From a virus, in the IMG/VR virus record IMGVR_UViG_3300031416_000024, positions 1-42,784 of that record: a DNA stretch of 42,784 nt; one strand, given 5' to 3'. The notes below the pieces were generated by a model. It saw nothing but the letters and a program-made list of their open reading frames with translations, was not told the origin of the DNA and did not search any database. Positions 1 to 42,784 of this stretch are shown here, piece by piece. The position numbers were made by a program, and so were the translations under genes. How positions within the stretch are numbered: position 1 is the stretch's first letter; each line of letters opens with the position of its first letter.

Positions 1-127
1 AATCAGCCCGCAAACAACACTGCCGGAAATGTAAATCCGTTCAATAATGGCGGTAATAACGGTTTTGGCGGCGGCTTCGGTAGCATGTAGTTTAGGCCAT
101 AAATCATAAGGGGCTTCGGCCCCTTTT
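1..127. repeat. Direct terminal repeat, copy 1 (identical to 42658-42784)
   Basis: All 127 nt at the window start recur base for base at the window end. The copy holds the last 90 nt (with stop) of the Q/G-rich SSB-like CDS plus its terminator hairpin. Confidence 0.97.
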
Positions 128-130
128 TAT
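108..130 (+). terminator. Rho-independent terminator after the SSB-like gene
   Basis: AGGGGC-TTCG-GCCCCT hairpin (109-124) followed by TTTTTATT. The same 24-nt cassette occurs inverted at 20633-20658. Confidence 0.8.
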
Positions 131-141
131 TGAGGTTTATT

Positions 142-1275
142 ATGTCTCAAAATTCTCAGGTAAATGACAGATTACTAATGCAGGCTCAAAGCGAGTTAAC
201 GCATGAATTTGTTATTGATAACACGCCTCAGTATGTTGATAATAAATGTGGCAGAGTTTCTTATTATTCTGCTCGTAAGGCGCTAACATTAAATCCGAAC
301 GCCTTGATAAAAAACGCAATAGACTTTGATTCTTCAATTGTCGCCAGGCTTGTTTATAATCTTAAAAAAATTGGCGTCCAGTTTGAGATTGAAAAGCCCT
401 TCAGATTCAAGGTTGCCTACGGTCACATTAACCTTAAAATTGATGCCATTGCATCATCTGGCTTTCCAGATTTTCCGCAACAGAAAGTAATCATGCTTTT
501 TAATGTTGTTAGCGGAAAAGATTTCATTTCTTACAGCAACAGCCAATCCGTGCCGGAATGGATGGTTAATAACGCCCAGCTTCTTATGGCATATGGCGGC
601 ATAAAAAAAGCCGCATTATTTATTGTAAACAGAGCATCAGGGCAATCATTCGCGCAAGTGGTGGATATAGATTTCAACGCCGCTACAAGAATTGACGATC
701 TATCAAAATCATCAGTTTCTGAATATTCAATACCAGAAAGAATTGCTTCTGTTGAAGACATAACTGCCTCAAATGAAAAAGCTCTTAAGTGCTTGTCTTG
801 CCCTTACGTAAGTCAATGCGCCCTACCTGAGTCCACTATGCCAAACTGCTACAGTTGTGCATTTTATTCAATGCGTCCAGATGGTAAAGCTGTTTGTGTT
901 GCAAAAAACAATATGCCACTTGACGACAGAACAAGATTGAATTATGAAAACTGCGACAGGCATATTTATAATCCAGAAATGATTGATTCCTGGTCCGCTT
1001 TTATGGGCGAAGCTGTTCGTCAGGTTATAGGCCAGCATGATATAGTTGAATCAAGAACAGGTAGTATTTTTGCAAATAAATTAACTGGCGTTGAATTTGA
1101 AAATGTCATGCCTATTGAGAAAAAGGATTTAAATCAATACACCAGCTATGAAATTTATGGCGCTAAAGGTAAGGATTTGATAGGCGATTCGTCAATAAGT
1201 AAATTAAAGAAAACTTTCGGCGCTGAGATACAAGGAATTCACAATGACGTTTCAGGATCGAATTTTCCAGATTGA
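142..1275 (+). CDS. PD-(D/E)XK / Cas4-like nuclease with Fe-S type Cys motif and an extra Cys-rich C-terminal region
   Basis: The ORF track gives 130..1275. ATG at 142 follows a GAGG RBS, whereas 130 is TTG. The translation has IDAI...FNVVSGK (nuclease-like core) and CLSCPYVSQC (= CX2CX5C, as in Cas4/AddB Fe-S nucleases), then CYSC...C...C. It sits in the recombination operon. Confidence 0.5.
   Translation: MSQNSQVNDRLLMQAQSELTHEFVIDNTPQYVDNKCGRVSYYSARKALTLNPNALIKNAIDFDSSIVARLVYNLKKIGVQFEIEKPFRFKVAYGHINLKIDAIASSGFPDFPQQKVIMLFNVVSGKDFISYSNSQSVPEWMVNNAQLLMAYGGIKKAALFIVNRASGQSFAQVVDIDFNAATRIDDLSKSSVSEYSIPERIASVEDITASNEKALKCLSCPYVSQCALPESTMPNCYSCAFYSMRPDGKAVCVAKNNMPLDDRTRLNYENCDRHIYNPEMIDSWSAFMGEAVRQVIGQHDIVESRTGSIFANKLTGVEFENVMPIEKKDLNQYTSYEIYGAKGKDLIGDSSISKLKKTFGAEIQGIHNDVSGSNFPD
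657..665 (+). repeat. AGTGGTGGA-core motif copy 1
   Basis: gcgcaAGTGGTGGAtat; sense strand of the nuclease CDS (codons Q-V-V-D). Confidence 0.9.
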
Positions 1276-2944
1276 AGCAGTCAATAACACTTTTGATTAC
1301 TGGCACAAAAACCCAGGAAAGGGGCCGATAATTAAGCTCCCTACAGGCTCGGGGAAGTCTGTAGTTGTGGCAAAGATATGCTCAAGGATGCAGCAAGATT
1401 ATGCTGAATTAAAGCCCAGGGGAATTATTACGGTTCCGTCAAAGGAGCTTTGCGAACAAAATACAGAAAAGCTTGTCAAGCTTATGCCAAAAGGCGTAAG
1501 CGTTGATATGTACTCAGCATCTGCCGGAAGAAAAAACGGCCTTGCTGATATTGTCGTTTGTACAATAGGAACGGTTAAGAATTATCCATCAGACCTGGGT
1601 TACAGAAATTACTGGCTGAATGATGAATGTCACTTAGCCAGCCCTGACGGTAAAGGCGTTTACTGGTCATTCGCTCAGGGGATGCATAATGCAAACGCCT
1701 CCGCTGGAGTAAATTACTGTTGGGCCGGATTGACAGCAACGCCATTTAAGGGGAACGGCGTATGGATAACTGACGGAAAGCAGCCTCTTTATCATGGATT
1801 TTCTCACCAGACGGAGATAGGAGAATTACTTAGCTTGGGTTATTTATCTCCGCTGGTAAACCCTCAGGCAAATATTTCTACAAGGGTTAACACGTCTGGA
1901 ATACAGATGAAAGGTGATGACTTTGATTTACCTCAGCTTGTAGAAAGAACAAAAGAATATCTTGTATCTGCCGCGCATGAGGCAAGCATAATAGCTAAGG
2001 ACAGAAAGAAATGGATTGCTTTTCTTCCTGACGTTTCCAGCGCAAAAGATTTTTGCGTCATACTAAATAAAATAGGAATAACTGCCGCTGTAGTTACTGG
2101 AGAAACTGACTCCAGAGAAAGGGAGCATTTATTAAGGCAGTATAAAGCTGGATACATAAGATGCCTAATAACCGTAATCGCCCTGACTACAGGATTCGAT
2201 GAGCCTAGCATAGACTGCATTTTGTGGTTAAGGTCAACGCACTCTCCCGTTCTTTATATTCAGGGAGCTGGAAGGGGAACCAGGATAAGTCCTGGAAAGG
2301 TAGACTGTATGTGGATTGACTTTACCGACACAACAGAAAGACTCGGAGCTATTGACCAGATAAGGGGAAGGGCTGCAAAGAAAAAACAGTCAATAGATGC
2401 GCCTTGCGTAATCTGCGAAAATTGCGGAACGCGCTGGACTCCAGCAAGTAAAGAGGTTTGCATTGATTACTGGAGAGATGAGGATACAGGAAAATACATT
2501 TATAATAATTTAGGAGAAAGAATTAAAAAAGATGGTTGCGGTCATATAATGAGGGTTCCAGACCAGCTAGATCCAAGGTATTCATCGAACGCTGAAATCA
2601 TGGCTGCGACAAATCCTTATCCAGAATTTCCTGTTGATGCAGTTCAGGTGAGAAAGAAAAGGAGCAAGAACGATAAGGAATTTATATCGGTTGAATTTTT
2701 TTATATGGGAAATTTAATCTGCAAGCATCAAATTTATTTCTCAGGAATGGGGTTGACTCCTGAATCCAGGAAGTGGTTTAACGTTTTAACTGGCGACTTC
2801 TCTGAGCAATATAATAATATGACTGCATGCATTGGTTTTTTTGAAACTCAGTTGATTTATAATAAAAGACTCAACATAAGTTCAGTAAAACTAGACAGAA
2901 CTCAAAACGCAAAATACCCAAGGCTGATGGAGGTCTTAAGGTGA
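1244..2944 (+). CDS. SF2 (DEAD/DEAH-like) DNA helicase with C-terminal zinc-ribbon region
   Basis: Walker A LPTGSGKS, motif II NDECH, motif III LTATP, QGAGRGTR arginine-finger motif, and CVICENCG...C...C zinc ribbon. AAGGAA RBS. Overlaps the upstream CDS by 32 nt. Confidence 0.85.
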   Translation: MTFQDRIFQIEAVNNTFDYWHKNPGKGPIIKLPTGSGKSVVVAKICSRMQQDYAELKPRGIITVPSKELCEQNTEKLVKLMPKGVSVDMYSASAGRKNGLADIVVCTIGTVKNYPSDLGYRNYWLNDECHLASPDGKGVYWSFAQGMHNANASAGVNYCWAGLTATPFKGNGVWITDGKQPLYHGFSHQTEIGELLSLGYLSPLVNPQANISTRVNTSGIQMKGDDFDLPQLVERTKEYLVSAAHEASIIAKDRKKWIAFLPDVSSAKDFCVILNKIGITAAVVTGETDSREREHLLRQYKAGYIRCLITVIALTTGFDEPSIDCILWLRSTHSPVLYIQGAGRGTRISPGKVDCMWIDFTDTTERLGAIDQIRGRAAKKKQSIDAPCVICENCGTRWTPASKEVCIDYWRDEDTGKYIYNNLGERIKKDGCGHIMRVPDQLDPRYSSNAEIMAATNPYPEFPVDAVQVRKKRSKNDKEFISVEFFYMGNLICKHQIYFSGMGLTPESRKWFNVLTGDFSEQYNNMTACIGFFETQLIYNKRLNISSVKLDRTQNAKYPRLMEVLR

Positions 2945-3228
2945 TAATTCACAGCGTAGAATACTATCAGGCTCTAAAGTCAGAAATGCTTAGTCTGGAA
3001 AGGTTGCTAAACTCAAAGCCTTACGTTTCTGACATTCCTTTCGTCACTCATGGAGTAAAAAATGAAATTGCCGTTTGCGATGCCGCGCTAAGGTCTGTAA
3101 AATGCAACCACTGTTTTCATAACATGAAAAACGAAAACAGATGCGCAGTAAATGGAGATTTTCCACCATCTCTTGATAAAAATTCCTATAAATGCCCTAA
3201 TTGGGTTTTTGATGACATTCCATTCTGA
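2941..3228 (+). CDS. Small Cys-rich hypothetical protein
   Basis: GTG start overlaps the helicase stop (GTGA) and follows a GGAGG RBS. Cys/His pattern CNHCFH...C...C. Confidence 0.6.
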   Translation: MIIHSVEYYQALKSEMLSLERLLNSKPYVSDIPFVTHGVKNEIAVCDAALRSVKCNHCFHNMKNENRCAVNGDFPPSLDKNSYKCPNWVFDDIPF

Positions 3229-3236
3229 GGAAGATT

Positions 3237-4058
3237 ATGAAAAAATTAATGCCAGTTGGTATTGATATTGAGTCAATCCCAACACAAGACGAAGAAAAAA
3301 TAGCTTACCACAAATTGCAGGCTGAAGGTAAAACGCCAACCCCGCCAAAGACTAAAGGTGATATGGCTAAAGATTTAGAACTTCCAGAGGCCGCCGCAAA
3401 CGGGATAAGCGCCGTAGATATGCAAAAGCTATGGGTAGATAAGTTCCGACTTTCTGCCGTAGAGAAAGCTTTCGATGAGAGCTACCGGAAAACATCATTT
3501 AGCGCGGGTGATGGCGGTGAGATTATCAGCGTATCAATGAAGCCATTCGGACAGGATGACGTTGCGACTGCCTACAGGCATAAAGGCGGCGACTCTGAAC
3601 TGTCTATGCTGAAGCGCGTTTGTGCCTATATGGATAAGCTGGATGACTACGCCAAACAAAATAACTCAACAATCCAGCTTGTGGGCGCTAACGTGCTCTT
3701 GTTCGATGCAAGATTTATCGGTCAGCGCTGCCTCATTAACGGCATAGAGCCGCCGAAAATGGGACTCATCTCATCACGCTACGATAAGACAAAATACTTT
3801 GACGTGCTCTCTGCCTGGTCATTTGACGACAACCAAAGCCGAATTAGCCTCAACAGGCTTTGCAATATCCTTGGTATTGAAACGCCCAAGGGGGATGAGC
3901 AGGGTGATATACATGGCGGCATGGTGTGGGATATATGGAACAGCGGCGGTGAGGATGGAGCGGCTCGTATAGCGCGATACAACGCAAGAGATACCGCCGT
4001 TCTTGAGCCAATTTACAATAAGCTGGTTAAGCTCCTGGGGGTTGATTATGCAAACTAA
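3237..4058 (+). CDS. 3'-5' exonuclease, DnaQ/PolB-exonuclease-like fold
   Basis: Exo I-like GIDIES near the N-terminus, Exo II-like NVLLFDARF, Exo III-like YNARDT. GAGGAAG RBS. Confidence 0.7.
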   Translation: MKKLMPVGIDIESIPTQDEEKIAYHKLQAEGKTPTPPKTKGDMAKDLELPEAAANGISAVDMQKLWVDKFRLSAVEKAFDESYRKTSFSAGDGGEIISVSMKPFGQDDVATAYRHKGGDSELSMLKRVCAYMDKLDDYAKQNNSTIQLVGANVLLFDARFIGQRCLINGIEPPKMGLISSRYDKTKYFDVLSAWSFDDNQSRISLNRLCNILGIETPKGDEQGDIHGGMVWDIWNSGGEDGAARIARYNARDTAVLEPIYNKLVKLLGVDYAN

Positions 4059-4374
4059 ACCGTCTCCAGTTTTCGAGTTTTACGTTTATTCAATGTTCCG
4101 CATGAGAGATACGGAAGAGGTTAAAGCAAGGATATTCAGAACCTTTGCCTGTGGTCATCAGTTAGCTATTTCAAACTGCGATAATATGGAGCAGCAGGAA
4201 GAAATCGATAACTGGAAAAAGTTTAATGAAGTAAATCTTTTCTTTAAGTGTGTAAAAAGAAAATCAGCAGAAGTTAAATCGGAATCCCTGAAAGGGGAAT
4301 GTGAGTTCGTTTCTGAAATTATACTCACTCTTGAGCAGGTTTACTTTTTCCAGAAAAATAGGGTTATGGTATGA
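4048..4374 (+). CDS. Hypothetical protein
   Basis: The track ORF is 4003..4374. The internal ATG at 4048 avoids a long overlap with the exonuclease. No recognisable motif. Confidence 0.5.
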   Translation: MQTKPSPVFEFYVYSMFRMRDTEEVKARIFRTFACGHQLAISNCDNMEQQEEIDNWKKFNEVNLFFKCVKRKSAEVKSESLKGECEFVSEIILTLEQVYFFQKNRVMV

Positions 4375-4658
4375 GCATAATCGCAGTAATGAAATTATCA
4401 GAACTTCAGCAAAAGATAGTGAAATTTGCTGAGGATAAATTAGGCGCAGGTGGTGGAATATCCATTTCTCTTAACCCTCCTGGAATAGAATTCTCCAGCA
4501 AAGAAATGGTAAAGAAATTTATTGATTTTATAGCCTGGGATTACAACACTCACATTGTGTTTGATGCATTCCTCAGAGGAAAGATTACAGAAGCAAAGCA
4601 TGATAGAATAACGCATTCCGTTAGTGAGATGGTTAAAGTTTGCCATCCATTGAAATAA
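4371..4658 (+). CDS. Hypothetical protein
   Basis: ATGA start/stop overlap with the upstream CDS. Last gene of the + strand operon. Confidence 0.55.
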   Translation: MSIIAVMKLSELQQKIVKFAEDKLGAGGGISISLNPPGIEFSSKEMVKKFIDFIAWDYNTHIVFDAFLRGKITEAKHDRITHSVSEMVKVCHPLK

Positions 4659-4690
4659 AAAGAAGGGGCATTAAGCCCCTTTATTTTTAT
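4657..4690. terminator. Bidirectional rho-independent terminator at the convergence of the two genome arms
   Basis: AAGGGGC-ATTAA-GCCCCTT hairpin with a T-run on the + strand (TTTATTTTTAT) and on the - strand (TTCTTTTT). Confidence 0.8.
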
Positions 4691-4693
4691 GCT

Positions 4694-4981
4694 TTAAAAA
4701 TTTTCTGGAAATCCATCTCGATAACTACATTCTCCAACTTCACCAGAGCCTATATAGCTATTTAAAAGATTCATTACATCATTATCAGGCGTGGTTCCCA
4801 TAATCCAGCTAAAAACATTTCTGCCTGTCCAGTGATTTTCAACTGTCAATCTTTCAAAAAATCTACTTCCAATTTTTGCTCGAAAAGTTTGCCCGTCTTC
4901 TTTCTGGATAAGGAATAAATTATTTTTTTCATCATCTGCAAATATTTTAATTTTTTTGACTGATGTAATTTTATTTAGCAT
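4694..4981 (-). CDS. Hypothetical protein (AT-rich accessory cassette)
   Basis: The track ORF is 4694..4987 (GTG). ATG at 4981 follows a GAGGTG RBS. Confidence 0.55.
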   Translation of the reverse strand: MLNKITSVKKIKIFADDEKNNLFLIQKEDGQTFRAKIGSRFFERLTVENHWTGRNVFSWIMGTTPDNDVMNLLNSYIGSGEVGECSYRDGFPENF

Positions 4982-4998
4982 AAACACCTCTTTAAGTT

Positions 4999-5205
4999 TT
5001 ACTCAACGTCTTTAACGAGCCTGTAAACGCTGGTTGATTGTCCGTTAACGCACCAGGTTATACCTTTAGTGGAGCCGTTAAGCACCAAGATATTTGCTGA
5101 TCCATTGCCCCACGCATAAGTAACTTTAACTAAAATTCCATCACCCATGTCATAAACCTGTCCTTTCTTGCAGTTCGGGTACTCATAGCCAGGTTGCTTG
5201 TGCAT
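4999..5205 (-). CDS. Hypothetical protein
   Basis: 68-aa ORF with a GAGG RBS 8 nt upstream. Confidence 0.5.
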   Translation of the reverse strand: MHKQPGYEYPNCKKGQVYDMGDGILVKVTYAWGNGSANILVLNGSTKGITWCVNGQSTSVYRLVKDVE

Positions 5206-5256
5206 GATTTAGCCTCAAAATTTTTCTGGTTATGCCCGCCGTAACGGGCTGCTTGA

Positions 5257-5454
5257 TTAGATTGTTGCGAATACCGATGCGAATGCTTTACGGCTGGTGC
5301 AGTCTGAGAGTCGCGCGTAAATTGCTTTCGCTTCATCGTTATCAGCCTGCTGTTCGAAAATACGACATTCTGCGGCAATTGCTTTTACTGTGCGTTTGCC
5401 TTTGTTCAGATCAGCTTTGATGCCGTTAATCGTGTTGATGTCGATTGTTTTCAT
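5257..5454 (-). CDS. Hypothetical protein
   Basis: 65-aa ORF directly downstream of a predicted promoter; purine-rich RBS. Confidence 0.5.
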   Translation of the reverse strand: MKTIDINTINGIKADLNKGKRTVKAIAAECRIFEQQADNDEAKAIYARLSDCTSRKAFASVFATI

Positions 5455-5499
5455 TTTGCTTCTCTCTGTTTGTTAGCAGCCCCCGCCGCCTTGAAAACG

Positions 5500-5529
5500 A
5501 TAATAGCAAAAAAACTTACACGCCGTCAA
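5500..5529 (-). promoter_or_regulatory. Putative sigma70 promoter (GTGTTGACG -35, 18-nt spacer, TATTAT -10)
   Basis: The reverse complement reads GTGTTGACG-N18-TATTAT, between the terminator at 5556-5580 and the ATG at 5454. Confidence 0.55.
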
Positions 5530-5555
5530 CACTTTTACCTATAAATCGCAGGCAA

Positions 5556-5580
5556 CAAAAAACCCGCACTAGGCGGGTTC
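5556..5580 (-). terminator. Rho-independent terminator; 23-nt cassette identical to 36060-36082
   Basis: On the - strand: AACCCGC-CTAGT-GCGGGTT followed by TTTTTTG. Confidence 0.8.
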
Positions 5581-5600
5581 TTCGTCAGACAGTTTTAGCA

Positions 5601-6107
5601 TTATTCCATGCCAGGAATGCCGGAAATGTCGGTTTGGTTTTTGCCATCACCTTCAACTGGAGCGGCTGGCTCAGTTTTTGACGGAGCTTCTTTTTCCAGG
5701 TATTGAACCTTTGTCCAATCGACAAAAGAGTAATCCTCTGCGGGAACAGGAATTACTTCAGCGCCAGTTTTTTTCTGAACTTCAGCGAGAAGGAATTTTT
5801 CCGCATTGCTTGCGCTTGAAGCCAGGCGCACAATGCTTTGGTCGCCCAGAGTCAGAACAAACGGCGTAACCGTTGCATCTTCTTTACCGCCAGGCACGCG
5901 GGTTGCAGTTTTGAAGTCCAGAGTTGCATACTCTGCTTCTAAAACTGGACGGCATTCAGTTTTGATGTCACTTGCTGCCAGGCTGCGTGCGTGCTTTTCT
6001 GCCAGAGATAGCGAGTCCGCAAAAACATACAAAGGCGCGGAATCTGGCAGGGTAATCTTAAACGGGCGCGCAGTGGATGGAATTACAGGGGGGTTAGTGT
6101 CAGTCAT
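5601..6107 (-). CDS. Hypothetical protein (GC-rich relative to neighbours)
   Basis: 168-aa ORF with a GAGGAAA RBS; no recognisable motif. Confidence 0.6.
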   Translation of the reverse strand: MTDTNPPVIPSTARPFKITLPDSAPLYVFADSLSLAEKHARSLAASDIKTECRPVLEAEYATLDFKTATRVPGGKEDATVTPFVLTLGDQSIVRLASSASNAEKFLLAEVQKKTGAEVIPVPAEDYSFVDWTKVQYLEKEAPSKTEPAAPVEGDGKNQTDISGIPGME

Positions 6108-6175
6108 AGCTTTTCCTCAATAAGTGATTTTTGGTTTTTCGTGCGCATCGTTGCGCCGTGTAAGTAATGTAATTG

Positions 6176-6212
6176 AAGGCGCTTTTTTTTGCAAGCGCCT
6201 TTTTTGGTTTTT
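6176..6212 (+). terminator. Hairpin with a + strand T-run (possible terminator against antisense read-through into J)
   Basis: AAGGCGC-12 nt loop-GCGCCTT followed by TTTTGGTTTTTTT on the + strand. There is no T-run on the - strand. Confidence 0.35.
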
Positions 6213-9200
6213 TTAAACGTTAAATCCGCCCCTTCCTGATGGTGCAGCAAACATTGTGATAACACCGCCAGCAGTGTCGTTTGGGTTTGCCTGGTCGAAA
6301 TTGTTTGTAACTATGGATATCGTGCCAGCTGATCCAGCCGAAAAGCTGTGCTTAATCGTAACCCTACCAGAAGCATTTCCGGTAACTGATATATCCTTTC
6401 TTGCCTGCCTTCCATCGTCTGATGCTATTATCACTATCAGGCTTTTATTTCCTGCTTTAACATTAGCGCCATACTGAATGTCAGCCCACACATCCATATT
6501 AAAGCGAGGGTTTCCGTTATATGTAGTAGACCATGATTTGGCCCTGTCTACCCCATACTCAGACATGCCAACCTGAACGAAATCACCGATAATCTTATTT
6601 GCTTCCAGCGTACCAAGTATTACGCAGTTTTGATTTATGGTTACATTGTTAAGCACTCCTGATTGTGCCCTGATATCCCCAACGATAACCATCTGCCTAT
6701 TTACGCTGTCAAAGTAAACCCATCTTTCTAGGTTGTCCGGTGAGCTGATAGAGACGGCATCAGCCACAAAATCAACCACGCTTGACAGTCCTTGCTCTGC
6801 ATTTCCTGCGTTAACGTAAACTCCTGTTATGCGAGGCCTGCCGCCGTTTTTATCCACCACCCGCAATGATGCAAGCTCAGAAAGGCCATCTATATTTTCA
6901 TTTATTTCCTTTATATATTCAGTTTTAGGTAATGCGATATTAATCAAATCATCAAGGTCAGCAGAATCAAACTTTGTCAAAACCCTGACAGTAGTTATCT
7001 CTGATTTGCCAATAGTGTTAACAGACCTGACTCCGAACCAGTAATAAGAGTTAACTCTTAAATCAACCTTGTTTAGGACGTAAGCAAATCCAAGGTTGTA
7101 TGTCATATCCAAAACTTCCTGCTCAGTAGATCCAAAGAACCATTCATACTGTTCTCCAAGAGTCCTTAGCGGTGATAGGATTGGCTTTAATGTCGCTGTA
7201 AGGTTTCCGGTAGTCCAGCTTATGGAAGTTGGTTTTGGTGGCGCTGATACCAGGAAAACAGCCTCCGCCGTCTCTCCTGATTTCCCATCAGTGGAGATAG
7301 CCTTTACCTGGACGTTGTAAGTTCCAGCCTTATCAACATTTATATAATATTCGTTTTCTGAAATAACTACATTATAAACAATATTGTTATTTAGTTTTAT
7401 GATAATATTAAACCTTACGTTCCTTGCGGTTTGCGGAGAATTAAAGTAAACCCTCGCTTGTCCTTTTGGTGAATCTGGAGTTGACTCAATAGCCAGGCCT
7501 TCAGGAGCTGGAATTTTATCTCCATAGAGAGAATCAATCTCTGGGTCAAAAACAACCCCTTTATCTATAATTTCTGTTTTTTCAGGAACGTGCTCAATAG
7601 CATTTACAGAATAAGTCCTGTCGTCATTCTCCGTTATAGTTATGCATCGGAAAAGCTTGAATCCCAAATTATTAAAACTCATGCTCCAGACTGACATCCT
7701 AGAAACGGAATCAGGGCAAGTGGTGGAAATTGTCACCTTATTGAGGCTTTCATTTACTGAATCAACTTTAAACTCTTCAGGAATGCCCTGGTCATTTATC
7801 ATTGTTATCAGATATTCAACGCTGGAGCTGTTTTCAACCTGAACAGCCCTGTCGAGTTCAATAGTTTTTCTGTCTTCAGAAACAGACAATATCCTTCCGC
7901 CTATCTGAGATCCATAATAATCACTGTCAGCAACTTTTATGATATCCCCTGGTAAATGCTTAAGGCCAGCAATACCAGTTCTGAAGCTTACAGTTTTACT
8001 CTCTAAAAGCTCAGTCTCAAGAACGTAAAGCCCAAACCTTCTTGCCTGGCTTCTTGTGTCTGTTGCAAAGGCTTCAACTTTTTTTACGTTATATCCGTTA
8101 TCGACAATTGCAGAGTCGCTTTGCACATACTCAATAGCCTGTTCGTAATTATTTTCCTTATCGATAAACGTTACTTCTACAACGCTATGCCTGTCCTGAA
8201 GCTGAGAGCTTCCATAAATAAATTCCCCGTCAATTACGTTTGCATTTGTGTATAGCGCTTTTGGGTCTTTTTTAGAATCAATGGATACCGACAGGCTTTT
8301 ACCGTTGTAAAGTGGTATAGCTCTGAATACAGATAAAATGTCAGTTATCAAATCCCATGCTTTTTTCTGGGATGTTATATTGCAGTTGCAGACAAATCTT
8401 GGTTCAAGATTTCCCTTTCCGTCATCAACTAATTCATCACAAAATTGAGATGCTACATAAAGAGAGGACTCACTGACATCAATTTTTTTGTCCCCTAACC
8501 CGTACCGTGAATCTTTTATTAAGTCATAAACAACCCATGCTGGATTGTTGGTGAATGCAGATTTAAAAGAGCCATCCCAGAAGCCATTATAAACTCTTCT
8601 GACGGGATCGTAGTTTGAAGGAACCTTGACTATCATTCCATCTACAAGATAGTTTCTTTTTGGGATGCTTCCATTAAAGTTTTTTGAATCAAGCTTGATT
8701 CCACAATAGGCCGTGTAAGGCCATCTGTACTTTTGATTAATAACAATAGAGTATGAACGCCAGAAACTTTTGTTCTGTATTGCCTGCCAGTTCCCCGTCT
8801 CAGCGTCAGAAGTAACCCTTTCTACCTTTACGTCAAATGGAGGTTTTGGCAAATCCCATATTTCAGCCTGAAAATAAAACTCATTCCTTGATTTTTGGTT
8901 GTTAAATGATATATCGGATTTTTCAATCCAATCAGCAGATGACGATTCTTTCATGTATACTTTTAACTGCAATGACGTTTCTATTGTGTCTCCGTCATTG
9001 GTTACAAGATACAGGCCCTGGGAGTAAAGATTAACCCTCAGCATGTCTATTCTGCTATCTGTTATCGTTCTTATAATTGGCGACTCTTTTTTAACCTGAA
9101 CGTTAACTCCTATTTCTGATGCGCTCTGCGGGAATCCATTTAAATAATCCTGATCCGCAGTACCAACATTAGTTTCAATTGATACGCCTGATATATTAGT

Positions 9201-9377
9201 CTGCCCAGATTGAGAAACAACCGCCGTATCATCAAGGTAGACAGATTTAAGTCCGTCCACTAAACCAACAATTTGGCCCTCGCCCCAGATATCTATGACA
9301 GAGAACATCTGTGAACTTGTTATTGTGTCGTTATGCTCTACGGGGGTTTTTGCTTTGCTGCCGCTACCTTTTCCCAT
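6213..9377 (-). CDS. Tail tip / central fibre host-specificity protein (lambda J-like)
   Basis: 1054 aa. The N-terminus MGKGSGSKAKTP...DIWGEGQIVGL is typical of the lambda J family. Sits at the end of the M-L-K-I cluster. Confidence 0.9.
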   Translation of the reverse strand: MGKGSGSKAKTPVEHNDTITSSQMFSVIDIWGEGQIVGLVDGLKSVYLDDTAVVSQSGQTNISGVSIETNVGTADQDYLNGFPQSASEIGVNVQVKKESPIIRTITDSRIDMLRVNLYSQGLYLVTNDGDTIETSLQLKVYMKESSSADWIEKSDISFNNQKSRNEFYFQAEIWDLPKPPFDVKVERVTSDAETGNWQAIQNKSFWRSYSIVINQKYRWPYTAYCGIKLDSKNFNGSIPKRNYLVDGMIVKVPSNYDPVRRVYNGFWDGSFKSAFTNNPAWVVYDLIKDSRYGLGDKKIDVSESSLYVASQFCDELVDDGKGNLEPRFVCNCNITSQKKAWDLITDILSVFRAIPLYNGKSLSVSIDSKKDPKALYTNANVIDGEFIYGSSQLQDRHSVVEVTFIDKENNYEQAIEYVQSDSAIVDNGYNVKKVEAFATDTRSQARRFGLYVLETELLESKTVSFRTGIAGLKHLPGDIIKVADSDYYGSQIGGRILSVSEDRKTIELDRAVQVENSSSVEYLITMINDQGIPEEFKVDSVNESLNKVTISTTCPDSVSRMSVWSMSFNNLGFKLFRCITITENDDRTYSVNAIEHVPEKTEIIDKGVVFDPEIDSLYGDKIPAPEGLAIESTPDSPKGQARVYFNSPQTARNVRFNIIIKLNNNIVYNVVISENEYYINVDKAGTYNVQVKAISTDGKSGETAEAVFLVSAPPKPTSISWTTGNLTATLKPILSPLRTLGEQYEWFFGSTEQEVLDMTYNLGFAYVLNKVDLRVNSYYWFGVRSVNTIGKSEITTVRVLTKFDSADLDDLINIALPKTEYIKEINENIDGLSELASLRVVDKNGGRPRITGVYVNAGNAEQGLSSVVDFVADAVSISSPDNLERWVYFDSVNRQMVIVGDIRAQSGVLNNVTINQNCVILGTLEANKIIGDFVQVGMSEYGVDRAKSWSTTYNGNPRFNMDVWADIQYGANVKAGNKSLIVIIASDDGRQARKDISVTGNASGRVTIKHSFSAGSAGTISIVTNNFDQANPNDTAGGVITMFAAPSGRGGFNV
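7719..7727 (+). repeat. AGTGGTGGA-core motif copy 2
   Basis: gggcaAGTGGTGGAaat; antisense to J (S-T-T-C). Confidence 0.9.
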
Positions 9378-9417
9378 TTTAAAGCCCTTTTATTTGGCGC
9401 GTCCTTGCGCCAGTGTT

Positions 9418-11973
9418 TTAGATGAATGCGCCACGCAATTCTACAGCATAGCCAGAGGTTTTGAAATCACCTACAGTGTCAACAACTTTGACCAATGCAT
9501 AACCGTTAACAGTTATCGGGCTTTCTGCTACTCCTGAGCCAATTTTTGGGGAGCCTGACGGGCCAGTGATTACATCTGTTCCGTTTACCTTCACCACGAT
9601 TGTAGCGCCTGCTGAAACTGTTGCATCAGGGTTTATCGCAATTGATGCAGATGTTACCACTCCTGTCGGCATCGGTACGGCGTTATCTCTCTGGCTCTGA
9701 GCTATATCATTTTGACCGCTAAAAGAGAATGTGCGTTTTGCGTTAAGCACGGACGCGAATTTCGCAATTGAACCAAGCGATCCCATGAAAGGATTCTCGC
9801 CCTGCTCAATAACAACTTCGCCCGTAACTGTTCCGCCAGAAATCTGGTCAAAGATTCTTGTTCCATTTGCGGAAGTGTTGTTTTTGTAAATAAGCTTTTT
9901 GTGATCGCCAGCGCTGGCAAGAATTCTCTCTTCGTTTCCAAAGTGGTTTTCTGTAATGGCAATATCCTCCCCACCTTTAAGCATAATTCCGGTTTTGTCA
10001 CTAACAACACTCATGTAGCGTCTGAATCCTGAGCGAAGGTATTTTGCATCCATAGCCGGAGAAGTTGTGAAACCCAGCAGCGTACAATTTTTTGTTGGCC
10101 CATTGAAGTTTGAGTCGGTTGATGTTGCTGAATCAACAGATGCAACCTGTAACTGGACTCCATCGTCCATCTGGATTGTCATTCCTACAGTGATATTAGG
10201 ATTTTCTGTAGCAGAATCCAGAGCAACGTAAGATTTTCCGCCAGACATTTTAATAATCCTGTCTAGCGCTCTTGTTCTTACATAGAAATCGTTATCATCC
10301 CTGTAAGTTGTGTTTAGCTTAACAACGCCCTTCCTGATATCGATTAATTCCATCCCTGTTTTGCAGCTAATCAGCGCACAGTTAAAAATCTGCAATCCAT
10401 CTCCAATATAATCTTCACCCTGAGAGGCATCACTTGTCGATGAAATTCCGTATGCGCAATTTATTATTTTAACGTTTCCAATTTGGATGTTATCGGTGTT
10501 ATGAACCAGCGCGATTCCTTTATTGCAAAGCTCAATGATTCCTTCGCCGATAATGGTTGATTTATTTCTTTCCTGTCTTTTTTCAGACTCAAAACCATAA
10601 AGCCCAACATCCTTGAAGTGGAACTTGTCAATAATCATTGACTTGTATCCATTTCCGCCAATGCCGGATTGAACCTGGCAATTTTCTGCATAAAAACCAC
10701 TGATAACAAAATCAGTCGCATAGCAATTTACAGGAATCATTCCCCATGTTTTTACGTTTCTTGCTCTGAAATCTTTAATTATGATTGTGCCAGTGCAGTT
10801 TACAGGCTCAAATCCTGCATCTCCATCCTGCCACGGCTCATCGGCATTCATTTTATCAACCTTCGCGCCAACAACTGACACGCCAATAACCTGGCCTCCG
10901 TTACAGCTCTCAGCCACCACAACGCCGCGATAAGATGGGTTAAACTTGAATCCTGTGCCGATGATAATATCAGCGTTGTTTTCGCAGATTAATGAAAAGT
11001 TTTTTATTGAATTAAATATGATGTGCTCACTGACGAATGTGTTTGCTGATATTTTAATTCTCCCTCCGGTTGCTGTAATTGCCGCTTTAATTGCTGCAAT
11101 ATCATCAGTGACGCCATCGCATTTTGCACCCCAGCCTTTAATGTCAAAAGACATTTTTAGTGCTGAAATCATTATCCCAGGAAATGAATAGTATGCATCT
11201 CCATTAATTAGTTGTGCGATTTTTTGGGCTAACGTTTCGCCATCATTGTACATTACAAGCGATGCACCTTTTGATTCATCAGTTGATGATAAATCATCTG
11301 ACTTTACAAAATTCGTGGTGTTGATTGATTCCGCAGATTCTTTTGCTTCATCTGCATATTGTTTAGCCAAGTTTTTATTTGTCTCAACATCGGAGGCGGA
11401 AGAAACTACGATGTCTCTTGCGGCAACAACTTCATCTCTGTAAGACTCAGATTTATCTTCACTCTGCTTTGCCGCCGTTTCAGATGATTTTGCGTTATCC
11501 TCAGAGGTCTTTGCGTTAGTTTTAGAATCAAGCGCCGAATCGCTGCTTTGTTTTGCCGATGACTCTGATGAGGCCGCGTTCGTTTCAGATGATTTTGCGT
11601 TATTTTCTGAAATCTTTGCAGCGTCAGCGGAAGTGCTCGCCATGTTCTTAAGCTCGATAAATTGAGCTAGTGCCTCTGGTGTAATTTCGGATTCACCAGG
11701 CAGGGTGAGATAAGTATTAATATCAGCAGATGGGGAATCTGCGTAAATTACCATAACTCCAACTGTTGTTTTTTGCTGTCCGTCCTTGTAAATCTCTACC
11801 TGATATCTACCCTGAAAAATATTCTTTTCATATGAGCCATTTTCATCTGTCTGTATTTCTGAGATAACAGTATTTAAAACTGTTTGTGTGCTCTTTAATG
11901 AAACAAGAACAATTGTATGATGAGGCATAACCTCACCGAATGCGTTTTTAAGCACGCCTTTTAATACCGTCAT
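9418..11973 (-). CDS. Side-tail-fibre-like protein with a pectate-lyase-type beta-helix (putative depolymerase tailspike)
   Basis: The N-terminus MTVLKGVLKNAFGEV... resembles the lambda Stf N-terminal domain. It is followed by AKSSETNAASSE-type repeats. GWGAKCDGVTDDIAAIKAAI is the hallmark start of pectate-lyase-3 beta-helix domains. Confidence 0.75.
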   Translation of the reverse strand: MTVLKGVLKNAFGEVMPHHTIVLVSLKSTQTVLNTVISEIQTDENGSYEKNIFQGRYQVEIYKDGQQKTTVGVMVIYADSPSADINTYLTLPGESEITPEALAQFIELKNMASTSADAAKISENNAKSSETNAASSESSAKQSSDSALDSKTNAKTSEDNAKSSETAAKQSEDKSESYRDEVVAARDIVVSSASDVETNKNLAKQYADEAKESAESINTTNFVKSDDLSSTDESKGASLVMYNDGETLAQKIAQLINGDAYYSFPGIMISALKMSFDIKGWGAKCDGVTDDIAAIKAAITATGGRIKISANTFVSEHIIFNSIKNFSLICENNADIIIGTGFKFNPSYRGVVVAESCNGGQVIGVSVVGAKVDKMNADEPWQDGDAGFEPVNCTGTIIIKDFRARNVKTWGMIPVNCYATDFVISGFYAENCQVQSGIGGNGYKSMIIDKFHFKDVGLYGFESEKRQERNKSTIIGEGIIELCNKGIALVHNTDNIQIGNVKIINCAYGISSTSDASQGEDYIGDGLQIFNCALISCKTGMELIDIRKGVVKLNTTYRDDNDFYVRTRALDRIIKMSGGKSYVALDSATENPNITVGMTIQMDDGVQLQVASVDSATSTDSNFNGPTKNCTLLGFTTSPAMDAKYLRSGFRRYMSVVSDKTGIMLKGGEDIAITENHFGNEERILASAGDHKKLIYKNNTSANGTRIFDQISGGTVTGEVVIEQGENPFMGSLGSIAKFASVLNAKRTFSFSGQNDIAQSQRDNAVPMPTGVVTSASIAINPDATVSAGATIVVKVNGTDVITGPSGSPKIGSGVAESPITVNGYALVKVVDTVGDFKTSGYAVELRGAFI

Positions 11974-12596
11974 CAGTTTATACCTCTTGTTAAAGTCTGT
12001 ATTTGCTGGCTTACAACCGCAGAGCCAATTTTGTTACGTCCATATATTAATGCAATCGCCTGCCCCTGTCCTGCCATATTTTCGACGCTATTAAAGCCCG
12101 TGCTCTTTTGCTCGTTGCTGTTATTGTCGCTCTTTGGCATCGTAGCGGCTGGCATCTTTGTAAGCATCATCGCTACACCTCCGGCAACCATCATAGCGCC
12201 TGACGCAGCCATCGCAGCAGTAGCAGCAGACCAGGCGGCTATTGACGCGCCGCCAGTGAAGAAGGCAGCAGCAACGGCTACTATTCCAGCCACCACCATA
12301 AAGATACCTCCGTTTGAGCCTGAACCCTGAACGGCTGGCGTAATGTGAATCTCTTCATCGATACCAACTGGCCCAGACAGCGCCCTGAACGCATTCCCTA
12401 TCGATTCGTTTTCATCCTTGCCGGAAACGATTTTGCCGCAAACCCTGAAGGTGAAAAAACCATTTTTCAGGTCATCATGCAGCCCTTTAATTTGGCACAA
12501 CAATAGTTGCAAAGCCTTGCTTCCGGTAGGAACCTTGCAAACAAATTTTTCACCGTACTTTTCTTTCATTTCGCCATGCAGATAAATTACAGCCAT
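11973..12596 (-). CDS. Tail assembly protein I-like
   Basis: The track start at 12602 is TTG. ATG at 12596 follows a GAGGA RBS. Central Gly/Ala-rich hydrophobic segment and position between K and J, as in lambda I. Confidence 0.75.
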   Translation of the reverse strand: MAVIYLHGEMKEKYGEKFVCKVPTGSKALQLLLCQIKGLHDDLKNGFFTFRVCGKIVSGKDENESIGNAFRALSGPVGIDEEIHITPAVQGSGSNGGIFMVVAGIVAVAAAFFTGGASIAAWSAATAAMAASGAMMVAGGVAMMLTKMPAATMPKSDNNSNEQKSTGFNSVENMAGQGQAIALIYGRNKIGSAVVSQQIQTLTRGIN

Positions 12597-12598
12597 AA

Positions 12599-13381
12599 TC
12601 AATCCTCATTTAATAATTCAATTGCGCCAGAGATATTTAAATCTTTATGGTTACCACTTCTCCATATGGAATGAGTGTACTTTAAATAAAAACCCCTCAA
12701 AGGCTCAACCATAGAGAGCTTGCCAGGCAAGTGGTGGAAAATCATATTATTCCCAACATATACAGAAACGTGATTTGGAACTTTAGCTCCCAGAAGCGAA
12801 AATATTACATCCCCAGGGATCATATCATTGTGGTCTTTAACTTTATTAAATCCAAAATTTTCTATGTTATCCGTAAATGGAGACGTAGCGCCAGGCTCTT
12901 TATACCAACCCTCTATTCTGTATCCATCTGATGGAGAAAAATCAGGCAAATGCTTTCCTGCCAGTGCATAAAAATCCCTGAAAGAATCATAGCAGTCAAG
13001 ATATCCCTCAGAGAATTCTCTACCTTTTAATTTTCTCACTGGCTCCCACACTGACAGCTCAGTAACCTCACCTCTATGAGAGTGAAGAATCCACGGAATA
13101 TTATTCCTGTATTGTTGAATCCTGTCATTTGATGAAAGATGTTCGAGTCCTTTCTCTGTATGGCTATGGCAGACGGCAACTACTTTTCCTCTTACTGAGG
13201 CAGCTACATAATCAGCCTGGCTTATGCAAAAATTATCAGATGGAACGGGATGTGAATTATGGCAAGGTATGTAAAATTTTATTCCAGCCGATTCCACCAC
13301 TAGCCCGCACCTTTCTTCTTTGGTTGTTCCTGCTAAGTGTTTAATTATCTGTAGGGTTAATTCCCTTTCTAGCTTCATCAT
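12599..13381 (-). CDS. Tail tip assembly protein K-like (MPN/JAB plus NlpC/P60-like domains)
   Basis: JAMM-like CHSHT...SSND motif, C-terminal NlpC/P60-like region, and synteny after L. Confidence 0.8.
   Translation of the reverse strand: MMKLERELTLQIIKHLAGTTKEERCGLVVESAGIKFYIPCHNSHPVPSDNFCISQADYVAASVRGKVVAVCHSHTEKGLEHLSSNDRIQQYRNNIPWILHSHRGEVTELSVWEPVRKLKGREFSEGYLDCYDSFRDFYALAGKHLPDFSPSDGYRIEGWYKEPGATSPFTDNIENFGFNKVKDHNDMIPGDVIFSLLGAKVPNHVSVYVGNNMIFHHLPGKLSMVEPLRGFYLKYTHSIWRSGNHKDLNISGAIELLNED
12730..12738 (+). repeat. AGTGGTGGA-core motif copy 3
   Basis: aggcaAGTGGTGGAaaa; antisense to K (F-H-H-L frame). Confidence 0.9.
13293..13301 (-). repeat. AGTGGTGGA-core motif copy 4
   Basis: gggctAGTGGTGGAatc on the - strand; sense in K (L-V-V-E). 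Confidence 0.9.
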
Positions 13382-14094
13382 TATCTCCCAACTTTATTGG
13401 CTGATGGAAAAATCCTGATTGGTATTGCCCCATCTCCAAACCTGAGCTTACAATCCCTTTCCAGCTTCCCGCAAACATCTTCATCTATAGAGCCAACGGG
13501 GTTGCCGTATCTGTCAAAATAATTGCTCCCGTTGTAATCACAACCTTCTTTTCTATATCTCCACTGGCAAGCTGTGCATGTAATTACATTTTTGGGGATA
13601 AGCGCATTATCAGCTTCAACAGGTAATGAAAGCTCGAAAGTTGCGTATTGCCTGCCAATTGAGTTTACACCCTGTATTTCATAAATGGTGACATATTCCT
13701 GATCTAAATCCTCGTTAGGATTTATTCCATCCTTAAAGTTTGATGCGTCAAGAAATTTTGCGTAAACATCTCTGACGTAAACCTTAGCGCCTGCCATTTC
13801 CTTGTATTTTACGTAAAGCCCTCTTACTATTCCTGTTATATTTGACAGGGTAAGAGTTGGCCTGTTTGACGCACCCTGAGAACTTCTTTTTATTCCATCT
13901 ATTTTTGATGGGAATCCTTGGTACTCATAACCCTGCCATGTAACGTTCTTGTCGTTTTCATTTAGCCCGTTATGAAAGCGATAAATAGTACCCCCTAATC
14001 CAGTAAGGTCTATATCAAAAAGCCTAATCATTGCTGTCTGCTCAAGCTTATCAAGCTCAAGAACCATTTTATCTGGCACTCCGTTAATAGACAT
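13381..14094 (-). CDS. Minor tail protein L-like
   Basis: LFDIDLTGLGG...YRFHNG...WQGYEY...RPTLTLSN matches the lambda L family signature. TAATG coupling on both sides. Confidence 0.9.
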   Translation of the reverse strand: MSINGVPDKMVLELDKLEQTAMIRLFDIDLTGLGGTIYRFHNGLNENDKNVTWQGYEYQGFPSKIDGIKRSSQGASNRPTLTLSNITGIVRGLYVKYKEMAGAKVYVRDVYAKFLDASNFKDGINPNEDLDQEYVTIYEIQGVNSIGRQYATFELSLPVEADNALIPKNVITCTACQWRYRKEGCDYNGSNYFDRYGNPVGSIDEDVCGKLERDCKLRFGDGAIPIRIFPSANKVGR

Positions 14095-14438
14095 TATCCG
14101 ATATGCTCCTTAACGTTTATTGAGAAATCGCAATAGTTAGCGCCATGATTTGGGTTCTCGCTTGAGTTCTGAACCTTAACCAAAACATCTTTCATTCTAG
14201 ATTCTGAGTAAATCCAGAAAGGTTTGTGCGCACCATGCCTTTCAAGAAAATCTACTACGCGCTGTTTTTCGATAGGGCCAATTATGCGATAGGTTAGCTG
14301 ATACTCTTTCCGGTTGTAGTTAAGTCCATCGGGCGCGGACTCCTCATAGCCGTCACCAAATGAGGCTATAATAGCCTTGGGGTTGTTTGATACTGTAGGG
14401 TTTGGACGCGGACGCCAGGGGAATTTTTCGTATGCCAT
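14094..14438 (-). CDS. Minor tail protein M-like
   Basis: FGDGYEE...FLERHGAHKPFW matches the lambda M family pattern; GAGGTG RBS. Confidence 0.85.
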   Translation of the reverse strand: MAYEKFPWRPRPNPTVSNNPKAIIASFGDGYEESAPDGLNYNRKEYQLTYRIIGPIEKQRVVDFLERHGAHKPFWIYSESRMKDVLVKVQNSSENPNHGANYCDFSINVKEHIG

Positions 14439-14448
14439 TGTTGCACCT

Positions 14449-14478
14449 CAAAAAAATAAAGCGGCTGTTATGCCGCTT
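14449..14478 (-). terminator. Rho-independent terminator immediately upstream of the M gene
   Basis: On the - strand: AAGCGGC-ATAACA-GCCGCTT followed by TATTTTTTTG. Confidence 0.75.
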
Positions 14479-14511
14479 ATTGTATACCTTGCGTGATATC
14501 TTTGCCAGCAA

Positions 14512-14883
14512 TTAACCCAGGCGGCTATGACCATAAACGCTTAGCTCTGATACTGGAGGAGGCTCAACCGCCTGCTCTTTTGCATAGGCTTCCGCAACTA
14601 TTTTTTCAAACTTCTCACAAAATTCAACCATTGGCTTATTTGTTTGTTCAAGCCCATCTATGGCGCACTTCACAACATTTAGCAAGCAATCCTTGTTCAT
14701 ATATATACCTGATAAACTTGAATTACCCAGCCCAAAGTTCATTTCTATTCCAATATTACCATTTGTGAATGATTCTGAGTCAATAACTGTAATTGACGAT
14801 CTTAGCTTATTAATCTGGATAAGGTTTTCTTCTACTGATTTTTTGTAATCAAAATATTTTTGAACAAGATTGCTATAGTTCAT
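14512..14883 (-). CDS. Hypothetical protein (insert between TMP and M)
   Basis: 123-aa ORF with ATGA coupling to the upstream ORF; AT-rich. Confidence 0.6.
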   Translation of the reverse strand: MNYSNLVQKYFDYKKSVEENLIQINKLRSSITVIDSESFTNGNIGIEMNFGLGNSSLSGIYMNKDCLLNVVKCAIDGLEQTNKPMVEFCEKFEKIVAEAYAKEQAVEPPPVSELSVYGHSRLG

Positions 14884-15080
14884 TTTCCTTCCTCATTTAA
14901 ATTCGGGCAAGTGGTGGATTTAACTTCCTCTTGCTGATTATTTTTAATTACGTGCTTTACTCTTTTTTGACCAAACTTTTCAAACGCACCAAGAAGCGCA
15001 TCCTCAAGCGTAGGGCATTGGTCGGTTATCCATATCGCCTCTTTTCCCTCCTTAAAGACTATCTTGTAAATGTTGTACAT
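14880..15080 (-). CDS. Hypothetical protein (insert between TMP and M)
   Basis: 66-aa ORF whose start abuts the stop of the 59-aa ORF. Confidence 0.55.
   Translation of the reverse strand: MYNIYKIVFKEGKEAIWITDQCPTLEDALLGAFEKFGQKRVKHVIKNNQQEEVKSTTCPNLNEEGK
14910..14918 (+). repeat. AGTGGTGGA-core motif copy 5
   Basis: gggcaAGTGGTGGAttt; antisense to the 66-aa ORF (S-T-T-C). Confidence 0.9.
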
Positions 15081-15260
15081 TTACTTAATCTCAAAAATCA
15101 AAAACATGCTGCTTTCAAAACATATAGGCCATAGCTTTCTGACGTGAGTCAGCGCAAGCTCTGGATTGTCAAAGCACATAAGAGAGGGGCTTTTGTTTTT
15201 CACCAGAGCGCTATCTGCTCTGAGGTATTGACCGTAAATTTTAAGTCCGTACTTTTTCAT
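15081..15260 (-). CDS. Hypothetical 59-aa protein (not in the ORF track, below its length cutoff)
   Basis: Hand translation: MKKYGLKIYGQYLRADSALVKNKSPSLMCFDNPELALTHVRKLWPICFESSMFLIFEIK. Its TAA is directly followed by the next ATG. Confidence 0.45.
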   Translation of the reverse strand: MKKYGLKIYGQYLRADSALVKNKSPSLMCFDNPELALTHVRKLWPICFESSMFLIFEIK

Positions 15261-15273
15261 ATTTTATGACTCT

Positions 15274-15302
15274 AAAAAAAAGGGATAGCCAGAGACTATC
15301 CC
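15274..15302 (-). terminator. Rho-independent terminator just after the tape measure gene
   Basis: On the - strand: GGGATAG-7 nt loop-CTATCCC followed by eight T. It is preceded by GTGTTGACA (15313-15321). Confidence 0.8.
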
Positions 15303-15328
15303 AAAACTTAACCACTGTCAACACCTGG

Positions 15329-17566
15329 CTAAGATGCCAAAATCCCGTTGTACCTTTTTTCGTTTCTCATCTTGTGCTCTATTGCCGCATTAGTCATTTC
15401 CTGAATCATCTTAGCGTCCTCAGCCTTGATTCCACTATTGTTGAAAGTGTTGTTTTGTACCAGGGTAAAGTTTCCACCGCTGCCGGAATCCAGTTTATTG
15501 TTGGGAGTAATGTTGCCCGTGGTGCCAGCAGTGAACAGCTCCGGCCCCTTCTCTCCCACCAGGTAAGTCTGACCAGCCATAACCTGGCCTCCTTTCTCCC
15601 TTGCTCCAGCTATCTGAGCGATTCCCTGCGCCGCTATCATGGCGGCGTTGGCGTAGCCCAGAGTCCTGACTATGTTAGACTCCGCTACCTTCTGGGCCAG
15701 CGTGAGCGATGCGGGGGAGGCCAGAACCTGAGCGGCGGCAAGGTTAGCCATTATGATAGCCTGAGCTACCGCCATGCCCTTGGTCGCTATAGTGGCTGCT
15801 ATCCAGGCTGCTGAACCTTCCTCAGCGCTACTTGCTATCGTGTCGCCAAAGCTCTGAGCAACAGACATTGCGCTACTCATCGTATTGGCATAAGACTGAA
15901 GCTCGTCAGCCTGTTTTTTGTATTCTACGTTCTGTAGATTTGCCGCTAAATCCTGTTGATTGTTTTTTGTGTCATAGGCTCGCTTGTTTCTTATAGCTTC
16001 AAGTTCGCTCTGATACTGCTCCTCTTTCATTTTTCCGGCTGTGTGTTTTGCGTCCAGCCTTTCCATTTCTGTATAATATTCTGCATCAATAGCTTTTTGC
16101 AGGAAGCTTGATTTTATATTTAAAATCTTTTGCTGGTAATCGTATTCGCTGGTTAGCCCTCTGTTTCTTGCGCTCTCCGCCGATGCGATTTGCCTCTGTT
16201 CCGCCGCTTTTCTGTTTGCTGAATCTAGCTGGCTGTTAAGTGCTTCCACGCCATGATTGTATTGTTGTTGGCTTATAAGTTTTTTAGCAAGAAACCCGTC
16301 AAGCTGTTTTAGCTGAATGTCATAATTTATTTCAGCTTTCTTTTGCTCAGAGGCATTTCCTTTATCAAGCTCCTCAAGCCACTTACTTGCTTGCTCCTGT
16401 TGCTTTTTGAATTGTTCAGCTTTTGCCGCCGCCGCTTTTGCCGCCGCCGCTGCGTCCTTGGCTTCTTTCTCTTTATTTACCCAGCCACCTGTTGGCGTAT
16501 TGGTTCCAGGTTGAGGGCTGTTAGCCATTTCAACGCCAGCCTTATACTCTGCCGTTCCAGGAATATTTGCTGCGTTAACGCCATCTATGGAGCGAATCAT
16601 TTTCGCAACGATGTTATCACCGCCGTAATAAAAATTCTTCATCCAGTCAGTGAATTTTGTCCCCTCCCAATCTCCGTTAAGGATTTCGAGAAGAGTGTTT
16701 AATTCCTGAACAGTTGGCGTAAGCGCGTTTGCCTTCCATGCCTGAAAAGTTTGAGAAAGGTTTGCAATCTGTTTGTCGTATTCTGCATATTGTTTAGCAA
16801 CATCAGCCGTAATTCCGGCGTGCGTGCTGTTTATCGCATTTAAAGCTTCCTGCTCGTTAGCATACTGTTTTAGCGTGGTAATCATATGGGAAGAATCAGA
16901 CGCCAGCGTTTCCATCATGTTAACTATTTCGGCGTTTGATTTTCCCGCTTTCCGCATTTCATAGAAAGCATGGATTACGGCATCTATTCCACCATTAGTC
17001 TGGTTCAGGTATTTATTGAAATCCTGGAGCTGTAGCCCGTAGGCTTTCATATCTTCAGCAGGGCCGGAGCCATCCCTGAAGGCATCGCCCAAGTGGTCTA
17101 AAGTGTCCTTATTGATATCAGCGAATTTATCAATTTCCAGACCTGTATTTCTGAAAACCGTCTGCATCTGCTGGATGCGCTCAATCGTTGTTCCGCTTGC
17201 TGTAGCGGCTTCATTCATTTCCCTAACATAATCAGCAGATGAAGAAATAAGGGAATTCAGAACATAACCAAGAGCAACAGCGCCACCAGACAAAGCGCCA
17301 AGCCTTACAAAAAACTTGGCTGCTCCGCTTTCTGCGTTATCCATCTGCTGACTTATTCTTTTGAATGAGTCAACAATTCCGCCGAAACTTGAAGTGTCAA
17401 AGTTCCTGAAGTTCTCAAAAGAACCCTCAAGGTAATCAGCAGAGTTTGAGGCCTTATCTAGCGAACCCTGAATGTCTTTAGTTGATTTCCTTACGTTATC
17501 AGCCAGGTTTTTGATAATTTTTGAGGTGTTATCTTTTGCTGTTATAAGCGTGTTTATGATTGCCAT
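15329..17566 (-). CDS. Tail tape measure protein
   Basis: The track ORF starts at TTG 17584. ATG at 17566 (MAIINTL...) follows an AAGG RBS. Long alpha-helical/coiled protein with a Gly/Ala-rich hydrophobic C-terminal segment, positioned after G/GT. Confidence 0.9.
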   Translation of the reverse strand: MAIINTLITAKDNTSKIIKNLADNVRKSTKDIQGSLDKASNSADYLEGSFENFRNFDTSSFGGIVDSFKRISQQMDNAESGAAKFFVRLGALSGGAVALGYVLNSLISSSADYVREMNEAATASGTTIERIQQMQTVFRNTGLEIDKFADINKDTLDHLGDAFRDGSGPAEDMKAYGLQLQDFNKYLNQTNGGIDAVIHAFYEMRKAGKSNAEIVNMMETLASDSSHMITTLKQYANEQEALNAINSTHAGITADVAKQYAEYDKQIANLSQTFQAWKANALTPTVQELNTLLEILNGDWEGTKFTDWMKNFYYGGDNIVAKMIRSIDGVNAANIPGTAEYKAGVEMANSPQPGTNTPTGGWVNKEKEAKDAAAAAKAAAAKAEQFKKQQEQASKWLEELDKGNASEQKKAEINYDIQLKQLDGFLAKKLISQQQYNHGVEALNSQLDSANRKAAEQRQIASAESARNRGLTSEYDYQQKILNIKSSFLQKAIDAEYYTEMERLDAKHTAGKMKEEQYQSELEAIRNKRAYDTKNNQQDLAANLQNVEYKKQADELQSYANTMSSAMSVAQSFGDTIASSAEEGSAAWIAATIATKGMAVAQAIIMANLAAAQVLASPASLTLAQKVAESNIVRTLGYANAAMIAAQGIAQIAGAREKGGQVMAGQTYLVGEKGPELFTAGTTGNITPNNKLDSGSGGNFTLVQNNTFNNSGIKAEDAKMIQEMTNAAIEHKMRNEKRYNGILAS

Positions 17567-17576
17567 TTTTTTTACC

Positions 17577-18175
17577 TTAATCAAGTACGCTGATTAGCGC
17601 GTTAACCTGAACATCTGGACTGTCCTCTGCTTTACTTAATAATACTTCGTCGCCGTTTTTCAGCCTGTCAATCTCTTCTTTTTCAAGCTCAAAATGCGCC
17701 AGCCACTTGATAACCTCTGAAATTGGCCATTCCTCTATTTCAAAGAATGGCTTTTTCAGCTCAACAGCAATACGGCGGATTATTGCTTGCGTCGGTTCCG
17801 TGGCGAATCCTTTTTTATTTCTTCCTTCTTGGTCTGAGTGAATCCGTTAATTTCTGCCGCAATATCACCAATTCGGAATATAAGTTTTTCATCCCAAAAA
17901 GAAAGAAGAGAATCAACATCTTCAATGCTTGAGATTAATTTTCCATCCTCATCAATTGCAGTTGAGCAAATCAAAGCAGAATAGAAACGCAAGCCCTGAG
18001 TTTGGGGAGTGGTGGATAAATCCTTTTTAGAATCCATCATGTACTTATTGAAATCAGAGGCCGCTTTTGCTGTGAATTCCCTCAGCATGATTTGCGCGCC
18101 TTCTGCAATCTCAGGAATATCGATAACTTTAATTTTAAGATTCTGCTTAACAGAAAGACTCTTTAACACTGCCAT
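17577..18175 (-). CDS. Tail assembly chaperone GT-like fusion made by programmed -1 frameshift
   Basis: Slipping at A_AAA_AAG opens a 77-codon stop-free -1 frame (GFATEPTQAII...ALISVLD). It ends at TAA 17577-17579, 11 nt before the TMP ATG. Confidence 0.8.
17780..18175 (-). CDS. Tail assembly chaperone (lambda G-like, zero-frame product)
   Basis: 131-aa ORF between the major tail and tape measure genes, with a slippery heptamer near its 3' end. Confidence 0.8.
   Translation of the reverse strand: MAVLKSLSVKQNLKIKVIDIPEIAEGAQIMLREFTAKAASDFNKYMMDSKKDLSTTPQTQGLRFYSALICSTAIDEDGKLISSIEDVDSLLSFWDEKLIFRIGDIAAEINGFTQTKKEEIKKDSPRNRRKQ
17810..17816 (-). promoter_or_regulatory. Slippery heptamer A_AAA_AAG for the -1 ribosomal frameshift
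   Basis: On the - strand the G frame reads ATA AAA AAG, matching X_XXY_YYZ in the correct phase. Confidence 0.8.
18008..18016 (+). repeat. AGTGGTGGA-core motif copy 6
   Basis: tggggAGTGGTGGAtaa; antisense to G (S-T-T-P). Confidence 0.9.
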
Positions 18176-18189
18176 TTTAATTACCCCAT

Positions 18190-18213
18190 TTTAAAGGGGG
18201 AAATAATCCCCCC
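18190..18213 (-). terminator. Weak hairpin terminator after the major tail gene
   Basis: GGGGG-7 nt-CCCCC followed by TTTAAAAT on the - strand. Confidence 0.4.
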
Positions 18214-18226
18214 TGATTATTTTTTA

Positions 18227-18940
18227 TTAAGCGCCGCCACCAGCAGCCGCTGTGATTGTCAGCTTTGTTGCCGCCTGATAATCGCCGTCTTTCGTTACAG
18301 AGTAAACGTCAGTTGTGCCAACTTTAACCGGAGTAATAACGCCAGTATCCTCATTGACTGATGCAACCGAAGTATCTACCGCAAAATAACGAACTTCTGT
18401 ATAAGTCGCATCTGAAGGAACAACCGTTGAGCCGATAGACTGACCAGTTGCGCCCATAGCAACGGATTTTGTTGCCGGAGCATCGATTCCGGTTACAGCT
18501 ACCTTTTCACGATAGAACTGGTCTACACGGCCAGACTGTTGCCCGTTTACCGTAAACTGAAGTGCGGCATCTGGCGCTGGCTCATTGATACTGAATCCAA
18601 GGAGCGCTACAGAAAACTGACACACAGTTAACGGCGATGTTGGGAAGGTGACGCGGATTACAACGCTTTCGCGGTTTCGTCCTGCATCCATAAATTTTTT
18701 CTGAACTTCAACCTCTGGACGAAGGTTTCCGGTCATGGTTTTTGCGTCTGGAGATTCCAGGCCGGAGATGTAAGTTCGGGCGGTTTCATCAATTGCGGTA
18801 GTCTCAAGCGGGTCAGACTGACCGCCTACCGCACCAATGGCCGTCATGCCTGGTACGCGATCGAATGACGCTCCGTTATCATAGGAAACTTCGAAGATTG
18901 AGCCAGCGCCAAGCGTGGCAGTTTTGCGGTTTATTGCCAT
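18227..18940 (-). CDS. Major tail tube protein with C-terminal Ig-like (Big_2-type) domain
   Basis: Position upstream of G/GT. The C-terminal segment VTGIDAPATKSV...GVITPVKVGTTDVYSVT looks like a bacterial Ig-like domain. Confidence 0.75.
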   Translation of the reverse strand: MAINRKTATLGAGSIFEVSYDNGASFDRVPGMTAIGAVGGQSDPLETTAIDETARTYISGLESPDAKTMTGNLRPEVEVQKKFMDAGRNRESVVIRVTFPTSPLTVCQFSVALLGFSINEPAPDAALQFTVNGQQSGRVDQFYREKVAVTGIDAPATKSVAMGATGQSIGSTVVPSDATYTEVRYFAVDTSVASVNEDTGVITPVKVGTTDVYSVTKDGDYQAATKLTITAAAGGGA

Positions 18941-18953
18941 TTTGTAACCTCAT

Positions 18954-19331
18954 TTATTCAAAGAAAGATAGGCGAAAATCAATAATGTGCGGCGGGTTTT
19001 CGTCATTATCAACGCCAAGGTACGGCCCCACATCCTCAACTGACCTGACAAACATCACGCTAAATAGATTGCTCCACCTGTGACCTGTTTTGCCGCTTAA
19101 TTCTAGCAGCATATATCGTATTAAATCCACCTGATTAAGGTCTTTGCATACGATACTTACATCAAATATAACCTCTCTTGACGTAAATCCGTACCCGTCT
19201 ATCTCCTTGTTAACTATTTCGTCAGCTATTGCAAAAGCGCCAACGGGATAAGGAACTTTTTCAGGGGTCATATTCTGGTAAATGTCGCAGTTAAACTTAT
19301 CCTTAAAAACTGCTACTATAGCCTCACGCAT
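18954..19331 (-). CDS. Tail terminator-like protein (position of lambda U)
   Basis: 125-aa ORF immediately upstream of the tail tube gene. Assigned by synteny only. Confidence 0.45.
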   Translation of the reverse strand: MREAIVAVFKDKFNCDIYQNMTPEKVPYPVGAFAIADEIVNKEIDGYGFTSREVIFDVSIVCKDLNQVDLIRYMLLELSGKTGHRWSNLFSVMFVRSVEDVGPYLGVDNDENPPHIIDFRLSFFE

Positions 19332-19857
19332 CTTTCACTCCTTTCTTTCGGAGAATATTTAAAATGTTTTGCCTGGCAACAGACTCTACCTGGCTTCTCT
19401 CTCCCTTTTGGGTTTCTGTTACTATTGGCCTTCCTGCAAAGCCTGGATGCTTAAGCTTTCTCTGATGACCGTTTAAAAATATTTTCCCTCTTTTTGTTTT
19501 TTTTATGGTTGCGCCTTTTGCTGTGTAGTGCGGTTCTGTTCCGCCTTCAAGCCACCTTGCAACGTATGTTGGCGCTATATAATCCTTTTTTCCTCTTGTT
19601 CCTTTTTTTGTTGAAAAGTATATTCTGTAAGCCGCGCCACCTCCTTGCTCATCCCTTGTGGAAATTCCCATCTTGACGCCTTCATTAGCCATCCTTCCGG
19701 TTCTTACTCCCCAACCATTCCTTACTGCTCGGCTCATATCATTAAAAAATTGTTGCGCCGCTGGTCTAAGCGCTCGCCTTAGTTCATTTTTATTTAATGG
19801 AACATTATCAAGAATCTTCAAAAGCTCATCTGCTGTTATTTCTCCTTCTATTTTCAT
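19324..19857 (-). CDS. Tail completion / neck protein (HK97 gp10-like)
   Basis: WLEGGTEPH-type segment and position between the head-closure and tail-terminator genes. Confidence 0.55.
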   Translation of the reverse strand: MKIEGEITADELLKILDNVPLNKNELRRALRPAAQQFFNDMSRAVRNGWGVRTGRMANEGVKMGISTRDEQGGGAAYRIYFSTKKGTRGKKDYIAPTYVARWLEGGTEPHYTAKGATIKKTKRGKIFLNGHQRKLKHPGFAGRPIVTETQKGERSQVESVARQNILNILRKKGVKDA

Positions 19858-19861
19858 TTAT

Positions 19862-19870
19862 TCCACCACT
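19862..19870 (-). repeat. AGTGGTGGA-core motif copy 7
   Basis: The - strand reads TAAGTGGTGGAATAAATG. The motif fills the 12-nt spacer between a stop and the next ATG. Confidence 0.9.
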
Positions 19871-20205
19871 TAGCCGGAAAACTTAGTGAGAGTCCATAAG
19901 GTTGATTTGTAATCATCCTCATGATTGAATGTAACGACATTATAAATAATATCTAAATCTTCTGTTGCTCCTTTTATTTTTATGTACATATCTTCGCTGG
20001 CTTTTGGGTAAAATCGCGTAAGCAAGGTTCCCTGCCTGATATTCATCTCAGCGCCTGAAAGAAGAAAATCTCTTCCGTTAGCCTGACGCCAGTTTCCGCG
20101 AACTTCATTTTGCTTAACGAACTCCTTCACAGTCTGGCCCTTTCCGTCTGGCCTTGTTGTCCTCGTTAGGATTTCGCATCTTTCACGCAATGATCCGGTT
20201 TTCAT
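19870..20205 (-). CDS. Head-tail joining / head closure protein
   Basis: 111 aa. The pattern L..R..I......D..G......W and its size and position match the Phage_H_T_join type. Confidence 0.6.
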   Translation of the reverse strand: MKTGSLRERCEILTRTTRPDGKGQTVKEFVKQNEVRGNWRQANGRDFLLSGAEMNIRQGTLLTRFYPKASEDMYIKIKGATEDLDIIYNVVTFNHEDDYKSTLWTLTKFSG

Positions 20206-20621
20206 TAAACACCAACCTGACGAATGTTTATATTGCGCATTCCGTTAAGCAGCAGAGAAAATGCGCGGTTTTCGTAAGTGTTGTAATCTGTGTTTGCTTC
20301 TCTGTTCTGGTACAGGTCGCCAACGAAAAGCAAAACTGCTGCGCGGATTCTTTTGTTGAAAGGAACAATCCAGTAATTGCTGTCGTAGGCGATAGTGTTA
20401 TCCCACAAAACAGAATACTCGATATTATTGGATTGCAAGAAAGCCAGCAAAGTGGTGGATTTATCAATAATGATACCGCCAATAAATCCCGCCGCTACTT
20501 CTAATCCTGCATCACAAAAAGCCTGAATCTCAATATCATCCTCTTCGTGGTACACCTTTAAGTGAGCGCGTAGCTCTTCCATTGTGAAAAACTTTTCCCA
20601 TGAATATTCAACTTCAATCAT
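20205..20621 (-). CDS. Head-tail connector (gp6-like adaptor)
   Basis: The track start at 20630 is GTG. ATG at 20621 follows GGAGTGGTGAAA. The N-terminal ELRAHLKV..EEDD..I resembles the gp6-like connector family. Confidence 0.55.
   Translation of the reverse strand: MIEVEYSWEKFFTMEELRAHLKVYHEEDDIEIQAFCDAGLEVAAGFIGGIIIDKSTTLLAFLQSNNIEYSVLWDNTIAYDSNYWIVPFNKRIRAAVLLFVGDLYQNREANTDYNTYENRAFSLLLNGMRNINIRQVGV
20451..20459 (+). repeat. AGTGGTGGA-core motif copy 8
   Basis: agcaaAGTGGTGGAttt; antisense to the connector CDS (S-T-T-L). Confidence 0.9.
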
Positions 20622-20632
20622 TTTCACCACTC

Positions 20633-20658
20633 CAAATAAAAAGGGGCCGAAGCCCCTT
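20633..20658 (-). terminator. Rho-independent terminator after the major capsid gene (inverted copy of the 107-130 cassette)
   Basis: On the - strand: AGGGGC-TTCG-GCCCCT followed by TTTTTATTT. Confidence 0.8.
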
Positions 20659-20678
20659 TAATATAACACTGGTTTTTA

Positions 20679-22094
20679 TTATTCGAAACCAGAAGATGAG
20701 CCGCCCTCTGGAGCTGACTGCGCACCAGCGCCGCCGCTTGCCGCCGCTTTCTGATGTTCTGCCGTGTCGTTTGGCGCGTTAGACACGGTTGGGTTAAACA
20801 CGGTGCCGCCAACATCCTGAGCTTCAGTAGTACCCCACTTGTCAGGCGTGCCAGCGTTAGCTGCTGTGAATCCTGCCGCCATAGCCGCTTTATCCATCAG
20901 TACAACTCCGAAGCGCTGCCAAGCCAGGAAACCAACCTGACCAGTTTCCGCGTAAAGCTCGTTTAGGCGACGAACAACCATATCACCAGCCAGGCGAACC
21001 ATCAGAGAAGAGAAATCACCAGCGATAACCCAGCCATCTGTTCCGATATCTGGCAGTTCGTTATCGATAACCAGTTTTTCACCGAACAGCGTATCCGGCC
21101 AATCTGCGCGAGGATCACGAATGTAAATCGGATTACCTTCTGCATCCTTCCACTTGCGGATTGTCGCCAGAGTTTTATCGTTAATCGCAACGCGGAAATT
21201 TGGCATTGCGCGATAAGCGGCATCAACGCCGTGAATCACGTCGATGATTGAATCAAAAATCGCTGCCGGAGTAGAGCCGGAAGTTGAGATTTTTTTGCTG
21301 GTTTTAATTTGCAGTAATACGCCTTTTGGCTCACGATCACCGCCAGCGCCATGCACGATATAATAGTTGATACCCAGATCAACACGTTTACGCGCAATTG
21401 CGGTAACGTAGTTGGCGATATCAATATTAGCATCCTGAATGAGTTCTTCAGAAACCAGAATGATGCGCGAACTGATTTTGTGTGCGCCCATCGTTTCATT
21501 AACAAAGCCGGAGTTTGCTTTACCGTGGTTTTCACCTTCACCAACGATAACGCCACGCGTTAAGCCTTCATCAGAAACGGGCCAGTCAATCGGGTTTCCG
21601 CGCTGAGTAACCATTTTCTGGGTCAGCGCGTATAATGCACCCCAAGTGTGTTTTTCTTCAGCCACCAGGGATAAGGTTTCTTTGTCAACCACATAGCCGC
21701 CGTCTGTATTTGTGCCAGTGTTCATTGCACGCATTTCAGTAAGCAGCTTGCGATGCTCTGAGCTGAGGTCTGAAACTGAAGATGAACGCAGATAGGCGTT
21801 AAAGGCTGCGCGATATTCTGCTTTACGGCGAATGCCGTTTTTATCTGTTTGAGCTTCTTCGTTTGCGCCCTTAGCCAGAAGAGCGTCAGTCATTTCCTGG
21901 TCTTCAATATCAACAAGCTCTGAGCGAAGCTCATCAAGCTTCGTCGCTTTAGCGAAAAGGTCATCCATTGCTTGCTGGATTTGCGCATCGTCTTTAGTTG
22001 CAGCGCTGCGTAATTCTTGCAACTTCTGGCGAGCCGCCAGATTTGCAGTATTTGCGTTGCGAATTTCGCCCATTACAATAATTTTAGTTCGCAT
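20679..22094 (-). CDS. Major capsid protein, HK97 fold, with N-terminal delta-like coiled region and a low-complexity C-terminal tail
   Basis: Coiled N-terminus, TDGGYVVDKE (GGYLVP-like) motif, and position after the protease. The last ~60 aa are A/G/S/T-rich. Confidence 0.85.
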   Translation of the reverse strand: MRTKIIVMGEIRNANTANLAARQKLQELRSAATKDDAQIQQAMDDLFAKATKLDELRSELVDIEDQEMTDALLAKGANEEAQTDKNGIRRKAEYRAAFNAYLRSSSVSDLSSEHRKLLTEMRAMNTGTNTDGGYVVDKETLSLVAEEKHTWGALYALTQKMVTQRGNPIDWPVSDEGLTRGVIVGEGENHGKANSGFVNETMGAHKISSRIILVSEELIQDANIDIANYVTAIARKRVDLGINYYIVHGAGGDREPKGVLLQIKTSKKISTSGSTPAAIFDSIIDVIHGVDAAYRAMPNFRVAINDKTLATIRKWKDAEGNPIYIRDPRADWPDTLFGEKLVIDNELPDIGTDGWVIAGDFSSLMVRLAGDMVVRRLNELYAETGQVGFLAWQRFGVVLMDKAAMAAGFTAANAGTPDKWGTTEAQDVGGTVFNPTVSNAPNDTAEHQKAAASGGAGAQSAPEGGSSSGFE

Positions 22095-22108
22095 CTGTAT
22101 AGCCTCTT

Positions 22109-22765
22109 TTATAAAAGATGAAAAATATCGATATTTTTTGCTTTAGAGGATAATTCAGCCTCATCAGCCTTTTGCCTCACGTCTTCCGCAACTTCGCCAG
22201 CCTTCCTTAGTGCTGAATCGCTTGTGTCATACGCTGGATATAATACAGGGCAAACATCCAACACGCGAGAAATTTTATTGATTTTTCTTACTGCAATATC
22301 GTTAACCGTATCCCAAACCCATTCCTCCGCCGCTGGGTCTTCGTAGTCCATCTGGAAATGGAAGGATGAACCAACCAAATCGCCGCGCTGCATCGGCCCA
22401 ATAACCATATCTTTCACCATCTGGTTATCTGGCGGCGTAACTTCATATCGCAGTCCAATGTCATCGATGGTTAATTTAAGGCTGTTACCGCGAACGGAGC
22501 CAAGGATAATGTTTTCATCATGGTTAAATAAAGCTGCGCATGATGAAAAATCAGTATTATCGAAAGCGCCTGGCATAATGATTTCGACAAAATATCCAAG
22601 CCCCGTAGAGCGCTCATTGAACTTTGCCGCATAGCCAAAAATAACAGGCGATGCGTTATTTTCGCTGGCTGCGCGAATTTCAATCTTAGAGCTAACTGAG
22701 CGTAACTCAGGCCCATTAGCTAGTCGTTGTTTCTGCATTTCCTGAAGTTTGGCTACCGGATTCAT
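22109..22765 (-). CDS. Prohead maturation protease (HK97 / S78-like)
   Basis: FGYAAKFNERS...IMPGAFDN...LFNHD pattern; lies between portal and capsid. Confidence 0.8.
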   Translation of the reverse strand: MNPVAKLQEMQKQRLANGPELRSVSSKIEIRAASENNASPVIFGYAAKFNERSTGLGYFVEIIMPGAFDNTDFSSCAALFNHDENIILGSVRGNSLKLTIDDIGLRYEVTPPDNQMVKDMVIGPMQRGDLVGSSFHFQMDYEDPAAEEWVWDTVNDIAVRKINKISRVLDVCPVLYPAYDTSDSALRKAGEVAEDVRQKADEAELSSKAKNIDIFHLL

Positions 22766-24119
22766 TTTGGTTTCCTGTCTGTGAATTGTTGTTGTCTGTA
22801 AGCTTACTTTGAGAAACGTTAACTGTAAACTTATTCATTGATTCATCTGTGTTGTCACGCGGATAGCCAATACCTACGCGCCCCTCATTCCTGGTGATAA
22901 ATCCTGCCGTGCTCGCACCAGTTAGCAACGCCAGCATTTCAACAGGAGTTCCCTTTAAGGCGGCCTGCATATCAAACTTAACGCAATAACCGTCGATAAT
23001 CTCATCCTGGAAGAAAATCTTTTTGGTCATCTCCTGTTCGATATTAACAATCCAAGGCATAAGCGTATTTTTAATAAACGCAGTAGCCATAGCTGTAATA
23101 TTTGCGTAACTTGTATTTGCCAGATTTCCAACCATATAAGCGGGAACATTAAAGATTCCGCAAATTTCATCTCTTGTCATATTCATAGATAAAACAAGAT
23201 TTGCGTCAATAGGAGAAAGTGAAATTGGCGTGTATGTCACATCTGCTGGCTGGAAGATTACGCGGTTTTTGGAAGTCGCCGCCTCTCTCGCTCCCTTATT
23301 CCAGTTATCAATAAGCTTTCCCCATGCGCTAGGGTCTAATTGTCCTTTTACGCCAACGATGCCGGATGGCTTGCCGCCAGATGAAAAGAAGTTTCCGCCG
23401 TATTCCTGCATATCCATACCCATACGGATAGCGGCGGCGTGTAGCTGAATTGGAGAAAGGCCGCTTCTACCTTTATTTCCAAGCGCACGAAGATGAATCA
23501 TGTCATAAGGCTGGATTACATGAAAACCTCCATCTTCATCAGTGTAATTATATACCCAGCGACGATTACCAAGGTTAACTAAGCTAACAGAGTTTTTATC
23601 ACAATAAACAAGCTCCTTGAATTTGCCAGAGCTTAAATTTCGGATAATCCAGATATAGCCATTTCCGTTAAGGGCATCAACCATAAACTGACGCATTAAA
23701 GTAAATTGCGTTTGCCAGTCGTTTGGGGATTTCTCAGTGACAAATTTTGCAGGATGGGAATCAACCTCGATTTCTTCATCTCCTTTAACCTGCATAATAC
23801 GCAAAGGCATTGTTGCAATTCCGGCGCTGATTCTGTCAATGCAGGAATAAACAACTGACAACTGAAGCGCCTTGTCTCTTGAGATGAATTTCTTTTCCTT
23901 GTCAAAGGAAATAACCTGAGACTGAGAATAACCAAACATAGGATCTTGAATATTCTTGATAGCCCAGCCGCCAAAGTTTTCCGAAGTTCCTACAACGTCA
24001 GAACTCTCTGAGCGCTTCTCTGAATCAACAACTGCCGTATTGCCAATCTGAGGCTCAACATCGGGGCGAGTGGTGGAACCACTTTTACCCCTGAAGAACG
24101 ATAAAAAATTTCTAGCCAT
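22716..24119 (-). CDS. Portal protein (HK97 family)
   Basis: 467 aa, TAATG coupling to the terminase, typical portal size and position. Confidence 0.85.
   Translation of the reverse strand: MARNFLSFFRGKSGSTTRPDVEPQIGNTAVVDSEKRSESSDVVGTSENFGGWAIKNIQDPMFGYSQSQVISFDKEKKFISRDKALQLSVVYSCIDRISAGIATMPLRIMQVKGDEEIEVDSHPAKFVTEKSPNDWQTQFTLMRQFMVDALNGNGYIWIIRNLSSGKFKELVYCDKNSVSLVNLGNRRWVYNYTDEDGGFHVIQPYDMIHLRALGNKGRSGLSPIQLHAAAIRMGMDMQEYGGNFFSSGGKPSGIVGVKGQLDPSAWGKLIDNWNKGAREAATSKNRVIFQPADVTYTPISLSPIDANLVLSMNMTRDEICGIFNVPAYMVGNLANTSYANITAMATAFIKNTLMPWIVNIEQEMTKKIFFQDEIIDGYCVKFDMQAALKGTPVEMLALLTGASTAGFITRNEGRVGIGYPRDNTDESMNKFTVNVSQSKLTDNNNSQTGNQNESGSQTSGNAETTTS
24069..24077 (+). repeat. AGTGGTGGA-core motif copy 9
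   Basis: gggcgAGTGGTGGAacc; antisense to portal (S-T-T-R). Confidence 0.9.
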
Positions 24120-25939
24120 TATAATGATCCCATGTTATCAGGCATTTCAGGAACGGTGTCAGCTATTGTATGACGGATGATACGAGACACGCCAGTGAAA
24201 AGAGCGCTTGGGCCATCAATTTTATATTCCCTGCTGGACTTATCAGGAAAGATATTTCCGTTTCTGTCTCTGTTGGCGTTAACGTTACCCATCATCCAGG
24301 TGAAGGCCTCGTTTTCATCAACATACATTTTATTGCTGTAAACGGTTCCCTCAATATGTTTCATTGCTTCATTGAGGTTACGCACGTTTTGAGGCACTTC
24401 CACCACCTGCCATCCGTGCTTCTGGTTCATAGAAATGGCAAACTGCGTTGCGTGCCAGGGGTCATAAGCCATTTCCTGAAGATTGTCTTCACTCCCTTTT
24501 ACCCATTCAATTAAATCCCCCTTTATTGTTTCAATATCAATTGCATCACCGGAAGTAAGCTTTAGCCATCCGTAAGCGGCCCACCGCTCATAACGCTCTC
24601 GCATCTCATCGGAACAGGTATCAAGCCTTCCCTCTGGTAGCCAGAATTTAGAAAAGAATGCTAGACCGCCTTTATCTGTCCAGTAAGTTTTTACGGCTGC
24701 GCAAATATCTATTTTCTCTGCAAGGTCTACAGAAATAATATAAGGAAGCGTTGCCAGCAAATCGTGCTTTATTGTAGATGATTTTTTTAACTTTCCGTAT
24801 TTCTGCATATCCATCCATGAGAATGCACCATTTACGAAAATGTTTAAATGCTTGGTCTGGAAGTTATTTCTTGAAGATGGCTGTTCGAGCGCCTTCTTAG
24901 CCAGAACTTTCATATCCTGGATTGACTTAGAAACGCCAAGAGCTGGGTTTGCTTTAAACCACAAAGTTGGGTCGCGATAAACTTCATCTGTCTCCATGTC
25001 TTCTTCATCCATTGTGTACCAGATGAAAAAGAATGAATCAGTCTCTTCGCTCTGCTCGATTCTTTTATCAAGAATCTTCATTCCGTAATCTTTAAGCTCA
25101 ATGGCGATGCCATCCAGAATAACGCCAGCAGTTGAAATGACGAAAATTAAAGGCTGGTCGCGCGAGCCTGTTGCAGTTTCCATTACATCATAAACATCGC
25201 GAGTTTTGTGCGCGTGTATTTCATCGATTAATGCACAATGAACGTTTTTGCCGTCAAGAGAGTTAGCATCTGCTGAAACGTGCATAAATCGAGAATATGA
25301 AGATTCGCTAAAAATTGATTTATCTGTAGTCTTTAAATGCTGCTGAAGGTTGAGAGAGGCTTTTACCATTTGCGCGGCATCATCAAAAACAATCCTTGCC
25401 TGTTCTCGCGTTGTTGCTGCGCTGTAAACTTCCGCTCCGCCTTCGCCATCAAATTCTGTCATGTACAAACCAACAGCGGAGGCAATTGCAGATTTTGCGT
25501 TTTTACGTGCCAGGTAAGTTACGGCATGGCTGAATCTTCTTACATACTGAAGATTGCCGGAATCGTCGGTTAAATGCTCTCCTGTTATTTCGTCAAGGTG
25601 AGGCTTAACAAATCCAAAAACGTTAATAAGGATAAATACGTGAAAGTCCATCAAATCGATAGGCTTTCCGCGCCAGCGCTTTCCCTTTACGTGAACACAG
25701 AACTTTGTGACAAAATCAAGAACGTGCTGAGCGCGTGACACGGAGAATATAAAAGGCCGCTCTTCGCTTTCTGCTCTTTCCATATCATCAAGAAATCGCT
25801 CGCAAGCCTTAACCACAACCTTGCACGCAAGAATTTTACCCTCAACAACATCATAGGCATAATCGACACCATCCTGAACAACAGGATTTGAAATGGCGCG
25901 TCCATGCGCCCTGGCGAGCTGAGGCGGGTTAACTGTCAT
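24119..25939 (-). CDS. terL: Terminase large subunit
   Basis: 606 aa. ATPase-type segments (LARKNAKS, CALIDEIH) plus a C-terminal nuclease region. ATGA coupling to the small subunit. Confidence 0.9.
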   Translation of the reverse strand: MTVNPPQLARAHGRAISNPVVQDGVDYAYDVVEGKILACKVVVKACERFLDDMERAESEERPFIFSVSRAQHVLDFVTKFCVHVKGKRWRGKPIDLMDFHVFILINVFGFVKPHLDEITGEHLTDDSGNLQYVRRFSHAVTYLARKNAKSAIASAVGLYMTEFDGEGGAEVYSAATTREQARIVFDDAAQMVKASLNLQQHLKTTDKSIFSESSYSRFMHVSADANSLDGKNVHCALIDEIHAHKTRDVYDVMETATGSRDQPLIFVISTAGVILDGIAIELKDYGMKILDKRIEQSEETDSFFFIWYTMDEEDMETDEVYRDPTLWFKANPALGVSKSIQDMKVLAKKALEQPSSRNNFQTKHLNIFVNGAFSWMDMQKYGKLKKSSTIKHDLLATLPYIISVDLAEKIDICAAVKTYWTDKGGLAFFSKFWLPEGRLDTCSDEMRERYERWAAYGWLKLTSGDAIDIETIKGDLIEWVKGSEDNLQEMAYDPWHATQFAISMNQKHGWQVVEVPQNVRNLNEAMKHIEGTVYSNKMYVDENEAFTWMMGNVNANRDRNGNIFPDKSSREYKIDGPSALFTGVSRIIRHTIADTVPEMPDNMGSL

Positions 25940-26448
25940 ACGTTTGGCCTGTTACCAAATCCATTGCCGATAGGGTCTTGCTCAAGCTGGCCTAGCTGCT
26001 GCGTCTTTGTTCGCGCTGCCGGAGTCCACCCAAACTGTAGCAGGAGCGCCACACATTGCGCGTGGGCCTTTTGCTTCAGTGCTGCGCGTGGATGGGCTAC
26101 TTCCTTGCTTGCGCCAGTTGTAGGCGTAATCTGGATTTGCGTATATCCCTCTCTGTCAAGAACGTCTTTATGCTCGCGCCATTCTGCGTAAGTTTCAACC
26201 AACAGCTCCAGCGACCATGAGTCCATAGTGGAGAGAACGCGGGTCGCCTTAAATTTCTCAGCAAGGTCATGCCAGCACTTTTTTTCAAAGTTGCTGAAAT
26301 AATCAGGAGGCGTCAAATCCTCCATAGGCGGATACTGGACATTCTGGCGCTTTGCGATTTCCTTGCTTCCAAGGTTTGAAGGGTCGCCGTGTAATACGTG
26401 AAGCTCAACAGGTTTGCGGGTTCGGCCCGAAGATGATGTGCCAGCCAT
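25936..26448 (-). CDS. terS: Terminase small subunit (P27-like)
   Basis: 170 aa immediately upstream of terL; W..L...L...G/D-type helical pattern. Confidence 0.65.
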   Translation of the reverse strand: MAGTSSSGRTRKPVELHVLHGDPSNLGSKEIAKRQNVQYPPMEDLTPPDYFSNFEKKCWHDLAEKFKATRVLSTMDSWSLELLVETYAEWREHKDVLDREGYTQIQITPTTGASKEVAHPRAALKQKAHAQCVALLLQFGWTPAARTKTQQLGQLEQDPIGNGFGNRPNV

Positions 26449-26450
26449 GA

Positions 26451-26633
26451 TTAAGCATCCTTGCCAGTTAAGATTTCAACAACTTTATCGTTTAAGTCTG
26501 TCAGCGTTTTAAGCTGGTCAGCAGGCAATAAAGGGCTTGTCTTAGCCTGTCCGTTTGTAACGTACAGCATGTATCCGGCATCAGTCAGTTGCTTGATTAG
26601 TTCCGCCGCCTTTACTTTGTTCGTTTTCGCCAT
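26451..26633 (-). CDS. Hypothetical protein
   Basis: 60-aa ORF with an AAGAGG RBS. Confidence 0.5.
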   Translation of the reverse strand: MAKTNKVKAAELIKQLTDAGYMLYVTNGQAKTSPLLPADQLKTLTDLNDKVVEILTGKDA

Positions 26634-26838
26634 AATAGAGAGCCTCTTTTATTAATTCTGGGTTTGAAAGCTCTTCAATTATACTCAGAGAACGGGTCAG
26701 AGCGCTATAGATTTGGGGCAAAAGAACGTCAGAAATCGCAAGATTTCCGTTAGAGAAATCAAGCCCCATCACCTGGCGCTCTTGACCGTCAGGGAATATG
26801 CACATAACAGAAACTACTAAATGCGGTTTGTCATCCAT
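26581..26838 (-). CDS. Hypothetical protein
   Basis: 85-aa ORF whose 3' end overlaps the next gene by 53 nt. Confidence 0.4.
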   Translation of the reverse strand: MDDKPHLVVSVMCIFPDGQERQVMGLDFSNGNLAISDVLLPQIYSALTRSLSIIEELSNPELIKEALYYGENEQSKGGGTNQATD

Positions 26839-26989
26839 TTGTAAAAGCCTTTTTACAGTTTACGCCATGCCACCTTTTAAACTGAGATGGAACGAATGAG
26901 CCTCCGCAATACCTGCAAACCTTCTTTGGTTGCTCTCGCAAATATGCGGAGTGTGGAGTTAGTCCGTTTGCTTGCTTTATGAATTTCAT
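26831..26989 (-). CDS. Small CxxC protein
   Basis: The track ORF is 26831..27031. ATG at 26989 lies 4 nt after the upstream stop. CRYCGG...C motif. Confidence 0.4.
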   Translation of the reverse strand: MKFIKQANGLTPHSAYLREQPKKVCRYCGGSFVPSQFKRWHGVNCKKAFTNG

Positions 26990-26993
26990 AAAT

Positions 26994-27500
26994 TTACAGT
27001 CTGTGGAATTTATAATTAATTCCATCTTCATTTAAATCAGATAGAAAATGAGTTGCTGGCTCGCCTGGCTCATCTTCCTCAGTAAAGTAAACCAATCCAT
27101 GCTCATTAATAAAACATGAATACTTGTTGCCAACAGGAAGATAAGTTTCACTTTCTCCGTGGATTGTATAGGTTTGTAGAATCTCGATTTCGCCAACTTT
27201 ACCATCTCTTAATTTCTGAAACGGTTTTCTTGCCTCTATTCCGGCAACGCTGCATACGTAAAAGAACCCCATAACTTTTACATTGATTGGTACATCTGGG
27301 AGATCAGCAATATTCCTTGATGTTAAAATCAAAATCTTCTGATTCGAATATTTTAAATTTAATGCTGAAAGATCAAATTCCGTTGGCTCGTCAATTATAG
27401 TAGTGCAACCTAAAAAATCAGCAATCGATTTAGCATTTGTTGTTTTACCACAAGCTGTTGGGCCTAAAACAATAAAAATATTTATTTTTTCATTTTTCAT
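26994..27500 (-). CDS. P-loop NTPase/kinase-like protein
   Basis: Walker A GPTACGKTT at residues 13-21; short core followed by an uncharacterised C-terminal domain. Confidence 0.6.
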   Translation of the reverse strand: MKNEKINIFIVLGPTACGKTTNAKSIADFLGCTTIIDEPTEFDLSALNLKYSNQKILILTSRNIADLPDVPINVKVMGFFYVCSVAGIEARKPFQKLRDGKVGEIEILQTYTIHGESETYLPVGNKYSCFINEHGLVYFTEEDEPGEPATHFLSDLNEDGINYKFHRL

Positions 27501-27694
27501 TTTAAATCCTTAAATTCATGAAGCTGATAATAAGCAAGGCAGATAGCCGCCTCAGCAGTTAATCCAGTAGCAACAGACAGAACTTTTCCTTTTTCATCTT
27601 CAACCGAAACCCTGAATCCAGAAACCCTGTCTTTTCTGTAAATCAGGGATACGCGATGATAATTTTTACAAAGATAGAGATACTTCTCATTCAT
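27497..27694 (-). CDS. Hypothetical protein
   Basis: The track ORF is 27497..27799. The internal ATG (MNEKYLYL...) overlaps the stop of the 49-aa zinc-ribbon ORF (ATGAATGA). Confidence 0.45.
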   Translation of the reverse strand: MNEKYLYLCKNYHRVSLIYRKDRVSGFRVSVEDEKGKVLSVATGLTAEAAICLAYYQLHEFKDLK

Positions 27695-27836
27695 CATCTT
27701 CACCATTACAATAAACAGGCTCAGAATCAGGTTCATTAAATTCTGACAGCTCAGGGTTAGAGTTAGGACAGCGAATCGCAAAATTGAATCCGTCACCAAT
27801 CATTTGCTCACCACATTCTTTACAAATCATTTTCAT
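27687..27836 (-). CDS. 49-aa zinc-ribbon-like protein (not in the ORF track)
   Basis: Hand translation: MKMICKECGEQMIGDGFNFAIRCPNSNPELSEFNEPDSEPVYCNGEDDE; CxxC...C...C. Confidence 0.45.
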   Translation of the reverse strand: MKMICKECGEQMIGDGFNFAIRCPNSNPELSEFNEPDSEPVYCNGEDDE

Positions 27837-27954
27837 CCTCGCTTTCTTCAGAATCAAAAACAGGAGCGAAAAGCATTTCGCAGATAACTATGATTAAAGG
27901 AACGCACGCAATAACCAATAAGTCGTCATTACCAAAAATAATCGGGAACCACAT
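27820..27954 (-). CDS. 44-aa hydrophobic (membrane) peptide with acidic tail (not in the ORF track)
   Basis: Hand translation: MWFPIIFGNDDLLVIACVPLIIVICEMLFAPVFDSEESEDENDL. GGGGG RBS. Overlaps the next ORF start. Confidence 0.4.
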   Translation of the reverse strand: MWFPIIFGNDDLLVIACVPLIIVICEMLFAPVFDSEESEDENDL

Positions 27955-27975
27955 AAAACCCCCAGAATTGGCGCA

Positions 27976-27984
27976 AGTGGTGGA
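27976..27984 (+). repeat. AGTGGTGGA-core motif copy 10
   Basis: gcgcaAGTGGTGGAaaa; intergenic. Confidence 0.9.
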
Positions 27985-27987
27985 AAA

Positions 27988-28680
27988 TCACCAAAGGCAA
28001 TTTAAATTCTCTTCAATAATATCTTCTACTTCTGCCGCGTCCAGCTCATCAATAATTTGCTGTCTTGCTTTTTCTTTATAATGAAGCTCATAACCTTCAT
28101 TGAAATATAAAATTCCATCAACGCACAAATCATGCGCCACTTCATGAATATTTGCTTCAAGAACTCCTAAAGCAAAATTACGCGCCCAATCTTTTTTCTG
28201 CTTTTTGCTCATATTTGACCAGTGAGGATTTTTAGCAGAATCAAAGCAATCGTACATTTTCATGATTTTCAGTGTTGCGCGAATGTACATTTTTTCAGGT
28301 GATTTTTGTTTGCTCAACTTAACAGGATTTCCAAAAATGCTAACAGGCAGATTTAAAACAGCATCGCCAGCTTCAGCAGAAATTGTGATTTTACCGTCTT
28401 CTAAATTAACGGATTTAACCTTAGCCTCATAACATCCAGGCTTAAGCATATTAGGCTCTGGACTCCAGCTTGTTTCGGATGGTTTGATTGTCTCAAGCGC
28501 TTCAGCAAGCCAGCGATTGAATTTATGGCATTCTTTGGCGGCGTTTTCTTCTGTTTTGCAGCAAATCAAATCATCATGATAATAACCAAAGTAAATCACA
28601 ACTGTTGTGTCGTGAAGTGAAATTGAATGAGGCTTGAAAGCCAAAGATTTGATAAAGGCAAAAAACTGTGATTTGTTCAT
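27988..28680 (-). CDS. Hypothetical protein with HExxH motif
   Basis: The track ORF starts at 28746. ATG at 28680 (MNKSQFF...) follows a GAGGAA RBS and lies downstream of the predicted promoter. HEVAH near the C-terminus. Confidence 0.55.
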   Translation of the reverse strand: MNKSQFFAFIKSLAFKPHSISLHDTTVVIYFGYYHDDLICCKTEENAAKECHKFNRWLAEALETIKPSETSWSPEPNMLKPGCYEAKVKSVNLEDGKITISAEAGDAVLNLPVSIFGNPVKLSKQKSPEKMYIRATLKIMKMYDCFDSAKNPHWSNMSKKQKKDWARNFALGVLEANIHEVAHDLCVDGILYFNEGYELHYKEKARQQIIDELDAAEVEDIIEENLNCLW

Positions 28681-28714
28681 TTCAACATTCCTCAATGTTC
28701 GATTCAGTGTTGAC

Positions 28715-28743
28715 AGTATGAAAGAAAAAAGGCCAAGTGTCAA
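28715..28743 (-). promoter_or_regulatory. Putative sigma70 promoter (TTGACA-17-CATACT) bracketed by a perfect 10-bp inverted repeat
   Basis: AGTGTTGACA at 28706-28715 and TGTCAACACT at 28738-28747. The -35 lies in one arm and the transcript start lies in the other. Confidence 0.6.
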
Positions 28744-28773
28744 CACTCAGCCTTTAGGTTTTTTGAAGAAATT

Positions 28774-28968
28774 TTAGGCGGTGATTTCGGCGTAAACGTA
28801 ACCCATAGCAATAATAGCGGCTCCGTGCTCTTTGTCGCCTTTTGACTTTTGGTGATTGTACCACTCGCGCAGTTCTTCAACTGCAAGATTAAACTCCTGA
28901 GAAGCTCCGGCCTCTGCTGCCGTGCCTGCCATCATCGCTTTAATCACTTCTGTTTCCGTTTTGCTCAT
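28774..28968 (-). CDS. Hypothetical protein
   Basis: 64-aa ORF overlapping the upstream CDS by 4 nt. Confidence 0.5.
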   Translation of the reverse strand: MSKTETEVIKAMMAGTAAEAGASQEFNLAVEELREWYNHQKSKGDKEHGAAIIAMGYVYAEITA

Positions 28969-29204
28969 TTTAACTTAACCTCATAAAGATGAATAATTTC
29001 TATTACGCCCTCGCACTCTTTCGGGCTTTCTATGCCCTTCAAAACCTCGCATCCGTAATTTTTAAGATGACAGGTTTTGCAGTAGGAGTGCTCAGACCAT
29101 GTTTTCTCTACTACAGACAAACCATTACAGGAACCGCCGCCAAACCTGTGAGGGAAAGAATAAGCCGCACATCGGCAAGTTAACTGGCGGCGAATTCGTT
29201 TCAT
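28965..29204 (-). CDS. Cys-rich hypothetical protein
   Basis: 79-aa ORF with 9 Cys (CRC...C...CKTC...C...C). Confidence 0.5.
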   Translation of the reverse strand: MKRIRRQLTCRCAAYSFPHRFGGGSCNGLSVVEKTWSEHSYCKTCHLKNYGCEVLKGIESPKECEGVIEIIHLYEVKLK

Positions 29205-29632
29205 CAGATTTTCTTACCACCTTCTTTTTCGCGGTTTTCGCGTTTGTGGTCTGCGCGGTTTGCATTGTACGCCAGCTTTTCAGAAATCGCGCCGCCAACA
29301 TCAAGACCTAAATAACCAGCAGTATCGAGGATGCGAATGATTGCATCTGCAAATTCAACTTCAATCATTTCCCGACTTGGCAGATGGTCGTCCATTAAAT
29401 CCTTACGCATACCTTCAAGCGCCTCAGAAAGCTCAGAATGCATGAGGGCCAATTTTGCGGCAATCATATTTGCCCTAAATTCCATAAAAGTTGATCTGCT
29501 AATCTTACCAGAAGTGAAAAGATTTTTAATTCTAGAATCCGAATCCCACCAACCGCGCTCAACGTTATCAGCGTAAATGGATTCGCTCAAATCGTTGACA
29601 GCATTGATTACATTATTGCTAAGATATGTCAT
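29204..29632 (-). CDS. MazG-like nucleoside triphosphate pyrophosphohydrolase
   Basis: All-alpha pattern LMHSELSEALE...EVEFADAIIRILD...KLAYNANR, typical of the MazG/dimeric dUTPase-like NTP-PPase family. Confidence 0.6.
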   Translation of the reverse strand: MTYLSNNVINAVNDLSESIYADNVERGWWDSDSRIKNLFTSGKISRSTFMEFRANMIAAKLALMHSELSEALEGMRKDLMDDHLPSREMIEVEFADAIIRILDTAGYLGLDVGGAISEKLAYNANRADHKRENREKEGGKKI

Positions 29633-29814
29633 TTTTTGCTTTCCTCTAACACCAGGTTGATGTTCATAATGTTGGTTTTTGCATTAGCAAAGTTTACAGG
29701 ATAGTTGCTGTCCATAGAAGCAGGATAAGCACAAATCTGTTTACAGTATGTCATAAGTTCGCGCAGTTCATGAATCGCCATTTTACGCAAAACGTGCAAA
29801 TCAAATTTTTCCAT
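29629..29814 (-). CDS. Hypothetical protein
   Basis: The track ORF is 29629..29892. ATG at 29814 (MEKFDLH...) overlaps the upstream stop as TAATG. Confidence 0.5.
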   Translation of the reverse strand: MEKFDLHVLRKMAIHELRELMTYCKQICAYPASMDSNYPVNFANAKTNIMNINLVLEESKK

Positions 29815-30401
29815 TATTCCACCACTTCCAGCAATTTGGCCGCAAGAACGGCAGAAACGAAAGCAAAAAACATCGTCGTCAGGAAAAGGCAAGATGATGT
29901 TTCGTTAGATTTCTTAAGCTGGGTTCTCAGATTAGATAGTTCAGATTTATGCCAATCACCCATTAGCTCATAATACTTTTCTTCAGCAGACTTCAAAGGA
30001 GATGGCTTTGATTCATTGTTGTTTAAATAAATAAAGCTTTCTTCTCCGTCAATTGTTGTCACTTCGATCTTCTCCGTTCCTTCACGCGTGATTATCGTAT
30101 GAGTATCAAACAGGCTTTGATTGTTATTTTTCCATGCTCTAAGAACTTCTCTTGCGAGGCTTCTCTTTTCCAGCTTCATTGGCCTGATGAATGAAATCTC
30201 AATAAACCTCAAAATATCATAAGGCTGAATTTTTCTTTTTGAATTGCTTATCATGCGCATACATACATGCCTATGCGATGCATCAAAGCAATTTTGGTTA
30301 ATCATCATTCTGTCGAAATATGATGTTTTTAGCGTTGGGCTGACTTGCGTATGGCTTTCTATTTCTTCATCACTATAGTGAATGAACTTTATATCTTTCA
30401 T
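29814..30401 (-). CDS. Hypothetical tail-anchored membrane protein
   Basis: 195 aa with a single C-terminal hydrophobic helix CLFLTTMFFAFVSAVLAAKLL. Confidence 0.55.
   Translation of the reverse strand: MKDIKFIHYSDEEIESHTQVSPTLKTSYFDRMMINQNCFDASHRHVCMRMISNSKRKIQPYDILRFIEISFIRPMKLEKRSLAREVLRAWKNNNQSLFDTHTIITREGTEKIEVTTIDGEESFIYLNNNESKPSPLKSAEEKYYELMGDWHKSELSNLRTQLKKSNETSSCLFLTTMFFAFVSAVLAAKLLEVVE
29818..29826 (-). repeat. AGTGGTGGA-core motif copy 11
   Basis: The - strand reads GAAGTGGTGGAATAATGGAAAAA at a stop/start junction. Confidence 0.9.
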
Positions 30402-30436
30402 CTTTCTGCCTCAAATTTAAATGTGGTTATTTTATT

Positions 30437-30724
30437 TTATGCAACTCTGACAATGTACTGATTTCCGAAGCTGTAAGCATCCATGTAACCAAGCTCTGAC
30501 ACGGCATCAAAATGCTTATCATCATATGGAAACACTAGGCCAATTGAGCGCAAAGAGCCAATGCTCATAGAAGCTATCTCACCATTATCAACAATGCAAA
30601 CACAGAAAAGCTTATGCATTGGGTAAGGCTCTTTCATTCCTCTTGCGATTTCTGCGATTCTAATATTTGCGTAAGTAAGAATGTTCATTATCTCTTTCTG
30701 AGAAGCAATGTATCCAGCCATCAC
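30437..30724 (-). CDS. Hypothetical protein
   Basis: 95-aa ORF overlapping the upstream CDS by 4 nt. Confidence 0.5.
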   Translation of the reverse strand: MMAGYIASQKEIMNILTYANIRIAEIARGMKEPYPMHKLFCVCIVDNGEIASMSIGSLRSIGLVFPYDDKHFDAVSELGYMDAYSFGNQYIVRVA

Positions 30725-30906
30725 TCAACCCTCTCAACAGCGATGCCATCAAAGATAATAGCCTGACCAATTTCAAGAGATGCTATCTGCTCAATCTCAT
30801 CATCAGACCAATCCGTCGAATCAAATACGAACTTAAGAGAAACAGACTTATCAACAGAAACCTTTTCGCCGTTAATGCTGAAGTCCATCATGTTAAATCG
30901 TGCCAT
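30721..30906 (-). CDS. Hypothetical protein
   Basis: The track ORF starts at 30921. ATG at 30906 (MARFNMM...) follows a GAGGA RBS. Confidence 0.5.
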   Translation of the reverse strand: MARFNMMDFSINGEKVSVDKSVSLKFVFDSTDWSDDEIEQIASLEIGQAIIFDGIAVERVE

Positions 30907-31168
30907 CCAATAAATCCTCATTTGATAATAATTGTCATTTGCCTTCGAGTAGAAAAGTTATCGAAGATTACAAAAAAGATTTCAAAACCACGAAACAGAG
31001 TTAATCGAAAAAAATCTTTTTGGAAAAAGCCCCGAATGAGAAAAATTCTCAAAGGGGGGTGGGGTAAAAGATTTTTCCAACCTTTCCGCTATCGGCTGCT
31101 TAATGATTTGTGCATCGACGGGAAAAATGAGATTTGAAAAATCATTTTCAAAAACTGGATTTACCAGT

Positions 31169-31516
31169 TTACTCTGTAGCTGTTTTCCGGCGATGGCACG
31201 GAATGCAGAGGAGCTGAAGGTTAGAAAGTTCATCCGAACCTCCCTGGCTAACGGGCTTAATGTGATCGACTTCGACGCCAAAAGATACGATTCCATTTCT
31301 TTCACACTCTTCACATAATCCCATACAGCGATTGATGATGATTTGCCTTTTCTTTTTCCAGACTGAAGACTGATAAGGACGCCGCTCACCTTCTTTTGAT
31401 TGTTGGAACTTTCGCCAGCCTTCATTTTTGTGCTCCTCGCAATAACCGTTTGTTTTCTGGCTGGCCTTCTTGACGCACCCAGGAACCCTACAACTTGAAC
31501 CAGGCAATGATGGCAT
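31169..31516 (-). CDS. HNH endonuclease
   Basis: CxxC...DHIKPVSQGG...NLQLLCIPCHRRKT is the classical HNH/zinc-finger signature. Confidence 0.85.
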   Translation of the reverse strand: MPSLPGSSCRVPGCVKKASQKTNGYCEEHKNEGWRKFQQSKEGERRPYQSSVWKKKRQIIINRCMGLCEECERNGIVSFGVEVDHIKPVSQGGSDELSNLQLLCIPCHRRKTATE

Positions 31517-31794
31517 TATTGACTGCCTCTTAAGTGCTGAAAATCTACGCGAGCGTTTAGGCCGTTAAGGGCGCAAAGCTCAACAATCATATCGCTGGAA
31601 ATCATGCGCGGGTTTTCTTCGCTAAACCAGCAGCGTACTGTCTGAGGCTTAACGTTTAAAAGTGAGGCAATGCTTACTGAGGTCAGCCCAAGCTTTGAGC
31701 GCAATTCTTTAAGGATTTTCACCCTTGTTGCATAAGGAATTTCGTTCCTTTTGCGGTCATACTCTCCGACCAAATCCTGATTTTCCTGATTCAT
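31516..31794 (-). CDS. Helix-turn-helix DNA-binding protein
   Basis: LGLTSVSIASLLNVKPQTVRCWF is an HTH. First gene after the promoter at 31826-31854. Overlaps the HNH gene by 1 nt. Confidence 0.6.
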   Translation of the reverse strand: MNQENQDLVGEYDRKRNEIPYATRVKILKELRSKLGLTSVSIASLLNVKPQTVRCWFSEENPRMISSDMIVELCALNGLNARVDFQHLRGSQ

Positions 31795-31825
31795 TTTTTC
31801 TTCCGTTTGTTATCTTGTTGTCAAC

Positions 31826-31854
31826 ACTATGGGCTAAAAAAAACCCGCTGTCAA
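31826..31854 (-). promoter_or_regulatory. Putative sigma70 promoter (TTGACA-17-CATAGT) with a direct repeat of TAGTGTTGACA
   Basis: The 11-nt tgtcaacacta occurs at 31819-31829 and 31849-31859. One copy carries the -35 and the other covers the start region. Confidence 0.55.
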
Positions 31855-31873
31855 CACTAAGCTGAAGCGGGGG
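31836..31873 (-). terminator. Possible terminator after the lysis cassette (6-bp stem, long loop, T8)
   Basis: On the - strand: CCCGCT-16 nt-AGCGGG followed by TTTTTTTT. The loop contains the -35 hexamer. Confidence 0.4.
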
Positions 31874-31874
31874 C

Positions 31875-31883
31875 AGTGGTGGA
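31875..31883 (+). repeat. AGTGGTGGA-core motif copy 12
   Basis: ggggcAGTGGTGGAaag; intergenic. Confidence 0.9.
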
Positions 31884-31941
31884 AAGTTACCAAATCGAAG
31901 CAATGAGGAAGTTAAGTTATCAAGCGTTTTGAGAATATCAG

Positions 31942-32166
31942 TTATTTCTTATTCTTACCACAACGCGACATATATTCTTTATCGTGCCTTACAATCTGCT
32001 CTGCGGTCTTGTCTGATAATTTATCCTCCTTGCCGCTGATAGTAATCAGGCGCGCCCAATCGCACTCATTCACGATCACGGTTCGCGTTTTCACGCAGCC
32101 ACTGATTAGCATCGCCAGGCTGATAACCAGCAATTTCATCATCAATGCGTTTTGAATTTTTTGCAT
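31942..32166 (-). CDS. o-spanin (Rz1-like outer-membrane lipoprotein), overlapping the i-spanin gene
   Basis: ATG at 32166 with a GAGG RBS. Signal peptide plus lipobox LISGC. Starts inside the i-spanin CDS in another frame and extends beyond its stop. Confidence 0.7.
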   Translation of the reverse strand: MQKIQNALMMKLLVISLAMLISGCVKTRTVIVNECDWARLITISGKEDKLSDKTAEQIVRHDKEYMSRCGKNKK

Positions 32167-32350
32167 CTTCTTGCCTCGCTTCTTTTTCTGCCTTAAGTGA
32201 ATCAGCTTCTTTCGCCACCTGTTCTTTTTGCTCTTCCTGACGACCTTCTTTGCGGCCTGTGTACTTTCCGCTGAAGTGGCCCAGGACAAGCCCAATCGCG
32301 GCAAAAAGCACAGCGCCGATGATACCGATAATCTGCGTCAGTTCACCCAT
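32066..32350 (-). CDS. i-spanin (Rz-like)
   Basis: N-terminal TMD IIGIIGAVLFAAIGLVLG followed by a highly charged coiled region, directly after the endolysin. Confidence 0.7.
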   Translation of the reverse strand: MGELTQIIGIIGAVLFAAIGLVLGHFSGKYTGRKEGRQEEQKEQVAKEADSLKAEKEARQEDAKNSKRIDDEIAGYQPGDANQWLRENANRDRE

Positions 32351-32820
32351 GATGAGAACCCCATATAAGCGCTGTAATCAGCCCTCTCCAGCGTAGCCAG
32401 AACACGCGTAGCGCGGTCTTTGGTCTGGCCGTACCATTTACTGTCCTTACCCTGCCGCGTAGCCTCCTGCCAGTTGCCAGCACGTACAGCGGCCAGCATC
32501 TTGCGGAACCCCATCAGCCCTTCAAAGCCCAGCTGGAAGGCCATGTTAACTAACGCGTCCTTGCGGGCCTGCTCCAGACCTCCCCAGACGGGCCGTAGCG
32601 CATCGCTGGCCGAAAGCCTGGCTTCCATATCCTGAGCGTGAGTTAACGCCCACAGCTCCGCCACGTTGCGCGGAATCGTGAATTGATACATGCCTAGGCT
32701 GGCTCCTTTCGGCCCAAGACGGATACCAATCCCGCCTGTGGGGTATCCTTCGCTGTCGATATAGGGCTTTTCTCTGTAGCCTTCATCGATATTCAGCATT
32801 TGAGCGATTTTACTTTTCAT
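32338..32820 (-). CDS. Endolysin, T4-lysozyme-like (GH24)
   Basis: IDEGYREKPYIDSEGYPTGGIG matches the E...D...T catalytic region of GH24 lysozymes. ATG at 32820 follows GGAGAAAGGG. The track start at 32832 lacks an RBS. Confidence 0.85.
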   Translation of the reverse strand: MKSKIAQMLNIDEGYREKPYIDSEGYPTGGIGIRLGPKGASLGMYQFTIPRNVAELWALTHAQDMEARLSASDALRPVWGGLEQARKDALVNMAFQLGFEGLMGFRKMLAAVRAGNWQEATRQGKDSKWYGQTKDRATRVLATLERADYSAYMGFSSWVN

Positions 32821-33085
32821 CCCTTTCTCCATTTTCTAGCTTTTTCTGTTTAATAAATCTGGCAATAAAGGCCAAAACCCATAAAACCAGCGCTACATAT
32901 TTCAGATAATCGTGTGGAATTTCCGCCTTAAACTCTGCCGGAAGAATGGCCCAAGCCTCAAATGCACGTTGAGGCGCGAACTCAAGAGCGCCTAAAATTG
33001 CAATTCCCGCAAGGTTGAGCCAGGTAGAGTGAAGTTTCCACCACTTGCGCCAGTATGAAACTGGCTCAATTCTTTTTTTCATCAT
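32810..33085 (-). CDS. Putative holin (two TMDs)
   Basis: 91 aa with two hydrophobic helices and a charged C-terminus, immediately upstream of the endolysin. Confidence 0.6.
   Translation of the reverse strand: MMKKRIEPVSYWRKWWKLHSTWLNLAGIAILGALEFAPQRAFEAWAILPAEFKAEIPHDYLKYVALVLWVLAFIARFIKQKKLENGERDEK
33037..33045 (-). repeat. AGTGGTGGA-core motif copy 13
   Basis: gcgcaAGTGGTGGAaac on the - strand; sense in the holin (K-W-W-K). Confidence 0.9.
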
Positions 33086-33503
33086 TGTTGTTCACCTGCA
33101 CGGATGGTTGTTTTGCGATTTGCGAAACCTGAAATTTAAGAAGACTAATGTCTTTGTCCAGACTTGCAATCATAGTGTCTGTTTTTCCAGAAGAGCCAGC
33201 AATAAAGATTCCGATTGATAGAGCGGCGCTTGCTGCGATACCAACGATAAACTGGATTACGCGATTTAGCGTTTTTTGTGAATTTACTTGAAGTGATAAG
33301 TCTCTTACATCGTCAAAAAGTTTATTCCTTGCTCCCTCTAGTTTTGAAATCTTCTGGTTAAGAAATTCAGCCTCTTTCCTGAATTCAATAAACTGACCCA
33401 TAGCCGTAGAAACTTGGTCAATCTGTTTTTCAACCTTATCCATAGATATGGCTAAGTTTTTGATTTGTTCGGCTACAACTTCGTTTGAAACCGGAGGTGA
33501 CAT
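33066..33503 (-). CDS. Membrane protein of the lysis cassette (single TMD, coiled regions; holin/antiholin candidate)
   Basis: 145 aa with TMD IQFIVGIAASAALSIGIFIAG and an AGGAG RBS. First gene after the terminator at 33534-33559. Confidence 0.5.
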   Translation of the reverse strand: MSPPVSNEVVAEQIKNLAISMDKVEKQIDQVSTAMGQFIEFRKEAEFLNQKISKLEGARNKLFDDVRDLSLQVNSQKTLNRVIQFIVGIAASAALSIGIFIAGSSGKTDTMIASLDKDISLLKFQVSQIAKQPSVQVNNNDEKKN

Positions 33504-33533
33504 TTTATGCTCCTGAAAAATTTGATTTAGGGC

Positions 33534-33559
33534 ATAAAAAAGCCCCGTCTATAGGGGCT
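33534..33559 (-). terminator. Rho-independent terminator
   Basis: On the - strand: AGCCCC-TATAGAC-GGGGCT followed by TTTTTTAT. Confidence 0.75.
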
Positions 33560-33574
33560 TAATATACTTCAGGG

Positions 33575-34123
33575 TTACGGTTTCTGCCAGCTATTAGGGC
33601 TGTAGTCACCCATTAATTGCTGCGGAATGTTGAGGCCGCTCACCATAAAGCACTCTGCAACATCCATGCGGCCAATGTAATACAGCCATGCACAAAGGGC
33701 CTGCTTCCATCCGTGAACCACAAACGCAAAATTTCCGTACTTTCTCAGCCTTTCAATTTTCTTGATTTGCTTTTCAGATGGCCCTGAGCTTCTTTTCATG
33801 TCTTTAAATTCAAGATAAAGAGAAAGCGATCTGATTTGGCAGTTTCCAACAGGGAAACCAACATAAATTACATTTTCACCAAAAAAAGTTGCAACAGGAA
33901 TGTGTGTATCTGGTATTCCCGCCTTAACACCTTCCTTCACCAGGTTGATTGCCTCAACCTTGCCTCTTCCTCCGCCGTTAGGGATTGCATAAAAAATATC
34001 ATGATAATCACGATACTGAGTATCCATAATTTCAACAAATGCCGATTGGTGCATGTGCTCGCTGGCTTTAAGATACTGCTCGCTCTCATAAGGAAGAGCG
34101 TCAACTATGGAAACTTTAGGCAT
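33575..34123 (-). CDS. VRR-NUC domain nuclease
   Basis: GIPDTHI...LYLEFKDMK...EKQIKKIERLRKYG fits the VRR-NUC D...ExK...Q pattern. ATG at 34123 is preferred over the track start at 34150. Confidence 0.6.
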   Translation of the reverse strand: MPKVSIVDALPYESEQYLKASEHMHQSAFVEIMDTQYRDYHDIFYAIPNGGGRGKVEAINLVKEGVKAGIPDTHIPVATFFGENVIYVGFPVGNCQIRSLSLYLEFKDMKRSSGPSEKQIKKIERLRKYGNFAFVVHGWKQALCAWLYYIGRMDVAECFMVSGLNIPQQLMGDYSPNSWQKP

Positions 34124-34328
34124 CTGTAGAATCCTCTTCAGAAAAACCAATCTTATCTAAAAAGTCAGAAACCTTTAATACTACAAATTCCTCAGTTGGG
34201 CCTGAAATTGAAATTGATGGGGTAAGCGTTTCACCATTTGAGTAGCAAGTTGCAAACCAGTTACCCCCTACATTAGAAGTCTGAATTTTTTTATCAGACT
34301 TTATTTTTCTCAGCTCTGCCACTTTCAT
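34116..34328 (-). CDS. Hypothetical protein
   Basis: 70-aa ORF tightly coupled to its neighbours. Confidence 0.5.
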   Translation of the reverse strand: MKVAELRKIKSDKKIQTSNVGGNWFATCYSNGETLTPSISISGPTEEFVVLKVSDFLDKIGFSEEDSTDA

Positions 34329-34513
34329 TATTTTTTCTTCCCGCTAATACGTTCGATTGCATTTTGCGTACTTGCTAACAAACCCTTTTGCTCGTCAATC
34401 ATTTCTGGCGGGTATCCTGAATCTGAAAGAACCTGAATTTTCATCTTCAGTTCGCTTTCTGAATCCTTGAGATTACGCAATCTCATTTTTTGAGTAGAAG
34501 TCAGTTTTTCCAT
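34328..34513 (-). CDS. Hypothetical protein
   Basis: 61-aa ORF (MEKLTST...) whose start overlaps the upstream stop as TAATG. Confidence 0.5.
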   Translation of the reverse strand: MEKLTSTQKMRLRNLKDSESELKMKIQVLSDSGYPPEMIDEQKGLLASTQNAIERISGKKK

Positions 34514-34749
34514 TATTCCACCACTTGCCCTTTCTCTCTTACTGTTCCGTTCATTTTATCCTGAGCGATCAAATCCAAGACTTTTTGCTTTGCCTCTTTT
34601 TCGTCGGTTCCCCAGGCGCGATAATGCACATCTTTGTATGTTGTCGTTGCGATGAAAATCCAGTATGTGTCCCAATACTCCTGGAAGTTTTTGGGCGCTT
34701 CGCTCCGCTTAACATCAAAGATTAATTCTGGCTCAATTGTCTCCGGCAT
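34513..34749 (-). CDS. Hypothetical protein
   Basis: 78-aa ORF. Confidence 0.5.
   Translation of the reverse strand: MPETIEPELIFDVKRSEAPKNFQEYWDTYWIFIATTTYKDVHYRAWGTDEKEAKQKVLDLIAQDKMNGTVREKGQVVE
34517..34525 (-). repeat. AGTGGTGGA-core motif copy 14
   Basis: The - strand reads GGGCAAGTGGTGGAATAATGGAAAAA at a stop/start junction. Confidence 0.9.
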
Positions 34750-35371
34750 TTTCTAAAACCCCGCAAGGCGTGATTGATAAAACCTGAACAGGCTTACGAT
34801 AGTCTGCAACAGGGCGCTTTACATCAAGATTGTAGAGGAATCGCATGAAGTTATCAGGAATATCGCCTGGTTGAATCAGATTAGGAATAGTCCTTAAAAC
34901 CTCAGGCTTAGGCTCAAACTCTCCGCTACCTGTGAATCCCTCAGTCTGGCCGCCAACGTAATTACAAAAAAGCTCCGTAACTTCCTTGGCGCTCATAGCC
35001 ATAGAGTACTCAAAAACCTGTAGAGCGCCGTTCCCGTACTCCATTCCAGCTACGGATCGGAAAACAACCATCATACGATTATTTGCACAAGGATAGCTTG
35101 CAGTCGCTTCGCATGTGATTGTCTCACGGTGCGGAGCGTAAAATTCACCGCGCTTGCTTTTGCGTTTAACATCTTCAAGACCAGATGAGAAAGTTAACGC
35201 TTCTGGTTTTTTTGACTCCAGCGAATCAATGATGGAAGCCCCAGCAGAATTCACTAAACGTTCAAGCGCGGTTTTGTAGATGTGTCCGGTTGCCGAAGAA
35301 ATGACAAAACGAACAACCTCAACATCAAGCCCGTTATCTTCTGAAAACTTATCGATATCGAATTCAACCAT
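34733..35371 (-). CDS. Hypothetical protein
   Basis: 212-aa ORF with a GAGGA RBS. First gene after the promoter at 35404-35432. Confidence 0.6.
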   Translation of the reverse strand: MVEFDIDKFSEDNGLDVEVVRFVISSATGHIYKTALERLVNSAGASIIDSLESKKPEALTFSSGLEDVKRKSKRGEFYAPHRETITCEATASYPCANNRMMVVFRSVAGMEYGNGALQVFEYSMAMSAKEVTELFCNYVGGQTEGFTGSGEFEPKPEVLRTIPNLIQPGDIPDNFMRFLYNLDVKRPVADYRKPVQVLSITPCGVLENAGDN

Positions 35372-35403
35372 TTTTCTAAATCCTCATTTTTAGTAACAGG
35401 CTA

Positions 35404-35432
35404 AGAATGGGCCAAATCTTACCGATTGTCAA
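35404..35432 (-). promoter_or_regulatory. Putative sigma70 promoter (TTGACA-17-CATTCT)
   Basis: The reverse complement reads ACGTTGACA-N17-CATTCT, about 30 nt upstream of the ATG at 35371. Confidence 0.55.
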
Positions 35433-35438
35433 CGTTTT

Positions 35439-36032
35439 ACCCCTCTCCCCCTCTCCCCCTGTATTTGAATTATTTGAGTTTTTTCGTAAGTTAATGATTT
35501 TTATGATTTTTCATTTACTATTTGAAAGTCGCCTACATCTCTATAACTCAATACATACATACAGAGAGGGAGGGTATATAAATACACCCCTCCCCCTCTC
35601 CCTACGTAAGAGGCTAGACAGAGGTTATAAATATAAATAAATAAATATATAAATATATAATAGTATAGTTATCAGGGGGTTAGAGGGGGTATTTGAATGC
35701 AGACACCCTCCTTTTATTGCAATTAAAATCAATGTGTATGATTTATATAGGGAAATTATTTCAGCACAAAAAACCTGAAAAGCGGAATTTTGCAAAAACT
35801 GAGCAAATCAGGCGGCAAGTGGTGGAATTACCTATCAATTAATCGGGCAACACTACAATAAAACCTATCGTAAACCTCAACACTCTCTCCTGTGGTTTAC
35901 AGCACCGACAGGGAGAGAGAGGGAGGGGTGTTTATATTTTTTATTAGCTAGGATGGGAGAGAGAGGGGGTGTGTTTAGTCGGTTCTTGCCAAATACATCA
36001 GGAGAGAGGGGTGTAATTTATACACCCTCTCT
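35439..36032. repeat. Iteron field: ~10 copies of a GGAGAGAGGGGTGT-like polypurine unit in both orientations around a 48-bp ~96% A+T tract
   Basis: G-rich copies on the + strand at 35564, 35675/35685, 35911, 35955 and 36001. C-rich (inverted) copies at 35439-35460, 35584-35603, 35703-35711, 35881-35890 and 36022-36032. AT tract at 35625-35672. No convincing ORF. Confidence 0.8.
35818..35826 (+). repeat. AGTGGTGGA-core motif copy 15
   Basis: cggcaAGTGGTGGAatt; inside the non-coding iteron region. Confidence 0.9.
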
Positions 36033-36059
36033 ATGCGCGAAGTTATAAGGACAGGTAAT

Positions 36060-36082
36060 AAAAAACCCGCACTAGGCGGGTT
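36060..36082 (-). terminator. Rho-independent terminator; 23-nt cassette identical to 5557-5579
   Basis: On the - strand: AACCCGC-CTAGT-GCGGGTT followed by TTTTTTATT. Confidence 0.8.
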
Positions 36083-36103
36083 ATCTTATAATAGCTGGGC
36101 TTC

Positions 36104-36412
36104 TTATTTTGGCTGATAGCCCATTTCCTGGAGAAGGTCGAGACTGTCTTTTACGGAATCAAGGCTTCTTGACTTAATCCTGCTGTGATTTGCTTTCGAT
36201 ACAACCCGTGATACTTGTTTGTGATTTGGCCTCTGCCGGAAAGCCTCAGCGCCGTGAATGATAGTCGTGCTTTCTGTGTTTTCTACACAAGAAACCAGAT
36301 ACCCACTGCAAAATTTACCGTTCACGTTTTTGATTAAACTGTCAGATACGTTGACGCGGTTAATCGTTACGAGCATGCTTCCGTTGTAAAAGCTGTTGAT
36401 GAGTTTAGCCAT
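36104..36412 (-). CDS. Hypothetical protein
   Basis: 102-aa ORF; last gene before the terminator and iteron region. Confidence 0.55.
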   Translation of the reverse strand: MAKLINSFYNGSMLVTINRVNVSDSLIKNVNGKFCSGYLVSCVENTESTTIIHGAEAFRQRPNHKQVSRVVSKANHSRIKSRSLDSVKDSLDLLQEMGYQPK

Positions 36413-36413
36413 T

Positions 36414-36542
36414 TTCTTACTTTTCCTTTTTGCAGTTTTTGCAATTTTCTACAATATAATAAACTGGTTTTTCTGATTTTACCAGACCATGCCGCATGAT
36501 TGTATCAATGCAGCCAGAAACTGGAGATATTTTTTTATCCAT
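36414..36542 (-). CDS. 42-aa CxxC peptide (not in the ORF track)
   Basis: Hand translation: MDKKISPVSGCIDTIMRHGLVKSEKPVYYIVENCKNCKKEK. TGATG overlap with the lipoprotein stop. Fills the gap exactly. Confidence 0.35.
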
Positions 36543-36883
36543 CAGTAAGCTTTCCTGCAATTGAATATTTCAAGGGTATTTCCGCTTTCATTGCCTGTCA
36601 TGGAAAAGGAATTAAACCCTCTGACGTAATCAACGCCGTTCATTGTTGCCCTGCCTCCAGAAAGAACGGGTGACTGCCTGGCGCTACTGCTGCCGCTAAT
36701 CGTGTAAACAAAGTATGACTGCTCAGGATAGTCCTGAACAACAGCGCCATCTTTCATCACAGCCTCTGTGTGACCGCCTTTCTTGTGGCTGACATCGCAA
36801 ATCTGAGTGCGATTAAGCAGGTCGCTACCCATAGAGGAGCATCCAGAAATAACAATGGCACTCATAAGAATTAAGCTTTTCAT
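36542..36883 (-). CDS. Lipoprotein (candidate superinfection-exclusion factor)
   Basis: Signal peptide MKSLILMSAIVISGC with lipobox VISGC; 113 aa; early region. Confidence 0.65.
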   Translation of the reverse strand: MKSLILMSAIVISGCSSMGSDLLNRTQICDVSHKKGGHTEAVMKDGAVVQDYPEQSYFVYTISGSSSARQSPVLSGGRATMNGVDYVRGFNSFSMTGNESGNTLEIFNCRKAY

Positions 36884-36894
36884 TTGTAACCTCT

Positions 36895-36917
36895 ATAAAA
36901 AAGGGGCTTGCGCCCCT
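36895..36917 (-). terminator. Rho-independent terminator
   Basis: On the - strand: AGGGGC-GCAA-GCCCCT followed by TTTTTTAT. Confidence 0.75.
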
Positions 36918-37341
36918 ATGCGATTTTTACGTTACCTAAAACATAGTTTTTGGCAAATACTGCGCAATCAACATCCTTGAAATTTTCCTTCTGACCAGCA
37001 AGGCAGAATCGGATTTTTTTCAAATCTTTGTTGATACCCAAAATCTCAATAGACAATCCGTTGAATTCAAGAGAAAACTCCCGCAAATCCTGGCAGATAT
37101 ATAACCCAGAAATTTCAATTTGGTTAGAAAAATCGTCAAGCAAGGAGCACAGAGCTTTGTTGTAATTTTGGTAAACCGCTGATTTTTGACTTGAAGAAGA
37201 AACTATGAATTTTCCGCTTTCTTTTTCAATAAATCCGACGATGTATGTTTTGCCCTGAATTTCTATCCCAACTTTCCATTGGTCTTCGCTTCTTTCTGTG
37301 AAGTTACGGATAACCGAGTTTGCCTGCATTCTTGATAACAT
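36916..37341 (-). CDS. Hypothetical protein
   Basis: 141-aa ORF with a GAGGG RBS, between a promoter and a terminator. Confidence 0.55.
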   Translation of the reverse strand: MLSRMQANSVIRNFTERSEDQWKVGIEIQGKTYIVGFIEKESGKFIVSSSSQKSAVYQNYNKALCSLLDDFSNQIEISGLYICQDLREFSLEFNGLSIEILGINKDLKKIRFCLAGQKENFKDVDCAVFAKNYVLGNVKIA

Positions 37342-37368
37342 GATTTAACCCTCATTTAGTGAGATTTT

Positions 37369-37398
37369 AAGATAGCACTAAAACTTACAACTTGTCAA
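37369..37398 (-). promoter_or_regulatory. Putative sigma70 promoter (GTGTTGACA-18-TATCTT) embedded in the 3' end of the methyltransferase-like CDS
   Basis: The reverse complement reads AGTGTTGACA-N18-TATCTT upstream of the ATG at 37341. Confidence 0.5.
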
Positions 37399-38089
37399 CA
37401 CTGTATTTTTCAAAAACCGCCCTTGAGAATCCTCTGGGCGTTGCACTTCTGATGTTTTTTGTTTTAAGGGAGTCACCGCCTAGCTGGCTGTATTGTTTGC
37501 TTTTTCCAGCCTCATCATCTGGCACGGTCACAGGTCGTTTCTCTGGCAGCTCAAAACCCCCGCCGCACCAAAGGCCAGTTTTTTTCGTGTAGGCGTCACT
37601 GTCGTTTATCCATTCGCTGTAAAGTGGATGCTTCTCCTTTCCTTCAAGATAGCCTCCGTATTCGAAAGGGTGAAAATATTGCGGCTTCCCGAATAGCTCA
37701 TGGTTTGCAAAAATGCTCACGGGATTTTCAAAAAACCACGGACAACCGCAAATAAGACCTATCATTCTGCACTGCTCGGCAACCATAACAGATTTGGCCC
37801 AAACTAGAGCATCGTTTTTAATTTTGCTTTCAAAGTGCCTTGTGCCGGAAACGGCAACATCAGTACAGGGCGGAAACCCTGCAACAAAAACAATTTCAAA
37901 CTTATCCATGAATTGCCGGATAAGGCCTGAACACTCAACTATCGTTCCGGCCAGCTTAATATACCCTTTTTCTTTTCTGGTTTTACCATGCTGAGGGTCT
38001 ACAAGTATCGCCTCAAATCCAGCATCAACCCAATCAGCGCAAAACAACCCTGTGTAATCACACAGGGATAAGATGGCCTTCTTTTTCAC
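37385..38089 (-). CDS. Small DNA (cytosine-5)-methyltransferase-like protein without an obvious target-recognition domain
   Basis: Motif I-like SLCDYTG, motif IV-like GFPPCTDVAVSG (catalytic PC) and motif VI-like FFENPV. Only 234 aa. Confidence 0.5.
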   Translation of the reverse strand: MKKKAILSLCDYTGLFCADWVDAGFEAILVDPQHGKTRKEKGYIKLAGTIVECSGLIRQFMDKFEIVFVAGFPPCTDVAVSGTRHFESKIKNDALVWAKSVMVAEQCRMIGLICGCPWFFENPVSIFANHELFGKPQYFHPFEYGGYLEGKEKHPLYSEWINDSDAYTKKTGLWCGGGFELPEKRPVTVPDDEAGKSKQYSQLGGDSLKTKNIRSATPRGFSRAVFEKYSVDKL

Positions 38090-40731
38090 TTTTCCACCGC
38101 CTTCTTAATGAATGATTCTCCAGCCGTAGTATCACAGAAATCGGCCCACGTCTGATAGGTGAAGTAAACCATAGTTCCTCTTCCGCGCTGGCCTGGTTTT
38201 GATCGGTATTCAAACTCCTTGATTTTCTGCTCGCTCTTAAGTGTCTGTATAATCAATCTGCGATTTTTAACATCCCCTCCAAGTCGGGTATTCTCAGAAA
38301 TAGCCTGTAACGTAGCGCCTTTAGGCTGTGAGGATATGAAATCATTAACTTCCCTCATTACGCTCTGTTCTTTGGAGTCGGTAATATGGTTTCTTGCCAT
38401 TTCTTCGGATTTCTCGGCGCACCAGCTAACAAACTGGTAAGCGTATAAAAGGCTGTCTTGTTTGATTGATGTAGAATATGGCCTTTCGGCAAGCTCGAAA
38501 ACCATAGCCGTTCTTAAAGTGTTTTCTGTCAGTCGCCCCCATATGCCCGCGTATTTTCCGGCCTCTCTCTTCCTTGCTGTTTCCACTGACTTTATGTAGA
38601 TTTCAAGTTCTTTGGAATCTGCATCTATCGTCATTGCGGTTACATTTTCCTGGCCTTGGACGTACATTTGCGGCGTGTAAATTGATTTAACTCTGTTAAT
38701 CCAGACTCCGACACTTTCAGGTAAAGTGGTATTCATGGGAATCTTACCTTCCCTGTTTCCGCTTCCTATGGAGTTAAGAACCTGGAATCTTGAAAGAAGC
38801 CCGTCTATGATATCGCTTCCGCTGAACGCTTCATAAATCTTTCCTGGGGTAGTCAGCCCATAAATGCTGGGGCAGATTCCGCCAAGGTCCACAACTGCGT
38901 TATTTTTGGCGTCAGCCTTGCTTGCAGTAACGTTGGTTTTTTCTCCATATGAAGTATAGCCATCAAGGATTGCGCGGCGAATCATTTTCTGTGAGACGTT
39001 GGCTCTTTCATGGAAGATATTGGCAAAGAGTTCGCCTATCTCATCCAACATAAAATATCTTCCCTTGTCTTTCACAAGGTCGTTGTAGAATCCCTTATCT
39101 GATACGATATCTTTTGGCCCGATACGGTTGTGATCATAAGCGCACTCTAGCACTTTTTTCGCCATTTTAACTGTCTGACTTTTACCGACAGATGTATCGG
39201 CTATAACCATAAAGTAAAGATTCGTCGTTAGTGTTCCGTAAGAAAATCTTCCGGCAAGGAGAGCGCCAAGAACAGAAAGCGTAAAAGACGCTGCAATCTC
39301 AGGAACGTAAGTAGAGCTGTTTTGCGCCTGCCAACGGAATAGGTCGCAAAGCACTTGCCTGTTTCCCAATCTTTCGAACCAGGATTTAAACTCAGACTCA
39401 TCTGGCATTCCGGCGTTTGGGTCTTTATTTCTGCCCTTTTCAAAAAGTGACTGAAGCATTTTCATCGATTTGGAATTGCTTGAATTCATAATTGACACGG
39501 CCTCTATTCTTGATTCGTCAACGTAGTTGATGTTATTAGTTTTTTTGGCGTGAAGCATTTCTTGCTCTATGATTTCTGGGAGGCAAGAGAAATCAATAAT
39601 CATCACTTCCGGCATTGCTTCAAAATCAACGTGCATAGGTAGAGGAACTTCGTTTTGCACAAAAAGGCAGTTTTTTGATTCATCAACAAAATCAGCAACC
39701 TTTGTTGGCTGCATTTTTACATGGTCTGAAGGGTCAACATAAACCCCTTGCTTTCCTGTGTTTTCAAAACCAAACTCCATTGCAAGCTCAAAAAAGCTCG
39801 CTATCGTCCTTCCGCCAGACCTGTATTTAAAAGATCGCCAGCGTCTTTCACATAACTTGTAGCTAAACTTCCCGCCTAAATGCTGGCGGAGCCAATCAAA
39901 ATAAAGTTGTTTTCCCATGCCGCCAGGTAAAAGTGACTGCAACCCCATTCCGACTTTTAAGCGCTCGTCGTCATTCAGGGAATGGAAATTAAGATAATCC
40001 AAAGCTTCTTTAATCTGGTCTAAGTCATCACTATCAACATCGCGAGCGGTTACGGTAAATCTTTCTGGGGAAAATCGCTTATCGTCAAATCCATCACGAA
40101 TCAGATTTTCAATGGATCGGGGCAGTGGTGGAAAATCCTTCGACAAAAGCAACTCTTCACTTTCTTCCGTCCATTGGTACTTGTTGCCGCTTTTATGGTT
40201 TGACGGGGATAAAAGGATGTAGCCGTTAAATTTAAAATCAACACCAGGGTAGTTTGACCCAAGTCCAGAGGGAGCGGATTTAAAATCACCAGGAGCTTTG
40301 AAAATTAAATGAACGCCTCCGCCTCCGGTTTCTGCGGAAATAGTAGATGTTATTTTTTCCTTGAATGTAGTCTCAAAATCATCAAGGGCCTCAAAGCCGT
40401 TTACTTCAACTCCTTTTACAACGTGGCGATCAATATCAATGACGAAAAGACCGTTTCCTGAACAGTCTAATGCAATATTTGCTTTTGGATATTGCGTCCA
40501 CCAGTAATCTACTTTCTTTAAATCTGAGGTCGAATCAAGACGGCCTTTCGGCACTATCCATTTCCCCTCACTTCCAGCTATAGGGTGTTTCCCAGGGTTA
40601 TTTTGTGAGCCAGGGCCTCCGCAATTTTTATCATTGCAGGCGCACTTTCCTGTATTCTCATCAATCCACCACAAAGGGAAAATTTTGAGTCCAGCCCCTG
40701 CGTACTTCAGAGCCTTCTCTTTATTTTCCAT
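38086..40731 (-). CDS. Bifunctional primase-polymerase fused to a P-loop (DUF3987/D5-like) helicase domain
   Basis: N-terminus ALKYAGAGLKIFPLWW...GKHP with DIDRH acidic motif (prim-pol). Walker A DTSVGKSQ and Walker B MLDEIGE in the C-terminal half. Confidence 0.8.
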   Translation of the reverse strand: MENKEKALKYAGAGLKIFPLWWIDENTGKCACNDKNCGGPGSQNNPGKHPIAGSEGKWIVPKGRLDSTSDLKKVDYWWTQYPKANIALDCSGNGLFVIDIDRHVVKGVEVNGFEALDDFETTFKEKITSTISAETGGGGVHLIFKAPGDFKSAPSGLGSNYPGVDFKFNGYILLSPSNHKSGNKYQWTEESEELLLSKDFPPLPRSIENLIRDGFDDKRFSPERFTVTARDVDSDDLDQIKEALDYLNFHSLNDDERLKVGMGLQSLLPGGMGKQLYFDWLRQHLGGKFSYKLCERRWRSFKYRSGGRTIASFFELAMEFGFENTGKQGVYVDPSDHVKMQPTKVADFVDESKNCLFVQNEVPLPMHVDFEAMPEVMIIDFSCLPEIIEQEMLHAKKTNNINYVDESRIEAVSIMNSSNSKSMKMLQSLFEKGRNKDPNAGMPDESEFKSWFERLGNRQVLCDLFRWQAQNSSTYVPEIAASFTLSVLGALLAGRFSYGTLTTNLYFMVIADTSVGKSQTVKMAKKVLECAYDHNRIGPKDIVSDKGFYNDLVKDKGRYFMLDEIGELFANIFHERANVSQKMIRRAILDGYTSYGEKTNVTASKADAKNNAVVDLGGICPSIYGLTTPGKIYEAFSGSDIIDGLLSRFQVLNSIGSGNREGKIPMNTTLPESVGVWINRVKSIYTPQMYVQGQENVTAMTIDADSKELEIYIKSVETARKREAGKYAGIWGRLTENTLRTAMVFELAERPYSTSIKQDSLLYAYQFVSWCAEKSEEMARNHITDSKEQSVMREVNDFISSQPKGATLQAISENTRLGGDVKNRRLIIQTLKSEQKIKEFEYRSKPGQRGRGTMVYFTYQTWADFCDTTAGESFIKKAVEK
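40124..40132 (+). repeat. AGTGGTGGA-core motif copy 16
   Basis: ggggcAGTGGTGGAaaa; antisense to the primase (F-P-P-L frame). Confidence 0.9.
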
Positions 40732-40735
40732 ATGC

Positions 40736-40954
40736 CTAAATTCCTAATGAAATTTTTATATTATGCTTTTTTGCAACAGCTTCGATTGCTTTGATGTGCG
40801 CTTCTTTTTTAGGCAGCAGCTTTTTTGATTTGTACCAGTTAAGGATAGCTGAGTGAGTGATTTTTACCCCTTCGCTTTCCATCTCCAAGGCAAGCTTTGC
40901 TACCCCGCCGATACTGTGAATAAGGTTGTCCAGGCTCGATGTAATCACTTGCAA
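40736..40954 (-). CDS. Cro/YdaS-like HTH regulator
   Basis: VAKLALEMESEGVKITHSAILNWYK looks like an HTH. First gene of the leftward arm. The start is TTG 40954 or GTG 40948, after AGGAAA. Confidence 0.5.
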   Translation of the reverse strand: MQVITSSLDNLIHSIGGVAKLALEMESEGVKITHSAILNWYKSKKLLPKKEAHIKAIEAVAKKHNIKISLGI

Positions 40955-40962
40955 TTTCCTGT

Positions 40963-40979
40963 TGACACAATGTTAGAAT
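40963..40979 (+). promoter_or_regulatory. Putative rightward promoter with extended -10 (TGtTAGAAT)
   Basis: TGTTAGAAT at 40971-40979. A TTGACA at 40963-40968 is too close to be its -35. Confidence 0.45.
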
Positions 40980-40985
40980 GAGTCC

Positions 40986-41014
40986 ACTATACACAACACC
41001 AAAGCACTTAACAA
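40986..41014 (-). promoter_or_regulatory. Putative leftward promoter (TTGTTA-17-TATAGT)
   Basis: The reverse complement reads TTGTTA-N17-TATAGT. Its -10 is interdigitated with the rightward -10. Confidence 0.5.
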
Positions 41015-41025
41015 GGGGGTTAAGC

Positions 41026-41739
41026 ATGGCTTACCAACTAAAGACAACAGGCGGAAATCAGGGCAAAAAGCTTGACCTGTTGAATTATGGTTTGCCGGAT
41101 ACTCACAAGACTTTATCAATCGCAAAACTTGCCGGATTGGGATTTAGTCCTATAGTTATCGCTTGCGATCCTGGCGGTATGACAACATTGCAGGGAATGA
41201 CAACTTTGCAGGGTTCTGATATTCCCTTCGTTGAGGTTAATTCTCCTGGCGATGCTTTCCATTGGCTTGGTGATGTGTATAAAGGTAAGTTTAATTTATC
41301 TCAATTCGATTTAATTTGCGTTGACGGATTATCAAATTTCTCCTATATGTGTTTAAAGGCAACGGGGGAAAACTCAAATGATCGTCGCCTTGATTATGCT
41401 AGGGCTAATATTGAATTTAGGCGCTTTGTTGATGACGTTAGGCGTTTGCCTCTTCATCTATATTGCAATGCATTCGAGGGGGAAGTGAAAAATCATCCTG
41501 AAGGCGCAAGGTTTGGGCCTATGTGTGAGGGTAATAAATTCTCAATACAATTTGCAGGATTGTTTAACAGCGTTTTCCGTTCATTTAATTATGTTGAAAA
41601 CGGTTTGAATAAAGTTGCTGTACAATGTAAATTTGATGGTTCGCACATTGCAAGAGAGCGAACCTCAAGCTGTAATCCTTACGAGCCGTCAATAGATATT
41701 GCGGTTTCTAAAATCCTTAAACTAAATCAAGCGAGTTAA
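41026..41739 (+). CDS. Sak4-like RecA-fold ATPase (ssDNA annealing/recombination) with an atypical Walker A
   Basis: The track ORF starts at 40978. ATG at 41026 follows an AAGGGGG RBS. LLNYGLPDTHKT sits at the Walker A position and ICVDGLS at Walker B. Adjacent to a DUF669-type gene, as is usual for Sak4. Confidence 0.55.
   Translation: MAYQLKTTGGNQGKKLDLLNYGLPDTHKTLSIAKLAGLGFSPIVIACDPGGMTTLQGMTTLQGSDIPFVEVNSPGDAFHWLGDVYKGKFNLSQFDLICVDGLSNFSYMCLKATGENSNDRRLDYARANIEFRRFVDDVRRLPLHLYCNAFEGEVKNHPEGARFGPMCEGNKFSIQFAGLFNSVFRSFNYVENGLNKVAVQCKFDGSHIARERTSSCNPYEPSIDIAVSKILKLNQAS
41179..41214 (+). repeat. 18-bp tandem duplication inside the Sak4-like CDS
   Basis: atgacaacattgcaggga / atgacaactttgcagggt (2 mismatches) encodes MTTLQG twice. 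Confidence 0.9.
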
Positions 41740-41742
41740 TTT

Positions 41743-42747
41743 ATGAATAACAATTTCGGTAATAACGGTTTTGGCGGCGGTCAGCAGAATGGTTTTCAGC
41801 AACAGGGCCAGCAACAAAATAATGGCTTTGGTCAGCAGCAACAGCAAAACGGTTTTCAGCAGCAAGGCGGATTCCAGCAGCAGAATAATTTCGGCGGCGG
41901 CGCAAGTGGCAGCATGTTTGTTGATAATGGCGCTGCTCCTGATTCTGGTCGCGGAACGCTCCCTAAGGGTCTTTACCCTGTTCGAATCACAAACGCCGAA
42001 TACAAAGAAAACAACAGCCATACCGGATGGATTCTTGCTTTAGAAAACACGGTTATTGATGGCGTTTTTGCTGGCCGTAAAATTTTCGACAATTACAACC
42101 TTCAGCACCAAAACGAGACAACGCAAAATATTGCGCAGTCTCAGTATGCGAAACTTTGTCAGTCTATTTTTGGCAACGCTCAAAACCGTCCAAACAATCC
42201 GGCCCAGCTAATCGGCGGAGAATATACGATTGATTACGGCATGGAGCGTAAGAAAAAACAGGCTAACGATGCCGTTTATGGAGCGGAAACAACGGAAAGC
42301 GAAGAGCCGCGCATGCAGGTTAACGATCGCATGCCGCTGTCAGCTTACAAGCCAGCAGGCCAGCAGCAACAGCCAATGACTCAGCAGGGATTTGGTCAGC
42401 AGCAAATTAATCCTCAACAGACTTCCCAGCAGCAGCAGGGTTTCGCGAATCAGCATAATCAAAACATGCAACAGCAGGGGCAGCAGCAAAACGGTTTTCA
42501 GCAGCAGGGGCAGCAGCAACAGCCTGGGTTTCAGGGAAATGACGGTTCACAAGGACAGCAGCAGGCCGGATTCTCTGGTCAGCAAAACGGAGATGTACAA
42601 CATGCTCAAGGACAGGGGCAGAACGGAAACGGTCAAGGCGCTGGAGCGCCACAAAATAATCAGCCCGCAAACAACACTGCCGGAAATGTAAATCCGTTCA
42701 ATAATGGCGGTAATAACGGTTTTGGCGGCGGCTTCGGTAGCATGTAG
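41743..42747 (+). CDS. DUF669-type ssDNA-binding-like protein flanked by Q/N/G/F-rich low-complexity tails
   Basis: The core TLPKGLYPVRITNAEYKENNSHTGWILALENTVIDGVFAGRKIFDNYNL resembles the DUF669 family. Residues 1-55 and ~200-334 are GF/QQQ repeats. Confidence 0.65.
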   Translation: MNNNFGNNGFGGGQQNGFQQQGQQQNNGFGQQQQQNGFQQQGGFQQQNNFGGGASGSMFVDNGAAPDSGRGTLPKGLYPVRITNAEYKENNSHTGWILALENTVIDGVFAGRKIFDNYNLQHQNETTQNIAQSQYAKLCQSIFGNAQNRPNNPAQLIGGEYTIDYGMERKKKQANDAVYGAETTESEEPRMQVNDRMPLSAYKPAGQQQQPMTQQGFGQQQINPQQTSQQQQGFANQHNQNMQQQGQQQNGFQQQGQQQQPGFQGNDGSQGQQQAGFSGQQNGDVQHAQGQGQNGNGQGAGAPQNNQPANNTAGNVNPFNNGGNNGFGGGFGSM

Positions 42748-42784
42748 TTTAGGCCATAAATCATAAGGGGCTTCGGCCCCTTTT
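42658..42784. repeat. Direct terminal repeat, copy 2 (identical to 1-127)
   Basis: Exact 127-nt match to the window start. Confidence 0.97.

Follow-up and report, generated by a model that had tools for sequence, protein, structure and literature searches.

Results

The window, i.e. the whole stretch of 42,784 nucleotides that was analyzed, represents a complete, circularly assembled phage genome of 42,657 bp. The phage adds a member to the "Carrot-like" siphophages (Candidatus Rivulusviridae), a lytic, cos-type group whose other members infect Serratia, Dickeya, and Klebsiella and share about 50% amino acid identity with it; five of them (Bigdog, Rovert, Sucellus, KLB5, and KLB29) were compared with the window as a set of six genomes. 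The + strand carries the genes for a Cas4-domain exonuclease (130-1275) and an SF2 helicase (1244-2944), which together span positions 130-2944. On the − strand are encoded an HNH endonuclease of the terminase-associated type (31169-31516), which adjoins the presumed cos site and is 52% identical to the HNH proteins of Bigdog and KLB29, a small XRE-type HTH protein directly upstream of it (31516-31794), and a protein with Pfam matches to PrimPol, PriCT_2, and DUF3987 (SF3 helicase; 38086-40731). The largest non-coding region (35371-36104) contains an A+T-rich block flanked by CCCCTCTC and GGGGGAGGGGG elements and is a candidate replication origin or early-promoter region.

Distributed over this genome are 16 exact copies of the 9-mer AGTGGTGGA, 11 on the + and five on the − strand, all at the positions and in the orientations listed by an earlier sequence-only reading. 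The excess over chance noticed there is borne out and even strengthened: a third-order Markov model of the window predicts about 0.15 copies (z about 41), and dinucleotide shuffles of the window yielded 0.13 copies on average and never more than 2. The refuting test proposed with that reading, a shuffle of synonymous codons inside each gene, left 5.06 ± 0.89 copies, essentially the unshuffled intergenic and boundary ones, with a maximum of eight, so that counts comparable to the observed 16 were not reached. The distribution of 12 copies inside coding sequences (seven antisense, five sense) and four in intergenic or boundary positions was reproduced as well, together with the peptides encoded at these sites (S-T-T, F-H-H-L, F-P-P-L, x-V-V-D/E, and K-W-W-K).

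The strict core of the motif is the 8-mer GTGGTGGA, preceded by a more weakly conserved, G+C-rich 5' flank of about 8 nt (T-Y-S-G-S-G-C-A) and followed by an A. The earlier consensus of GGGCA or GCGCA on the 5' side is real and extends further than described, whereas the A/T-rich 3' side is confined to the window genome, only the first A being conserved across the family. Changes are tolerated at the flanking positions 1 (A to G or C, with the A-to-G change enriched family-wide) and 10 (A to T), while single mismatches within GTGGTGGA occur at background frequency only. The one-mismatch copies reported at 4449 (+), 6853 (−), 24399 (−), and 40665 (−) are indeed present, but AGTGGTGAA at 20623 is accordingly not a site. 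Such all-or-none conservation of eight contiguous nucleotides fits enzymatic or single-strand recognition better than the graded binding of a transcription factor.

The main series on the + strand begins with gcgcaAGTGGTGGAt at 657-665, which lies in sense orientation in the Cas4-like exonuclease gene and has homologous copies in KLB5 and Bigdog, while the genomes devoid of the site contain unrelated peptides there. The variant GGTGGTGGA at 4449-4457, which has a good flank (ggcgcaG...), interrupts the sole 7-kb gap of the + series, leaving stretches of 3.8 and 3.3 kb. The next copy (7719-7727) accounts for S-T-T-C-P in the gpJ-like tail tip gene, to which it is antisense; it is homologous to a copy in KLB5 and approximately to one in Rovert, Bigdog retains a one-mismatch relic, and the others encode unrelated peptides. 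At 12730-12738, antisense in the gpK-like NlpC/P60 tail gene (F-H-H-L-P), the codons TTC CAC CAC TTG CC are identical in the window, Bigdog, Rovert, and KLB5, while in Sucellus and KLB29 the retained H-H pair is spelled by other codons and the site is lacking. The series continues with the intergenic copy gggcaAGTGGTGGAt (14910-14918), two antisense copies encoding S-T-T in the ORFs 17780-18175 (copy at 18008-18016, in a region variable among the relatives) and 20205-20630 (copy at 20451-20459, with a KLB5 copy about 25 nt off in aligned coordinates), an antisense copy in the portal gene, about 45 nt from its start (24069-24077; homologous copies in Sucellus and Bigdog), the intergenic copy ggcgcaAGTGGTGGAa (27976-27984), and an antisense copy in the small ORF 31757-31903 (31875-31883; F-P-P-L). 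The copy at 35818-35826 falls within the largest non-coding region, and the homologous regions of all six genomes have a copy of this series at the same edge; this location beside the candidate origin was counted for the priming function discussed below. The last copy (40124-40132) is antisense in the PrimPol-helicase gene and encodes (V/I/F)-P-P-L-P; the site occupies the homologous codons in five of the six genomes, with the T of the preceding codon retained despite the amino acid change between V, I, and F, and KLB5 has lost the site by a P-to-E change.

The minority series on the − strand comprises copies in sense orientation in the gpK-like gene (13293-13301; L-V-V-E) and in a DUF7940 holin-like gene (33037-33045; Y-W-R-K-W-W-K), the latter with exact homologous copies in Bigdog, KLB5, and Rovert, as well as three copies next to gene starts: one preceding the ATG of gene 19324-19857 by 4 nt, in a Shine-Dalgarno-like position (19862-19870), one in a similar position at a gene junction (29818-29826; …GGAataATG), and one at the junction preceding gene 34328-34513, 4 nt from its ATG (34517-34525). 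The GGTGGTGGA variant at 24399-24407, at the 3' end of the large terminase gene, also belongs to this series, as KLB5 has an exact copy at the same aligned position. A further GGTGGTGGA variant at 6853-6861 has a weak flank and is an uncertain member, and TGTGGTGGA at 40665-40673 has a poor flank and is probably not functional.

About two thirds of the copies are located on one absolute strand, whatever the direction of local transcription. The split of 11:5 is not significant within the window alone (P = 0.21), but that of 54:25 across the family is (P = 0.0015), and in the oppositely transcribed replication module eight of ten copies keep the same strand (Fisher P = 0.04). The minority strand holds about one third of the family sites (roughly 28-36 of 94), most of them with the flank consensus. 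Here and in all known relatives, successive copies, most of them on one strand, follow each other at a regular distance of about 3.6 kb, and the favored strand of the window contains no gap much above 5 kb. Its even spacing is reflected by a coefficient of variation (CV) of 0.21 in the window (P < 5e-5), 0.25 in KLB29 (1e-4), 0.33 in KLB5 (0.002), 0.36 in Sucellus (0.004), and 0.48 in Rovert (0.03), although the results of the six genomes are not fully independent because the motif positions are conserved. The minority-strand series is also evenly spaced in three genomes.

The motif is the top over-represented oligomer in each of the five relatives (10-15 copies, z 21-36). Related metagenome fragments (L330, L353-L355) contain it together with its complete flank, while it is missing from 80 loci with similarly diverged terminase homologues and from phages with distant homologues of the PrimPol. 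Copies are found at homologous positions with their synonymous sites fixed, and the motif forces S-T-T-C-P on the gpJ gene and A-Q-V-V-D/E on the Cas4-exonuclease gene, in regions that are otherwise unrelated.

Discussion

The motif is a previously undescribed cis-acting DNA signal that is specific to the Carrot-like phages (Ca. Rivulusviridae) and maintained by selection at the DNA level. Its retention in all known relatives, even where it dictates the protein sequence, identifies it as a real signal. The earlier proposals that nucleic acid rather than peptide is the selected unit and that a role as promoter or ribosome-binding site is unlikely are both strongly supported, the former by the codon shuffle, the shared codons, and the imposed peptides. 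We infer that the motif is read by a conserved phage-encoded enzyme working strand-specifically along the whole chromosome. As to the identity of this enzyme, the PrimPol-PriCT_2-SF3 helicase is our favored candidate, with the motif serving as its template-recognition (priming, "ssi-like") signal; this assignment is tentative and purely inferential, and several other functions have to be weighed against it.

Site-specific single-strand nicks, as known from T5, phiKMV-like, and tf/LUZ24-like phages, represent a serious but rather unlikely alternative. A phage nuclease (the HNH enzyme, the VRR-NUC-like one, or another of the several conserved nucleases encoded in the family) would cut one strand at or beside each copy in mature or replicating DNA, and evenly spaced nicks could act as swivels releasing twist during packaging or ejection. 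The known systems match the motif in copy number, strictness of the word, family specificity, positional conservation, and non-coding-strand bias: phage tf contains a strict 9-mer (TACTRTGMC) 14 times in 46 kb, inside genes and at similar positions in related phages, and the nicks of phiKMV-like phages are in the non-coding strand (PMC3517423). A resemblance of the 5' flank (GCGCA-AG) to the T5 consensus R/GCGCRGG (quoted in PMC3517423) is possibly due to chance. However, all sites of the three known nick systems lie on one strand, whereas about one third of the motif copies occupy the other, and opposed copies are merely 29-34 bp apart in Bigdog and Sucellus. Moreover, the tf nick positions are clustered rather than evenly spaced (PMC3517423), and the HNH enzyme is of the usual terminase-associated type, while the motif is missing from phages with homologous terminases.

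A Chi-like word, read as oriented single-stranded DNA by a processive helicase-nuclease whose degradation is switched off or redirected, so that phage DNA such as rolling-circle tails or cos-cut ends is spared or becomes recombinogenic, appears quite unlikely. The reader would be the phage Cas4-domain exonuclease with the SF2 helicase, making the word a phage-encoded "self" mark, or, less likely, the host RecBCD. Such a function would agree with the core of eight contiguous invariant nucleotides, which equals Chi in length and has TGGTGG in common with it, with the absolute polarity and the coverage-type spacing on the kb scale of Chi, with the recombination module encoded by the family (Sak4-like AAA_24, DUF669, Cas4 exonuclease, helicase, and VRR-NUC-like nuclease), and with the complete absence of host Chi from most family members. 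Yet we know of no phage-encoded Chi-recognizing nuclease, and Pseudoalteromonas phage H40/1 contains the same Cas4/helicase/Sak4 module without such a word. The motif also has a conserved 5' flank of about 8 nt, while Chi has none, and it differs from the Chi of the hosts, which in enteric bacteria is GCTGGTGG (PMC13181404). The host Chi site suggested by the sequence-only reading is not supported, since phages of Serratia, Dickeya, and Klebsiella all keep the word, KLB29 has 18 true enteric Chi sites besides 14 motif copies, and the polarity of the motif is the reverse of that shown by Chi in phages whose packaging modules are homologous (252 Chi sites on the terminase strand versus 66).

It is improbable that the conserved small XRE-type HTH protein binds the motif as a double-stranded site, comparable to the asymmetric "stoperators" of mycobacteriophage L5, which Brown et al. 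are said to have described in 1997 as dispersed asymmetric sites of 13-16 bp bound by the phage repressor. Monomers at dispersed oriented sites would then act as polar roadblocks or silencers, which might, for example, stop leftward (early or antisense) transcription or forks moving in the wrong direction. The gene occupies the same position directly upstream of the HNH gene in all six genomes, its product matches PHROG repressor and regulator families, and the putative recognition helix (QTVRxW) is its most conserved part. The HTH proteins are merely 27-38% identical, yet the core is invariant, and eight contiguous all-or-none bases without near-cognate sites are atypical for HTH operators. 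Furthermore, the family is lytic, with no integrase seen in the annotations of the relatives or the scanned ORFs of the window, most copies lie within rather than between genes, their orientation is independent of local transcription, and binding offers no obvious rationale for the even spacing.

A target of a DNA modification enzyme is highly improbable: a phrog_757 "DNA methyltransferase" is encoded beside the PrimPol gene (37385-38089) and the complement of the motif contains CCACC, but the methyltransferase proposed earlier is refuted as reader because all five motif-bearing relatives lack a homologue of its gene; no modification gene is common to the family, and modification targets are not normally enriched or evenly spaced. 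Finally, a host-derived word (Chi or DNA uptake sequence) accumulated through host adaptation is scarcely credible despite the TGGTGG common to the motif and the enteric and Haemophilus Chi sites and what we take to be a superficial likeness to the Haemophilus uptake sequence (AAGTG…GGT followed by A/T), since word and flank are identical in Serratia, Dickeya, and Klebsiella phages with G+C contents 10-15% below those of their hosts, and since 1.1 Mb around terminase homologues, apparently from enteric prophages (49-57% G+C, real Chi abundant), contain an unenriched 49 copies, or about one per 23 kb. The uptake signal considered earlier is thus discarded, the word being specific to the phage family rather than the host; a 14-mer scan of a genome collection, which gave scattered single hits in unrelated taxa among the matches listed, adds weak evidence to the same effect.

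Returning to priming by the PrimPol-helicase, homologues of this protein with 34-52% identity are present in all relatives, and the N-terminal 330 residues of the window protein are densely conserved in the alignment. The enzyme would recognize the invariant core GTGGTGGA(A) in the single-stranded template and copy the G+C-rich 5' flank into the primer. A given 8-mer occurs by chance about once per 65 kb per strand, and such a primase would therefore start only at sites maintained by the phage. This dependence would explain why each strand has its own evenly spaced series, why one series is denser, why sites persist at homologous positions across about 50% protein divergence, and why newly acquired DNA gains sites; the strand with the denser series may undergo discontinuous copying during a rolling-circle phase that is mainly unidirectional.

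Several observations argue against this function. Known primase sites comprise 3-5 nt, and to our knowledge no phage primase with a dispersed recognition site of at least 8 nt has been described. No comparable over-represented word was found in H40/1 and other phages with distantly related PrimPol-helicase modules. The base directly 5' of the core is mostly A, which in the geometry of the plasmid pRN1 primase would give unusual primers starting with a pyrimidine. Forks would also run head-on into late transcription, provided that the motif strand acts as template and that the majority series is used for the lagging strand.

Precedents for priming at defined sites are available from plasmids. 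RepB' of RSF1010 primes at dedicated ssi sites present on either strand (PMC8567376). A further parallel is ORF904 of pRN1, which combines a PrimPol, a helix-bundle domain, and an SF3 helicase, although sequence searches found no relative of solved structure against which the helix-bundle analogy could be checked. ORF904 strictly requires GTG and starts immediately 5' of it, synthesizing a primer of 8 nt (PMC2034472), and the layout proposed here, a strict 3' core preceded by a weaker 5' flank of about 8 nt, would correspond to the arrangement of this PrimPol-type primase.

Results

Genome organization and relatives of the phage

The window derives from a metagenomic contig of 42,798 bp (ENA ERZ27247383, k141_327404). 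Positions 1-127 of the window are identical to 42658-42784, which identifies a complete genome assembled as a circle, 42,657 bp long once the terminal duplicate is removed; gaps spanning the window ends are to be shortened by 127 bp. The genome codes for HK97-type small and large terminase subunits, portal, protease and capsid proteins, a lambda-like tail with gpM-, gpL-, gpK-, gpI- and gpJ-like components, and a holin-like protein and a lysozyme for lysis. The presumed cos site is adjoined by the gene of a small XRE-type HTH protein (31516-31794, - strand), which is located directly upstream of an HNH endonuclease gene (31169-31516, - strand). This pair is kept in all six genomes compared here, namely the window and the phages Bigdog, Sucellus, Rovert, KLB5 and KLB29, and the best-conserved part of the HTH protein is its putative recognition helix (QTVRxW). 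The replication and recombination genes encode a protein with Prim-Pol, PriCT_2 and DUF3987 (SF3 helicase) domains (PrimPol-helicase, 38086-40731, - strand), AAA_24 (Sak4-like) and DUF669 proteins, a Cas4-domain exonuclease, an SF2 helicase and a DnaQ/PolB-exo-like protein. No integrase was present among the ORFs scanned in the window, and neither tRNA genes nor Rfam matches to known RNA families were found in it.

As judged from protein similarity, the nearest phages are Bigdog, Carrot, Stoker and Rovert of Serratia, KLB5, KLB24, KLB28 and KLB29 of Klebsiella, and Sucellus of Dickeya, with about 50% identity and almost no alignable DNA. These phages make up the Carrot-like cluster, described as cohesive-end siphophages whose G+C content is lower than that of the host by 10-15% (PMC9119093), and the name Ca. 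Rivulusviridae has been proposed for the group (PMC11845039).

A strongly over-represented nonanucleotide

All 16 exact copies of AGTGGTGGA claimed by the sequence-only reading were recovered at their positions, 11 on the + and 5 on the - strand. Dinucleotide-preserving shuffles of the window average 0.13 copies with a maximum of 2, and a third-order Markov model predicts 0.15 (z of about 41). No other oligomer of the window is as over-represented at k = 8-10 as this word and its extensions. A codon-preserving shuffle had been named as the way to refute the signal: with synonymous codons permuted within each gene and intergenic and boundary copies left untouched, it gave 5.06 +/- 0.89 copies (maximum 8) versus the 16 observed, the survivors being essentially the intergenic and boundary copies, and the signal stands. 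Chance or coding bias as the source of the motif is effectively excluded.

The placement described previously was confirmed as well, with 12 of the 16 copies inside genes (seven antisense, five sense) and four intergenic or at gene boundaries. The encoded peptides S-T-T, F-H-H-L, F-P-P-L, x-V-V-D/E and K-W-W-K were also reproduced, and the copies thus use all three frames of both orientations. The word is not described in the papers on the phage family (PMC9119093, PMC11845039) or in the BUCT805 paper, and a full-text literature search for the 9-mer returned just primers and unrelated sequences.

Anatomy of the signal

Pooling the 79 exact copies of the six genomes yields the consensus 5'-T-Y-S-G-S-G-C-A-AGTGGTGGA-A-3', with about 8 nt of graded conservation on the 5' side and one conserved A alone on the 3' side. 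The conserved 5' flank GGGCA or GCGCA proposed earlier is present in the window copies, whereas the A/T-rich 3' side from the same reading holds for the window but not for the family and represents a window-specific feature. Counting all single-mismatch variants of the 10-mer gave 73 exact copies versus 0.41 expected, while variants at core positions 2-9 occurred at background frequency only and excess variants were found solely at position 1 (A>G/C) and position 10 (A>T). Since mismatches are tolerated only outside positions 2-9, the strict core is the contiguous 8-mer GTGGTGGA, which points to all-or-none recognition. A general hairpin was rejected, because AGTGGT-GGA-ACCACT exists in a few copies only, as were a G-quadruplex, the consensus being devoid of four G tracts, and a relation to the RfaH ops element (GGCGGTAGnnTG), which matches at 8 of 12 positions with the key T absent and the strand wrong.

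Strand polarity

With all genomes oriented to carry the structural genes on the + strand, 54 copies of the 9-mer lie on the opposite and 25 on the structural-gene strand (P=0.0015), and the 8-mer is biased in the same direction (58:36, P=0.03). Within the oppositely transcribed replication block, 8 of 10 copies occupy the same absolute strand and are sense there (Fisher P=0.04), which is moderate evidence only, as these copies are partly homologous. A polarity that stays unchanged in an oppositely transcribed module follows the chromosome axis (replication, packaging or end-processing) rather than transcription, which argues against RNA-level or promoter roles. Minority copies still score 4.8 on average for the flank consensus, compared with 5.7 on the majority strand and 2.6 at random positions.

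Of the 36 copies on the minority strand, eight are located 2-9 nt before an ATG, versus none of the 58 on the other strand, and the motif seems to double as a Shine-Dalgarno-like element or ribosome-binding site at gene junctions. Sense copies of this kind (…GTGGTGGAataATG) are found upstream of ATG at 19862, 29818 and 34517 on the - strand of the window, and similar ones in Bigdog, Rovert and KLB5.

Even spacing

The intervals between copies on the + strand of the window, its favoured strand, counting the GGTGGTGGA variant at 4449, are 4306, 3943, 3899, 3907, 3618, 2443, 3098, 2180, 5011, 3270, 3792 and 3317 bp. Their coefficient of variation (CV) is 0.21; randomly placed sites give 0.89, and 20,000 random draws yielded no series as even (P<5e-5). 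The corresponding values for the favoured strand of the relatives are 0.25 in KLB29 (P=1e-4), 0.33 in KLB5 (P=0.002), 0.36 in Sucellus (P=0.004), 0.48 in Rovert (P=0.03) and 0.64 in Bigdog (P=0.09); since the genomes share many sites by descent, these six tests do not count as independent. In Bigdog, the series is interrupted once, over 10.8 kb, within a tailspike region that bears a 57-nt repeat and looks recently exchanged. The exact repeat occurs at 19374-19430 (+), 20206-20262 (-) and 20576-20632 (+) around the tailspike genes gp34-gp36, inside the stretch without main-strand copies, and may be a recombination or exchange cassette.

The minority-strand series of the window, Sucellus and KLB29 also exceed chance in evenness, and pooling both strands weakens the evenness, which indicates that each strand carries its own series. 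A pairing of copies on opposite strands was rejected, since minority copies of the window lie on average about 900 nt from the nearest majority copy, as the spacing of about 3.6 kb alone predicts. Even spacing is a signature of selection for coverage, with each site serving a few kb and redundant neighbours not being maintained.

Distribution among phages and hosts

The tests that had been suggested for over-representation and conservation in related phages came out positive: when the oligomer statistics were repeated on the five complete relatives, AGTGGTGGA was the top or a near-top word in all five (z 21-36; 15 copies in Bigdog, 14 in KLB29, 12 each in Rovert and KLB5, and 10 in Sucellus), with copies at homologous positions. 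Four related metagenome or IMG/VR fragments with PrimPol homologues of 51-70% identity (L330, L353, L354, L355) also carry it with the full flank, for example as attcgcgcaaGTGGTGGAa.

Outside this circle, GTGGTGGA is not enriched in 80 IMG/VR loci with terminase homologues of 30-52% identity (1.1 Mb), with about one copy per 23 kb, close to the chance level, and the terminase was accordingly rejected as the linked function. The motif was not found in phages with distant PrimPol homologues, which came from alignment searches, a single-protein PrimPol search of viral contigs having given no matches; nor was it found in Pseudoalteromonas phage H40/1, which has the same type of replication module. 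The GTGGTGGA copies at a fixed offset in many distant PrimPol homologues were discarded, as they encode a conserved G-G-G-G motif and have no flank. A scan of the genome collection for GGCAAGTGGTGGAA gave, among the matches listed, just scattered single ones in unrelated taxa and pinpointed no host; matches in viral contigs were mostly due to chance, and the 3-4 copies in each of four loci (L160, L135, L235, L132) proved to be repeated coding motifs in DNA without protein homology to the window.

The distribution of the word follows the phage family and not a host. The motif-bearing phages infect different hosts (Serratia, Dickeya, Klebsiella) and share the same word and flank. The enteric Chi sequence is GCTGGTGG (PMC13181404) and is represented by 0-2 copies in five of the family genomes. 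The remaining one, KLB29, contains 18 Chi copies, 9 per strand and without flank consensus, besides its 14 motif copies, and this lineage apparently adopted the host Chi on top of the family motif. The proposals of the sequence-only reading that the motif is a host Chi or an uptake signal are very improbable on this evidence, since the core differs from Chi, the word follows the phage lineage, real Chi coexists with it in KLB29, and the strand bias of 54:25 (P=0.0015) adds to the case against uptake; Serratia, Klebsiella and Dickeya are not known to use uptake sequences. The terminase-homologue loci, apparently enteric prophages, hold 318 Chi copies in their 1.1 Mb, 252 on the terminase-gene strand versus 66 on the other, a polarity opposite to that of the family motif. 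A modification target, read by the methyltransferase-like protein as had also been suggested, is hardly more credible and can be dismissed, because the gene (37385-38089) has no homologue in any of the five relatives and its product cannot be the motif's reader.

Positional conservation and selection on DNA

Comparing site positions through protein alignments revealed copies at homologous codons in the PrimPol gene (five of six genomes), the gpK-like and holin-like genes (four genomes each), and the start of the portal gene, the gpJ-like gene and the Cas4-exonuclease gene (three genomes each). In DNA alignments, these sites appear as islands of identity exactly at the motif between diverged flanks. 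In gpK, TTC CAC CAC TTG CC is common to the four genomes with the site, whereas Sucellus (CTT CAT CAT CAG) and KLB29 (ATT CAC CAT ATG), which have no site there, keep the catalytic H-H with other codons. In PrimPol, the T before CCA CCA CT is kept while the amino acid varies between V, I and F. Sites in gpJ and the Cas4 exonuclease encode S-T-T-C-P and A-Q-V-V-D/E, respectively, versus unrelated residues in genomes without them, and gpJ of Bigdog retains a one-mismatch relic. This codon-level comparison indicates that the DNA word dictates the protein sequence and not the reverse. Copies in window-specific accessory DNA keep the spacing, which implies that sites have been gained as well as inherited.

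Other words and elements

A second word, TGCCGGA, is enriched in the window only, with 19 copies on the + and 6 on the - strand versus about 3.9 expected from the Markov model and 5.9 from the codon shuffle. Examples on the + strand are located at 551, 1522, 5618, 10662, 12419, 15481, 18473, 21264, 23360, 25555, 26017, 32936, 36234, 37843, 37914, 41093 and 41130. It shares the absolute strand preference of the main motif irrespective of gene orientation, without significantly even spacing, and the relatives contain 5-12 copies without strand bias. TGCCGGA could be the Chi of the window's host, or could be linked through its CCGG to the methyltransferase present only in the window. The words TGCGGCTG in L330 and L354 and CCTGCTGG in KLB29 were rejected as dispersed signals: they form glutamine-rich tandem coding repeats on the antisense strand within a long DUF669-type gene (L330, 8132-8909; L354, 4934-5705; KLB29, 27743-28745), which mimic dispersed motifs in oligomer statistics.

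The largest non-coding region of the window (35371-36104) contains an A+T-rich block (TATATATTTATATATTTATTTATTTATATTTATAA) between elements of the CCCCTCTC and GGGGGAGGGGG types, together with TTGACA boxes, and is a candidate replication origin or early-promoter region. Homologous gaps are present in Bigdog (37988-38443), in the further relatives L126 (32324-32910) and L127 (35190-35639), in KLB29 (34928-35475) and in Sucellus, which has GTATATATG iterons at the equivalent place.

Discussion

The motif is a family-specific, strand-polar and evenly spaced signal at the DNA level with an all-or-none core of 8 nt. It remains constant as a 10-nt word while the surrounding proteins diverge to about 50% identity, and it overrides protein sequence, which places it among the strongest cis-acting signals visible in a phage genome. 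The word provides a diagnostic signature for the family in metagenomes and a constraint to be respected in recoding or engineering these phages. Its function is directly testable, because members such as the Serratia phages Carrot and Bigdog and the Klebsiella phages KLB5 and KLB29 are easy to grow; public SRA runs of Carrot-like phages also exist (PMC9119093).

We infer that the motif is read by a conserved phage protein acting along the whole chromosome. Candidates present in all members are the PrimPol-helicase, the Cas4 exonuclease with the SF2 helicase, the HNH endonuclease, a VRR-NUC-like nuclease, the terminase and the small HTH protein. There is an appreciable, though clearly minority, prospect that a new mechanism is involved: either a primase-helicase starting only at a genome-supplied 8-nt word, which would use a word every 3-5 kb on each strand as many ssi-like sites instead of priming promiscuously, or a phage-owned, Chi-like "self" word by which a phage helicase-nuclease would be controlled. 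Neither version is known from any phage, and either, if true, would enable the phage to distinguish its DNA from the host's.

Among the possible functions we tentatively favour, by analogy with known primases, a priming signal of the PrimPol-helicase. The Prim-Pol, PriCT_2 and DUF3987 protein occurs in all motif-bearing genomes, which is not exclusive evidence, as many other genes are also family-specific, and the layout of a strict 3' element preceded by about 8 nt of weaker 5' conservation fits a primase template without being specific to one. A primase limited to the 8-mer would make the phage dependent on sites that it supplies itself; this dependence could result in coverage-type spacing on both strands, with a denser series for the strand copied discontinuously, in extreme conservation, and in a copy at the margin of the non-coding region that resembles an origin, as seen in all six genomes (35818-35826, + strand, in the window). 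Priming is weakened by the lack of a comparable word in phages with distant PrimPol homologues and by the awkward primer start or fork direction that it would imply. We know of no primase with so long a dispersed site, and if the copies are priming sites, the primase-helicase would have an unusually long, genome-supplied specificity.

Among the known primases, pRN1 ORF904 strictly requires GTG without copying it, starts immediately 5' of it and makes an 8-nt primer (PMC2034472); the motif core contains GTGGTG, and the window protein shares the ORF904 architecture of PrimPol, helix-bundle-type (PriCT_2) domain and SF3 helicase. A sequence search for relatives of PrimPol with solved structures gave none. 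Work on RSF1010 RepB' describes dedicated priming sites, ssiA and ssiB, on each strand (PMC8567376), a feature shared by the motif. Like template-recognition and initiation signals of this kind, which also include the T7 gp4 sites (PMC2910064), the motif has a strict 3' element and a less constrained 5' stretch of primer length. However, known primase words either are short (3-5 nt) or consist of structured 40-nt hairpins located at a single origin, while the motif is linear, 8-10 nt long and dispersed, with no hairpin tied to its copies. Such a linear priming word, spread regularly over a whole 42-kb genome, has not been described before.

That the motif marks site-specific nicks, like those of tf/LUZ24-like and phiKMV-like phages and T5 (PMC3517423), is somewhat doubtful. 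These nick words are strict, asymmetric, 9-19 nt long and present in about 4-14 copies per genome, as here; they are lineage-specific, lie within coding DNA with a bias for the non-coding strand, occupy similar positions among relatives and are of obscure biological purpose, all of which applies to the motif. The known ones are, however, confined to one strand and not evenly spaced, whereas the motif violates the one-strand rule (58:36 for the 8-mer, 54:25 for the 9-mer, a ratio of about 2:1), its minority copies bear the flank consensus, and each of its series is even. A nick system of this kind would be the first on both strands at regular spacing and might reveal the purpose of nicks in phages. 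Both readings, priming and nicks, could hold together, as junctions left unsealed would show up as nicks.

A Chi-like attenuator for a helicase-nuclease is unlikely. It would fit the 8-nt core, the polarity and the spacing, and would represent the first phage-owned Chi analogue, but needs an unprecedented phage enzyme and leaves the 5' flank unexplained. Chi (5'-GCTGGTGG-3'), as used in regulation of the RecBCD/AddAB type, also has 8 contiguous invariant nt, shares TGGTGG with the motif, implies orientation-dependent action and occurs once per a few kb. The motif deviates from it at positions important for enteric Chi, follows the phage lineage instead of the host in its conservation, coexists with real Chi in KLB29, has the opposite polarity to Chi in the phages with related terminases and possesses a conserved 5' flank.

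An HTH roadblock of the stoperator type appears quite improbable. The stoperators of Cluster A mycobacteriophages (L5 gp71 sites) are dozens of asymmetric sites of about 13 nt that are dispersed genome-wide and bound by a small phage HTH protein; they belong to temperate phages, are mainly intergenic, are oriented with transcription and allow mismatches. The motif is similar in its dispersed asymmetric copies, and the conserved XRE-type HTH gene of the family supplies a candidate binder. Yet it is found in lytic phages, mostly inside genes (12 of 16 copies in the window), with an all-or-none core and an absolute polarity that does not depend on transcription (8 of 10 copies in the replication block). 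The motif resembles several known kinds of signal and matches none of them in all defining features.

Follow-up and report, generated by a model that had tools for sequence, protein, structure and literature searches.

The non-coding gap at positions 35372–36103 of the window (the whole 42,784-bp stretch of phage DNA analyzed here) holds a real, non-random and conserved feature. Our preferred reading, to which we give a probability of roughly one half, is that the gap may be a replication origin for a self-loading PrimPol/SF3 helicase, and that this origin would overlap the control region of the next operon. A transcriptional control role is likely as well, since in nearly all lineages the last of the repeats in the gap lies beside or inside the putative promoter that serves the next operon. 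A preliminary description had proposed a candidate origin or other nucleoprotein assembly site. That proposal is still the best explanation and the comparative data strengthen it, although its points on triplex DNA, on phasing and on the lack of an initiator failed or were weakened.

The window is a metagenomic phage contig that assembled as a circle (ENA ERZ27247383, 42,798 bp), and its genes from about 5.6 to 40.7 kb lie on the minus strand. The gap had first been delimited as a non-coding field at 35433–36058. It is indeed non-coding, but its true extent of 732 bp between two operons is slightly wider, and the gene calls of the source contig bear out the claim that there is no other long non-coding stretch. 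The ORFs of 49–77 aa that can be read inside it are spurious; they are not kept in relatives, and a coding role was rejected on that basis. The early replication operon runs on the minus strand from 40948 down to 36104 and encodes a 70-aa Cro-like protein, an 881-aa PrimPol-helicase, a 234-aa methyltransferase-like protein and four small proteins of 141, 113, 41 and 102 aa. It ends at an intrinsic terminator, for which a terminator scan found a hairpin at 36064–36082 on the minus strand, in agreement with the preliminary description. All relatives have a hairpin and T-run at the equivalent position, with unrelated stems in L146, L147 and KLB5. That the gap directly follows this replication-operon terminator is one reason to read it as an origin. 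The next operon begins at 35371 with a 212-aa gene, followed by genes for small proteins, a nuclease homologue and lysis genes, with the packaging and structural genes further on.

We compared the window with 11 related genomes, for 12 lineages in all. They comprise the metagenomic lineages L004, L011, L012, L013, L146 and L147 and cultured phages of Klebsiella, Serratia and Dickeya (including Rovert, Bigdog, KLB5, KLB29 and Sucellus). Public assemblies contain five clusters of homologues of the 212-aa protein. A search with the helicase added L146 and L147, and helicase homologues were also found in 24 GenBank phage records (37–52% identity), whose hosts are Serratia, Klebsiella sp. M5a1 and Dickeya only. 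Several other searches gave nothing informative, namely those of IMG/VR with the flanking proteins, of GenBank phages with either the DNA of the gap or the 212-aa protein, and of a word index with the helicase C-terminus alone. The conserved gap blocks gave zero or chance matches in IMG/VR, a 16-base gap block gave 120 matches in a genome collection, all by chance, and JGI metagenomes gave one chance match. Among plasmids the sole match to the gap was 50 bp over the terminator end.

Every genome examined has a non-coding gap of 0.45–0.73 kb in the equivalent place, directly after the replication-operon terminator. The shared order is the terminator, repeats, an A+T tract, inverted repeats, a repeat beside the promoter and then the next operon. 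This order is kept in the 12 lineages, in which primase identity to the window goes down to 38% and that of the flanking small proteins is 25–43%, and the conservation of layout across the eleven related genomes makes the origin reading stronger. Most relatives have repeats on either side of the A+T tract; L146 and KLB5 carry their unit pairs mainly on the promoter side. The gap is also better conserved than the surrounding proteins in nine aligned loci, with a mean column identity of 78% versus 31–43% for the flanking proteins in L012 and L013. That non-coding blocks stay nearly invariant while neighboring proteins diverge further supports an origin. Its distance from the helicase gene counts against one, since in the window 2.0 kb and five genes separate the gap from that gene upstream (0.6–2.3 kb in relatives), and the gap does not follow it immediately.

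Ten G-rich units were counted in the gap, five with the G-rich strand on the plus strand and five on the minus strand, which bears out the earlier estimate of about ten in both orientations. The unit starts given there at 35911 (GGGAGAGAGAGGGAGGGGTGT), 35955 (GGGAGAGAGAGGGGGTGT) and 36001 (GGAGAGAGGGGTGT) were also confirmed. Three units are direct copies on the plus strand, the second of which occupies 35955–35972 (41 and 42 bp to its neighbors) and the third, AGGGAGAGAGAGGGAGGGGTGT, 35910–35931. A palindromic pair, AGGAGAGAGGGGTGTA / TACACCCTCTCTA, spans 36000–36033 and contains the imperfect palindrome reported at 36003–36032, which we also find, and the short minus-strand unit CAGGAGAGAGTGT at 35879–35892 is inverted relative to the one at 35910–35931. 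One side of the A+T tract carries an inverted pair, GGGGGTTAGAGGGGGTATTTGAAT ... ACACCCTCC (35675–35711), and the opposite side a palindromic pair, AGAGAGGGAGGGTATAT..ATACACCCCTCCCCCTCTCCCT (35563–35603). Closest to the promoter is the minus-strand unit GGGGGAGAGGGGGAGAGGGG, at 35440–35470 together with the second copy of GTATTTGAAT. The latter occurs at 35461 and 35689, as the preliminary description noted, and nowhere else.

These units are a property of the gap. The heptamer GGGGTGT starts at 35925, 35966 and 36008, with one ACACCCC at 35584, and these four copies are all that the 42,784-bp window contains. Loose matches to GAGAGGGGKKT number 38 in the window versus a shuffle mean of 19.6, and 17 of them fall inside the gap region, 1.5% of the sequence. 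GGGG/CCCC is enriched 7-fold in the gap (P = 3e-9), and a short GTGTA core is enriched in most gaps of the lineages compared. The 41- and 42-bp intervals between GGGGTGT starts had been taken as a phasing of about four helical turns. They are exact in the window, but such phasing is not kept in relatives, which counts against the origin reading: L004 has spacings of 40 and 47 bp, L011 has one of 45 bp, and L012 and L013 lack the direct-unit array.

The units themselves differ among lineages. The type GAGAGGGGTGT is found in the window, L004, L011, L146 and L147; GGGTATAGGGGTTGCA in L012 and L013, where units also read GGGTATAGGGG; GGGGGAGGGGGT(G)TA in Rovert, Bigdog, KLB5 and KLB29; and TGTATATA in Sucellus. 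Their number and spacing vary by lineage too, and unit length ranges from 9 to 21 bp, unlike that of SaPI iterons (5–6 bp) or of the fixed-length iterons of plasmids, a point against the origin reading. Both arms of the pair at 35563–35603 alter together in L012 and L013. The central palindrome has a G-arm followed by a C-arm in the window, and a C-arm followed by a G-arm in L146 and L147. A constant layout combined with exchangeable repeats and flipped arms fits protein-binding sites, not a single fixed hairpin, an RNA or a need for homopurine sequence.

Variation of this kind bears on the idea that the G-rich units act through an unusual structure (triplex H-DNA, a G-quadruplex or a stable R-loop) and not through protein binding. 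Several units are short homopurine mirror repeats (GGGAGAGAGAGGG, GGGGGAGGGGG), and G-runs are enriched 2.5- to 12-fold in the gaps of 11/11 lineages tested, both of which speak for this idea. However, most units hold only two or three G-runs, divided between both strands, and the layout is kept where the homopurine character is lost (L012 and L013) and where repeated G-runs are nearly absent (Sucellus). The homopurine triplex raised in the preliminary description is thus not conserved, the units of these three lineages being of mixed sequence, and we regard a structure-only role as unlikely.

The same palindromes could instead belong to one or more structured non-coding RNAs or to a long structured 5′ leader. 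Both strands of the gap fold better than shuffled sequence (z = −6.0 and −4.2), but this is expected of any inverted G/C-rich repeats. No Rfam family matched at gathering score, with only chance-level matches (E up to 5), and the RNAalifold covariation term was unfavorable at +2.2 kcal/mol. Besides the terminator hairpin, in which the pairs never vary, the sole well-kept helix is the central palindrome; its arms are repeat units, and their order is the one that is flipped in L146 and L147. A search for a conserved internal promoter and terminator pair found none. A structured RNA, which the preliminary description had kept among its alternatives, therefore seems quite unlikely.

The proposed DNA-unwinding element is the A+T tract at 35625–35672. 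It consists of 27 A, 19 T, 2 G and 0 C (46 of 48 positions A+T), as previously described, and it is also the most A+T-rich 48-mer of the 42.8-kb window. It is likewise the least stable 40- and 60-bp duplex of the window, at −33.3 kcal/mol versus a mean of −53.5 (sd 4.1), or about five standard deviations off the mean. The tract is nearly invariant in the nine aligned loci and can be recognized in every cultured relative. Bigdog and the seven metagenomic lineages have TTTATAAC at its end, and the Rovert version reads TTTATTTATATATATTTATTTATTTATTTATATT. Being both nearly invariant and the least stable DNA in the window, it strengthens the origin reading, as does the arrangement of ten repeats, restricted to the gap, around this segment.

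A predicted IHF-type site, TATCAGGGGGTTA (consensus WATCARNNNNTTR), abuts the tract at 35670–35682 on the plus strand. A perfect IHF consensus lies 15–20 bp from the A+T tract, in one orientation, in 7/7 metagenomic lineages, where its N positions vary (GGGG, GGAG, GGTG, CTAC or GCAC); the pattern has a frequency of 0.16 per kb across the window. A perfect consensus is absent at the gap in the five cultured relatives. The conserved site next to the A+T tract makes an origin more credible. Two other observations point the other way: the GC skew shows no shift at the gap, though skew in this genome tracks gene orientation, and the gap has no DnaA boxes or GATC clusters and no conserved DnaA box.

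Five blocks of the gap are invariant in the nine-locus alignment, namely the terminator, TTCCACCACTTGCC..CTGATTTG, ATTTCCCTATAnAnATCA, the A+T tract with its TTTATAAC end, and GAGATGTAGGCGACTTTCAAAT. In window coordinates, CAAATCAG..GGCAAGTGGTGGAA at 35804–35829 is invariant, TGATTTATATAGGGAAAT at 35739–35756 is invariant save two positions, and a further invariant block, ATTTGAAAGTCGCCTACATCTCTA, lies at 35520–35543. The first of these holds one copy of a 14-mer found genome-wide, TTCCACCACTTGCC, with its core AGTGGTGGA at 35818, where the preliminary description had placed it. The exact core has 17 copies in the window. The 14-mer box also lies inside the gaps of KLB5, Rovert, Bigdog, L146 and L147; in KLB29 it lies beside the gap, before its terminator and before an RBS. 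One could imagine a new type of origin in which the helicase reads G-run elements and this 14-mer, not classical iterons, as loading or priming signals, with the 14-mer marking priming or recombination sites genome-wide. If so, origin firing and genome-wide priming would share one recognition code, but we consider this improbable.

The operon led by the 212-aa gene has a putative sigma-70-like promoter, TTGACA-17-CATTCT, at 35404–35432 on the minus strand. The sequence is present as the preliminary description had it; it scores under the promoter-scan threshold, and we assign it on conservation. The window, the L004 group, L011, L012 and L013 (alignment A1) all retain TTGAC and, 17 nt downstream of it, a CAnnnT hexamer. 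L147 has the promoter-like site TTGACT-17-TATGCT, and L146 has TTGACA without such a hexamer. Two other candidates were set aside: a sigma-54 look-alike, TGGCCC-N5-TAGC, near the gene start is not kept in L004 or L011, and the resemblance of TATAGGGA to a T7-like promoter was dismissed because a phage RNA polymerase gene is absent. In the window, L004, L011 and L147, about 5–7 bp separate the end of the promoter-proximal G-rich unit from the TTGAC downstream of it. Its counterpart lies beside or inside the promoter-like site in L004, L011, L012, L146, L147, KLB5 and Rovert. In KLB5 and Rovert the unit makes up the spacer that separates TTGACT from TACCAT or TATAGT, in Bigdog it is just upstream of the first gene, and in L013 it is degenerate.

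Such an arrangement also fits a purely transcriptional role, as does the need for a promoter, and both count against the origin reading. The main rival to that reading is that the gap is only a transcriptional control region, in which a phage regulator bound to the G-rich units and an IHF bend would switch the promoter at 35404–35432 on or off once the early replication genes have been expressed, with the A+T tract as a bendable or UP-like element. The gap does sit between a terminator and the sole promoter-like site of the following operon; in most lineages that site has a G-rich unit next to or within it, and IHF sites are common in regulated promoters. However, about 600 bp with ten sites up to 600 bp from the promoter is far beyond what a promoter needs, and the strongest conservation is found in the A+T tract, 230 bp upstream of the promoter, and not in the promoter itself. 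The position of the unit relative to TTGAC shifts between lineages, which argues against a fixed activator geometry. Furthermore, the other promoter regions of the window lack G-rich units, and no regulator was found. We therefore see transcription as the only function of the gap as a serious but clearly less probable explanation.

Repeats in both orientations together with an IHF site also resemble lambda cosB. The gap might accordingly be a packaging or genome-end site (cos, pac or a terminal repeat) on which terminase and IHF assemble. The clade encodes an HNH endonuclease, like HK97-type cos phages, and several short metagenomic contigs begin inside the gap. Those contigs begin at scattered points (277, 147, 573 and 83 bp upstream of the gene), which suggests repeat-induced assembly breaks and not one fixed end, and long contigs run through the gap. 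The gap is also about 9 kb upstream of the terminase genes (24119–26448), with about 20 genes between. The packaging function mentioned in the preliminary description thus finds no support, and we judge it unlikely.

The preliminary description stated that no initiator could be identified. We would now name the 881-aa protein (38086–40731, minus strand) as a candidate. Pfam and PHROG matches describe it as PrimPol, PriCT_2 and DUF3987 (SF3 helicase), and it has no sequence similarity to any solved structure. In an AlphaFold2 model of residues 690–881 (pLDDT 90), a helical bundle leads into a winged helix with the pattern H-H-H-strand-wing-strand. The best Foldseek matches of this C-terminal model are the winged helices of origin-DNA-bound Orc1/Cdc6, ORC, ScpB and MarR/PadR, at weak E values (0.03–1). 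The presence of a PrimPol/SF3 helicase with a modeled C-terminal winged helix makes the origin reading stronger. L012 has the same putative recognition helix as the window, L146 and L147 have a near-identical one, and that of the cultured clades differs. L012 and L013 share the winged helix of the window unchanged although their units differ, which counts against this reading. We also looked for a neighboring protein that tracks unit type, one alike among the window, L146 and L147 but divergent in L012 and L013, and found none.

The 212-aa product of the first gene after the gap (34733–35371, minus strand) was among the proteins that the preliminary description proposed for binding assays. Its AlphaFold2 model (pLDDT 66.6) comprises helices and a beta domain, with best Foldseek matches that are nearly all OB folds of SSB proteins (E 0.05–0.5), and it matches the Pfam phi29 SSB family at E 0.15. 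We rejected it as a RepA/RepE-like initiator, since the model lacks a winged-helix pair and its weak matches are to OB-fold/SSB proteins. The 113-aa family resembles a lipoprotein; the 102-aa and 141-aa families had no match in profile searches against PDB sequences and belong to no detectable family.

If the gap is an origin, a plausible course of events can be outlined. The 881-aa PrimPol/SF3 helicase, made from the operon that ends at 36064–36082, would bind the ...GGGTGTA units through its C-terminal winged helix. Opposed units on either side of the A+T tract (35675–35711 and 35563–35603) would let two helicase rings assemble face to face, host IHF at 35670–35682 would bend the DNA at the edge of the tract, and the 48-bp tract would then melt. 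The PrimPol domain could prime on the exposed strands, which the OB-fold-like 212-aa protein from the adjoining gene may coat. The three direct units at 35910–36014 and the promoter-abutting unit at 35440–35460 might be accessory sites, and the latter may tie transcription of the next operon to whether the repeats are occupied.

An origin here would provide the cis element still lacking for a little-studied clade of virulent siphophages that infect Serratia, Klebsiella and Dickeya, along with their uncultured relatives. The clade replicates with a fused PrimPol/SF3 helicase, and it could become a tractable bacterial model of how self-loading enzymes choose and open DNA. The origin would also be useful for phage engineering and for annotating comparable gaps in phage genomes from metagenomes. 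Since the layout recurs in cultured relatives, the origin reading is directly testable.

Several described origins share parts of this architecture. Those of lambda and of the plasmids pSC101, R6K and P1 have repeated initiator sites with an adjacent A+T-rich unwinding region; several have an IHF site, and their repeats can overlap a promoter. The gap differs from these in having no DnaA boxes, in its variable unit length and in its unconserved spacing. Its phage also has no O-like or Rep-like initiator, the 212-aa neighbor not being a Rep with two winged helices. Satellite phage P4 offers a second parallel, in which the alpha protein, a primase/SF3-helicase initiator with a C-terminal DNA-binding domain, binds repeats in both orientations at ori and crr. 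The 881-aa protein is likewise a primase/SF3 helicase with a predicted C-terminal DNA-binding domain, and the gap repeats also lie in both orientations. The P4 repeats are short octamers (TGTTCACC), the second cis site crr is kilobases away, and the P4 primase belongs to a fold family other than Prim-Pol.

Among described systems, the origins of self-loading helicase initiators come closest, and the domain logic shared with SaPI Rep/PriRep and pRN1 ORF904 is a further argument that the gap may be an origin. The SaPI Rep/PriRep proteins read iterons through a C-terminal winged helix, and in SaPI5 the initiator helicase is fused to a primase (PMC9371898). SaPI origins lie just downstream of rep and have an A+T-rich centre with iterons on each side in opposite orientations (PMC9371898). 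Our phage would resemble them in the modeled C-terminal winged helix of its candidate initiator, in the place of the putative origin downstream of the replication genes and in an A+T centre flanked by the oppositely oriented unit pairs at 35675–35711 and 35563–35603. However, SaPI iterons are 5–6 bp long, number 6–12 and begin immediately after the rep ORF (PMC9371898), whereas the phage units are 9–21 bp long, G-rich, spread over about 600 bp and separated from the helicase gene by 2 kb and five genes, with an IHF-type site among them and one unit next to the promoter of the following operon.

The second system, pRN1, encodes ORF904, which consists of a Prim-Pol domain, a helical domain, an SF3 helicase and a winged helix (PMC4234260). 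The authors of that study pointed to similar proteins and elements in phages (PMC4234260), and the Bordetella phages BPP-1 and BIP-1 have similar proteins. The predicted domain order of the 881-aa protein is the same as that of ORF904, with PriCT_2 in place of the helical domain, as noted for the phage proteins (PMC4234260). In pRN1 the element is a single stem-loop of about 100 nt that needs to be intact (PMC4234260), whereas the phage gap has many repeats around an A+T tract and its hairpin geometry is not conserved. The pRN1 origin follows the replication-operon terminator and contains inverted repeats (PMC4234260), as does the gap described here. An origin at this position would overturn no current idea; it would belong to the kind of origin already described for self-loading helicases.

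The gap, a non-coding stretch carrying the candidate replication origin, is followed on the minus strand by an operon that opens with the gene for a 212-aa protein (34733-35371). In a structure model, the C-terminal domain of this protein is rich in beta strands. Nearly all of the top-ranking structural hits are OB folds that bind single-stranded DNA (E 0.05-0.5), and the Pfam family for the phi29 SSB matched the protein weakly. The 212-aa protein may be the SSB of this phage.

Four independent short metagenomic contigs (L002, L003, L007 and L010) each start within the gap. Their starting points differ, lying 277, 147, 573 and 83 bp ahead of the gene for the 212-aa protein, and probably reflect assembly breakage at the repeats.

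Within the gap, GTATTTGAAT (TCAAATAC on the opposite strand) occurs at 35461-35470 and at 35689-35698, in both cases flanking G-runs. One copy of TCAAATAC, adjoining a G-run, is retained in the equivalent gaps of two related metagenomic lineages, L146 and L147. The motif may be a component of the repeat unit or else a separate site. Where the gap ends, the promoter reads GTTGACA-N5-TAAGAT, the same arrangement as the GTTGACA-N6-TAGAAT of the divergent early promoter region (40949-41000); GTTGACA-N6-TAGAAT also occurs in L146. The arrangement might represent an operator common to these sites, or promoters that overlap.

In the early replication operon, the 234-aa protein (37385-38089, minus strand) matched PHROG 757, annotated as a DNA methyltransferase, with an E value of 2e-61, and it matched no family in Pfam. 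The target of this methyltransferase-like protein is possibly one of the repeated motifs. The 113-aa protein (36542-36883, minus strand) belongs to a family whose N-terminus looks like a lipoprotein signal (MKKLIL..LSGC), an unusual feature for the product of a replication-operon gene; a role at the cell surface or in exclusion is possible.

A second, small gap (31795-31941) follows the lysis genes. A copy of the TTCCACCACT motif in it shares bases with the stem of a hairpin that resembles a terminator (CCCGCT...AGCGGGTTTTTTTT).

Across the window, the 14-mer GGCAAGTGGTGGAA, with core AGTGGTGGA, had 17 exact occurrences, compared with approximately 5 loose matches in shuffled sequences. Eleven of the 17 sites are 657, 7719, 12730, 14910, 18008, 27976, 31875, 35818 and 40124, together with 19862 and 34517 on the minus strand. 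Both orientations were found, genic copies fall in differing frames, intergenic DNA is enriched in the 14-mer, and three copies directly precede start codons. Copies are likewise frequent in the cultured relatives KLB5 and KLB29 (Klebsiella phages) and Rovert and Bigdog (Serratia phages). By sequence, the 14-mer resembles Chi (GCTGGTGG).
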